A DNA stretch of 64,000 nucleotides from Callorhinchus milii (Eukaryota), in NCBI RefSeq assembly GCF_018977255.1, contig NW_024704742.1, positions 36,148,001 to 36,212,000 on the forward strand, read 5' to 3'. Below the pieces are notes generated by a model that ran no database searches, was not told the DNA's origin, and was given only the letters and a program-made list of their open reading frames with translations. Numbering within the stretch: position 1 is the stretch's first letter; every line of letters starts with the position of its first letter. This document shows positions 1 to 64,000 of this stretch, in pieces. The translations under genes were made by a program, and so were the position numbers.

Positions 1-255
1 AATATAGGAAAATATAAAGCAATTCACTTTGGCAGGAAAAATAAAGAAGATGTCCACAGGTGGTAGGAACACAAGAGGAAGCAGAGATCTGTGGATTCAG
101 ATCCACTAGACTCCAGAAGTAGCTACATAAGTAGATACGGCTATAGGGCTATAATAAAAATAGTGTTTGAGGCTTTATATCCAGAGGGATAGAATATAAA
201 AGTGAGGAGGTGTTGTTGAATTTGTACAAAACCTCGGTTAGACCACATTTGGAGA
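1..255 (+). mobile_element. CR1-type LINE, decayed ORF2 C-terminal fragment
   Basis: 171-254 translates GFISRGIEYKSEEVLLNLYKTSVRPHLE, the typical CR1 post-RT motif (GIEYKS..V...LYK.LVRPHLEY). Confidence 0.85.
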
Positions 256-277
256 CCTGAGTCCAATTAATAATATA

Positions 278-593
278 TAGTAATAATAATCCTTGCATTT
301 GATATAGTGCTTTTCACGTCGGGCGGACGTCCCAAAGTGCTTCACAGAACACACTGTAAAGTGAATTGACTGTGTATTTGTGGGCGAACACGGCAGCCAA
401 TTGCGCACAGCAATGTCCCACAAACAGTCATAGATTGAAAATGACCAATTTATTATTGTTTTTGGTTTTGGAGGGATTATTATTAGGCGTGTGGAGTAAG
501 GAAACTTGCCCAAGGTTTCGCCCTGCCTGGAATTGAACTCAGGTCTCTCGCTTGCAAAGCGAGTGCTCTAACCACTGAACTACAGGACTCCAC
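278..593 (-). mobile_element. Young tRNA-Ala-derived SINE, subfamily A, full length
   Basis: Minus strand: tRNA-like head with A box, CTCGC-TTTGCAA-GCGAG anticodon arm and B box; Deu-like TTTGTGGGACATTGCTGTGCGCAATTGGCTGCC; L2-like tail ending (TTA)n; near-identical to 47274-47595. Confidence 0.95.
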
Positions 594-1371
594 AATTCTG
601 ATCGCCACACGATAAGAAGGATATAGCAGAGCCACGAGTGCTACTGAATCAGAGGTAAGAGAGTTCCTGTACTGAATCAGGCTTTCATATTTTGCCAACT
701 TTCAAAAATCTTACTTCCCAAATATCATGTAACAACAGAACACTAGACTTTTACCCAGTTATTCTTTTCAAAAAGCCATAGGATATTGTGGTCCATTTCA
801 TAAGTATACTGACCCAAAATAAATGCTATTGTTTATCAAGGTAACTAACATTGGTGGTCCATACACACAAAATTTTATGCAGCTACCATTACTTTAAACA
901 TCACTTACAGGCACAACAACTCAAAAGATATTATTGTCTGCCAAAATTGGCAAGTACTAAATGAAGCTTGGAATGAAAGGTCACCAAAATAATCCTAAAT
1001 ATCTAAAAAACGTTAAGTAGTTTGAGAAATATGCAAGTTTGGTATCTGGTTGGAGGTTCGTGGTTTGTGGTTGTTGTCTTCCAAGAGCTATTTGGAAAGA
1101 AAAGTAATCCCTGCTGGATGACAAACTACAAAACTGCAGGACCAATGCAACGCTCCATCTGCAATCAGTATCCCAAGAGCTGTAAAAAAAAACTCAGTAG
1201 ATAGGAACACAGGAACAGGAAAAGGCCATTTGATATATTGAGCCCAGCCCGCTACAGACCATTCCTTGGCCCACCAAGGGAAAAATTTTCCCGTCCAAAT
1301 ATTTTTCTAATTTTCTCCCATTGGCGTACACTGGTCTGGCCTGCTCTTCCTGGAATGTGGTTCCAGGACAC

Positions 1372-1660
1372 TGGCCATGAATGAGCCATGGCAGTGAGGA
1401 CCAGCAGGCTATGTGACTGTCGAGGGCATCTCAGACCAAGCCTGATCTCTCTTCACCCAGTTGCCACACATGCACAACCAGTACAAAGTGCTGTGGAAAG
1501 ACCAGGAGTAGAAACTGTCTGATTTTTCCCTCACTAACCCTAGGAAAGCCAATGTGAGCCTATCCTTGCAGCCCCAGCAATCTCAGCATAAAGCAGGATT
1601 CAAACCAATGAGTGCCTCGTTCGCAGACAGCAGCTCTATCCACTGCACCATCAGGGATGC
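1372..1660 (-). mobile_element. Old tRNA-derived SINE (second family)
   Basis: Minus strand begins GATGGTGCAGTGG (A box) ... GGTTTGAATCC (B box); body similar to 23520-23700. Confidence 0.6.
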
Positions 1661-2409
1661 CCCGCTCTTTGAATGGTTTAAAGTGGCTGAAGCCACTCTG
1701 TGGTGTAGTTCTGAGTGAACCACACCATTAGATCTGCGGCATTATGTCATTTCAAAATAGCCCTACAGGATTTAACATATGGTCCAGTATTAATGTTTCA
1801 ATTTAGCAAACCACTTATGAGGAAAATGTAATTACCACAATCAGTAATATTTATTTGTTCCACTGTGTATTTGATGTCACTCTCTCTTGGTTTTCAAACC
1901 CTCTTTTATAAACTATGCGTTCCTAAAGCAGTGACGTAATGGGAGTACTAATAATGTGATTGAGCTATGGAGGGGAAAATTCTGCTCTTGATCACTATCT
2001 ACTGACTCCTGATGGACAATATGTACACTGACACAAGGTGAGGAGAGTTTGACTATCTTGCTGATACTATACCCCTTGTTGAAAGATGAGTACATGTGGA
2101 CGTTGGATGAGGACAAACATGGATCAGCTATGATTATCTTCTCATTGTGAAATAAGCTGCCAGCTTTCACAGAAGGAGGGAGGTGATCTTAGGCATGGAC
2201 AATTTGTAGGTACCTTTTGTAGACAGATAGAGAGGAGGTGTGATGAAGAGAGTAAGTGAAAGAGTTCTGGGGATGGGACATAGTGGTTAAAACCTCAGCC
2301 TCTGATGGTGAGGCAGAGGGCGGTGGGAGACGTGCAGTAGACCCAAGTTCACTGATGGAAGGGGTGGACAGAAAAGTGAGCCTCAACAAGATCACAAAGT
2401 TGGGGAGGT

Positions 2410-2715
2410 GCAATTTGGAGGCAAACACAGCAGCCAATTTTCCACACACCAATAACCCACAAACAGCCATGAAGTAAATGAACCAATTTTATTTGAGGGA
2501 TTGTTAGCCAGGCCACTGGGAGAAACTCCCTTCCCTTTGCAAGTAGTGCCATGGGATCTTTAACTTCTACCTGAACAGAGACCTCGGATTAATAGACGAG
2601 ACCTCGGATTAATGTTATCCGAAGGACAACACCTCCCAACAATGAGGTGCACCACCAGCACTGCCATGCAATATCAGCCAAGACTATGTGAGGTTAAAGT
2701 CCTGACAGGCTTAGA
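2410..2715 (-). mobile_element. Old Deu-domain SINE (SacSINE1/AmnSINE1-like)
   Basis: Reverse complement of AAAGATCCCATGGCACTA, GGGAGTTTCTCCC and GCTGTTTGTGGG..AATTGGCTGC; internal duplication of GAGACCTCGGATTAAT. Confidence 0.8.
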
Positions 2716-2767
2716 AGCAGGGAGTTATTAGAATACATGTATTACATGTAATAAAATACATGCATTG

Positions 2768-3006
2768 GGTTGTTAGTCGATTGGTGGATCGCTTTTCTGG
2801 GGGTAATAATTCCTTAAAAAAACCAATAATAATAAATTGGTCACTAAGCCAATCCACAACTGTTTGTGGGACACTGCTGTGCGTAATTGGCTGCCGTGTT
2901 TCGCCCACAAAATATACAGTCAATTCACTTTACAGTATATTCTGTGAGACGTCTCAACGATGTAATAAGATGCTATATCAAATGCAAGGATTATTATTAT
3001 TATTAT
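2768..3006 (+). mobile_element. SINE subfamily B, 5'-truncated
   Basis: GGTTGTTAGTCGATTGG domain, Deu-like core, tail GAGACGTCTCAACGATG..ATCAAATGCAAGGA(TTA)n. Confidence 0.9.
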
Positions 3007-3147
3007 CATGTAGAAATAAAATCCATGTTGTCACCAAGAGAAAACATGTAGGTGAGGAAAAGGAGGGATCCTAGGATAGAGCGAGAGACATGCAGTACAA
3101 ATTGGTGATGATGAGTCAAGTACGATAACATTCGTAGTTTTTTTTCT

Positions 3148-3340
3148 CAGGAACAGAATGAGGTCATTCAGCCCATTGAGCATGTGCTGCCATTTGAATA
3201 GACCATGACAGAATCTGCATTTAAATCCCATTCCCTTCCTTTTCTCCATATCCCTTAACAACCTTCCTTTCCCAAGTACCCATTTCCCTTTTAAACGTCC
3301 CTATAGATTCTGTATTTAGAGCTCTCTGGGGCAGAGCATG
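3148..3340 (-). mobile_element. CR1 LINE 3' end, old
   Basis: AGGAACAG..GAGGTCATTCAGCCCATTGAGC resembles the antisense of a CR1 3' terminus. Confidence 0.6.
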
Positions 3341-3859
3341 CTGACAAAACATGCTGCTTATTTTACGGTGATGTGTCTAAGGAATGGAAGGTGGATTAGA
3401 GCTCAAACCATGAAGAATTTACAGGCAGGATTAATGTGTGCTGAATCAGATTTTTGCCTCTGGTTGTAACTCCAGCATTTATTGCCATTGCCAATATTCT
3501 ACAAGCATGATAAAGCCCATGGCACTATGCAAATTTAGAACAAAATGACTACAGCATTAATATTTCAATTTAGCAAACCACTTAAGAGGGGTAGTTAATC
3601 ATAACAAACAGTAATGTTTATTTCCTCCACTATGTTTTTTTAACATTTTATAGAATTATCCTTTCTCCTAACTGAATTTACGTTTTCTTCTCTCTCACTG
3701 ATGTCTTGACCAAACAAGCAATTGTAGGTGGGTGGATAACCTCGGGCCAGTGACTGGCAAAGAAAAGTCCCATGTCTCTAAAGTGACAATATTGACAACT
3801 TGGGCTAAAACCCATCAATCTGCCCCTGTTGATAAAGAACAATTCTCCATGCTCAGCAT

Positions 3860-4075
3860 TTCAGGACTTTAACACTCCAATGCAATGCTGTGAACATACT
3901 GAATTGTTGAATATGCCATTCTTCAGATGAACTGTTAAACTGAGATTCTGTCTGCCTGTTTAGGTGGATGTTAAAGATACCATACTTCAAAAGAGAAGGG
4001 AGTTTCTCCCTGTGTCCTGGTCAAGCTCCACCCCACCCCCTAAAAAAAATTGGTCATCCACTTTGTCCCCCATTG
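3860..4075 (+). mobile_element. Old Deu-domain SINE fragment
   Basis: TTCAGATG..GTTAAACTGAG..TGTCTGCCTGTTTAGGTGGATGTTAAAGAT..GGGAGTTTCTCC. Confidence 0.75.
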
Positions 4076-4357
4076 TTACCAGCGTGGGGTAAGTTGTGAC
4101 ATTCAGATTTCATACGCTATCTGCAAATTGAGGTTTGCGAATATCAAAAGTTGTTTAATTGCAAATTGGTTAAATCAGCAAAATGGGGATAAAAGGTCAG
4201 GGAGCAAAAAATTGTGTTTTTTTATCTTGTTGCTCATACACTAGTTTTTGGAAATAACATTTGAACATTTGAACAAAATGGAAAGTGCAATTAACGCATC
4301 AGAACTGGTTTGCAAATATGCTAAATTATCTAAAATTGGAAAGAGCAGGGAATTGTA

Positions 4358-4640
4358 CAGAGATGCCCTACTATAATGGGGGAGGGGGATGTCCTTAAAA
4401 AGAATCTGTGTTACAACAGGGACTCCATTATAGTACAGCCATTCGAGATCACTTCCAGTGACATCACCAAGCCCAGCTCCACCTGCCTGCTGTGCATTGC
4501 AAGCCGACCAGTGGGGGCAATTCCAGTAGGCCAATATTTCCAGGGTCACCAAAAATAGACAATGAGTGTACTATTGGACCACCTTGTTACGTTACACTTG
4601 AACCCTGTTATACTGAAGCTGCTACAATGGGCTCATACTG
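4358..4640. mobile_element. Non-autonomous Tc1/mariner (Tigger/pogo-like) DNA transposon
   Basis: TA|CAG...CTG|TA ends with imperfect TIRs (CAGAGATGCCCTACTATAA vs CTACAATGGGCTCATACTG) and internal GTTATA/GTTACA sub-repeats. Confidence 0.55.
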
Positions 4641-5849
4641 TAGCTCCAGCAGAGGAGTTGGCTCTAGCATAGGCTCAATTAAACAAATGGCCTTCTCCTG
4701 TGTTGTTATTTCAGTGATCCTGGCACTGGATGCTAAAACTTGTGAGAGAGCAGCCTGCACTCACTGACCCTCTGGGTTTGCCTCTCTAAGCAGTAAAACA
4801 GCTGCTTTCACTCGATAAACCTGCAAAAGGAAATGTCTGCGATTCTTCATTCTCACGACAGCTGAAACTTCGAATGATAGAGAGAAGACACAAAGTGAAG
4901 AAATTGAAGCTGGGACCTACCCGCTGCTTGGACGTTTGCCTCAGGCCAATGTGGGGCTGACTTCTGGACTGTGGGATAGAAAGTGTAAGAGTTAGCCAAT
5001 CCTGGCACAGGCTGAAGAAAAAAGCGGACACAATATTCCAGCAAGACCTGTCACTGCGAATAAGCAGCAAGCATTCCCGCAACGACAGCTTGACCAAGCT
5101 ACGAAAAAAACTTGCTGCAAAAAGGACAGGCAGGGTTAACAAAACTCTGTAATTAAAAATAAAACTATCCAGGACTCAGTGTCGCTCTGTGTTGACTATA
5201 AATAAAGCAGCTTTATGAACATATCGCATAGTTCCTAGCTTTGCCTCCGCACTAATGAAATGCTTGCAATGGTAAAGCTGTCATCTCTTCAATTTAATTG
5301 GATAGTGCACAGAGCAAAATGATAGTTGCGTGCAAGAGGAATTCTAAATGAGCTCCTGTGTTTCTGTGATTAATGTAGGATCCATTTAGGCAAAGTCTAA
5401 GCTAGACAAAGCCTAAAGGCCATTAACAAGACTATTATGGTCACCTTTGATTACAGATGATGGGGAAAAAAGGATTTACAAGTTCTCAGACTGCGACTAT
5501 ATACAGCCTTTATCATTTGATACAGATGATTCAGACTTTAACCTTTGTGAACCAGCTGAATGCAACACACACTTTTTACACTTACCAAAGAAGTAAAATC
5601 AAACAACTTAGAAAAAAAACACGGCAATGAATTCTCCTAAACAGCAAAATGGTCAGCCATGAATTATAGCTCGAGAGATGTGTGGGGATGAGTGATTCAT
5701 TTCCAAATCAGATAACCCAAATATTTTTTTTCTTTCATTCAGGAACTTTAGTTTTGAATGCATAGTGTTTAGGTTTGCAACAAAATGCACATATTGGGTT
5801 GAAAGGTATGATGTTTTATAACAAATTGATATGATAATTATCATATGCG

Positions 5850-6110
5850 GCAGTGTGACTCAGTTTTGCCTCTGAGTCCGATGGTTATAGGTGCCAAGCC
5901 CATATTGGAAGTTGAGTTCTAAGCTGACACTATAGGGAAATAAGGAGGAGCATTGTCAGAGGGCCATCATTTCAAATGAGATGTTAAACTGAGGTCCGCA
6001 TGCCTATTCGGTTGATGTAAAAGATCCCATGACACTACTTAGAAAGGGAAGCATTTCTCCTGGTGACCTGTTCAACAATCCTCCAGATAAATTGACCATT
6101 CACTTCATAA
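5850..6110 (+). mobile_element. Old Deu-domain SINE
   Basis: CTCTGAGTC head, GCATTGTCAGAGG, GAGATGTTAAACTGAGG, GTAAAAGATCCCATGACACTA. Confidence 0.75.
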
Positions 6111-7549
6111 CTACTGCATTTGGCTAAATATCCACACTAGATTTGACAGTAATACCTTGTGAATAAGAGTTATATAAAATGGATGAATTATTTTGTTGAA
6201 TCTGTTCGGAAACATTAATTTTTCCATTCATTAATATGATCAGTATCTTTTTTTTCACAAATGAATCCAAAACCTGAATGAGAGAAATTCAAATTGACCT
6301 AGATTCCCTGGAATCAGGCACATATGAATCATTTTGCATTTGTGCTGGATTAAAGTGTATCCCAGCTCTTTCAATCACAATATTTAAATGGAAATTTTCC
6401 AGTGGATTTCTCTTCCCTTAACCCTCCTCCTCTGCAACAATGACTGAAACTTGGGCTCAATGCCAGGGTCAGCAGGCCTCTGGCAACTAACACAAATGAC
6501 CAATCTTCAGCTTTTACAGTGAATGTTAGCTGGCTACTCTACCATGAGATCATCACATAGACACCTGGATAGATAGACACAAGAGAACAAAACAAGGTCC
6601 AGATAATCATCAAGTCCACTGTCAGGAGAATCTCCCACTGCACCTTTCCCCACAATTCTCACCTACATATCCCTATTAGTTCTGGTTTCCTGACAAGGCA
6701 AAAAATCAGAACAAACCAAAAAGATGAGTGCAGTTTTGTCCAAACCCACCATACACTTCCTAGCAAGAATCACCAGAGTGTTCAATGCAAGTTGGGTAAA
6801 CTACTTGATTGATATAACTGTACAGGAATAACTTTGCTGACTTCCTCAGTAAGTAACGCTGTAAACCTTTCAATACGGTTCTCTAATGTTGCTTTTAAAT
6901 TGTAGTTCTGGAGGTTTGAAAAACAAATCCACACTGGTGGAATCTCAAGCCTCATTTACATCTCTGTTGCACATCCAGAGAATATTTGTGACAAAATCCT
7001 GTTTCACGCACAAGTGCATCATACAATGAACAACCTGGTCACAGTAATCTTACTATCCATATGCTTATCTACAGCCTATTTCTAAATACAGATCAGAATT
7101 CTTATTCCAGACTGCTCCCTGACTTGGTCCAAATCTTTATCTTCTTTCCTTAATGCCTTCTGATTGTACGAGCAGTGAGAAAGTCTGGTCCATCACTGAC
7201 CTGTCCATAATTATTCCCACAACGTGATTTTGACTGACAGTGGGTCTTTGTTTTTGCGAGTGGATTTGGCAGGTTTAAGATAACACAAAATCAAAAGTTG
7301 GCATTACAATGAAATGAAACATCACATATTAAATGCAGATGTACAGATAAGAGCTGCTTTCATTGGTTCATTTTATTTCCAAATGCTGTAAGATGGTCGT
7401 GGGTTGTTCACTAGTGGGAATACAGATTTTTCAATCCATATTCAAAATGAAAAGTAACATAACAGAGGGGGGGGGGTTCTATCAATTGTCCCAATTACTC
7501 TATTCTACCATTTGAGTTTTTCGATATCTTGGCAGAAGCTCAATTTATG

Positions 7550-7890
7550 TGTTAGTCTGGCTTCTGCTAGCACTTATGCTCCGAGTCAGAAGGTTGTGGG
7601 TTCAGGCCCCACGTTGGGAGTTTGAAATCGTATAATCTAGGCTGACACTCCAATGCACTACTAGGGGGTAAGTTGCATTGTTGGAGTGCGTCCTTCAAAA
7701 CAGACACTAAACCGAGGTCCTGTCTGCCTGTTCAGGTGGAAGTTTCTCCTGGTGTCCTGACCAAATATCATTGATCATTCATTTCATGGCTGTTTGTAGG
7801 ACATCGCTGTGCACAATTTGTCTGGCATGCTCGCCTACAAAATACACAATGACTACATTTTACAGTATACCCTGTAAAGCGTTTTGAAGA
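7550..7890 (+). mobile_element. Old Deu-domain SINE
   Basis: GAGTCAGAAGGTTGTGGGTTCAGGCCCCAC head, TAAACCGAGGTCCTGTCTGCCTGTTCAGGTGG, GCTGTTTGTAGGACATCGCTGTGC. Confidence 0.8.
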
Positions 7891-9627
7891 CATCCTCCTG
7901 GTTGAGCTCACCTGCCTCCCAGATCCAGGTGTGGAAAGTAACATCTGGAGGGGTTAAACCTTCAGTAGAGCCCGGAAGAAAATTACCACAGGATTGAAAC
8001 AAAACCTGTGTTATCATTTTTTAATATATTAACCAAACAAAATGGTTAATCACCAACATTTTATTAAATTAGATGAGGTGTTCCTGATGGAATTATTGCA
8101 GTTTTACTGTTGTCAACCACTTTAATCAATATGCTTTTCTCTCAAGTTCAGCTTAAAATGTGCATTAAATTCAGAGCTACTCTTGAAATTAAACAATAAT
8201 GGATGCATGTATCTAATGTGTCTCGCCAAGTTAGGATCAAGATTGAGAGAACTGAAGGATGAGCTTGTGTCGCAGTGAATACTCAAAATGGGCATCATAT
8301 TATTCAGATTTTGCATATGAATCTAACATTTGCATTACTGTGCCCTACAAATGACACTTGTTTTCCTCACATCAAATTTTTACAGGCCACATATCACTGT
8401 GGCTTATTTGGTTATTAATGAAATCACTATATTACTGTTTCAGTCACATATTCAGCTCAACCATTCCTAATTAAAAGGAAAACAAGCCATGCCCATCCCT
8501 TTTAAGCAATACAATATTGAATACAATACTCACGATCAGCTAAAAATACTGGTCGCAGACTGCTTGAACCCATTGTAAAGTGTTTGAATAAACCACTTCT
8601 AACTGGTCAAACTGTAAGTGGTTTTATGCAGTCACTTTACAATGGAAACATTAATGATATCCACATTGAGCTTGAAAATGCAGCATTTGCAAATGTGGAT
8701 ATCGGTGCACTAATTTCAGTTTGTGGATGAAATTGCATAATTCACAACCGGATTTGATATTACACTGACTTTAAAAAAATTTCAAAGGCTGGACAAAGCC
8801 AGTTTAGGGCCAGCGTTTTGATGTCTGATTTTCTCGTGCCGTTTCTCAGCAGTCTCTGGTTCACAAATGCCATATTTTCAGCCTCAATTCAACCTTGATG
8901 CAACATTCTTGTGGTGCTTAAGAGGCAATGACAATGAAAAAGATTTCATAAATCGAGAATGTGGCATATAGATTATCTCTTTTTGAACATCCCTCTGACT
9001 GTATTACTTGCAACTAACAGCAGGAACCTTAATCTTCATGATTGGAACAAGTGCATGTTCAGATACAAGAGCTTTACTGCCTGTATCTGAGGAACAGTAT
9101 TCCTGAAAAATTTCTGCAATATTTACCACTTTAATTTTCTTCTCTTTACCCTCCTTCCCATACCTTTCTGTTTCTTCTCCCTTATGTTCTTGAAGCTTCA
9201 GGGTGTACAGTATTGACTGATAACCTTATTTCTAAACGCAGAAGCGTTACATGTCAACAGGTGAGTTTTTTAGACTCTTGGTTTGTGTGGCTTCCCAAAT
9301 AATGCAGGGTGAATGGTTCTAAGGGGCAAGACAGTGTAATGGCCCTGTACATAGAGGTCCTGTGGGTGGAGCATTAATGGGGCTTGGTGCTGGACAACAC
9401 AGTCTCAAAGAACCACTGTCTTCTCAAAGCCTTCTTAGAGAGCCAAGGATTATTATTATATCATATTACAACAAATATTTCAACAGTAATGGAAGATACA
9501 TTTTACATTTTTTGAGAAAAGGATTAGAAATTAGCATAACCAACATTCCTGAAGCGAACACCTTCAAAGTACAAAATATTGTCCTGATGATTTCAATATC
9601 CAGCAAACGTCTTAGTGTTAAATACAC

Positions 9628-10135
9628 CAACAATAACAACAACTTGGATTTATATAGCGCTTTCACATGGAGTCTTACCCTGAGCCAGGAGGGGGAGGTG
9701 ATTATAAGCACGATCAAAAAGGACTTTAGGCAGGATTTGAAAGTGGTGTGATGGGAGTAGGCAGTTTGGTGCATTGGAGTATCCGGACAACAGAGTTTTG
9801 AATAAGTTGAATTTTGTGTATGGTGGAGCTGGGGAGACCAGCGAGGAGGGCATTAGAATAGTCCAACCAGGAAGTGACAAAGGCGTGACGAGGGTTTTCC
9901 GCTGCTTTGGTTGTGAGATACGGATGGAGATGAGTAATGTGACGGAAAAAAGCATTCCTGCTCAGGAAACGGATGTGGGGTAGAAACGAAAGCTAGGGAT
10001 CGAACTTGACGCCTAAGTTGTACACGGTGAGTCTGAGGGAGAGCCCGGGGAGGTTGAAGGATTCAGACCCAGAGGAGTGAAGACGTTGATAGGAGCCAAA
10101 GAGTATGGCTTCCATCTTGCCGACATTCTTCTACA
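9628..10135 (-). mobile_element. L2 LINE 3' fragment
   Basis: (AAC)n-CTTGGATTTATATAGCGCTTTCAC antisense tail followed by antisense ORF2 remnant. Confidence 0.75.
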
Positions 10136-10311
10136 GAAATTGAAGATACAAAAACATTTTCCAGCAGAAATGGCACTGTATTTGATCCTATTATCTAAAT
10201 CATTTTGCTTCTTACTCTTGGTCAGTGAATACTTTTTTTATCCAGACTACACCTTTTAGTATCTTGGTGGTTAAAACTGCAATCGTGTTTCAGCCTGTCG
10301 GTGCACCCATG

Positions 10312-10770
10312 GAGCCGCAGAGTTAACTCAGCTCTGTTGGTAGCACTCTCAACGCTTGAGTCAGCAGATAATGGGTTTAAGCCCCATGTTTTGGGGGGAT
10401 GGTTAGCTGGTAAGCGACACATACGGAAACCAATCATCATGCTTTCAGTGTATCCAAACCATATGCGTATTTCTCCTACACATTAAATTTTCTCTGCGTC
10501 TGGAATGGAATTCACATTCTTTCCCTGGAAGAACACATCTCACTTACCTAATTCTGGAGAGCAATGGGTGCTGTTTGGAAAGAGCCAGGGCTTGGGGATC
10601 CCTAAGTGTGTGGTGGAGGTGTGGCTGGAGTTTGACCAGATTAAAACCCATGATTTGCCCTTTAAACTTATAGCCAAGGCTAATGCTCAAGAGCTCTGCA
10701 TTGTCAGAGATGCTGCTGTCCTTCATATGTGATGGTGAACTGGGGTCCCATCTGGCTGTTGAGCTGAAAG
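10312..10770 (+). mobile_element. Old Deu-domain SINE split by a family X insertion
   Basis: Head GTTGGTAGCACTCTC..GAGTCAG..GGGTTTAAGCCCCA ends at ~10388; body CTGCATTGTCAGAGATGCTG resumes after ~10660. Confidence 0.65.
10398..10660 (+). repeat. Family X constant module, copy 1
   Basis: GGTTAGCTGG..GACACATACGGAAACC..TATCCAAA..CTTACCTAATTCTGGA..AGAGCCAGGGCTTGGGG; aligns with 28780-29156. Confidence 0.8.
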
Positions 10771-10983
10771 TCCGAATTGTTTCTGAAACAGTGAAACTGA
10801 TTCTTTCAAGTCAGTAAATTAACAGACCTCAATCAGTTTATAATGTGAAGCACAAAAAGGACATCGTGAATTTCTCCAAAGCAAAGGAAAGAGAGTTGAG
10901 CCAGTTACCCCTGACTATATTCGTGCACTTCTCAGTACTTCAATGGAGCATCACTGGTAAAAGCCTGAGAGAAACTTTGGGAG

Positions 10984-11181
10984 AATTTCCAGCTTGGTCT
11001 AGAATTATGCTATGTTATTATTTCAGAGGGCCAGAATCTTGCAAATATTTAAAGCTGGCTTTCTGCAGGATTTTTTCAGAACTATAGAAAAACAGTTTCA
11101 TTGTAAGATTTCATTTAAGAATTTGCCACTTTGTGCGGATTTGCTGAGAAAATAATGTAAGTCTAGACCAAAATGGAATTT
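10984..11181. mobile_element. Fold-back MITE-like element
   Basis: Terminal IRs AATTTCCAGCTTGGTCTAGA / TCTAGACCAAAATGGAATTT; body shares CATTTAAGAATTTGCCA with 42801-43027. Confidence 0.65.
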
Positions 11182-12542
11182 CTACTTAGGATCTAGCTCC
11201 TATTCTCAGCCAGGACACAAAACAGGGGCAAAGCTACTCCTATCGTGCACTTTATCCACCCACTCCATCTCCTGGGAACATATTCTGTATAGCTATTCTC
11301 TGATTCACAAAGGTAATAAAGTTGACTCCAAAATATCCATCCACCCATCTCTGCATCTCCACTATTCAACTGAGGGCTATCTGCCACAAAAGGCATACAA
11401 GTGGACACATGTATACCAGCACACCATGATTAGTGGTAGATATGGCTGCTGAGTTGAGCGTTATTTCTACCGTGTGTGTATACAAAGAAAGATAATTTTC
11501 TTCGTTCCAATATCTGTGTTGGTGTAAGTGCCAGCAGAACATCTGTAGACCAAAACAAAATAGCATCTGGATATATGTGCACGGTTTATACACTAAATGC
11601 AACAGAGATGATTCTGGATTCCTATTAAGACCGCTCGGGATTTTTGATGATCACACTGGAATCCTGTAAGACCGCCAGACACCTTTCCATAGCAAATTTT
11701 GGCTACCAAATGTGCATGCTGAGATTAGCTCTCATTATTAAAGTGACCAAGCTTCCACTTATCATCGCATCAGGATCCACTCCAACATGAACAGCGTTCA
11801 CGCCATGACATCAAGAGAAATACTTTGTACAGAAAACCTGTTATGACTCCATCCCCTGCTTCTCTCAGCTCACCTTTGAAAGCTCTCTACTTACACTCAG
11901 TTACCCGCCTTGTCGAGGAAATTTAACCTGATACCAGTAACTGGAACCAACACAAGAGACGCTGGATAGACTCCAACTCACCAGCATCATCTGTCACTTA
12001 TGTCAATCCATTGTTAGTAAGTGTAGTACTATGCACTGTGAAATGACTCGGATCAAATCATTACAAGGCATTCATTCTGCATTCAACCAGCTGTGTCTTT
12101 TAGTGGAATTTAGACAGATTATTTACTCCAGTGCAGCAAGCAACAACAGCTCCACTCACTGACCAATGGACCTTAGATCAGCCACAAGCCTTCACGGTAA
12201 ACGTTTCAATTAGGAGTAGGACATCAGTCTATCTAACTTACACTGCCAATTCCCCACAATTCCTTATATGTATCTATGTCTAAATCTAATAACCTTGCAT
12301 CTTTTCAATTGGCACAGGCCTTGTCCAGTTTCAAGCTGTTTACTCTGTGGCTCCATTGGTGCTTGCTCCATCTCCCTGAAGTGACCATTCTTGATTCATG
12401 AGACTGACAGTGTATGTCAGCAGGCTAGTCCAACTACAATTTATTCCTGACGTCTAATCTATTCAGCGCCTTGGGAGGTCCTCCCGACATGAAAGGCGCT
12501 ATACAAATTTTGTGTTGTATTGCAATAATAATAATAATCCTT

Positions 12543-12681
12543 GCAAAACGCAAAATACTGCAGAAGCTGGAAATCTGAAACAAAAACAGAAGTCGCTGGG
12601 AACACTCAGCAGGTCAGGCAGCATCTATGGAGAAAGGAAAGTGAGTCAATGTTTTGGGTCCACGACCTTCATCAGAACTGG
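12543..12681 (-). mobile_element. Penelope-like element terminal repeat with mutated hammerhead
   Basis: Near-identical to 27060-27201; hammerhead reads CTGATGA-AGGTC-GTG-GACCC-AAAAC-ATT (GAAA core lost). Confidence 0.85.
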
Positions 12682-12704
12682 ATATGCTATATCAAATGCA
12701 AGGA

Positions 12705-13012
12705 TAATAACCCTTACATTTGACATAGCACTTTATCAGGTCGGTGAGACGTCTCAAAGTGATTTACAGAGTAAAGTGAAATGACTATATTTTGTGGGTG
12801 AAACGAGGCAGCCAATTGCGCACAGCAGGGTGCCACAAACAGTCGTCGATTGAGTAACCAAATTAATAGATTTTTTAAGGGATTATTACACCCAGAACAG
12901 CAATCCGACAATCAGCTAACAACCAGGCTCCTACTTACTGCTGGGTCAACAAAGGCGTGTGGAGTAAGGAAACTTGCCTAAGGTTTCTCCCACCCTGGAA
13001 TTGAACCCGGGT
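12705..13012 (-). mobile_element. SINE subfamily B
   Basis: Antisense tail, Deu-like core, CTAACAACC..CCTACTTACTGCTGGGT domain, GGAGTAAGGAAACTTGCC. Confidence 0.9.
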
Positions 13013-14689
13013 TCTTTTCCACACACATACCCTTCCCAGACAAGTCACTGCATACTGATGAAAGCCGGAACCCTGGACTATTTACCTCCCCAGCTCAGAA
13101 GCAGTAGTACTCTTACTCAAGACAGACAAGAGTGTGAGCTTTGGATCTCTTCCGGTCCGTAAGACTCAGTTTCCCATTAGACAGTGGCTCCAAACTGAGC
13201 CACCAGGGAGATGGGGATGAGACATTTAGGCAGCATAAGATTAGAAACAGATCCTGACAGCAAAGGAAGCAGATAAACAATACTTTGGTGGGTCAATGCA
13301 TTTTGCAACAAAATCATGCAGTTACTTATTCACAAGTGTTAAGGCAGTAAGAGGTATGAGCATTCAAGTGACTAAAGTGCTACTAATTTAATCAAACTAC
13401 AGCCGAAGAAACCAAAGAAATGACTTAAAATTACAAAATGTGCTGGTGTTGCATAGGGAATGGCTGTATGTTTGTGTGTATTTAAAGATATTGTATTGTT
13501 TTCAATCACCAGACCCATCAACAGCTTTATTAACATTAGATTCCCTCTAAGTGGTGCTGTCCCAAGAGATAGATGATTTTTCCTGATTAGTAAACACTGC
13601 TGATTTATCTGCACTCTATACCGTGTAACAAAAAGATGAAGCCTAATAAATATTCAGCAGTCAGCTAATTTTGGAAATTCAGAGATTCCAATGATCTACT
13701 TCATTATAGTTTTAAATGGGGTCTATTTCACAATAGTTTTAAAATGAAATAATAAGGTTCAAATTCCCATCTCCCTGTGGAAACATTGTTCTCTTATCAA
13801 TTCATATCAGAGTGAATTTTCAATAGCTTGATGTGATATACTCCTATTTACCATAAATAACCCCTCAACATACATTGCAAAGATCTTTCCCTCAGCACTA
13901 CAGGTACATCCTACCACAAACATGATTGCCTTCTGGTAAAGATAAACTTGGACCCTTTACAGCGCAAGTCTATTTATAGCACGGCCATAATATGGATCGG
14001 AATTGGAGTACACTTCCGGCTTCTGTCACTGACTGGCCAGCTTCCTGCACATAATGTGCAGGTGTAGAAAGCCTCCTGGCATCTGGCAGTGTCCCAGGAA
14101 CTGATGGAAACACGAGAGTGGTTGCCAGCTTCCTGTGCACTATTCACATATGCAGCACGGTTCAGTGGTGTCAGCAGTCATCTGGAAGCACTGACTGCTG
14201 GACATTTGTATCGTGCAACCCATTATAATGTGTGGTCTGATTTTATGCATCCCCTCCTCTCAACCGTTGCATTCTATTGTGGTCCAACTGTAGGTTTTCT
14301 CTCATAGGAACTGAACGAGCCACTCAAATGTCAAAACACAAAAGAATTTTTCAAGTACAACTGAATCTGGAAAAGATTTTACTGCTCTACAAATGTGAAT
14401 GCCTTCTCATTCCAGTTTTCATTATTTATAGAAATGCTAGTGTTTCTTCCTAGGTGGTACAATAACTCACTATATGTTATTATAGCATGTCTCAGCCAAG
14501 CTTTCTTTCTGTTCATCACAGCATCTGAGAGTAGTTTGCAATGTAGCAATTATATTTTTCATATTAAAAAGTGAATGATTCACTGATTTGTCAAGGAACA
14601 GTTGATACTTTCATAAGCATATACCAATGTCTGAAATCAGGAACATCTGGAATAGCAGAGGGGGGTCCAAAAAGGGCTCAATTTTATGG

Positions 14690-14920
14690 CAGTACCCCCC
14701 CCCCTTCTAGAACTCCATCCGAGAGTCCCTCCAAATCCCTCCCTCCCTCTCCCCATTCAAGTCACATCTAAAAACGTACCTCTTTGACTGCATTTTCCGT
14801 CATATCTTCCCCCACCTCCCTCAGCTCCCACCCCAGAATCAGGTGCCCATTCAGCATTGTTATTGCCTTTGAGACATCCACCCAATGTGAAAAGTGGTAG
14901 TATGCTGCAAATGTAAATTT
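14690..14920 (+). mobile_element. L2 3' UTR/tail remnant
   Basis: CTAAAAAC.TACCTCTTTGACTG, pyrimidine-rich tract, GTGAAAAG..GCAAATGTAA. Confidence 0.55.
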
Positions 14921-17377
14921 CATGGTATTGTATCATTTGTTTGTGCTAACAAACTGCACATCCAGACACTTTACTTCACAGAAGTGTTACTGGCAAAGGG
15001 CAAACCTTTAGCTACTATATTTCTAACCGCTGGTGCTCCCTCCCTCTACCCATCCATCTCGCCTCCTCCCTATCAGTCTTTAAATCTCACCTAAAAAATT
15101 ATCTCATTAACTGTGCCAATGGTCATCTCCCCTCTCCCCCTCCCTCCCCGGCTCAGCTCCAACCCCATCCATCCAAGATATTATCTAACATGAAGGATGC
15201 TCTGTCTGGAATAAATGTAAGTTGATATTCATTCTCTGCCCCCCAGGTCATTGCTTGTATTCCCCGGTTTTCCTTACGAGGCTCCCCACGCACATCACTG
15301 AGTGGACCAGTGAGCAATTTGCCGTTCCTTTTGTTAAACCACTTAAGACACTTCACATAAAATGTGATTTATAAAGTCAAGTTGTAATACTGCTTTGTAG
15401 ACAAAGAACAGGAAGTTGCTGAGATAGGCCTCGTAACACAAGGCTTTCCTACCAATATCTCTTCCTTCTTGTGAGGAAGTGTCTAGCTTTTACTCTGCAT
15501 TTTTCCATGATGCCAATGAAGAGATTAGAAAGTCACTATCTAGACAAATATGGCATGAGGAAAAGGCCATCAAGCCTGTTCCTTCCCTGCAAAACCTAGC
15601 CTGTTGTGGTCTCCATCACACCACTTAGTCTACCAGGAAACACTTTAGAATTGACACTCCAAAAGATAAACCAAGTAAACCTCCAAGTCACCAATTGAAC
15701 ATAATTATTTTATTTATTTTTTAAATAATGTTTTACCATTGTGACTGGATGAACTACAATGGTCTTTATCCTAGTTCTGAATGTTCCTACTTTTCTATAT
15801 TCCTATGTAGTCTTCCATCCCACCGCATACATCCTATACTCGTCAGCCTGCTTGCATGCTATGGCATTTATAAAGTCCTAGTAGCTCAGTAACTAACCTA
15901 ATCCACAGAGTTGAACTGGTTCACTCTATTTGGTGCTAGTTCACTCTACTGCTAACCTACTCCCATGTAAGGCACAACAATTAATAATATAATTTTAGGA
16001 AAAAGGTATGAATGACCCTTTTTTTATTTCAATTTTTTTATTTGAAACCAGTTGAGTTTTTAATTACAATGATTTGCTCTTCACATGAGTAGCAGTGTGC
16101 AGGTAAAGTGGAACATTCTTAAACTCTTAAACTATTTTTTTCAAATTCTTTCCAAATTAAGACTCCAAATCTCCACAATTCACAATTTTCCATTTTAAGA
16201 TAAAATAGTTTAGATTAAGACTCAAATTTTACTAGTAGAACTTTAGTAATAAAACTAGTCCTAATTTGTGAGAATCATCATTACTATGATATTTGATGAT
16301 ATTGCAGCTTCATTCCCACATGAATAATTGGTTATTCCCTTCAAGGCTGTTTGTAGGACATTGCTGTGTAAATTGGCTGCTGCATTTGCCTACAAATATG
16401 AAGTCACTACACTTTACAGCAAAATTCTGTGAATCGCTTTGAAATGTCTTGAAAATATAAGGTGCTATATCAAATCCAAAGATTATTAAGATTTAATAAA
16501 TCACTGCTCTTTATGGTCTGTCCTGAGAAGCACTTTGAGACGTTTTCCTGACGTGAAAGGCACTATATCAACTGTAAGGATCATTTTCACACTGTGCAAG
16601 CGGAAATCTGAAACAAGGCTACATAGAGGGAGCTTTCGTCACCCTTGCTCTTTAACCTATGAATAACCCTTTTCGTGCTAGTCTTCACATGGGGGCATAT
16701 AACACCTTGCAGATGTGTGACAAGCGCTGCCTCCTTGTTGCCACGAGCATCCCGTGCTGTGACAATCCCATCATCTTCAGGAGTCCTCAAACAGAAAGAA
16801 AGCAATAGTTTGGCACCAGCTGCACTAACAGTCTGACCCCCAGAGAGCAGCCCAGTAGCATCAGCCCAGAAGGCTGTCAGCTTCAGGAAAACATATTATC
16901 AAGCACAACAGAAACATTTCACTTCTGGCACTTGCAGCCTTCGTGGTGATCTTGTTTTGGCAAGAACATTTAGCACTTTAGGCTCGGAAGTTGCAATGTC
17001 CCACAAACACACTCGATAGTGCCTGAATGTTTTACCATTTAAAAGTGACAGGAGACCATCAGCCAGACTCGGGAGCTTCAGGCAACATTTATTTTCATTT
17101 ATTCATTGAAACTTATTGAAAGTATTCAAATGCCATACAGATTTTTTTTTAATGCGGAGCTGTACCTTTTGTTTGTGTAATAAATTCACGGGCACTATGT
17201 TTTACAATAAATCCTGTTAAGTGCTTTAAGACTCCTCCTGATACAGAAGGCTTCATATCTAATTTAAGGATTATGATTATTTTATTACTTGCCTGCAGCA
17301 AACAATCACTGCATTTGACAGTAATTACTTGTGAAGCGCTTTGAGACATTTTAATGTTATAAAGTACTAAAACATTG

Positions 17378-17500
17378 AATCATAGAATCATTGAATCGTA
17401 CAGCACAGGAGGCTATTCGGCCCATCGCGCCTGTGCCAGTCCTTTGAAAAAGCTATCCAATCCCATTCTTCCACTTTTTCCTCATAGCCTTGCAACTTGA
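17378..17500 (-). mobile_element. CR1 LINE 3' terminus
   Basis: AATCATAGAATCATTGAATC..CAGCACAGGAGGCTATTCGGCCCATCG, the antisense of a CR1 tail (short repeat plus stem-loop). Confidence 0.8.
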
Positions 17501-17647
17501 TCTTTGCTCTCCATCCCTGCTCAGGTCCAAATCCCCGACCGTCCAGTACCCTGGGACATTCCCCCGACACAAAAGGTGCTAAAAAATTGCAAGTTGTTGT
17601 TGTTTTCTGCACCTTCCCATCCTCCCAACCACATCCTCTCCATCCTC

Positions 17648-17830
17648 TGGGTAATAATCCCTTAAAAAAAATGTGGTTACTCAACCCATGACTCTTGGTG
17701 GGACATTGCTGTGCGAGATCGGCTGCCACGTTTCGCCCACATAATACAGTCACTCCACTTTACAATATATTCAGTGAAGCACTTTGAGCTGTGATAAGGA
17801 GCTATATCAAATGTAGGAATTATTATTATT
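17648..17830 (+). mobile_element. SINE 3' half
   Basis: GGGACATTGCTGTGCG..GGCTGCCACGTTTCGCCCAC and (TTA)n tail. Confidence 0.85.
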
Positions 17831-18169
17831 AAATATTCTTCCACATCATCCATTTTAGAAATCTCAGATTAGCTCAGGGATGGACACAGTTACATTGCTC
17901 TTCCCATATTGTGTGATAATCCCCCAGCAGTTATGGGTCTACTATTGTGATAGATTTCACACCTCTTGCACTCAGTTTCAAATCTGTTATGAATAAATAG
18001 GCAAAAAAATGCTCAACACAACTGAGACATTTTGTGTTCTCTTAAACTTCTGATGCAAGTTCATTCCTATGTTAGTTAGCAAAGCATGAGTTTGGATTGC
18101 AATCCATTTGAGAGGCATTAGGGATCAACATTAGGGACCTTTCAGCATTTTCCTTCTTGAAAGAAAACG

Positions 18170-18460
18170 GGCATTATAGTTAAGAAGACATGCTTGAAAA
18201 TTTGGTTCCGTTTTCACTGAAACAAACGTTAAGAGGGAATCCAATGAAGGCCATTAAAATTCTGAAAGGTTTGAGAGGATGAAAATGGTTATGAAAGGAG
18301 AAATAGTGAAAGATCATTCCTGCTAGTTGGTAAATCCAAAACAATAGGGTATAAGTTTAGGATTTCCACTTGGGAGTTAAGTAAGAAGATATATTTTTCA
18401 GAGTAAAGATTTTTGAAACATGAATTATATTCTTAGAAGTATCTATTGACGCTAAAACGA
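18170..18460 (+). mobile_element. Very old CR1 3' remnant
   Basis: TTAAGAGGGAAT..TAAAATTCTGAAAGGTTTGA..AGGGTATAAGTTTAGGATT resembles the CR1 LRGDLI..KI.KG.D..RGH..K region. Confidence 0.5.
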
Positions 18461-18629
18461 CTGACTGAAACATCGTGAAGCTAAGAGTCGGTATTCCTTC
18501 AACTGGCAGTCAAATGGTTCACTGTTAAAAAACACTGGGTGTTCTCAATACACACAAATCAAGTACACTTGATAAAACATACATTAATGTGTCTCTAAAT
18601 TACCCCACCGTGAAATTTAGGGAAAAATT

Positions 18630-18930
18630 AGCTAGATTAGCTCATTTGGTAACACTCTGGCCTCTAGGTCAGAAGGTTGTGGGATCAAGCCCAGCGGCAG
18701 ACTATTGAGCTCACAGCCTAGGCTGATACCCCAGTGCTGCATTGTTGGAGGTGCCTTTTTTTGGATGAGATGTTAAACCAAGGTCCTGTCTTCAGATGGG
18801 TGTTTATGATCACAGGACACATTTTGAGAAGAGAAGGGAGTTCTTCCTGGTGTCTTGGCAACAATTGGATGGATATTTGTAGGACTGTGAGATGTGCACA
18901 AAATAGCTGCCGTGTTAGCCTACAAAAAAA
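18630..18930 (+). mobile_element. Old Deu-domain SINE
   Basis: GTCAGAAGGTTGTGGGATCAAGCCC, GTGCTGCATTGTTGGAGGTGCC, GATGAGATGTTAAACCAAGG. Confidence 0.8.
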
Positions 18931-20976
18931 AGTTAGTGTCTGTGATAGTTATTATGGTTAAAAAGGTGCTTTCAGATAGTTCAACATTAAGGTGCTGTAA
19001 TAATTCTTTCTTTCTCATATGCTAGCACTTTCGGGAGGTGAGGGGAGAAGGTTAAAGCCTGGGGAAAAACACACGCCGTCTTGTAGCAATAGGAGCAATG
19101 CTGTTGTTATTAAATGTCAATCAAATTCCAAATTCCTAGAAAGAGCAAGAGCATGANTTTTTAATGAACAGGATCATTTTAATGATTCTACGATCGTGTT
19201 TCTCCCATCTTTGTCCTTCCCCTTTCCAGAGCTGCATCGCTAGAGGGTTCTTGCTCGGCTGTGAGGAACAGATGATTGAGGTACTCAGCGGCTTGGCTAT
19301 CAATGCTCCTGCCTGACCTGTGCTGAGGCAGCAGGTTGCCTTTCCCTTCCGCTGATAACCACATCCTCGCCGGCATCGCACTGTCAGCTAATTAAACACA
19401 CTAGGCCCCAGGCACTGTTGTTAACAGCTACTCCCACTACTTGAAGCAACAGCCCCTATACATTGAGCTGTGGAGTAAAAATTATGCTTAATTGAGGTTT
19501 CCAACCCTACTTTCTTTGTTTCGTTTTAACTCTTGGCATTTCACCGATGATGGGCTCCTTCTCTGCTGAAAACTCTTTATTTTGCCCTGTTGTCACAAAC
19601 GTCCAGCTGAGAGGGAGGCCGGCAACTTCAGGCACCTATTCTACCATCAGTGGACAACTCTGTGGGTGTTCCCTTCAACAGCAACAACCACTGCATGTTG
19701 TTGTTTTTGTATTTTAGTTAAAGGTAAAAACATCAAGGAGTCTCACGTGAGAGAAATAAAATGTCACAAGAGTCGGGGTCTAAAACACAGTAATCTCACC
19801 ACCCAGCAATTTAAAAAGGATTTCTTAGTCCCAGTTGAGTCAACTCTTGAGTTACAAACGGTGATATCTTCTGGTGACTGGATGTACCTCCCATTAACCT
19901 AGCGCTCCGAGACACCGTCCGACGTGAAGGGTGCTATATAAATGCAAGTTGTTGTTGTTAACTATGGAAAGTCCCCCCTGAAGTAAATTGCATTGGATCT
20001 GTGTTCCCACTGCTCCCACTGACGTTATCCCAGTTACCAGAAGGAATACACATTTGTGACTTGAGTCCTGTGAAACTTGAAATCATTGTTTTAGACCCAT
20101 GTATCTCCATGTCATAATCTTGTTTCTGAATTTCCATGTCCTCTTTTCCCCCAATTACAAGCTTTCTATATTGCCTAAATTGCGGGTTGGACTTTTCGGT
20201 GGGTGCTTGTTAATTGCATAATTGAGGGTATGTGTGCGTGTTTGAACTCAGTTAGCCCACACGCTGTTAGCCCAAACCGCGTTTTAGAACCTTAGAATTG
20301 TCAACATGATCAGGAACAGACCAAGAATAGCCTTCTTCCTTCTTCCCAGTTCCCAAAATACTTGAGAAAGTCTGACAGTAGCTGGTTAAATTGAGCTCTT
20401 TACACTCTGCCTAGATTTCTCTCTAGTACTTTCATTCAGATCGGAGCTTCCTTTGTTTTTCTCCTCCCCACTATCTCTTTAACTGACCTTGCCTACCTCT
20501 GCCTGATGAATTCCATCACTATCGATCTCTCGATTCCTCCTTAAGTCTCTGCCCTTGAATGTCTCCTTCCATTTCCCTTCTTCTCATTCTGTCCATGAAT
20601 CTCTCCTGCTGTCTTTTCCTCCTTGTTTATCTCCACCTTGTATTCCTACTCACTTTCTTTATCTTTGATCTCAGCACTTCCGTCTTTTCCACTACAATGC
20701 CTGTCTAATTCTAATTTTAGCACCTGCTCTAATACTCAGCACCACGTGGGCAAGTGGAATTATTCACCCCTCAGGCCATAGATAGTTTTGCTTCCCAAAC
20801 GTTGTCCATTTAATAGAAATGGTGATACTGTGTCAATTCTGGAACATTTAGCAATTTATTTCCCTCCTTTGACTGACTGTTGTCATCCTGCACATGTGAG
20901 CTTAGGCAGTGATTGTCAGCAGGCTATTAATAATACATTTAATAATAATCCTTGCATCTGATATAGTGCCTATAAA

Positions 20977-21190
20977 GAACAACAACTTGCAACATCGCCC
21001 TTCATGTGAGGTAGCATCTTAGAATGCTTTATATGCGAATAGGGAGGGCGCAATGGAAGGGGTTTGGAGGTTGTAGATTATGGGGGGTAATGACTATCGA
21101 ATATGATGAGGGAGAGCTAGGAACGATGTGGATGAGGGAGAGGGCCGTTAGCTTTCGTAGGTGGGGGAGGCAGGCCTTCCAGAGTGGGCG
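20977..21190 (-). mobile_element. L2 3' fragment
   Basis: AACAACAACTTGCA..CGCCCTTCATGTG antisense tail plus purine-rich body. Confidence 0.6.
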
Positions 21191-22167
21191 ATAAAACATC
21201 AAAATGCCTCAAAACGCTTCACGGGGAATTGCTATCAAGTGTAGTGACTGTGTACTTCAAGGTCTTACAAACAATCATGAGGTTAAAAAAAACACCAATT
21301 TACTGGGGGATATACAGTATCTTTAATAATTTATGATTGAGGAAAACTCCCTCCCATTTTGAATAGTGTCATGGGATCTCTAACGTCCACAAAATGGAAG
21401 ATTTTTAATTTGAGTCTTTTACCTCCCACTAAAGATTTGTTTTCACAAACTTGCCAGGAAAAGTTCGAACAAAAATACTGCAAAGTGTGTGGTCATGGGG
21501 TAAGGCCAGCATCAGGGGGGGAAGGGGGAACGAAAGAATGGCAAAATATTACTGGGTGGAGGGCAAAAAAATCAAAACCTCAGCCATGTCATGAAGCTAC
21601 TTCTTCAATAATTGTAAAATTAAAGGGATTTTCGCATCAGTTTCTCAAATTTGCAGACCAGAGGAAAATAAGATGTTTCTAAATGTGCCAACCTTCAGCA
21701 AATCAGTCTTGCAATAGACTGGCAAACAGCAGGGTATGGCCTAATGTCTGGAGCACAGTAAGTGTGTGGCAGGGAAGTGCTGCTGAGACAGTGGACATTG
21801 ATTTAACTCAGATTGATTCAAATATATTCTCTCCACTTAACTTCTGGGGTGGGGGTGGGGACAGCAAAGAGGTGCGAGAGCATTAAACTGAATCTAAATG
21901 AGGCCATTAGGCTGCGAAAAAAAAACCTTCAAGTGATAAATCTGCTTTACAGCTTTCAAAATACATGCATTTTTTTGGCGTGTGCAGGCGCAGACATTAT
22001 TTTTAGGGCACAGTGAGGCACCCAATAAAGTAGAGAATCTTAGGACATTAACGCTGCAATATTCTATGAATAATTTAAAAGGGAAAATGTAGCCAGGCTG
22101 TCTTTGCTCTCCCAATTCTGCTGTTCCTCTCGCTTCTGGCTCAGGCACAAAGTGGAGCAGGAAAGAC

Positions 22168-22410
22168 CCCAAATTTTATCTAGTGTTAGCCTATAGCAGT
22201 TTAAGACCGCGAGGATTTGAACCCAATTCTTAAATTCAGACTTAATTTGGAAACTGGGACTTTTTAAGAAATTGCAGGAAATGGCTTCCAAATTAAGACT
22301 GCGTTTGAGAATTTTCTACATTTCTGCGTGAACTTTAAATTTTAAGACTTTTTCATTTTTAAACATTTTTAAAATACTGTGAATAGGCTATGAATAGGTG
22401 ACATTTTGGG
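22168..22410. mobile_element. Fold-back MITE-like element
   Basis: AATTCTTAAATTCAGACTTAATTTGGAA / TTCCAAATTAAGACTGCGTTTGAGAATT inverted arms. Confidence 0.65.
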
Positions 22411-22759
22411 ATCTAAGATAGGACCCACCAGATAGAGCAAAGGGTAGTCTTACTGATCCCATGCATATTGAGTAGCCAGTCAAAAGCTGCTTTCATTCCT
22501 GGGCAGACGGATGGACTCAACTTCATTGTATTCCATACACAATGGTTATGGTTGCTCCTTGGGCCTGTATTAAAGTATCCAATGAAATGTAATAGGATTA
22601 ATACAAGCTGAGGGCACCACTAAATATTAGGGGAGTTAAATATTAGCATCTTGGTCCTCCTGACGTGAAAGGCGCTATACAAATGTAGTTTTGTTATTGC
22701 TGTTCACGCCCACTATGTGCAGACAAGCCAGAAAGTAAAAGTCTACAATTTCGGGCCTT

Positions 22760-22975
22760 GAACTCACAGTGCAGTGCTGGGAGCGTGTTGTTGGAGGTGC
22801 CGTCCTTCAGAAGAGACATTAAACCAAGATCCAACAATCCCCCAAATAAAATTAGTCATTCATTTCATGGCTATTTGTGTAACATTCCTGTGCACAATTG
22901 TGCTGCCGCATTTGCCTACAATTACACAGTCCGACAGGATAAGGTGCTATACCAAAGACAAGGATTATTATTATT
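22760..22975 (+). mobile_element. Deu-domain SINE, internally deleted
   Basis: TTGGAGGTGCCGTCCTTCAG, GAGACATTAAACCAAG, (TTA)n tail. Confidence 0.7.
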
Positions 22976-23384
22976 TGCATATGCGTATATATGAGTGGGT
23001 TTTAGATGGAGGGGTGGGGGTGGGGGGAGGGAGGCAAGTCACTGAGCAGTTCAATCCCAAAGCAGCCACAAAACACATCAGCCTCTGCCTCTAGGGCACC
23101 ATTTATATGAATCCCCAGGGAACTATGTGTTATGTAAATAGTATTGGGTGGAATTAACATTTTATACAGTGGTACCAATTTAACGTTATTATTTTAAACT
23201 CGGGGGCTTTGTGCGAGTGTTTGAATCTTAGGCTGCAGAACTTTGTTTTTGTAGTGTTGTCCTCGGTAACTCATGTTTGTGCTGCTGTGATTGTGCTGCT
23301 GGTTCCTGCTGGAGGGCACAAGTGTGTCATATTATTGTATTAAACATTCACACATTTGAAGGAAGATATTAAGTAAAAGCACTG

Positions 23385-23860
23385 TGAGGCATACAGAACC
23401 ACAAAGGTCCCGGGAATTGCAAGTCATTTTTCCACAGTTTCTTAAAAACACCCGACATCCAAATAGATTGAATTTAAGATGTACGTTCAAATCCTTGCAA
23501 TCTTAAACTTTAAGATAAAACGGTGCTGCAGCCGAATATCTTAGCCAAGGCAGCAGTCAGGCTCTTCAATTAGCCTCCCTGCCTTTGGACTAGGGAGGAG
23601 GGGCAAAGAACCAGACCAACCCGCTCCTGATATTTACCAGTGACCTTGCTGGAAAGTGTCCTGTGCGTGACCACTGAGGACAGAATCTACAGGCTTTGAT
23701 GTGGAAAAGGAATAAGCTGTGATAATTCACAGTCAAATAACTGGATCACACTCATTGCTTAGGCTCATACTTAAAGCACACACCTTTGTGTGAGATACCA
23801 GAAGCCAACAGTTGCCTGTGAAACCATAACCTAGTATGCATCAGCATCTATGGGAGAAGT
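23385..23860 (+). mobile_element. Old tRNA-SINE (second family), interrupted by a MITE fragment at ~23418-23520
   Basis: Body CTAGGGAGG..GCTCCTGAT..CCAGTGACC..GCTGGAAAGTG similar to antisense 1372-1660; insert matches MITE core TTTTTCCACAGTTTCTTAAA. Confidence 0.55.
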
Positions 23861-25220
23861 GAGAAAGAGGGACTTAGAGGAGGAAAAACAACAGCAAAAA
23901 TTCCCAAACATTGATAGCTTCCATTTAAAGAAAGTACCCCAGAAATGTGGATATCAGCACCTTATGAAGGTAGGTATTTAGGTGCAATAGGCATAGATAT
24001 CGGTAAGAGCCCGATATCCACAATATTCGGGACTGCACTATTGTGGGTATGAAATCAGTGGTGACATCAAATCTGTGTGCATGTGTATGTCTGTTTCCCT
24101 CTCTCTCTCTGTCCCTCTGCCTTTACATTATCTCTGTGTCTTTCTCTCCCTGTCTATTCCTGCACTTACCTGTATCAGATACCTCCTTTGGGGAAAAATC
24201 CACTACCTGGTAACCATGCACACATCTGTTCAACTAAAGATTTGCGCTGACATCGAATGACCAACTTCACGATTGTATCTGAGCCCCAATGCTGACAAGC
24301 GAACATGCAGATCGGCAGTGAGCAGTTAATTATCGTTCTACTGTACAACATCTCAAACTTACACATGGTGTTTTGACATTCATGTGCTTCAAAGCACTTC
24401 ACACGATGATTATCAGATCTATCAATTACTAAAATTAATGTACAGTATTTATTTGCAATAAATGGACTCTACTGTATTGCCTGGTATAGGCTCTTTCACG
24501 GAGTTGAAAGCAAATAAACAATCTACTCAGATGTGTTTTTCAGTGACTTGGAATTGCTGACAATAATTTGACAGCAAACACTTCCTAATTTATTTTAAAC
24601 CATCACTGACACAGAGGGAGGTTAGAGGTCAGCTTCCAGACAAGCTGAGGGGAATGCAGTCATTACTTCACTACACTAGTACCAGAGATTTCTGACACAC
24701 TGGGGATCCCAAATGATGGCAAATGAGTATGAAGGAATACGTGAAGTTAGAAGATGTCTCAGCAACAGGGTTTAATGGGCCGTCACCTCAAAAGCATTGC
24801 CGTGATATGTTGATTGGAGATAAATGATGCCAGCAGATTTTGTTCTGTACAATATCCCACCAAAAAATGGAGGAACAGAAAGACGAATCACTAGTGTCAC
24901 ATCTCTTATTGTCTTTGTATTTTATGTATCAGTGGACTTCCTCCCGACGTGAAAGGCACTATACAAACATAATTTTGTTGTTGTTTACTGAGACAAATTT
25001 CATTGCATCACCAAATCTGGGATATTCCAAACAACGTGACTAGGAATCCACACTAAACTCTGCACTGACCCATTAGGTTATACGTATGAATGAAAGATCA
25101 TATAGCAGCATAATGCTGAGAATCCCAGAGTGGCGTTTTCATTTCCTTCTGTTTGTTTGTGGATTGTTGGTTTGTTAACCATAGTGACTGCAGGTTGTTC
25201 CAGGGCTCCGAAACTTCTCT

Positions 25221-25437
25221 TGGTCTTAGCCTTGAGACCATTAAAATTTAATATTGTGTGGAATTTTTAAAAATTCATCAATTCAGTCTTAATTTGGCAG
25301 CCCATTTCCTACAGTAATTGAAAAGAACACTTAAAAAAACTGGAAAACTGGTTTCCCAATTAAGACTTAATTGAAGAATTTTCCAAAATGCCTCATAATC
25401 TTAAATTTTAACATAATGGTCTCAAAGGTTAAAACCA
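25221..25437. mobile_element. Fold-back MITE-like element
   Basis: Nested IRs TGGTCTTAGCCTTGAGACCATT / AATGGTCTCAAAGGTTAAAACCA and CAATTCAGTCTTAATT / AATTAAGACTTAATTG. Confidence 0.75.
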
Positions 25438-25444
25438 TAAAGAA

Positions 25445-25950
25445 TGTTACTGTGAAGTGCAGTGACTGTATATTTGTGGGCAATTGCGGCAGCCAATTTG
25501 CATACAGCAATATCCCACAAACAACCATGAAGTTTATCTTTATTTTATTTTATTTTATTTGGGGGATTGTTGGCCAGAACACCGGGAAAAACTCCCTTCT
25601 CTTTTCAGATCATGCCATAAGACCTTTAACATCCATCTGAGCAGGCAGAACGGACCTCAGTTTAACAGTTTTTAAGCCAGTTTTCCAGTTTTTTGAAATT
25701 CCACACAATTTTCATTTAAATGGTCTCAAGGAGCCCTCTGAAGCTTTGTGGTTAGAGCGCTCGTGGTTATTAATAATAATAATTTGGTCACTCAATCCAC
25801 AATTGTTTGTGGGACACTGCTATTATAACACCTCATCGGAAGAGAGGCACCACTGAAAATACATTGCTCCCTCGGGACTTCATTGGACTATTAATTCCAG
25901 ACTGTGAGTTCAAAGTCCTGACTTGGAACTTGACAACCTTCTAACTCAAA
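25445..25950 (-). mobile_element. Deu-domain SINE interrupted by filler DNA and a short + strand SINE piece (25677-25825)
   Basis: GCAGCCAATTTGCATACAGCAATATCCCACAAACA; GGACCTCAGTTTAAC continues at TAACACCTCATCGGAAG. Confidence 0.7.
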
Positions 25951-27059
25951 CAGGCTCTCTCTCTTCTCATTGTGCCTGGTAGTCCTGCTGTGCTATGAGC
26001 ATATGACCAACGTTTGTAGATAAATAACAAACATTCCCTCTTTCCCCGGCACTGGAATAACTGATTCTTTCAAACTATATGTTTATACTTTCAAAATAAT
26101 GATGGATGTTGACACAGAATATTTTAAAATCTCAGGCATGGAGTGAGAAGGTTTTTGACATTTTGTCTTCTTGTCCACCGAGTGCTCAGGACATGTAAGA
26201 CTAGAAATTCAGTCAAGTCTCATCACAAAAAAATGCACATTATCTACAACTCTGGTTCCAATTTACTTTGTAGCTCCCTTCAACAGGCAGGAGATCAGTT
26301 CATTTTTTTTACTTGAACCACAAGAGTGTCCATCAGTTCAGAGAAAAGATTTTTTTCAAAAATTTCCCCTTCTCCGGTATAAAACCTGCAACAAAATACC
26401 CAAATTTGGCTATAATGTTTAAGTTTGCACAAGGAAGGCAAACAGCAATGCGATCAACAAACCTTCTCCTCCGTGTGGCAGTCCATGAAAATAAAGAGCA
26501 TTCAAAACAGACGCGGAGAAATTAAGCTTTCAATGGAATTACTATAATTAAGAATACCATTCTGCCAAATTATAAGCAAGTGCAAACTTCAAGAGGAAAC
26601 TTAGCATCAGCAAAAAGAAACATGGTGTTTGTTGTCCTGCTGTACCACACACCATCTGCTCCTGAAGTGAGCGTGCTGGGAGGGAGACATTTACACAGTG
26701 CTCTCACAATCCTCATCCTAACTCTCTATCAGACACCTTCTTCCTTTCTGTTGGACATTTCAGCTGATGCTCGCTTGGATTTCATCAATGTCTCCAGCCG
26801 TTTGGGGCTGTAAAGTGCAAGGTGTGATGTGCTGCTATATTGTTGAAATTGCATTGGACCTTCTTCCTTCAACCCTCCTTCATGGCCTCCACCAGGCTAC
26901 CCATTGTGGTTGTCCCATGCCTGTTCCTCACTTGAACTAGAACATTTAATCCTAATTTACACACCTTTATCTTTAACCTTCATACGTTTATCTAATCCTC
27001 TTTTAAAAGTCTTACCAATAAGATAATGGTGAGGCCTGAAACCACCAATATTGACACTG

Positions 27060-27332
27060 GAAAACAAAATGCAAAATACTGCAGATGCTGGAAATCTGAA
27101 ACAAAACCAGAAATCGCTGGGAACACTCAGCAGGTCAGGCAACATCTATGGAGAAAGGAAAGTGAGTCAACGTTTCGGGTCCATGACCCTTCGTCAGAAC
27201 TAGGTCATGTTGGGAGGCAGAGGCTTTTAAGGACTAACAGAGAGGGGGGAGGCAGAGCAAGGAAAACAAAGGAGAAAGTGGGGTAGAGGACAGGGGATGA
27301 AAGTTTCGGGTCCACAACCATTCGTCAGAACG
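27060..27332 (-). mobile_element. Penelope-like element terminal repeat with hammerhead and a second partial hammerhead
   Basis: Same terminal sequence as the GIY-YIG-bearing copy at 53881-54625. Confidence 0.9.
27165..27201 (-). ncRNA. Minimal type I hammerhead ribozyme (PLE-associated)
   Basis: Minus strand AGTT-CTGACGA-A-GGGTC-ATG-GACCC-GAAAC-GTT-GACT: CUGANGA and GAAA cores, 5-bp stem II, stem I AGUU/GACU, GUU cleavage triplet. Confidence 0.8.
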
Positions 27333-27953
27333 ACTAATATTAACGTTGGTCTTTGGATACTGGCTTAAGCCACAAACTATTTGAGTTGAGATGGTTTGAA
27401 TTGTTGGCACCACTGGCTGGCAACCCCAATGGTAGTTTCATCATGCTAAGGAGAAAGGGCATAATCATCATTTCACTGAATTGCAATTTGTGATGATATA
27501 ATTATCCTGTTACGCCTTTACTATTTTATTGGAATTAGACATTCTTACAGCCTCTTATTATAATGTGTAATATTAGGCAAGTGTGGCAGCCAATTTGCGC
27601 AAAGCAATGTCCCACAAAAAGCCATGAGGTGAATGACCAATGAGTTAATGTCATGAGTTTGAGTATGCTCATAAATCTCTGCTTTCTAATGCATGAAAGA
27701 AAACATGGCTTGGAGTCCTGTAGCTTAGTGGTTACAGACAGACAGGTAGATAGATAGCAGAGAAATTTCAGCACACATATGGGAGCAGTTAGGCCATTGT
27801 GACTGTCCCATGCCAGCTCCTCACTTGAGCTAGAAACTTTAATTCCAGTTTCTGGCTGCTTTGCCACTTTATATTATAAATCTTTTATTTGTTCATCCAA
27901 TTCTCTTTTAAGTGTCACATTAACTCATTGGTCAATCCATTCAATTGGTCATT

Positions 27954-28327
27954 GTGGAGTCCTGTAGCTCAATGGTTAGAGCACTCGCCTCACAAGCAAG
28001 AGATTTGGCTTTGATTCCTGGGCAGGGCGAAATGTTGGGCAAGTTTCCTTACTCCACACGCTTCTGTTTACCTAGCAGTAAGTAGGAAGTTGGTTGTTAG
28101 TCGATTAGCGGATCTCTTTTCCGGGGATAATAATCCCTGAAAAAAAACAATAATAATTTGGTCACTCAATCCATGACTGTTTGTGAGACACTGCTGTGCT
28201 CAATTGGCTGCTGGGTCTCGCCCACAAAATATACAGTCAATTCACTTTACAATATATTCTGTGAAGTGCTTTGCGACCTCTCAACAATGTGATAAGGCAC
28301 TATATCAAATGCAAGAATTATTATTAT
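27954..28327 (+). mobile_element. SINE subfamily B, full length
   Basis: tRNA head, CTGTTTACCTAGCAGTAAGTAGGAA..GTTGTTAGTCG domain, Deu-like core, (TTA)n tail. Confidence 0.95.
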
Positions 28328-28779
28328 ATCTCGGAGCACTGAATTCACTGTAAATGGATTACAGAAGATGGAGAATTATAATTAAGATGTTATAAACACA
28401 GAAAAGATTGCAAATGCACAGTCTCAAAGACATGATAAGGTGCTCTATCAAATGCAAGGATTATTATTATTATTATTATTAAGAAGGATTGAATGGGATG
28501 TTGCAAGGGTCCATGAGGTTGCCTCGTTTGATTCCACATTACTGCTCCTTAACTGTTGTCATCTCCAAATTTAGCATGGTCCTAGCAGTCTGGAAACATG
28601 TAGTACATTTACTGCACTTGCACTCTAAGGACCCTGGCATCATAGAGTATACTACATTCACTGAAAGAATGGTGTGAAAGCAAAAGCGTTATATCAAATG
28701 CAAGGATACTTATTATTATTATTATTCAAGTTTTGGCTGTTTGTGAGGTATTGCTGTGCACAAATTGTCTTACACTTTC

Positions 28780-29156
28780 GCATCCCAATTTTTTTTTGTC
28801 AGCCAGGTATTTGATACATGCGGAAACCAATTGCCATATTTAAGAGTATCCAAATCAAACTGAGAATTCCATGCATCCCACCTACACATGGAAAATCCAG
28901 AGATAGATTGTTGGAATAGAATCCGCACTCTCTCCCTGGAGGAACGCATCCTGATTACCTAATTCTGGAAAGTATTAGGCTTAGGTTGGCAAGAGCCAAG
29001 GCTTGGGTTCCCCAAAGTGTTCGTTTGGGTACCTCTGGAGTCTAACCAGCTAATTCCGCACAGCTTGTCATTGATATCGCTGTCTGCCAAGCTTTCCCAC
29101 TGCTTGTCCAACTAGGAAAATCCTACCCGTTAGCTTTGGCTCACGGGGTTAACAGG
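28780..29156 (+). repeat. Family X constant module, copy 2 (complete module)
   Basis: GCATCC-polyT start through GGGTTAACAGG; reverse complement of 57638-58018 and 42478-42800. Confidence 0.9.
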
Positions 29157-30630
29157 ATCTACAAAACACAGAAATTACACACTACAGTAAATCCTGTCAC
29201 ACTCTTTAAGACATCCTCCCAATGTAAAAGGCATTATAGCAAGTGTAAAGATTATTTCTTATTTATTGAACTCATTTTCAACAGACAATGAATTATCATG
29301 TTGCAATTATAATATACCTTTGTCTAAATTTGGATTCTCATAACCTCCTCCCTTAGGTTTCCAGTAACTATTTTGAATTAATGCTCTCTTGGTGGCAATT
29401 TAGTGAACATAATCTACTATTTGCCCTCTTAAATAAACCATTCCTTTTTCCCGTCAAAACCCTAGTTGCAGCTGAGAAATGTAAAGTGGCATTTTATTTA
29501 AAGTGGCAGAAAAATTACTTTGATGCACTGAAACCCATTTTTAAAATAAATAAATTACAGTGTTTCTAAGGCTGGGCTGTATTACAAGCTAAGTTGGATG
29601 CTTTATAGTTATGAGTTTAGCTCTATTAAAATTGATCAAACGTAGAATATCGTGTTGAAAGGAATGATTTTTTTTCTCCCCAAAGCATCTGTACATCCAA
29701 CCACCATTTCCTTCCAATGTCTATGAACTACTTAAGCAAGATCACTATCGAAATAGGATCCTCAACTTATTTAGACCACACAATGACTTTCAAGGGATTA
29801 TTTGGGGGCAAGGTCAGAATCCAGTTGTAACCACTCTGTTTATATGTGAAACATCAAAGGGTTACTTCTTTAAGTGGCTCAGCAGCTGGACTCCAATGCA
29901 ATTTGCTCCTGAGTCACATTTCTCAGCCCCACTTTTATGCACAGTGAAACAAGACATGAATATCCTAGTGATAACTTACTGCTATTTTTGCTTTCGTAAT
30001 CAGCATGCACAGGCATGCACATTCTGCTGCTTTTTTTTTGCTGTCAAAACATATTGTGCAATTTAATAGATTGGTAGATTAAAATTCCAATTTTACTTTT
30101 GCTCGAATAAGATTAATAGTTTTGTATGGGAATCATTGGTGCTAAATAGTTGTGAACAGTGCACTTATTACTGAATAAAAATGATAAGCACACTAATCAA
30201 ACCGTTCCAGCATAATGTATCTAAATGCATTTGAAGTATTGCTTGTCGGCACAATATTCATCAGTTTGCCTGATACTGCTGACTGCAAAGTTAGGTGCAA
30301 TATTTAATTAGCAGGCAATACTGGAATCAGCAGTCGATTCTAAAATGTATTTAAGCCTTTTAGATTGTACCACTGAGAGAATATGTATTAGCACAAATCA
30401 AAAGGTCTCAGAACTTGCCTCATATTAAGGAATGTGTTGAATTCACATAAAGTGACATTCTGTGACCTAGAAATACACTTTCTCACTTCTTCAATAGGGT
30501 GCCTCCTCGACTTAGCAAACACTCCTTTATATATAATAAGTTGTGTCTAGGCCCTTGCTACACTCCCAGTGCCTTACAGTAGATGGGACTGTCTCAGACA
30601 TTTTGCAATTGAACCAAAATACAATTATGT

Positions 30631-30900
30631 ACAGGATAGATTGTCCTAGCTGGACAAACAGCAAGAAGCTCAATGGCAAGTTATGCAGTTTTAGCTGGTT
30701 AAACTCCAGCAGTATGCCAACACACACAAAGCCTAATATTCTACGGAATTAAGTAAGCAGGGTGCATCCCCCTGGGGAGAGTGTACATTCCATTCCAGAC
30801 ATAGACATTTACATGGAACTCTCTGTCTGATTTAGATACTCTTAAGCATGGTGATAGTTTCTGCACGTGTCAAACGTTTGGCAGACCAAATAAAAAATAC
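30631..30900 (-). repeat. Family X constant module, copy 3
   Basis: GTCCTAGCTGG..GCAGTTTTAGCTGGTTAAACTCCAGCAGTA..GATACTCTTAAGCATGGTGATAG. Confidence 0.85.
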
Positions 30901-31329
30901 AGAATACAACAATTAGGTAAACAGTCAGAAGTAACTCTGTAGCCCTAACTATTGACAAGGGAAATGAAGAAACATGAAATTCTTGATAAGAAAGATGTAA
31001 GTCATGCGTCCGTCTGTCGTTGTGATGCTCTGTTTAACTGAGAGCCTTAGAGCCACTTGTTTTTCTTTCAGAAACAATGAGTAGGCTATAGATATAAGAA
31101 TTGGGCCCACATATTTTAAAAATCCATCTTTGTTTTGACAAAATGGATTTCCATGCCCCGTTGTATGCAGATCAGAATACTTTGCCTATTTCCTCAGTGC
31201 TGTCTGGTATAAGCAGACCGAATATTGGGAGAGTGATAATCACATCTTGTGTCTTGGCCACCTGATCCCACCGATGTGCCAGTGATCTAGGAAACAATGA
31301 TGCAAAAGATAGGCAACAGAGAAAAAATA

Positions 31330-31640
31330 TACAACAATTTGCAATCATATAGTGCCCTTCACTCAGGATAGTATCTTGGAGCATTGGAAAGTGGTAGGGT
31401 TGGAGCTGAGCATGGAAGAAGGGGGAAGTGACCATAGACGTGATCGAAGAGTTAGATCTTCAGGTGGGATTTAAAGATAGATAGAGGGGGTGAGGTGGAG
31501 CGATTAAGGCCGGAAGTTCCAGAGGTTTGAGGCATAGTGGTCAACTCCCCAGCCATCGATGGTGGGAGGAGGGGTCAGGGATGCACAGTGGCCCTGTGTT
31601 AGATGAACGAAAGGGATGAGCAAAGAAGTGGGGTATGAGC
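31330..31640 (-). mobile_element. L2 3' fragment
   Basis: ACAACAATTTGCA..TAGTGCCCTTCAC antisense tail; purine-rich L2 body. Confidence 0.65.
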
Positions 31641-33284
31641 AGAGAAAGCCTTCTTATTAACACTTTACAGTAAAGCTAAAAAAAAGTAAAGCTTTGTGAG
31701 GAGCCTGAAATATTGTAAACAAAATCTTCCCCAGTTTAATATCAGCTCAATTTTTTGCTACAAGGCCTCAATGAAATTGTTACTATTTCAAAAATCTGAG
31801 AACTATGAATAAACCGCTCTCAAAAGCCCATCTTTGTATAGCTGCTATGATTTAGAAATGCACGTATTACAGTTTACAGCATTAAATCACATGTAAGAAC
31901 TTGACTTCAACTAGTCTAAATGCTATCAACCATGCTTTTTTCTACAGCGATTTCATTTGCACGGTATTATGAATACAGAGACTTCCTTACTTCCTTTCAC
32001 TCATATTACACCCAATAAATACCATCTCTGCTTTCATTTGTACTAATCTTTTGAAATCTCACATTTTCTGAACCTATCTGACTTGCTATTTAACTTTTGC
32101 TACATTTATTCTGTCTAAATTATTCTGGCATACTGAAAGAACTGTAGCTTTCTTTTTTCCTATTACACCAATTTCACTTGTGCCTCTTGTTTGTTGGCAT
32201 TTAAATTCAAGGGCTTCAAACCTGACTTCTTCACAACAGAATCTACCAACTCTGATAATGTCTCCAGCGCTTCGGAGCATTATCCTGTGTGTAGGGCTCT
32301 ATGTAAATGCAAGTTATTATTAATAACAAAAAACTTCCTTGCCTATCAATCTCTTGGCACCAGGATTCAGTGTCAATACATCAAAAAGTATTGTAAACCT
32401 TGTTGTAACTGTTGCAGCTGATTGACAGCTCCATATGTAAAAGCTTAAAACATAACAACTACAACATAGCTAAGAAAGACAAGCCATTTTTTCCACACTA
32501 TCTTTTTTCCTTCTCTGTCTTGTTTCCTTTGGCTCTTTGTTCTCATTCAGTCAGAAGAGCCTAATATACAACTTTGAACTTTGAATGCTTCATCTCCAAA
32601 ATGCAAGAACCCAATTCCTATTCCCTTTGACTCAGTAACAAAATTCCTTGCACACCATCGTACTGAGCTGTACAGACCAGGATGCTCACAGATCACACGA
32701 GCGGTTTGGGCCATTTGATACCAACTTTTCAGAAAACCCACCCTATATTCTTCACAATGAAGCATCAAGCTGTTTCTTAAATAAGATTACAATCCCTAGT
32801 GTGTTGAGATACCATCTCAGTTGAGACATCAGTAAGTGTTAATAACCCTGGGCCATGAAGTGGTAAAAAAAGAAATACCATTTCTTGTTGATAAAAATCA
32901 AATTCCTGATCAGCGTCCTATATCCCTCTGCTGCACCTATGTGGACATTGGGTGAGGCCAGTGGAATAACCTACTGATACAAACTGTCCAGTCTGATACA
33001 TGCAGTGTACCCAATCCAAACATACTCCAGTGTGGATCATTGTTCTCAGGATAGGAGGGAGAAATTGGAAAACTACAACTCCTTCAACTCTCCAAACCAC
33101 TACTCTGCCTGAAGAGCACTAAAAAAAATCCTGTATGAAGCGCTCTATGTAAGTTGTTGTTGTTGTGGATTACTATACTACTTGGCTTTGTACATTGCAA
33201 AGTATGTACAGTAATATGATGTTTCTGATGTAACATTTTGTTGAAGTGATGTGAAAGGTGCTATATAAATGCAATTTGTTTTGT

Positions 33285-33482
33285 ACATGTTTATATAGCG
33301 ACTTTCATGTTGAGAAGTCATCTCAAAGTGCTTCGGTGGGGGAGGGAGGGTGTAGTGGAGTGGGGAAAGGTGACCAAAATGTGATCTAAATAAAAAGGGA
33401 GGGCTTAGGGTGGAGGGACTCTGGGATGGAATTTCAGAGAATGTGGACAGAATGGCTCAATGCTCATCCACTGATGGTGGGC
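33285..33482 (-). mobile_element. L2 3' fragment
   Basis: TTTATATAGCGACTTTCATGTT tail; GGAATTTCAGAG..CCACTGATGGTGG. Confidence 0.6.
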
Positions 33483-35704
33483 TACTCAGCAATGATATTT
33501 CTTTGTGTGGAAAACAAAATATAATATTTCTCCAATAACCAAATAATTAATTGAATGGGAGGAAACTCATGAGAATACTTTGTGGTTTGTTCCCCCACCG
33601 ATTCCATTATGCAGCACATTTGGTGGTGAATTGGCACAATTTTGACAGTGATTAGGCACCAAACATGCAGTGTAAATTGGTGCTCACGACACTACCTGGA
33701 GCCAGTGATACTATGAAACTCACATCCTCTTGTGGGTACATTCAACGAACTGTTTTTAACATCATTAAAGAGCCTTTTTTGAAGCTAGAAAAAAACATCT
33801 AATTTCCGTGTTCTACAACAACAGCAACAAGATTACATTTGTATAGCGCCTTTCAAGTCGGGAAGACTTCCCAGGTGCTGAACACAGGCACAAGGAACCC
33901 TTAAAGCGGATATGTTTTTTTAATCTGAATTTAAAATGACTTAGAAAGGGAGGTACAATCAGATTTGTCACATCAGACTGTTTTGCTGCTAGGAAACATA
34001 GCAACTTCACCCCTACACTATTCTGTACCTAAACCCAGCATCAGAGGGTTATGCTCATCCTTTATCTTAGAATAGTGGGAGGTGGGGAATAACAGCCAGT
34101 AATGAAATCAGCTGTGTTGCAATTGACAAGGAATGATTTCATGCTCTGTGGCTCTAAATAGTCCACCAATCAAAATTTGCAACATTTTGGAGAAATAGGT
34201 AAAATAAAGATACGAGATATCTAGGATTGATTAGAAGGCAGTAATCTCCTCAGAGAGAGCTTGGAAAACATCATAAATCAGGACAGCAAAGCCAAAAGCG
34301 GTTTATAATCATCATCTGAATCTCATAAAATGGGATTAGTCTTGAAATCACTGCAGATTATCATCTATTTGAAAAGTATATCCTGTAGAGGTGTTTTAAT
34401 TACGTTTGGGGTCCTCTTAATCAAAACAAAGCCTGAACACCATGAGCGGGCCCTTCTGTGTCCTTTATCTGTGATGATGGAGTGAAAATTGAAACAGATG
34501 AGGTGTTGGTGATAATTATCACATTGTTGATGAATGTGGTTGAGACAGTCGATAACTAAAGATTAGCCACATTTGTGAACCTTCCCCCCCTTCCCGACTG
34601 ACTCATCACAACGAAACCACCCGCGCGGCTATTGCACTTTGAGCCTACAGAATACTGGGCTTTAACTCATAATTTGTGTTGAGTTAAACACATGTCCCAC
34701 AAACCACAGCAACCCCAATATTGTGATCCATGGACCCGGTCAACCTTGAACTCAACCACTGTGACAGTCAGAGGGGATTCACACCCACACCCAATCTTTG
34801 GTTGGCAACTGTCTGGTTTTATAAATGATGTGAGAATTAATACACATCACAAGCTTCACCCCAGTGTCAACAATTGGGTCATAATATCCATATAGTGTAT
34901 GATGATCCCATGCCCATCAATTATTGACAAATAATCAGGTTATTTAGTTACATAAAATAACTAAATAACCAAGGGTAGGAATTAAGCTGTCTCCAGCAGG
35001 GTCTTCACATCATTAATAGTCAACAGAAATAAGGCTGTGTACATTAAAACTACTTTTCCATTATGAAGGCTGAGCAGAATATTGCACTAAACTAATTGGA
35101 GACATGAAGCATTACTGCCCAAGTAGAAAATCACCAATTAAACCAATAATGAAAGGGCAGAAGAAATTAAATTCGGCACCAATTTTGCAAATTTGCTTTA
35201 TTGAGTGCTAAACACATGTGCAATCAAGTAAGATCTGAAGTGGAGTTTAATACCTCCCTTCTCTTGTAAACATATTTAGTCACAAATCTGCTGTACTTCT
35301 TCCACTAAACATTAGTGATGTTATTTATAGTAACAATAGAACTGATTGATTATGGTGCAATCACAGAGAAATAATAGGAATTTTAAGCAAAATATGAATT
35401 TTATAAACCCCCGCTACAAAGATTACAACATTATGTAGTTTTCCAAAAAATGGTAACAAATATGACATTGATGGGAATCAATTTATATCCTATTTGGGTG
35501 AAATATCTGGTATGACTAATATCTGAAGGAAATGGGGATCAGATAAAGGCATGATGCATTTTTTCAGAATACAGGGCACACATACACGTTGCAGTTTCCC
35601 TAAATTATAAACCAGCTTTCTGGTGTTAAGCAAGAAGACCTGGACTCACAAATAAGAGGAAACAGCTTTGATATAAGTTTTACTCACAGAGTATTGCTAA
35701 TGTA

Positions 35705-36205
35705 CAGGTGTCAGTTCAGCCTGGCTTGGTTGGTAGCACTCTCATCTCCTATCCCCACCCTCCCTGCCCTTCAGCCTCCCTGATCCCAACCCCCCCCACC
35801 CACCCTCCGTTTGGGTCCTAATCCCTGACTGTTCAGCACCTTGGGACTTCCTCCCGACGTGAAAGGCAAAACAAATTTAATTTTGTTGTTGTTTGTTAGA
35901 AGCTTATGGCTTCATTCCCCAAGTAAGGACTTTGAGACACAGTGCTGGGGGATAGATGTCATTCTTCAGATGAGACATTAAACCAAGGCTTTATCTACCT
36001 GTTCAGGTGGTCGTTAAAGATCCCACAGCACTATTTGAAACAAAAATGGAAGCGTAGGTGCCAACCCCAGAAATAAAATTGTTCACTGATTTCATGGCTG
36101 TTTGTGGGACATTGCTGTGAGCAAATTGCCTGCCAAATGTGCCTACAAAGTACATACTCAGATACTATACAATAAAAATACTGTGAAGTGCTTTGAGATG
36201 GTTTG
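35705..36205 (+). mobile_element. Deu-domain SINE with nested L2 tail (~35750-35893)
   Basis: GGTTGGTAGCACTCTC head; nested CAGCACCTTGGGACTTCCTCCCGACGTGAAAGGC..(TTG)n; then GATGAGACATTAAACC..AAAGATCCCACAGCACTATTTGAA. Confidence 0.8.
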
Positions 36206-37961
36206 ACAATGTCCTCTCTGTTCTCCTTTAGTGCTCTGAGTCCTCTAGTGCTCTGTGTCCTGCTCGCTTTGGGCAATTCATTCATTTCAAAGAGAATGCT
36301 TATCCAGGCATTTTAGTAGCCATTTGATGCAGATGTGTCTTTTTGTTCCAATACTCTCCACATGCAACCTACATGCCAGATATTATGGTGAGTGCTTAGC
36401 TTTGAAGCAAGAATAATTCTATTGGCATGAGCTTTGCTCCATTGGAAACAGCCTCAAGGTTATGTGAAATTGTCGCTGAAAGTGTTGATTTCTACTTCCC
36501 CAGTAGGGTTGCCTTCCTTTTGCCAATTCCAAGAACGAGGCAGGTAAAGCAGTATGTGGGATAATGGCTAGAGTTCTGAGGTTTGCTTTCCCGATGATTA
36601 CAATTCATTGAAAACTTCAATAACCTTAATTATTAATGCCACCACATCATAAGACTCACAGTAAAGAAAACATTTGACTTTTTTTTAAAAAGCAGACTTC
36701 TTGATACCTGGTGTTCATTTTAAAAATATTGAGGCAACCCACTCATAATGTGCTGCCCCATTCAGTCTAAATCCAGATGAGTGGCAGCCCTGAGACCCTT
36801 AGAATTTGCATTTAATATACAAACAAAGCTCTTGGTAAGAATGACCTCCATTTGGACAAATATACAATGATGCACTGAAACCCAGTAGTTTTGTTTTGGA
36901 GCTTTACAAAAGCCCTTTGTTACCTTTTCTGATTAATAGCTAATGCTTAAATGACATAAATGAACATGGAGTCTGTAATGGAGAGAGGGTTTGGCTTCAG
37001 TCTTGCCCTTTCAGCTACATCAATCACCCTGTATTTATCAGGCATGCAACTGTGCATCATTCAATTCCCTCCGTCTCCAGCTTCATATTGGAACTCAGAC
37101 TACCTCAAGGGTAACTCTGACTGTTGCCATGAAATGGATTCACGTATCTCCAAAAAAATGTTTCGAAATAAAAAGCTGAATGTAATATGCTTTCTGTGCT
37201 CTGTGAAATGATTTCCTAAATATAGACTCCAGTGTAATAGACTGCAAGTACAGTATAACCACACTGCAGAGAGAAGCATCAAGGACAATGGGTGAAATGA
37301 GTGAGATTTCATAATATATTCATTATGATAATTGCAATACATTGTGAAATGTCTCCTCTAGGTGTAACTGGTTAGAAATCATATTAAATAATCACGCCTT
37401 ATTTTCAGAGATGTAGAATTTCATATTTGTTTCTTAGGAAAAGATTTGCATGTAGAAAACAAGCTGTGTTATATTTTATAGAGAAGGTGACATTTTCTAT
37501 ATTTCAGATGCTCCTCCACAGGGAAGGACAGGGACAAAATCATCAGAAAATTGACTCAAAGTTACTACTGTGCAAACTCTAGTTTAATAATGGCATTTGT
37601 CATCTTTTCACAAATGTTGTCTACCAGAAAATGGGGGGGGGGGGGGCTCCTACAATTCTAAAATAATAAGGAAGAAAAATACCTTGTAACTAATACCCCT
37701 TAATTACATGCTTTGCCAGTCCTTTTAATGGAAAAATCCACTAAGGTTGCGTAAATTTACAAACAAAGAGAAAGATAGTCCATTCCCTTCGAGAAATGAA
37801 AGCGTGGGAAACATTTCTTGTTGCTAACTGTAGTGACTTTGCGATATTTGTTTCTTTTCTCATTATAAAGAACGCATTTGAGTCTATTCATGCACATATT
37901 GCTAAAAAACAGGGATATTTGTGTCAATTGTCTAAAATAGTAAATCCTTGTATGAACAAGG

Positions 37962-38267
37962 GTGGAGTCCTGTAGCTCAGTGGTTAGAGCACTCGCTTTG
38001 CAAGTGAGAGACCTGAGTTCAATTCCAGGCAGGGCGAAACCTTGGGCAAGTTTCCTTACTCCACTAATAATAATCCCTCCAAAAAAAAACAACAATAATA
38101 AATTGGTCATTTTCGATCCACGACTGTTTGTGGGACATTGCTGTGCGCAATTGGCTGCCGCGTTCGCCCACAAATATACAGTCAATTCACTTTACAGTAT
38201 ATTCTGTGAAGCGCTTTGGGACATGAAAAACGCTATATCAAATGCAAGATTATTATATTATTATTAT
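37962..38267 (+). mobile_element. SINE subfamily A, near full length
   Basis: GTGGAGTCCTGTAGCTCAGTGGTTAGAGC head through (TTA)n tail. Confidence 0.95.
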
Positions 38268-40724
38268 AACAACAAAACTGTTAGTTTTAGTGCAAAGCCC
38301 AATACTAAACCAGAATAAGAGGAATTTTATCCCCTTAAAAGATTTTACTGGACTTTTCTTGAGAAAAATTCAATCAAAATCAATTTCCTTCAGTGGACTC
38401 ATTTGAAAATATTTACATAATAAATCTTTTCACCACAGATTTTTATTCTCTTTTGCTTTCAAGGAATCAGTGCACAGAATTAAAATCCAGCCAAATCCTG
38501 TTAAATGTCATTCAATTTTGGGAAGGGACAAGTGGATTAAAACAGGATTTTTCTTATCCAAAGTGAAGAATAACAGGGTTCTGAATGAAGGATTCCACAG
38601 CAATTTCTTCTGACCTATTTTCTGAAAGGAATTTTTTTACATCCAGAGAATAGATATAGGATTAAGGATCATTATTCCCGTGGATTATCATTGCAGTCTG
38701 GATCAAAGTTGCATACTATAGGAAGTAGATCAGCAAGCAAGCTGTTGGGTGATACACCATTTGTCTAGTTTTCTTTGATTTTCACGTTCCATATATATTT
38801 GCAATAAATTCATATGTAATCTGGAGGGAATACTAACTGAAGTTATTCAAAAACAAAAATCTAAGGCAAACAAGCAATTTAAAAAAAAGACTTGTGCCAC
38901 TTGCATTTGCAAGAGGTAACCTCTTTTCTCAATAACAACAACTTGCATTTATATAGCGCCCTCCACGCCGGGTGGCGCCTTGGTATGTCCTCCTGACATG
39001 AAAGGCGCTATACAACTGTAATATGCTGTTGTTGTAACGAGTGAATTTAGAAGTAAAGCCACAGCAATCATCAATTTATACATGTTACATATTTAAAGGG
39101 CCAATGATAAGCAACAATGCGCAGTGACCCCTCTCTCTTCCAATTACATTATCCACCATGGCTCTGTGTCATTTAGCAAGACTCTTTTTTGAAGCATTCA
39201 GGTAACAATTCACAAATCTGCAATGTTTGTGCTGTAATGGTTCTTGCATTAGTTACAAACTTTCCTAATGGCCAATACGAGGGCACGTAAACCATCCTGT
39301 GGGATCTGAAATTACTCATGGTGTTAGTCATAATACTATTGTCTTAAAATGCCTTTAGCCATCTTTCCCCTCTCCCCAACTCCTTGGCTCCCACCCCCAG
39401 CTCAGTTGCCAAGACAGGACTTTTAAGCACCTTGGGACATCCTCGCAAAAGGAAACGTGCAATATAAATGTAAATTTATACAGTATTTGTATTGTAACAT
39501 GAAATTTTGAAGAAACTCCAGAAAATCAGCTTCCAATTCCAGGATAAAACAAGTCTGTTTTCCAAAATTTCACATAAGTGCAACCTATGGTTAGCCTGGA
39601 ATGACACTTGGCTTCACTTAAATTAAGGTTGTTTTTCTTTTTCTTGCTGGTTGTTTTTAAGAATTTTAAAATTATTTGTAGGCTGCCAAGTAAGGATGAG
39701 TGAGCCAATTAATTTTTTACTCCTGTATTGATAATAAAATAATAATAATCCTTGGAATTTATATAGAATTTTATCACATTGCAAGATGTCTCAAAGTACT
39801 TCACAGGATTTTACTACAAAGTGCAGTAGGCAACAGTGGAAGCTAATTTATTTATTAATTATTTCAGAGCTACAGATTGGCTTGGCTGTACATGAGCAGA
39901 GATCCAAAATCCAGCCTTCCTGTTTACAAGCCACCAGTGTGATATAAGCAGCAGAAAGTTTAATTCAGGCTTCCCGCTCCTTATCACTCTACTGCTGGAA
40001 GCACAGTCACTTTGACACCAACCAATGCAAAACAATAAACGAGGCAGGAAATATAAGTGAAGATTTCCATTCCACAACACTATTACTGGTAAAACAGTCG
40101 CTTTGCTTCCAGTATTATGAATCCAGCAAATGCTAAGTTCAAACAATCTCATTACCATAGTTGCTTTACAGTTAACTCTGCAATGTTCGTGTGAACTCCC
40201 ACATCACAGAAGCTATGTGAAACAGCACGATTCAGACACACAAGATAACATACCATTATTTCAAGCTGAGAAGGGGGGAGATGACGTAAATATGAGCGTG
40301 ACCTACATTTGCGGATGGATGTCTCAATTAGGACAGTCACAGTGCGACATGACTGACTGAATTTCACTGCAGAAAACAGCTGCTGTTAGTGCAAACGAAA
40401 GAAAAGCATCATCTCTGATCATCATCCATGTCTACTGAGCAGCCCCACGTGAAGCTTTCTTCTCCTTGATTGTTCTGTCAGCACAGCTCTCAAGACTGCG
40501 AAGAACACACAGAGTAAATTTCCATTTCTAACCTCAACTTCACTAAAGCAGCTCCTATCTGCTTGATCTGAAACAAGAATATTGGCCTTTTACCCGAAAG
40601 TATAGATGTATCAGAATTGAATGCATTGAAAACTATAGGCTAAGATAGCTAGAAGAATGATTTTTGAGTAAGATAACCTCTTTAGCAAATACCTTTAACA
40701 TTTTCACTCAGGCTGGTCAGCACA

Positions 40725-40875
40725 TGTGTCCTGTTTAGCTCAGTTGGGAGCACTCTGCCTTCGGGTTCAAGCCCTACTTGTACTTACCACGGACTTGCGC
40801 TACTGGAAGAGGTTTGGTTTGTCAGAGGTGCTGTTCTTCAGATAAAATATTAAACCAAGCTCCCTCCTGACTGTT
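40725..40875 (+). mobile_element. Deu-domain SINE 5' part
   Basis: TAGCTCAGTTGGGAGCACTCT, GGGTTCAAGCCC, GTCAGAGGTGCTGTTCTTCAGAT. Confidence 0.65.
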
Positions 40876-40889
40876 CTTCAGATAAATAT

Positions 40890-42800
40890 TCACGATTCCA
40901 CGTGATAAACTCCCATAAAAATTCAAGGTACTGTTTTCTTTCAAGTCTTTCATGCAGTGTGTGTCCTGGAGGTTAATGGCAAAGACACCGTGCGTGAAGT
41001 GTGTTCAGATTGCTTGGGACAAATTTCTGGTAACAGGTATCCATCTAGTGAGAACGCAACTGTCTGACGGCCAATTTATGGCTATCCTTTTGGGGAGGAA
41101 ATAAGGAAGGTATATTTGGGGATGAGCAGACTCATTCCACAGGGACTGGACAATGGAGCTGAATCAAAGCTTTGATGGACTTGATGTCCCAATATCTGGT
41201 CCAGGTAGGCCTTGAGTACTCCGGACCGTTGTTGATGATTGATCAGCCTTTTTGATTTACCAATGAAACTGGCACTGGCAGGTCACTGGTAGAGGGGAAT
41301 GCAATTCTTCCCACTCAGCTCCTGATACCTTGAAAGTCAACATCAGAATAGGGAGGCTGTCCTAGCAGCAGTTTTCTCTGGCTACAGGCAAAGTGGGGTC
41401 TCTCTAGCTTGTGGACTCCTGAACTCCTGTTTGTGGCAGTTCTCAGCAGCTGGAACTAGAGATTTGCAAGCAAGGCAAATTCTCATTTTAAATCAATATT
41501 TTGACAATCTCTACAAGCTCCAGTGATAAGCCAGGCAGGTCAGTCAATCGTCAACAGCGACTATCCTGGAGTCGTGTCAATGTGACTGGTTACACTGATG
41601 TGTTTGCCTACTTTTCAAAGAATGGAGAATTCATACAAGTTCCGAACTTAACCCACTTAGGTGAGAATTTATAGCCGTTGTCAATTTCAGTAACAGACGC
41701 ATCCAGAAGCCTTACAGGACCTGACCAGTTCAAGGACTCTTCTTATCTGGACGTGAAACTGATATGAAGCAAGTAAAGTAGAGCACACTTGCGCTTGTTG
41801 TATGTACCAAAAATAACAAAGTATGCTGAGAATTATTTGGTTTATAAGCCATTTGGACAATCTACAGCCAGGATTTCCATTTAAACACTGAGGACGGCAA
41901 ATCAATCACAGACCCTGACCCGCATTTTAACACTCGGCTGCCCGTGATTACATCTGACCTTTGACCTACAGTGGGGTTTTCTATGAGGTGGTTAACCACA
42001 TTTATGACATTGTGACATTTTATATCCATGTGTTTTGCATTCTTCGGCGATCCACAATAAGTCTCTCGCAGTTTAGTTCGCAGCATTTCTGAGGTTGTAT
42101 GGAATTTGTATGAATTCTTCATTCGTTGAAAAGTAGAGAAACACAATAGTGTAATCATAGGCGAGGACATGACTCCACTGTTGATGATTGACCAGCCTGA
42201 CCGGATTATCAACGGAGCTTGGAGAGATTGACCAAATAATGATCTAAAATGGTAATTTGCTTTCAGATCTCCAGTTCCAGCTGTTGAGGGACTTCCCAAA
42301 ACAGAATTTCTGTAATTCTGAATTATAAAACCCATCGTAAAGGGGACCAGACTTTGCCTGTGACCAGAGGAAACTGGTGTGACTTGGCATCTAGGTCAGT
42401 CTGCCTATTTTTCAGGGTTTCAGATAGCCTAATGAGAGTCTGATGAGTCTGAAGTTTCATGTGGGTCTAGATTTACTCTGTTAATCCTGTAAGACAAAGC
42501 CCTAACAGGTAGGGTGGTCCTAGCTGGATAAGCAGCGGGAAAACTTGCCAGACAGTAATATCAATGGAGTTTTCTATGCGGTTTTAGCTGGTTAGACTCC
42601 AGCAGTACCCCAACACACACTCTTGCCAACCTGCGCCTAATACTTTCTGGAACTAGTTAAGCAGGATGTGTCCCTCCAAAGAGAGTGTGCATTCCATTCC
42701 AACGATCCATCTCTGGGATTTCCATGTGTAGGTGGGATATATGGAATTCTGAGTTTAGCTTGGATACTCATAAGCATGGATTTCAGCATGTGTCAGACAC
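40890..42800 (-). repeat. Family X composite copy 4: constant module (42478-42800) plus several paralogous cassettes in both orientations
   Basis: 42478-42800 matches the other X modules; 41080-41335 aligns with 57385-57645; 41345-41660 is an inverted paralog of 42095-42410. Confidence 0.75.
41862..42335 (-). pseudogene. 157-codon ORF in a family X cassette, product unknown
   Basis: Longest non-L2 ORF in the track; comparison with its inverted paralog shows several synonymous differences in this frame (CTC/CTA, CCG/CCA, GGC/GGT, AGT/AGC, CGA/AGA, AAA/AAG). Confidence 0.45.
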
Positions 42801-43027
42801 AATTCCAGAGAGCCCAGAATTTGGTAATTCAGTCTTAACTTTAAAGACAGTTTTTTGTAATTCCTAAAAGAATTAACAGAAACCTGACTTCAAAATTAAA
42901 GTTGCATTTAAGAATTTGCCAAATTCTGCATGCTCTAAAATGTTACATAAATAGAGTAAATACTACATACGTAGACTACATAAATGCTATTTAAGTAGCC
43001 TTAATCTAGACCCAAGTGGAATTTTAC
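42801..43027. mobile_element. Fold-back MITE-like element abutting the family X terminus
   Basis: AATTCAGTCTTAA, CATTTAAGAATTTGCCA, terminal TCTAGACCCAAGTGGAATTTT as at 11162-11181. Confidence 0.65.
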
Positions 43028-43104
43028 CCCTTACGTATTTTAATCTCTATGGATTGTATGAATAATTCGAAATTAGCTATTTCTTCAGTGATAGAATATT
43101 TTAA

Positions 43105-43490
43105 ACAAGTGTGAGTATTCCCGGGTAGAGCAAAACCTTAGGCGTATTTCCTTACTCTACATACTTCTGTTTAGCTAGCAGTAAATAGGAACCTGACTGT
43201 TAGACAATTAGCAGATAACTTTCCAGGGGTAATTATCCCTTCAAAATGATAATAATTTGGTCACTCAGTTCACAATCGTTTGTGGGATACTGCTGTGTGC
43301 AATTGGCTGCTCCGTTTTACCCACAAAATCCACAGTCAATCAACTTTACAATATATTCTGTAAAAAGCGCTTTGAGATGTCTCAATGACGTGATAAGGCG
43401 CAATATCAAATGCAAGGTATTACACTGCCTTGGGACAGTCTCCCGACATGAAAGGCACTATACAAATATAATTTGCTGTTGTTGTTGAAT
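43105..43490 (+). mobile_element. Older SINE subfamily B copy followed by an L2 tail
   Basis: TTTCCTTACTC..CTGTTTAGCTAGCAGTAAATAGGAACC; then CCTTGGGACAGTCTCCCGACATGAAAGGC..(TTG)n. Confidence 0.85.
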
Positions 43491-44289
43491 ATGTTTGAGT
43501 AAATGAAGAAAAAATATTTATTTTAAAACTAGCGGTATTAAAAGAGCACTCTCATGAAGACGACGCACTTGGGGAAATCTTTTCGATGTTATGAAAAAAA
43601 CTTACGTGCTATTTTTGTCATGACAACTTCACATTGAAGTTAAGCAACACAGTTCAAAGAAATTTCTCATCACACCAAAGGAAGGAAATATTTGTCAAAA
43701 CACATTTTCTTAAAGGTTGGGAGCCTTTTAAAAGTACTTGGGACACTTCCGCTCACACTCACACCAGACTGCCTGTTACCCCACAGTATGTCAATCTAAA
43801 TTCTACGCACATTTTTAAAAGTAGCCAATGATTCCTTCCCCCCAGCCCCCACTCCCCATTTCAACAATCACTTTAGAGCAAAAATTGACATGGAATTGTT
43901 GAATGCTCTTTTCAATTTCTGATGTTATCCCTATTTTTATTAAACAAGTGTCTAAAGTTAACGATAAACAATCATAAGCAGAACATGGTAGTCTTTTCAA
44001 ATATCAGTTACCATATTCATTGGTTTAATCACCCATGTTAACATTGGAAGGTGGTGTGTAAATGTTAAGATACTTGCAATTCTTCTCTTGCACAGTGCCA
44101 TTGCTGCTATAGTAACTGAATAAACAAGTCAACGTATCTGTGATATTCAGTGACAGGATTAATTATTGTTCACAGTTCCCTGCTCTACTCAACATGGCAA
44201 TTTCCACTCACAGATTAGCAATTTATTTCTACATCCGAGAGATGTTCCCACGATTTTGTCGAGTATCAGATTTCTGTGGTGGGTGGTTT

Positions 44290-44510
44290 GACAATCATTC
44301 ACCCATCTCAATTCATTATGACCTTTTGTTTTGAAAAGATTATTGTTTTTGGAGGGATTATTACTCCTGGAAAGCGATCTGGGTTGTTAACCCTAACCTA
44401 CACTACCACCTACTTCCTGCTAGGTAAACAGAGGTGTACGTGCCCAGGAATCGAACCCGGGTCCTCACTTACGAGGCGAGCGCTCAAACCACTGCGCTAT
44501 GGGATTCCAC
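44290..44510 (-). mobile_element. SINE subfamily B, 5' part
   Basis: Antisense tRNA head with B box GGTTCGATTCC and TGCTAGGTAAACAGAGG domain. Confidence 0.8.
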
Positions 44511-44687
44511 AATTGCTCTGTCTTCCAAGTTTCAGTAAGTTGATTAGTTTGATATATGATGTGCCAGGAATAATGGTAGCACACAACTGATACACTTTAT
44601 AACTTTTGTCCAGCTAGCATCTCCTCACAATAAGGTTTTGTGATCCTGCATAATGTGTATACCCCTATATTTCATTGATGTATATAT

Positions 44688-45082
44688 CCCAACAGATCTA
44701 CTTCAAGGTCCTCACCCTCACCTATAAACCCCTTCAAGCCATAGCACCTCCATATTTCTGTGATCTGCTCCTACCTCACTCTTCTGCTGCCACCACCCCC
44801 CACCCCCCCACCCCCACCGTGCAGCCTGCTGCGTGTTCCCCACCCACTCTGTGCCACCATCGGGGCCAAGCCTTCAGCAACTACTCCCCTCATCTCTGGA
44901 ACTCCCTCTCTCTACTCCTTCAACTCACCCTCTCTCTTCTTTAAAATCCCAACTAAAAACCTACCCCTTTGACTGTGCCCATAGTCACCTTCTTCCCTCT
45001 CTCCCTTGCTCAATGTCTGACCTCATCTTTGTGAAGTACCATTAAACATTATCCTACGTAAAGGACAATATATAAATGCAAA
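44688..45082 (+). mobile_element. L2 ORF2 end and tail
   Basis: Translates QQIYFKVLTLTYKPLQAIAPPYFCDLL and GQAFS..PHLWNSL (L2 C-terminus). Confidence 0.85.
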
Positions 45083-46835
45083 ACGTGTCTTCACAGCTAG
45101 TTCCACCCAAAGACAAGGTACTCATTTTAACAATGTTTAAAGGGGTAAAAGCTGATGATGGATCGACTTGGATTTATCCAGAAACTGATGGTACCAATTT
45201 CAGTGCTCAACCAACTGAGCTACCACCAGATGTCTTGGAGCGGTCAAAGGAACTGTCCGGTTCTTTTTATACTTTGCTTTTCTCCACTCATAAAACTACT
45301 ATGGAAATGGTGTGTGTGGGATCTCCAGAGTTGTGTTAAATTTTAACATTGAAAAGGTGAAGAAAATTGCAGAAAAAAATAAAGCTTAAATGCTTTCACT
45401 CAAACAAAGCAGCTGTAACATTGTCCCCTGCACATGTTTCTGTCGAGCTACTATTTTTAAAATGGATCAAAACTCTTGTATAACATGAATTCAAGAGCAC
45501 ATCCCAAACAGGAGATTATCTTTTCATCCATTGGGGGATAGTTCTGAATGTGATTAAGCTTCAGTGCTGTTTATTATATTTACTTTACCCACAAGATTTC
45601 TTCATCCACTGCAGTGTAAATTTTGTACTCTGATTCCCTGGTGCCAGGGGGACTTCAAAAATGCAAATGCAATGAAAATGCAGCACTTTGCTTCCTGTTG
45701 TTTCAAGCAGGTCTCCCAGAGGAATGATGGACAAATCAAACCTAAATTGACTCAAATAGAATTTTTTTGAATTGCTCACAAATCATCAATTTTTAGCTGA
45801 ATCAGGCAATTTTGAATTCTGTTGCAGTTTTCCATAGAAAAGCACACAATTACATCCTACAAATGTGCAGAGAACTTATCTCGGTCCATGTGTTAAAACA
45901 GCAAAATCTTAGATTTCTCCTGGCATCGCACAATTTCAAATACTGAAAAAAAGTATTCATATTAAAAAGGATTTTTTTTAAAAAGGACCCTTGACTTGGA
46001 ATAAAATTATTATCCTTCGAATACCAGATTTAAAGTCTACTGCACCTCTGGGTATTCATATCAGGATTGTGTTAGCAGCAAATCTCCTCTCATTTCTGTC
46101 CCCAAGGAAGAGCACAGCACATGTGCTCAGCCTAGTAATTTATAGCGCCCAGGATGTGAAGTGAATTGAGGGCAGAGGACAGTGTAAACACTGCTCCTCG
46201 TACAACTTGAATGCAATCTTGAATGCATTCTATATGAAGGTCGGGGACAGTCAGATAGCATTCAAGATCTTATCCCTTATTGGCCAGCTGACAAGGCCAT
46301 AAGTCATTGCAATTTCACAATGTTACTGTTCAGATAGAGAGATTCATGGAACCTCAGAAGAAAAAAATCGGAGTTCTTCTCCTCGGCAGAATCAAATTGT
46401 AAGATTTTCATTTCGAGCATCATAAACCTAGGCAGCATCAGTAAAACCTAATTAATGTCACTTGCTGATTCTGTACCTGCAGCAAGGTCTTTCGTTGGCT
46501 CCATTCCAACTCTGAGCCAAGTCCCCCCTCCCGCCAACACAGTAATCTCTACCACCACAAAGCAAGCTCGTTAGACTCCTCCTAATCCTGTAAGCCACGA
46601 CAATTTCATAGCAAGGAAATGTTTCCCTCCTTTCCATTTTTCATTAGATGTTAGGGGAGGAAAAAACAATTACACCTTTATGAATAATTCCAATTATATT
46701 CATCTACAAACAAAAAGGGATTTTTTTCCAATTAGTTTTGGCAGAAATAGTAAACGCAATTGCTATCAGTTGAAAAGCTGGGACATCTGTTCAGCTCCCA
46801 TTTTACTGTGCTGTAAGAAGCACAACTGCCTGACA

Positions 46836-47137
46836 CTTTGCAAGCGAGAGACCTGAGTTCAATTCCAGGCAGGGCGAAACCTTGGGCAAGTTTCCTTACT
46901 CCACACGCCTAATAATAATCCCTCCAAAAATCCCCCCAAAACAATAATAAATTGGTCATTTTCAATCTATTACTGTTTGTGGGACATTGCTGTGCGCAAT
47001 TGGCTGCCGCGTTCGCCCACAAATATACAGTCAATTCACTTTACAATGTGTTCTGTGAAGCGCTTTGGGACGTCCTCCCGACGTGAAAAGCGCTATATCA
47101 AATGCAAGGATAATTATTATTATTATTATTATTATTA
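46836..47137 (+). mobile_element. SINE subfamily A, slightly 5'-truncated
   Basis: Near-identical to the reverse complement of 47274-47595. Confidence 0.95.
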
Positions 47138-47273
47138 CTGCATTATAAATGTAAGATATTCCAGTTCTCACCTGCAACATGCTGAAAATATTCAACTTCA
47201 TGATCAACAAGCCACAGATTATGAACATCAAGCTGCAAGTTCAATAATTATCTTTATCCACCTCCACCTTACC

Positions 47274-47595
47274 AATAATAATAATAATAATAATCCTTGC
47301 ATTTGATATAGCGCTTTTCACGTCGGGAGGACGTCCCAAAGCGCTTCACAGAATAGACTGTAAAGTGAATTGACTGTATATTTGTGGGCGAACGCGGCAG
47401 CCAATTGCGCACAGCAATGTCCCACAAACAGTCAGGGATTGAAAATGACCAATTTATTATTGTTTTTGTTTTGGAGGGATTATTATTAGGCGTGTGGAGT
47501 AAGGAAACTTGCCCAAGGTTTCGCCCTGCCTGGAATTGAACTCAGGTCTCTCGCTTGCAAAGCGAGTGCTCTAACTACTGAGCTACAGGACTCCA
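47274..47595 (-). mobile_element. SINE subfamily A, full length
   Basis: Complete head, core and tail. Confidence 0.95.
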
Positions 47596-48342
47596 GCCAG
47601 TTAGGAACTTGGGAATCTTGTTTGACCCTCAACTGTCCTTTCTCCCCCATATCCGTGCCATGACTTGCTCTGCCTTCCTCCACCTTTGCGACATTGCCCG
47701 ACTCTGCCACTGCCTCAGCCCTCAGGCTGCCAAAACACTCATACAGGCACTCATCACCTCAAGGCTCCACTACAGAACCTCCCTCCTTGTCGGCCTCCCC
47801 AACTCTTCCCTCCACAACCTGCAGATCATCCAGAACACTGCAGCTCCTGTCCTCTCCTGCACCAGGCTCTGTGACACCATCACCCCACCCTCGCCCAGCG
47901 CTATTGGCTCCCGATCCCTCATAGAGTTCAAAATCATCATCCCCACTTTCAAGGCCCTTCCACGGCCTTACCTCCTCCTACATCTCCGACCTGCTGACTC
48001 CCTATCAATTTGTCCGCTCCCTCCACTCAGCAGGCTCTGGCCTGCTCCAGGTCTCCCGCCCGACCCACTCTACCATCGGTGGTCGGGCTTTCAGCCTCTC
48101 TGACCCCACTCTTTGGAACTCCATCCCACAATCCCTTCACCTTGCACCCTCACTTGCCTCCTTCAAGGCACGACTCAAGACTCTCCTTTTTGACCGTGCC
48201 TTCAGCCACCCTCCTACCCCTCTGCCCTCCCTCATCCCAACCCTATCCCCCCACACTCGGGTCCTGATCCCTGACTGTTCAGGGCCTTGGGACGTCCTCC
48301 CAACGTGAAAGGCGCTTTACAAATATAATTTTGTTGTTGTTG
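47596..48342 (+). mobile_element. L2 LINE 3' fragment (RT C-terminus and tail)
   Basis: ORF 47609-48103 GILFDPQLSFLPHI..AFLHLCDIARL..LIQALITSRLHY..LQIIQNTAA; tail CCTTGGGACGTCCTCCCAACGTGAAAGGCGCT..(TTG)n. Confidence 0.95.
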
Positions 48343-50042
48343 GCGTTATGGAGTACAAAAGGAAAGAATTTATTTGACTTTTTATTGTTTTCATTGAAAA
48401 TAGTTATCAAACTTTTTTAGCATTTGTGTGAAATATTCTGTCGCTTGCATGCAATGCCATTATGATGAAAATGGCATTCTAGTCTTCTAACTTTTCTCCC
48501 TCGCTGATCCAAATGGAAAATGTTTCCTTTTGGATTTCAAAAATATTTCAAAAAAGGAAATATTTGTTTTTATAAAGGCGATGTTCCTGTGCTTTATTTT
48601 GTCTCAGTTTTTTTTGGTCCACTTTGAGCTGCTGCAGCCTCCACACTATTTCCCTCTTCCTGAGAGATAAGACCAGTGGCCTCTCCAGAGCCTTGTGAGC
48701 AGCAAGAGGCACTTTTGTCAACACGTAGATCTTTCTTCCACCAGAAGGGGGTGCTCCATCTTACAATGCAGCTGCAAAACCAGCCAATGATTGAGAAGTT
48801 TTGGCTCTTTTAATGCTGAAATGATTTTACATCACTTCCAACAATACAATCACTCAAAGCACTCGTATTAGATCCCTACTGTTGCCTGTTTGGCATTTCC
48901 CATCAAATGAACAGAAAAACAAATGTTTCCCATTGTACACGAGTCATGCCAGCTAAATCAGAACCATCGGAACTGCCTGACAATGAGATTTTTTGTCCGA
49001 ATTAATCCAGGTCGCCCCAATTTCAATTGATTCTGGTTGATAGCTCATCCAGAATGAGGTCAGCCAAGACTTGGCATATAACGCTGTTCTGTTAGGAAAG
49101 TCATCTTGCCAATGGCTCATATAACAATGTTGGATGTTGACTACATCTTTACCACAAAGATCACATTTTCCACCACATTCAATGTGTTTTCACAGTTATT
49201 TTCCAATTGAAGATCTGTGCCCTCCTGTCAGTCCTGGGCCAAAGTATTGCACCAGGATCAATAAAACACAACATCTGGGATTCTCAGGCACATTGAACAT
49301 TGTTTTTAGAATCACAGTGTTATAAACATAAGATAATTCCTTAAACAAAGCACAAAGAGATATGCAATACCGTGATCTTGTTTAAGTAGTTTCTGTTCTT
49401 TTCTGCACTTCTGTTACTGTGATATCTTGGCTTTATTCCATTACTATTGATTTTTAACAGACTGGATACTATCAAACTAGATTGAGTCCCTAATATTTGA
49501 AAAAACATGCCTTAGGTGCTATACGAATGTAATTTTATTATTGTTGTTATCAGTGAATACCCATTGTTTTTGTTCTCTTTTTACTGCTTTTCCTAGCTCC
49601 CAGATTGAAGTAAAAAAACAGCAGATGTGGGAATGAACTCTGCCAGCCACAATATAGTATTTGAACTTCCACAATTAAACATCAGGCAGAATTTTGTAGG
49701 AGAGGTTCACATTGCGAGAGAAAAAACAGCATTGTATTTTCCCCACTTCTGAGGTCAGATGTAACAGTTTGAAACAGCAGTAACTCCACTCCATCAATCC
49801 AGTTTCTTAAGTAGTGTCAGCCTAGTCTATGAACTCATGTCTGGATTCGGAACTGGAACACACAACTCAAAGCGAGAGTGCTACCAAATGAGCTGGCCGT
49901 CATATTAACAGGCAAAAAGGAACAGTTGAGGTGAGGAAGAAAGGAAGCATTAAGTGAAGGAAAGCATCAATGAAAGCCTTCTCCATAACCTAATCTAACC
50001 AATAAGATTTGCCATTCTCAAAACATAGCTAAAGATCTATAA

Positions 50043-50330
50043 TAATATTAATAATCCTTGCATTTGATATAGCGCCTTATCACATCGTTGAAACGTCTCA
50101 AAGGGCTTCACAGGATATACTGTGAAGTGGATTGGAATGTCTATTTTGTGGGCAAAAAGTAGCAGCCAGTTTGCACACATCAATGCCCTACAAATAAACA
50201 GAATCAGTGACTACATTTTAATTTGGGGGATTGATGGCCAGACAATGAAACACACCCCCAACACCACATTGGAGTGCCAGCTTAGACTATGTGACTCCAA
50301 GTCCCAAAGTGGAGCTTGTACCCAGAAGCC
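50043..50330 (-). mobile_element. SINE tail and Deu-SINE remnant
   Basis: TAATAATCCTTGCATTTGATATAGCGCCTTATCAC; GCAGCCAGTTTGCACA. Confidence 0.75.
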
Positions 50331-51218
50331 GGTCTCACGATTCAAGCCTCCCTCCCCCTTTCACAGACCAAAACTGGCATTTTACTCCAAAGTCATCCTG
50401 CAGGCCAAAAACAACCCAAAGACTCTGTTTTCCACTGTCCATCACTTCCTCCATGCACCCCCTCTAACCCCCACTATCCTCACATCAAACGCCAAGTGCA
50501 AAGAGGTCCTAGACTTCTTTGCCTCAAATTGAAAACATCTGCTTGGCTGCATCGTTCTCTCCCCCATGTCCCCTTCCACCCCACCCAGACCATCCACACC
50601 GCCTTCTCCCTCCGCCACGGCTCCTGCCACTCCCCCTTCCTTACACTCCTTTGCCCCCATTTCTCCCTCCTCCTCTCAACCACAATCACCCGGGTAAAGT
50701 TCACCACTGGCTGCCTTGAACTCTCCCCACGCAGCTGCTGGTCACTCAACACCCCTTCTCTCCCCACCTCAAAAAATCCCCAGCTCCACTATTCAAAAAA
50801 TCCACCTCATTCAGAACTCTGCTACCCGCATGCTGACCCAGACCAAACTCTGTACCCACACCTCACCAGTTCTGGCCAGGCTCCACTGGCTCCCCATCAC
50901 TGAATGGATCGACTTCAAGATCCTCACGCTCATGTTCAAATCCATTCACTCCCTGGTACCTCCCTACCTCTCCAACCTCCTCATTCCCCAATCCACTATC
51001 CGGCACTTCCGCTTGACTAGCACTGGCCTCCTGCTCGTCCCTCACCCCCTCCGCCCCACCATCAGAGGTCGTGCTTTCAGCTACCATGCCTCAAAACTGT
51101 GAAACACTCTCCCTCAATCCTTCTGCCACCCGGCTCGGAGTTATGCTCTGCCACTGTCAAGCATTCTGAGACACTACCCTGCGTGGAGGGCCATATATAA
51201 ATGCAAGTTGTTGTTTTT
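50330..51218 (+). mobile_element. L2 LINE, internally deleted ORF2 and tail
   Basis: YSKVILQAKNNPKTLFSTV and IQNSATRML..SPVLARLHWLPITEWIDFKIL..PPYLSNLL..GRAFS. Confidence 0.9.
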
Positions 51219-51439
51219 GTACCACTTCTCCGCAACACTGCAATATTCCAACATAACGCCCACTGATTATAAGAACACAAGCTTAAATTGCAAATGAAGC
51301 ATTCATCTTTACATCTACAATACATCCTCAGTCCCAAACCAATAATTTGTAAATTTGTAGTATGTTGGACTGCTCATAATAGAACTGTCCAAGAAAAACC
51401 TGGCTGGATGCAAACATACTGCTTAATGTTTATCTGAAC

Positions 51440-51618
51440 TTCTCTTCAACCGTGCCTTCACCTCCCCTCTCGACTCTCTACCCCCTCCTCGCTCCCTCCC
51501 TTCCCTCCCCTCACCCTGACCATTCTCCCCTGCTCGGGTCCTGACCCAACTGTCCAGCGCCTTGGGACGTCCTCCCGACATGAAAGGCGCTCTATAAATG
51601 CAATCTTGTTGTTGTTGT
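51440..51618 (+). mobile_element. L2 3' UTR/tail
   Basis: CAGCGCCTTGGGACGTCCTCCCGACATGAAAGGCGCT..(TTG)n. Confidence 0.85.
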
Positions 51619-51634
51619 AGTTAAGGCAGAGTCC

Positions 51635-51790
51635 ATAATTATTTTAAAAGGGAATTGGATAGGTACTTAAAAAAGAATATTGAAGGCTATAGGGACCAAT
51701 TGAGGTAAGAATTGGGTGGCTCACATGGAGAAAAATATCAGCAGAGATTTGATGGGCCAAATGTGATGCTACATTCTATGATCATTGTGA
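51635..51790 (+). mobile_element. CR1 3' terminus
   Basis: GGGAATTGGATAGGTACTT..GATGGGCCAAATG..ATTCTATGA. Confidence 0.65.
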
Positions 51791-52704
51791 ATGCATAATA
51801 AGTTATGGATAATCGATGAAAGTGTTAAGATTCCTTGTCTTGATAAGGAAGGACTGTTTGACAAACTAGCAGCTGGAAGATGTGCTAGAACCCCTTCAAT
51901 AAGGTATATCTTCAGCCGGTAGCTACTAAAGAGAAGCACAAGTCTAAGAGATGCTTCTGTGTTCACGAGTGTTTAATATTGTGAATCATCCCGGGGGGAA
52001 AAAAATGCAGTGCAGACTGATACGGCAGGAAAATCTGCACACACACACAAGAAAGGCTAAAGAGATAAGCAAGTTTTGCTTTGTAAAAGCCATTTACTTT
52101 CACATTCTATTTGAATAAAGGACAGTGTCACTGAGATAATGTGGCTTCGACGGTGGAAACAAGTCTTCTTAATATCACAAAGACCTCAGGTCTATGTCAG
52201 GCTATGAAAAAGGAGAAACATCTCTCCTGCCCTCCACCTTTCTGTAGAGTATCACAGGAACTAAATTGCAGCTTAACCTCACCAGGAAGCAATCCTCCCA
52301 AACTGTGTGTAATCCCCAGGAAAAGTGGAGATCATTGCAGTGTAACATTCCTACTATAGCGATATGTATTTCTTTTTGCTTCACTGTCTCTCTGCCCCTC
52401 TCTCTCCACCGGGAAATCAGCCTGAAATTGTCTATCTAACTGTTGGAGGGCGACAACAGCACTTGTTTAATGCAATTAATAGATTTTATTTCAAGCGAAT
52501 CACACCAAAAATGAAATTCCTGTGTGCGGTGAAGCCTTTTCCAATTTACAATACTGTAGTGTACCCAGTATTAAGGTATATTTTAAAGCACTGTTACACA
52601 TTTAAAACAAATAGAAATTGTAATTTCTGGATGGATTGATGGTCTACTGGTTACTATCCTACTGTAAAGTTTGAAGAAAATCAGAAACAAACATTTTTTT
52701 CTAG

Positions 52705-52851
52705 GTAACAAAAACAGAAGTCCTGACGAAGGGTCGTGGACCTGAAATGTTGACTCACTTTCCTTTCTCCATAGATGCTGCCTGACCTGCTGAGTGTTCC
52801 CAGTGACTTCTGTTCATGTTTTCAGATTTCCAGCATCTGCGGTATTTTGTG
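52705..52851 (+). mobile_element. Short Penelope-like terminal repeat with hammerhead, flanked by a 12-bp TSD
   Basis: AGTC-CTGACGA-A-GGGTC-GTG-GACCT-GAAAT-GTT-GACT at 52719-52755; ATTTTTTTCTAG at 52693-52704 and 52852-52863. Confidence 0.85.
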
Positions 52852-53880
52852 ATTTTTTTCTAGTTTTTTATTTTCAGTAAGGTCACTGGGTTTATTTAGT
52901 GTCTTTGCACTGATATGCTACAGAAACAAACTCACTTAAGCTGGGATGTTAATTCATCACCATAAATTGCTCCACCCTGTCACCTAAACTATCAAACATA
53001 AAAGACTCCAGTGTTTTATGTTTGACTCCAGTGTTTTACACCTCAAAGTAGACACAAGATTGTAAAAACACAACTAACAATTGTATTTCTCAAGCCAATA
53101 CACTAGTCACTTCACACACACAAACACACCATTGCAGCTTACTGAAATCCGACTAGAAAAAGATGTCTGTGATTTCACATGCTTGCACTTTAATTGTCAT
53201 TCTCATTTGCTATGTACCACATTTTCTATCACTCATCTTCACCAATTAGCAGACACACAGGAACAGGTGAGCTGGTGATTTTTGCCTGGTTTTGCAAAAT
53301 TACATTTTTGCAGTTGTGCTATTCCATGACTCTCTTTCCCAGCGAAGCTGTCTAACAGTGTTGCTCCACAGCTCTCTAACTGCATTGCTTAGTGCCTCTT
53401 TCACAGTGCTGCTCTCTGCCCCAACGCTGATCTCTAAGTGTTGTTTTATGATTCTCTCACTGTACTGTCCTATGGCTCACTGCATAGGAAATGTAGTTAT
53501 GCATCTAATCCTATTCCTTTTCTTGCAGGTCAGGCAGAAGCAGCTCATTGGCATTGTGTATCTGGTTGATTTTAGCTGAATTATATACTGCGACAAGACC
53601 AGACACCAAGATGACCTGGAAAAAATTGAGACTGTGACAGAGTAAACTAGTTCTTTGATCATTCAGGAGCCTGACATGCAGGGAGACCCCTGGCTCGGAT
53701 TAAGAGTCTCCGACCCCAAATCCTTGAGAACTTCCAGAAGCAGTTCCTTTTCCTAGTTCAGGACTGTGCAATCTCTTCCGAAGAGACCACACACATACAC
53801 CACACATGTGCACACATTTACTTGCCTATACCTAAAGAATACAAATGTGGTTTGAGAGAAACCAAGGCATGAGAGATCCT

Positions 53881-54625
53881 AAACAAAAACAGAAGTCGCT
53901 GGGAACAGTCAGCAGATCAGGCAGCATCTATGGAGAAAGGAAAGTGAGTCAACAACAACATATATAAAATTACATTTATAGAGCGTCTTTCACATCGGGA
54001 GGACCTCCCAAGGTGCTGATCTCTAAGTGTTGTTTTATGAACGTTTCGGGTCCACAACCCTTCCTCAGAACTGGGGCATGTTGGAAGTGAGAGGTTTTCA
54101 AGGACTGTCAGAGAGCTGGGCGGCAGGGCAAGGAAGACAAAGGAGAAAATTGGGTAGAGAACAGGGGATGATGGGTTAAAGAGGTGTTAATAATGCAAAA
54201 CAAAAGGGAGGAAATTGAACAAAACAGGCAGACCAGAGAGAGAAAAGATGTGTCTGGGACTCAGATGATGTGATAATGGTCACAGAAGAGGAGGAAGGAG
54301 AAGATGAGTTGTTAAGGTCTGAAATTGTTGAAATCAATATTGAGGCCAGAGGGCTGTAAGGTCCCTAGCAGATAAATGAGGTGCTGTTCCTCGAGTTTGC
54401 GCTGTCCTCATTGGAACAGCGTAGGAGATCATGTTTGGAGAGGTCAGAGTGGGAGTGGGAGGGAGAGTTGAAGTGGCAAAACAACGGAAGCTCAAGATTG
54501 TGCTTGCGGACAGAACGGAGATATCTGGTAAATCGGTCACCCAATCTGTGTTCGGTATCCCCAGTGTAGAGGAGACCACATCGTGAGCAGTGAATGCAGT
54601 GAACTACATTGGTGGTAGTACACGT
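53881..54625 (-). mobile_element. Penelope-like retroelement 3' part, with nested L2 tail at 53951-54040
   Basis: GIY-YIG remnant, 3' UTR, hammerhead and terminal repeat shared with the 12543, 27060 and 52705 copies. Confidence 0.9.
54313..54625 (-). pseudogene. PLE GIY-YIG endonuclease domain remnant (frameshifted)
   Basis: Manual translation TCTTTNVVHCIHCSRCGLLYTGDTEHRLGDRFTRYLRSVRKH..CHFNSPSHSHSDLS..//KLEEQHLIYLLGTLQPSGLNIDF, with the CxxC-YxG-T and P.GLN motifs of Penelope endonucleases. Confidence 0.9.
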
Positions 54626-55719
54626 CTTTATGAATGATCAAATATATAATTAAATACAGCAGAGCATTAACAGTGTATTAGCAATCTCATTCATGTATAA
54701 GGTACAGCATAACAGCTGTCTTGAAAGAGTGCCGAGCACTGCTAACATACTCTAAGATACCATCAATGTATAGCATCTATAACATCTCAAAGTGCCTGAC
54801 AAGTAATTGCTATCACGCGTAGTGACTGTGAACTTGTTGGCAAATGGTGCAACCAATGTGAGCACAACAGGTGCCATAATTCTCCAGTGACATTTCTGAA
54901 AACCTATGGCTTGTTTGCTGGGTCTATATTGCAGAAGCTTGTTGAAATACCATTTGTACTTTGTTTGACCTTTATTTTTCTGCTTCTGTAGGAGAAAAGC
55001 CTTATGGAAAAAAATGTCAATTGACTTGTTAAAAAATGCCCTCTGATTCAACTAATTACCAATGTCTCCAGATTGGCAAGGTCACATCATGTAATGTGTG
55101 TAATATGTGCATAGATACAACTAGCTCATTCTCTGATGTGTACGTCTGCATTCAAAGAGCAAGCAAGAATAAGATCATCCATAATCTCCAGGAGAAAAGG
55201 CAAGTTTGGGGGCTATTGGGTTAAATTCAATTTCTCATTCTGCTTTCCACTCCACACATACAATTAGAAAGGTGTTTCAGTAAAAAATATTGGTTTGGAA
55301 ATTATTATTAGTGTTTATATATTGCCATTGATTTTTTTTCCCAATATGGGCAGTCTTTTTGCACTAGGACAGATTTCACAGTCAACATGTAAAAGTATAT
55401 ATTAAGGAAACATCAAGATATGTCAACATAATAGTGAATTATCTGCCTCAGATCCTGAAATGTATATTCCTTGCTATAAAAAGCACATACACTGATGTCT
55501 GCAAATAGCTTTGAAGAAGCCCTGTGGAGACAGCACCTATTAGAAGTCTAATCAATGCTGTATGTTTGTTTGTCTTTGTTTAGATACAAGTATTGAATGG
55601 TTAACCAAATGGTCTGTGAAGAGAGTTGCAAATTGTTTATTTTTATCTGCATTTCACAAAGAATCCTGATCCAACCTCTTAACATTTTTAAGATTTTGCA
55701 GCATTTAACAGGCAATCTG

Positions 55720-56380
55720 ACCTCAGTGTCTACCACCAAATCTGGCTCAACCACCTTTGAAATTACCAACTCTCCCTCTCCAAAGCCTGAAGGCCAAAGA
55801 AAACACCAACCTCTTATTCAACCTCCTTGAAGGGCTGAAGGGCCAACTCCTGTTCCTTTGTTCTCCATCTCTAATCACCTCCTCTGTCTCAATCTAATCA
55901 AATCCCCTCCCAACCCCCCTCCAGTCTTACTTCTGATACCGCATGCGAGGAGATCATGGACTTCTTTGCAAGCAAAAGCAATAAAAGCCACCCAACTGTA
56001 TCTTCCTTCTTATCCCTTCCCTCCACTCTACTCTCCCTCTCCCCGATGCCTTCTTCCAATGCCCCTACTGGGCACACATTACACCCCATTTCTCCCTTGT
56101 CCCTCTCCATCCTCTCCATCCACACAGAACCTTCTATTTGCTTCCTCCCCATCCAGCTGCTTACCACCCCTACACCACCCAGGTGGATATAGTCAACCTA
56201 TCCCTCTCTTCCTGCACTGTCTGCCTCCCTTCAAAACTGCTGTCATCATCTTTTTTCCAAACAGCATACCATCAAACCTTCCAAAATCTACAATTACTGT
56301 CTCATCTGTAACCTATTCATCCTATTCAATATCATTGTTGCCACTCAACTTCAATCCCCTTTTCCCTCAACTCCCTGCTT
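55720..56380 (+). mobile_element. Old L2 ORF2 internal fragment
   Basis: LFSISNHLL, MDFFASK, PFKTAVI motifs; C-rich strand as in the other L2 copies. Confidence 0.7.
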
Positions 56381-56399
56381 AAGTCTCATACAGCTTCCG

Positions 56400-56620
56400 T
56401 CAGCAAAACTTATCAAAGCGTTTCATAGGAGTTTCACTGAAAAGTCTAACGATTGTATATTTTTAGATAAATGCAGCAGCCAATTTTGCACAAAGTTCCA
56501 CAAACAGCTATGAAGTTGATGACTAATTTCATCTGAGGGATTGTTGGCCTGGACATCAAGAGAAACTCGGGATCTTTAACAACCACCTGAAAAGGCAGAC
56601 GAGACCCTGATTTAATGACC
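56400..56620 (-). mobile_element. Deu-domain SINE remnant
   Basis: GCAGCAGCCAATTTTGCAC, GGGATCTTTAAC, CCACCTGAA. Confidence 0.65.
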
Positions 56621-56854
56621 CTGATTCAGGAGCACCATCAATTGAGCTGGACTAACACCACAATTTATATTAATTTCCTATTTTGCTTCCTTGCTTCATA
56701 TCCACAGTCTCCATTTCAGTCGGGATGTGAGGATGATCCTTACCAGAAGACACTAGCACATGCCAAGAGAGTGGCTCGATTGTCAGACTGCCATAATCCC
56801 AAGTGTTTTTTGAAGAATGAGTTTTGACTGAACTAAAATCAAACAAAAGGCTTG

Positions 56855-57073
56855 AAAATCCACCTTGTCTCAGCCTTTCAGACCATTTGAACTTAAAATT
56901 GCACGAAATAAAGGAAAATTCTTAAATTCAGTCTAAATTTGAACTCTGTTTTTCCACAGTTCTTAAACACAACCAGCTTCCATTTTAAGAGTGAATTTAT
57001 GATTTTTCATAATTCTGCATGTTTTTAAATTTAAGATGGAATAGTCTTAAAAGATAAGATTAGATGGAATTTT
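56855..57073. mobile_element. Fold-back MITE-like element
   Basis: AAAATCCA..TGGAATTTT ends; AAAATTCTTAAATTCAGTCTAAATTTG core. Confidence 0.65.
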
Positions 57074-57109
57074 GGTCTTAAGGTGTGTTGTGACAAATCG
57101 TCTTCTGTT

Positions 57110-58018
57110 AGCAGCTTGTATAAGAGATTTCAACATGCACATCAGACTGTGAAATGTGAAGGTGATTTGTCTGTGGGGCCACAATAATACAGTATTAACA
57201 ATGGTGTGCTATATATTCAGCCTCAGTACTTTTAAGATCTCCACACTTACCCATATCTACAAAAGCAACATGGCCAGATTCAATGACAGTCTTTGCAGAT
57301 TTCATTCAACCAACTGTCTGGTTTCCTTTATCAGAGATAGAAAGGCTATCAACAAATACAGTGAATGTTAAATCCTTATCTCTGGATGGTATCCTCCTTG
57401 AGGGGGAGGTAAGAAGGGTCTCCTTGGAGCTGAACTGGCTCCAAGGTGACATGCCTGGCAATGGAATGTCAGAATTGAGCCAGCCCCCTGTGGTGGTCTC
57501 GGTAGTCTGGTTCCTGAGCCAGGCTGGTCCTCAGTATTCCAGGGCACTGCTGATGATGGCACCGCCAGCCTGGCTCATTGGCAGGACCCGTATGGGCAGA
57601 CCAGTCACTGGCGGCAGGGAGTCATCCCACTCAACTCTTGTTAACTCTACAAGCCAAAGACCTAATGGGTAGGGTGGTCCTAGTTGAACAAGCAGCGGGA
57701 AAGCTTGTCCGACAGCAATATCAATGGCAAGCTGTGCAGTTTTAGCTGGTTAGACACCAGCAGTTACCCCAACGCACACTCTGGGGTTCTCCACACCTCG
57801 GGTTTTGCCAACCTGCGCCTAATACTTTCCAGAATTGGGTAAGCAGGATGCGTCCCTCCAGGGAGTGATTGCGCATCCCATTCCAACAATCTATCTTTGG
57901 GATTTCCATGTGTAGATGGGTTGCATAGAAATCTCAGCTTGGTTTGGATACTCCTAGCATGGTGATAGGCTTCTCCATGTGTCAGACACCCAGCTAACCA
58001 AAAAAAACTCTGGATGCA
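57110..58018 (-). repeat. Family X copy 5: constant module (57638-58018) plus one cassette
   Basis: Module matches the other copies; cassette aligns with 41080-41335; long mostly open frame on the minus strand. Confidence 0.8.
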
Positions 58019-59269
58019 TTTTGTTTAGCAAAAAGGCTGACCATATTAATCATATTTTGGAGGTTCCTCTGTGGAACCTGTCTATGTATTTAAAGTTGAT
58101 CGTGCAAAAACACAGCAGGGACGTTAAAAGCGAAAGATTGTCAAAAGCCTGAAAATATTGTTATCCATTATGAAAGTCTGACATATGGGACATATCAAAA
58201 CACAAGTGCTTAATTTTCATTCCAGAGTTTCCTTCTGTTTTAGCTTAGTTGTTTTTCTCATTCTCTCGGTCTTGTACTTTATTGTAATGGTACAGCATAG
58301 AGAGCAGGTAAACTAAACATGCTGTGTCTCTGGGTTTCTTCATCGTTCTCACAACCAAAACAAGGTAATATGATCACAGTCACTAGACATTGAGTAAGAA
58401 CTGGCAGAACTTACCTCATCTAATAACTGCACAGCTGGAATGATGCCCTTCCCTGGATTCAGACCCATAAGCAACAACAACAACAAAATTACATTTATAG
58501 AGCGCCTTTCACGTCCGGAGGACGTCCCAAAGTGCTGAACAATCAGGTGTCGGGGCCCACACACAACACTCCAACTGTTAACTGGGGCTCAATTTGTGTT
58601 TCTATCTATCTTGCTCCGACAGGAGGGCAGCAGCAGCCCTGAAATTCAAACTTAAAAACGTGCCAATTGTTGTGCAGGTACACCCTGATGCAAGTGACAG
58701 CGTTACTTCCTCTGCTGTCAGGCTTTGCAGAACTGCCACCAAACTAGGTTCAAAAGTACACGTGAACCTACAATGATCTGCTGCCCTACTTTAGTGGCAC
58801 ACAGTTCCAAAGCAATTCCAAACCCTAATAGGACTACTTATTGCTGACACGGAGGACAATCTGCCATTTTCACGTCAACTTCAAACAGGATTGTTTAGTT
58901 AAGGAACCTGGAAGTACAAACCACACTGGCTGATGGCGATGCCCTCTACTGTGACCTATCTTTGGGCCCGAGCTTCCGCGAGTTGACATGACGTACTTCC
59001 AACAACAACAACAACTTGCATTTATATAGCACCTCTCATGCAAGGTAGCATCCCAGAGCGCTTCCAGTTACCAGAAGGAGTTCCCACATGGATCCCATCT
59101 GAAATTGCCGAATTTACACCCCAATATCTCTACACAATCTTCTTTCTAACAAACAAATATTTTATTAATATTCAATTGACCCAAAATATCAGTGTGGTAC
59201 AGTACTTTTTTTTCTTTATTTTACTGCCATTAGTTTTATGTGTCATGCAAGGCGGGGGTCTCATGGATT

Positions 59270-59733
59270 TGGAGTCCCGTAGCATAGTTGTAAAAGCACT
59301 CGCCTCGCAAGCGAGAAGACCTGGGTTCGATTCCCAGGCAGGGTGAAACCTTAAGCAAGTTTCCTTACTCCACACACCTCTGTTTACCTAGCAGTAAGTA
59401 GGAACCCGGTTGTTAGTCGATTGGCGGATCACTTTCTGGGGATAATAATCCCTCAAAAATAAATTGGGCCACTCAATCCACAACTGTTTGTGGGAAACTG
59501 CTGTGTACAATTGGCTGCCGCATCTAAACAGTCAATACACACTTTACAATCTAATAATAATAATCCTTGCATTTGATATAGCGCCTTATCACATCTTTGA
59601 GATGTCTCACAGAATATACCGTAAAGTGAATTGATTGTATATTTTGCGGGCTAAATATATTCTGTGAAGCGCGTTGAAACGTCTCAATGACATGAGTAAG
59701 TCACTATATCAAATGCAAGGATTATTATTATTA
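59270..59733 (+). mobile_element. SINE subfamily B with inverted tail rearrangement
   Basis: Head with CGC anticodon arm and B box GGTTCGATTCC; minus-strand tail at 59552-59650, then plus-strand tail at 59655-59733. Confidence 0.9.
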
Positions 59734-60892
59734 TGGCAGGCTGGCAAAACATATCCCAAAACTGAATTATGCTCAACATGTGAATAAAAAACATTGAGAA
59801 AAGGTGTCATACATGACATTAGTATGTTAGGAAATGTGAGGTAAAAAGTTTTTTTGAGAGAAGAGGAATTAAATTGCTTGACATTGAGAAATTGATCATA
59901 ATACATGAATTCAAAACACTTGGACGTCTACGTATCCTCACTTCCCACATGAAGCACTGGTTGAACTCAACAGTTCCCCTCTGCGCCTCAGACAAAGGCT
60001 ACCAGAGATGTGTGTGTATGAACGGATTAGGTAAACACATCAATTTAGTAGTGGATCCACGCAACCGGCTAGCATTTGCCTTTAGCTAGGATGCCTTCGT
60101 AGCATTGAAGAACCGCTGAGTCTGTCACTGTAAGGATAGAGAGATTAACAATCCGCAATTCACTTCAAACCTTGCCTGACACATTTCAAAGAAAGATGAG
60201 CTGTCGGTAATCAAAACTGCAGCATTTTTACAAAACCCACTGAAGGTAAAATGCACACCATTTAGTTTCCACATTACCCATCCCAACGTCCTCAAAACCC
60301 CAAAATGCACCTACCTCAAACATAGGAGAGGTGGCCTTTTCTGGCAACGTGCAGCCCAGCAGCTCTGCAAGAAACTTTGCCATATACAAACAGTGGTATT
60401 GCTTCCTTATTGAGAGTGAATGCTAGTCTATGAACCTCACACTGCTAACACACACTGGGCTCTTTCCTTATTGGAATTCTCTATAATAATTCCTTGTTCT
60501 TTGTAATCCGGTCTACATGCCTGTTAAAAAAATACAATTGAATTGCTCATGTTCTGAACAGCTAAAGCACTGGCTGGATATCTAGTAAAATGGAATAAAT
60601 CACCAGCACGGTCCCCTTGCTTTGATGTCTGCTTGCAGCCTTTCCTGCTGAATGTCACTCTTTCTATAGTAAAGTGAAGAACCCTCCAAAGGGGGTGTAT
60701 GACGGACGGCACCTTTAGCATTCAACGTCTCTACTTGCAGGGGTTGTTGGCTTCAGAAGCGTTTTAATTCCTTTACGGTTCAGAATGTGTTAAAAGGGAA
60801 ATGCCATTCGCAGCGTTTCATTTCTGTTCATCAATGCTCTTTCCTATTCATTATTATTATTATTATTTCCTACTTCAGAAAGCAAACAATAC

Positions 60893-61765
60893 CGACAACA
60901 ATTTGCACTTGCCTAGCATCTTTCAAAAAGAGACACCAACTCAAAGCACTTTACAAAGACTGATGGCGGGAGGGAAAAAGGGTTGGAGGGGTTGGGGGTG
61001 AGGGGGGGGGGAAAGCGACTGAAGGTGCAGTCAAAGGGTTTTTTAGGGTTTTGAAAGAAGGGGGAGGAGGCAAAGGGATTTTTGAAAGAGTATTCCAGTG
61101 GATGATGGCAATGTGGCTGAAAGCTCCCCAGCCAAATTGTGGGGCGGAGCGGGCAGGAGCTTTAAGCGAGCCAGAAGTGGCAGAACTGAAGAAGTGGCCA
61201 GCATGTGGGGTCACAGGAGAGCTTAAAAGTAGGGTCGGGTAAAGCCGTAGTGATATTTAGAAGTAAAGACGAGTTTCTTAACGTTGATTTGCTAAGTGAT
61301 AGGGAGCCAGTGGAGCAGAGTGAAAGTGGGGGTGATGGGCTTGGGGAGACTAATGATATGGGCTACAGAGTTCTGGATGGCCTGGAGCTTGCGGAGAGTG
61401 GAGTTGGGAGGCCAGTGAACAAGGTATTGAAAAAATCAAGTCTGGAGGTGGATGAGGGTTTTTGGTTGCATTGGAGGTGAAGGAGTGGCAGTGGCAGGTG
61501 ATGTTGCAGAGATCAAAGAAAGTGGACTTGGTCAAAAACTGGATGGAAAGCTCAAAGGAGAACAGAAGATTGAACAAATACCAATGTTCAGCACAGGCTT
61601 CACGTGTTGGAGTGGAGACTGATATGATACATTCAGGATCTGAGAATAGCTGACAGGAGCCAAGCAGGATCACCTCAGTACTGTCAACGTTGAGTTGGAA
61701 ATGTTAATGCTCATCCAGGACATGATGCATGATACGCATTCTGTCAGAGCAGCAGTGTTCGTGGA
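60893..61765 (-). mobile_element. L2 LINE 3' fragment
   Basis: Antisense ORF2 remnants (GWGAFSHIAIIHWNTL; FDLCNITCH) and ACAACAATTTGCA tail. Confidence 0.8.
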
Positions 61766-62269
61766 GTAAATTATGACAATTATGTTCATTATTGTTCTGT
61801 ATTTTTATCCAAATCATGAAAATCAATACCATGTGTTCATAGTTAATTCAATAAGTAAGGGTTCCCTCATTTAATTTATAGTATCTCTTATTCAATCAAG
61901 AAGACACATTGCAGCAAACATAATTCATTAACACCAGCATAGTAGGTAGCAGCAAGTAACTGAGAGTGAGAGGCTGACAGATCAGCAGAGGTAATTGAGG
62001 TTATCCTGATAAATTACTCCACAATTTTGCTGACATGAATCAGTGGCTAACTATCAATTTATCAACGGTACCTAATCCCCCACCCCCCACCTGCTTCCCA
62101 ACACACACACACACACATTTGTACTACTTGCATAGAGAAGCGACGTCATTCCAAACTGCTGCAAATATTATAACAAGGAACAGTCACCATAACCTACACA
62201 AAAAGGGACTTCAACCTTTCTTTGATTTGGATAGATTTTTCTTGTATTTTTCCCTTTACTTCCTGTCTT

Positions 62270-62545
62270 CGATCAACCGGTTGTCTGACACATGTAGAAA
62301 TTACACTATGGTTATGAGTATCCAAAGCAGACTGAGAATTCCATATACGTATGCCCCTTCCACATAGAAATTTCCCTGAGTCTAGAATAGAATGTGCACT
62401 CTCTCCCTGGAGGCATACGTCCTGCTTTACCTAATTCCAGGTTGTCAAGAGCCAAAGCTTGGGGACCCCAAAATGGGAGTTTGGGGATAGTTGAAGTTTA
62501 ACCAACTAGAACTGCTTAGCTTGATTTTGAGAGCCAGGCTGGCTA
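62270..62545 (+). repeat. Family X constant module, copy 6
   Basis: TGTCTGACACATG..GAGTATCCAAA..ACTGAGAATTCCAT..CACTCTCTCCCTGGAGG..AAGAGCCAAAGCTTGGGG. Confidence 0.85.
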
Positions 62546-63084
62546 TACTAAATCAAGGATTATTATTATGTTTTAACTTTAAGGCCAGAAGAGTACTTGT
62601 GCTGCCACACACAGGACAGTCACTATACTGTGCCAGACACTACTCCACCTCCACTGAAGCAACTAACCACAATAATTCTTTTTCACAGTACTTGTGAATT
62701 GACCATAAAAGGCTTTGAACGCACTGAAAGTCTTAATCTTTACCATGGCAATTCCTCACTGTCATAATACATTTATACAACGCATAGATGGAATCACACA
62801 TAAAACTATCAAAATTGTCTACTCTTTGAATATACATTGCAATGACAGACTCATAAATATTGGTGTAGACAGTTTTACAATATAAAGGTAACTAATCGGC
62901 CAAGGCATATAGATCATTTGTTCAAGATCCCAGGTGAAAACTAAAATTCCTAGTAAATCAATAAGCATGAAGAGGTTTTCAATTTCATGTTTGACATTTG
63001 TAGACAAAATCTACCCCCCAAAAAAATTAGAAATACATTTCATCAATGATTTCTCTGAATGTATTGTTCATCCCCACAATGCAG

Positions 63085-63204
63085 GTTTGTGTTTCGTCTA
63101 CAAAATACAGTCAATCCACTTTACAATATATTCTGTGAGCACTTTGAGATGTCTCAACGATGTGAGAAGGCGCTACATCAAATGCAAGGATTATTATTAT
63201 TATT
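63085..63204 (+). mobile_element. SINE subfamily B tail
   Basis: ATACAGTCAATCCACTTTAC..GAGATGTCTCAACGATG..ATCAAATGCAAGGA(TTA)n. Confidence 0.85.
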
Positions 63205-63628
63205 TAATTCATCCAAACTTTGAACGAATGAACCTCGGAGGAGCCACTTCTGTGTTCGTAGTACACTTCCCAGTAACATATGGCTGTTGAAAAACAAACA
63301 TCAGGAAAACAGCAGTGTAAATAGTGCGTTGTACCAAAAAAAGTGCCTTTTGAGACATTACGTGCATCTTCTCCAGGTAAACTCATGTAGCTCTGAAAAC
63401 GTAGCTCTACGATCTCAGGTTGGAGCTGTGTTCACATGAATCATTGTGACGTCCATCCCTTTACATCCCATTGCACCATTTCCATTGCTGTTTTCCTGAT
63501 GATTGTTTATTATAGCCCCCCCCCCCCCCCCCACACAAGTGCTGACCGTTGTGTATGGCTTTTTTCTTTGCATATTATTCAATATGTAGGGAGCACAGAA
63601 GAATGGATACCAGTACATCTTTCTTGCA

Positions 63629-63759
63629 CTTTGACCTTGGGTATATTAAGTTCATTTTGACCCTGGGTACATTACGCTTGCTTTGACCCTGGGCACAATA
63701 CGCTTGCGTTGCCCCAGAGTATGTCACACTCACTTTGACTTCCGGATTCTAACATTCTG
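63629..63759. repeat. 26-bp minisatellite, 4-5 degenerate units
   Basis: Unit TTTGACCCTGGGTACATTACGCTTGC. Confidence 0.75.
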
Positions 63760-64000
63760 TTTGGTGTTGATTTCATTTTTTCTTTGTTGTCCATGCATGA
63801 TTCAGCCTCCATTTAAAAATGCTGAGGACAGTATCTTCTGCACTCCTCCCTGCAGTTCTGTCAATTAAAAACTGGCACGGGCTTAAAGCTTGCTAATCAA
63901 ATGATCATGTTGGCAAAACACGTCACTATATTCTCTTGTATTTAGTGGCTTGCATTTTCATTGATTCAATGGCGGCAACTCGCACAAGCACAACTCGCTG

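What the first reader, a model, noticed from the sequence alone, without database searches (positions are those of the whole stretch)
10398..62545. Unrecognised family X module, six copies in 64 kb with a shared outer end
Seen: copies at 10398-10660(+), 28780-29156(+), 30631-30900(-), 42478-42800(-), 57638-58018(-) and 62270-62545(+). All end near the palindrome GTGTC-T-GACAC, preceded in the best copies by GCATCC-polyT-GGTTAGCTGG; the inner ends stop at or before S unless a cassette follows. The module has no tRNA head, no L2/CR1 tail, no TG..CA LTR ends and no TIRs that I can find. A by-eye consensus has one open frame of about 78 codons (MRKPITMLKSIQTKLRIPCIPPTHG..GGTHPAYLILESIRRRLARAKAWG..). 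Inference: either a poly(A)-ended retroposon whose coding potential is antisense, or a Helitron/Helentron-like or recombinase-mobilised element with a T-rich end and terminal hairpin.
Basis: partly seen in the sequence, partly recalled or inferred. Interest (0 to 1): 0.7.

Follow-up and report, generated by a model that had tools for sequence, protein, structure and literature searches.

The report
Old poly(A)-tailed retroposon copies, elephant shark
The six repeats are decayed, front-truncated copies of an abundant retrotransposon that runs on the opposite strand; they look like the non-coding tail of a LINE or a short passenger derived from one, so they are ordinary genome debris, apart from a possible conserved RNA fold.

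Summary
The six copies are real. They are the 3' part of a unit of about 620 nt that reads on the opposite strand. The longest copy (57389-58007) ends in an A-tract and is flanked by a 9-bp direct repeat. A second copy has a 10/11 duplication, and five are 5'-truncated. Public contigs from three coded organisms stack thousands-fold deeper on the unit than on its flank. Gene models that read into it are Callorhinchus milii. The shared 'GCATCC' is target DNA, the palindrome is intact in 2 of 6 copies, and the 78-codon frame is at chance level. Helitron, DIRS, LTR, Penelope and tRNA-SINE hallmarks were not met. Target-primed retrotransposition is about 85% likely. Open question: is it the untranslated tail of a longer LINE (0.5) or a free non-autonomous unit (0.35)? 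The scan found what is probably this family before, on other DNA (e1-7812807), and called it an L1/Tx1-type 3' UTR; I could not confirm that. Diverged relatives suggest a three-helix pseudoknot, but one null test supported it and another did not.

The parts
57389..58007 (+).
   Evidence: Depth 45,676-205,148 over 57420-58011 against 7.9 on the flank in run X1; boundaries set by the direct repeat
57380..57388 (+). 5' copy of the 9-bp target-site duplication
   Evidence: Exact direct repeat with 58008-58016; chance 0.0013 under a position-matched null
58008..58016 (+).
58000..58007 (+).
   Evidence: Sequence
57471..57638 (+). Candidate structured domain: H1 57471-78/57631-38, H2 57479-83/57570-74, H3 57547-56/57575-84. 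H2 crosses H3, giving a pseudoknot
   Evidence: a stricter null is not passed
28789..29157 (-). 5'-truncated copy with an A9 tail, inserted into an old Deu-type tRNA SINE; possible decayed duplication of about 8 nt
   Evidence: Flanks are collinear with the SINE profile, positions 133-179 and 194-295; 5' end maps to 57636
30632..30899 (+). 5'-truncated copy with an A-rich tail; duplication at 30621-30631 / 30909-30919 (10 of 11), extendable to about 17 nt with one indel
   Evidence: null 0.00095
42475..42800 (+). 5'-truncated copy, tail lost, no duplication found
   Evidence: 5' end maps to 57634
10398..10668 (-). 5'-truncated, more decayed copy; no duplication found
62268..62545 (-). 5'-truncated, more decayed copy; only a weak A-rich flank match
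41083..41365 (+). Diverged relative (59%) of the 5' half; starts at the same point as the longest copy
   Evidence: E=1e-12
42101..42379 (+). Remote relative sharing a core of about 55 nt (helix H3) with 57538-57599
   Evidence: E=5.7e-5 to the two-copy profile
41366..41643 (-). Second remote relative, 71% identical to 42101-42379 and inverted to it
   Evidence: E=6.6e-4

Best explanation
These are dead copies of a non-LTR retrotransposon, made by target-primed reverse transcription. Inferred: a LINE endonuclease nicked the DNA, reverse transcription primed on the A-tail and usually stopped early, and repair left the duplication. Most likely the 620 nt are the hairpin-rich 3' untranslated tail of a longer autonomous LINE, possibly of L1/Tx1 type; that label comes from an earlier scan note and was not verified. 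The TPRT class as a whole is about 0.85 likely; the confidence given here is for the tail-of-a-LINE version.
For: A-tail in 3 of 6 copies. Duplications in 2 of 6 at null rates near 0.001, and a possible third. Five of six copies lack the 5' part. One copy interrupts a SINE. Contigs stack about 5,800-26,000 times the flank depth in X1, and similarly in runs of organisms B and C; this is an order of magnitude only. Non-coding. Three diverged types in one window share only part of the module, as tails of related LINE families would. A third copy, seen only as a translation, seems to keep matching for a few codons into the 5' direct repeat, which would fit truncation at a microhomology. Note e1-7812807 reached this reading for a ~630-bp hairpin repeat in the same genome (a lead, not support).
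Against: No ORF2 remnant was found upstream of either copy that has the 5' part. The longest copy and the 41 kb relative start at the same point with unrelated upstream flanks (score 29.5 against null 29.1), and the translated third copy shares that boundary motif; random truncation would not predict this. The duplications in the 57 kb and 28 kb copies do not begin A-rich, unlike the mammalian L1 target preference (recalled). Three of six copies show no duplication. That e1-7812807 is the same family is inferred from size and description; sequence look-ups returned nothing.
Confidence: 0.5

Rival explanations
1. A free-standing non-autonomous retroposon of about 620 nt with no small-RNA head. 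It would be either a bipartite 5'+3' deletion derivative of a LINE (RIME/NARTc, R2 SIDE or Vingi-N type) or a passenger RNA, transcribed from its own fixed 5' end and copied in trans by a LINE protein.
For: Shared 5' start in two window copies, and probably in a third copy. A target duplication closes the unit at 619 nt. The 5'-most bin is as deeply covered as the rest. Loose ends before 57416 are long and poorly agreeing (0.40-0.41).
Against: Internal indel-rich sites show similarly low agreement (0.46-0.49), so the loose ends do not prove a terminus. No partner LINE was identified. A complete HDV-like ribozyme is not supported: the P1 partner is 6/7 at best, there is no hit once listed majority letters are applied, and 19 of 60 shuffles also hit. 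PMC5786205 (section 23) lists only RTE, Ingi, Vingi and R2 as sources of ORF-less bipartite elements.
Confidence: 0.35
2. A Penelope-like pseudo-LTR fragment family.
For: Retro-type insertion with duplications; inverted neighbours at 41-42.8 kb; this genome holds many Penelope stubs.
Against: No hammerhead core in any of 7 regions on either strand, while a different repeat in the window has clear ones. No GIY-YIG match. An A-tail is present.
Confidence: 0.05
3. A Helitron/Helentron-type or tyrosine-recombinase (DIRS, Crypton) non-autonomous element with a T-rich end and terminal hairpin.
Against: Duplications of 9-17 nt are present. The ends are not TC...CTRR, and there are no terminal inverted or split direct repeats. 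Truncation is one-sided. The palindrome is intact in only 2 of 6 copies.
Confidence: 0.05
4. A solo LTR of an LTR retroelement.
For: The size of about 620 nt fits.
Against: The ends are not TG...CA once the duplication is removed. The duplication is 9 nt or more, not 4-6. There is no AATAAA in the longest copy. An A-tail and 5' truncation are present.
Confidence: 0.02

Closest known systems
5'-truncated 3' ends of poly(A)-tailed LINEs, L1/Tx1 group (label from scan note e1-7812807; family traits from established knowledge)
   Same: A-tail, variable target duplication, one-sided truncation, long non-coding 3' region
   Different: No ORF2 link was shown here; two duplications do not start A-rich; the 5' boundary recurs
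Bipartite ORF-less non-autonomous LINEs: RIME and NARTc (PMC4035085, passages), R2 SIDE (PMC3414825, abstract), RTE and Vingi derivatives (PMC5786205, section 23)
   Same: Short, non-coding, no Pol III head, TPRT marks, possibly a fixed 5' end
   Different: No partner LINE was found, and a full HDV-like ribozyme is not supported
CmiSINEs (SINE2-1_CM, SINE2B-1_CM) and SacSINE1-CM of C. milii (PMC5499810, parts 1-2 of 6 read)
   Same: Same host, high copy number, similar age range; one X copy sits inside such a SINE
   Different: Those have tRNA heads and an L2-derived tail; this family has neither
Pseudoknot-hinge-stem of vertebrate A-clade R2 3' UTRs (PMC11601368, passages)
   Same: A pseudoknot kept across divergent non-coding retrotransposon sequences; functional analogy only
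   Different: The R2 fold lies in the last 65 nt and R2 is rDNA-specific; the candidate here lies 370-540 nt from the tail in a dispersed repeat and is unproven

Membership tests
Non-LTR retroposon (TPRT) | A-rich or simple-repeat 3' tail | tested here: met
   3 of 6 copies; decayed in 2, lost in 1
Non-LTR retroposon (TPRT) | Variable-length target-site duplication | tested here: met
   2 of 6 clear, 1 possible, 3 none
Non-LTR retroposon (TPRT) | Fixed 3' end, truncated 5' ends, no TIR or LTR | tested here: met
   5 of 6 lack the 5' part; TIR test negative
L1/Tx1-type LINE 3' end | Continuity with an ORF2 (APE, RT) upstream | tested here: inconclusive
   Nothing upstream in the window; no genome held
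L1/Tx1-type LINE 3' end | A-rich target start as in mammalian L1 (recalled; may not hold for Tx1) | tested here: inconclusive
   Not seen in 2 of 3 duplications, ambiguous in the third
L1/Tx1-type LINE 3' end | Match to a classified Repbase/Dfam entry | not testable with these tools
   No such library is available here
Bipartite non-autonomous LINE | 5' and 3' parts homologous to the ends of an autonomous LINE | not testable with these tools
   Partner unknown; no genome held
Bipartite non-autonomous LINE | Fixed 5' end shared by copies | tested here: inconclusive
   Two window copies share it, probably a third; contig data cannot decide
HDV-like ribozyme head | Nested double pseudoknot P1-P2-P3-P1.1-P4 | tested here: not met
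   Loose descriptor hits in both copies, but 19 of 60 shuffles also hit; P1 is weak; no Rfam match
SINE1/2/3 | 7SL, tRNA or 5S head with Pol III boxes | tested here: not met
Helitron/Helentron | TC...CTRR or subterminal inverted repeats, and no duplication (recalled) | tested here: not met
DIRS/Ngaro/Crypton | Inverted or split direct terminal repeats, recombinase, no duplication (recalled) | tested here: not met
Penelope-like element | Hammerhead core in the pLTR or a GIY-YIG remnant | tested here: not met
LTR | TG...CA ends, 4-6 bp duplication, polyadenylation signal | tested here: not met

The most novel reading that the evidence does not exclude
A free-standing, headless retroposon of about 620 nt with some 10,000 or more copies. 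Its 5' half folds into a three-helix pseudoknot kept across family members only 59% alike, and the fold acts as an undescribed self-cleaving ribozyme or a LINE-protein binding signal. It would be a SINE-like class with no small-RNA ancestor, possibly carried by a clade outside the four known to yield ORF-less bipartite elements.
Probability: 0.12. Interest if true: 0.65.

Novelty: new member of a known kind. Interest (0 to 1): 0.25.

Why it matters
If the best reading holds, it matters little: old retroposon tails fill vertebrate genomes. Two practical points remain. Four C. milii protein models in UniRef end in translated copies of this repeat, so those C-termini are probably annotation errors. 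The candidate pseudoknot, if confirmed on many copies, would be a conserved RNA signal in a vertebrate retroposon and could be tested directly.

Tried and rejected
Whole-genome work was not possible: no genome is held. Pfam gave no credible match on 60 of the window's 286 ORFs of 60 aa or more, on 30 read-through frames or on 9 upstream frames. Rfam in E-value mode gave only chance miRNA, snoRNA and lncRNA matches. ESM Atlas and PDB sequences gave nothing usable. A sense frame of the 28 kb copy had no long relatives, and the 177-codon frame at 41865-42395 had none. No copies were found in viral or JGI metagenome contigs. No RNA holder was listed, so expression is untested. I first read the 57 kb and 41 kb heads as an HDV-like ribozyme and dropped it. 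Hammerhead: rejected. The 3' half shows no covariation (term +0.17), so a stringent 3' stem-loop is not shown. I first read the 41-42 kb inverted pair as a long-TIR transposon, then as an ORF start; both were dropped once it matched the module on the other strand. The bacterial promoter scan is irrelevant to this host. Ten literature searches found no description of this family. Repbase Reports and most subscription papers are outside the library, and I opened no supplements.
Full report
Setting. The window is about 40% GC animal DNA, dense in tRNA-Ala SINEs and LINE fragments; I read the SINEs as Deu-type and the LINE pieces as L2 from recalled motifs. A search of 1.84 billion proteins with one read-through frame of the repeat gave 5 hits. 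Four are Callorhinchus milii gene models whose ends run into copies of the repeat, and one is an unnamed Logan protein. Earlier scan notes also call this genome elephant shark. No assembly was available.

Observation. The six copies are real: profile E<=4e-68, next hit E=1.1, and 64-82% pairwise identity. Several details do not hold. The palindrome is complete in 2 of 6 copies. The 78-codon frame is open in 2 of 6 copies. Random 380-mers give such a run in 43% of 2000 trials. Only 3 of 51 gap runs are multiples of three, and minority letters fall 82/102/92 across codon positions.

True extent. I laid public contigs from 4 of the 24 listed runs on 57050-58150 at 80% likeness. In run X1 the depth is 7.9 on the flanks and 45,676-205,148 from 57420 to 58011, a ratio of about 5,800-26,000. 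The tool warns that summed depth is not a copy number, so I take this only as order 10^4. Runs of organisms B and C show the same plateau. X1 lists 80 differing places over about 600 nt (13%; 58 transitions). On the SINE clock of PMC5499810 (about 1.0-1.1 x 10^-3 per site per million years; parts 1-2 of 6 read) that is roughly 120-130 million years, a rough figure from one copy.

Polarity and ends. A position-matched null gives 0.0013; a loose null over 46-nt windows gives 0.02. The 30 kb copy has an A-rich tail and a 10/11 duplication (0.00095 and 0.03 under the same two nulls). The 28 kb copy has A9 and interrupts a SINE: the flanks match SINE positions 133-179 and 194-295, leaving about 8 surplus bases that may be a decayed duplication. 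The other three copies show no convincing duplication. 'GCATCC' belongs to the target DNA in both copies that have it. Five copies lack the 5' part. Two start at 57634-57636, at the base of the predicted helix H1; that would fit a reverse-transcriptase stall but was noticed after the fact. This pattern is the signature of target-primed reverse transcription (established knowledge). Helitron, DIRS, LTR, Penelope and Pol III SINE features were tested and not met.

Relatives. 41083-41365 is a 59% relative of the 5' half and starts at the same point as the longest copy. The inverted pair at 41366-41643 and 42101-42379 shares a core of about 55 nt with it (E 6e-5 and 7e-4). 41.0-42.8 kb thus holds four family-related pieces; how they came to be arranged is unresolved.

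RNA structure. Comparing the 57 kb and 41 kb copies gives three helices, H1, H2 and H3, with H2 crossing H3. 44 of 46 cells pair, 7 of 23 pairs change on both sides, and the five one-sided changes give G-U pairs on the sense strand. H3 keeps 8-10 of 10 pairs and an 18-nt loop in 4 of 4 relatives, and the loose-end consensus of other copies also fits it. RNAalifold picks H2 unprompted. A null asking for 8 of 9 Watson-Crick pairs in both copies with two double changes was met by 0 of 150 shuffles, against two such helices observed. Against this: a null that greedily picks the best three helices with G-U allowed is matched by 170 of 300 shuffles; H3 covariation in four sequences is reached by 32 of 500 shuffles; and two of three listed majority letters inside H1 break pairs unless their partners also change, which cannot be seen because 54 of 94 rows were not shown. 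The structure was also chosen on these same sequences. It is suggestive, not established. A full HDV-like fold is not supported. The longest copy folds at z -1.7 on the sense strand and -4.1 on the other strand, on 20 shuffles each, which does not favour the sense strand.

Tail or free unit. Until I favoured a free bipartite element of the RIME/SIDE/Vingi-N kind (PMC5786205 passages and section 23; PMC4035085 passages; PMC3414825 abstract). Note e1-7812807 describes a ~630-bp hairpin repeat with 7 copies in 64 kb elsewhere in this genome and files it as the 3' UTR of an L1/Tx1-type LINE. That moved my odds, but I could not see its evidence or match its sequence. My own tests found no ORF2 upstream, which is expected if these copies are truncated. 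The shared 5' start argues for a free unit. The apparent run of similarity into the 5' direct repeat in P0003 (protein-level inference) argues for truncation at a microhomology. I put the tail reading at 0.5 and the free unit at 0.35; both could coexist.

Comparison and verdict. It works like a poly(A)-tailed LINE 3' end or a LINE-dependent passenger. Membership in L1/Tx1 or Vingi is not shown. Ten literature searches (listed under Tried and rejected) found no description. I also read passages of PMC3747384, PMC4350176, PMC7245038, PMC5753468, PMC13708176 and PMC11601368, and no supplements. Repbase and Dfam could not be checked, and a family this abundant may well be listed there. Verdict: new member of a known kind, interest 0.25.

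Noticed in passing
window 53650-53885 (element sense on - strand): Possible seventh, very decayed relative: it aligns along the 28 kb copy with score 54 against a shuffle maximum of 44, but is within the null against the 57 kb copy; E=1.1 and 0.18.
   Followed up: partly
window 27197(-), 27328(-), 52723(+), 54068(-): Four minimal hammerhead cores in a separate repeat family (12544-12679, 27056-27331, 52719-52864, 53873-54171), probably the Penelope-like tails noted earlier in this genome.
   Followed up: no
proteins P0002, P0003, P0005, P0006: UniRef C. milii models (carboxylesterase, COP9 subunit 5, an uncharacterized protein that looks TRIM-like, a gelsolin-like protein) end in translated copies of this repeat; probably gene-model errors, though exonisation is not excluded.
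   Followed up: partly
window 56854-57082, 25210-25457, 22200-22345, 10982-11183, 42826-42950: An AT-rich, imperfectly palindromic family of about 200-250 bp, MITE-like.
   Followed up: no
window 41078-42800: Four family-related pieces in 1.7 kb in +, -, +, + order; the two remote relatives sit head to head 457 nt apart. Independent insertions or an old inverted duplication.
   Followed up: partly
window 268-592, 47274-47595, 37960-38267, 46836-47131: Young tRNA-Ala SINE copies, 87-96% alike, lacking a stretch of about 60 nt present in older copies such as 27954-28327; they resemble the CmiSINE/SacSINE1-CM families of PMC5499810 but were not assigned.
   Followed up: no
window 47582-48360, 50092-51130, 60866-61599: Mutually similar, decayed LINE ORF2 ends that I read as L2 from recalled motifs; no Pfam match on the ORFs tested.
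   Followed up: no
window 63285-63515 and 63627-63715: A separate imperfect palindrome of about 220 bp and a 26-nt tandem repeat.
   Followed up: no
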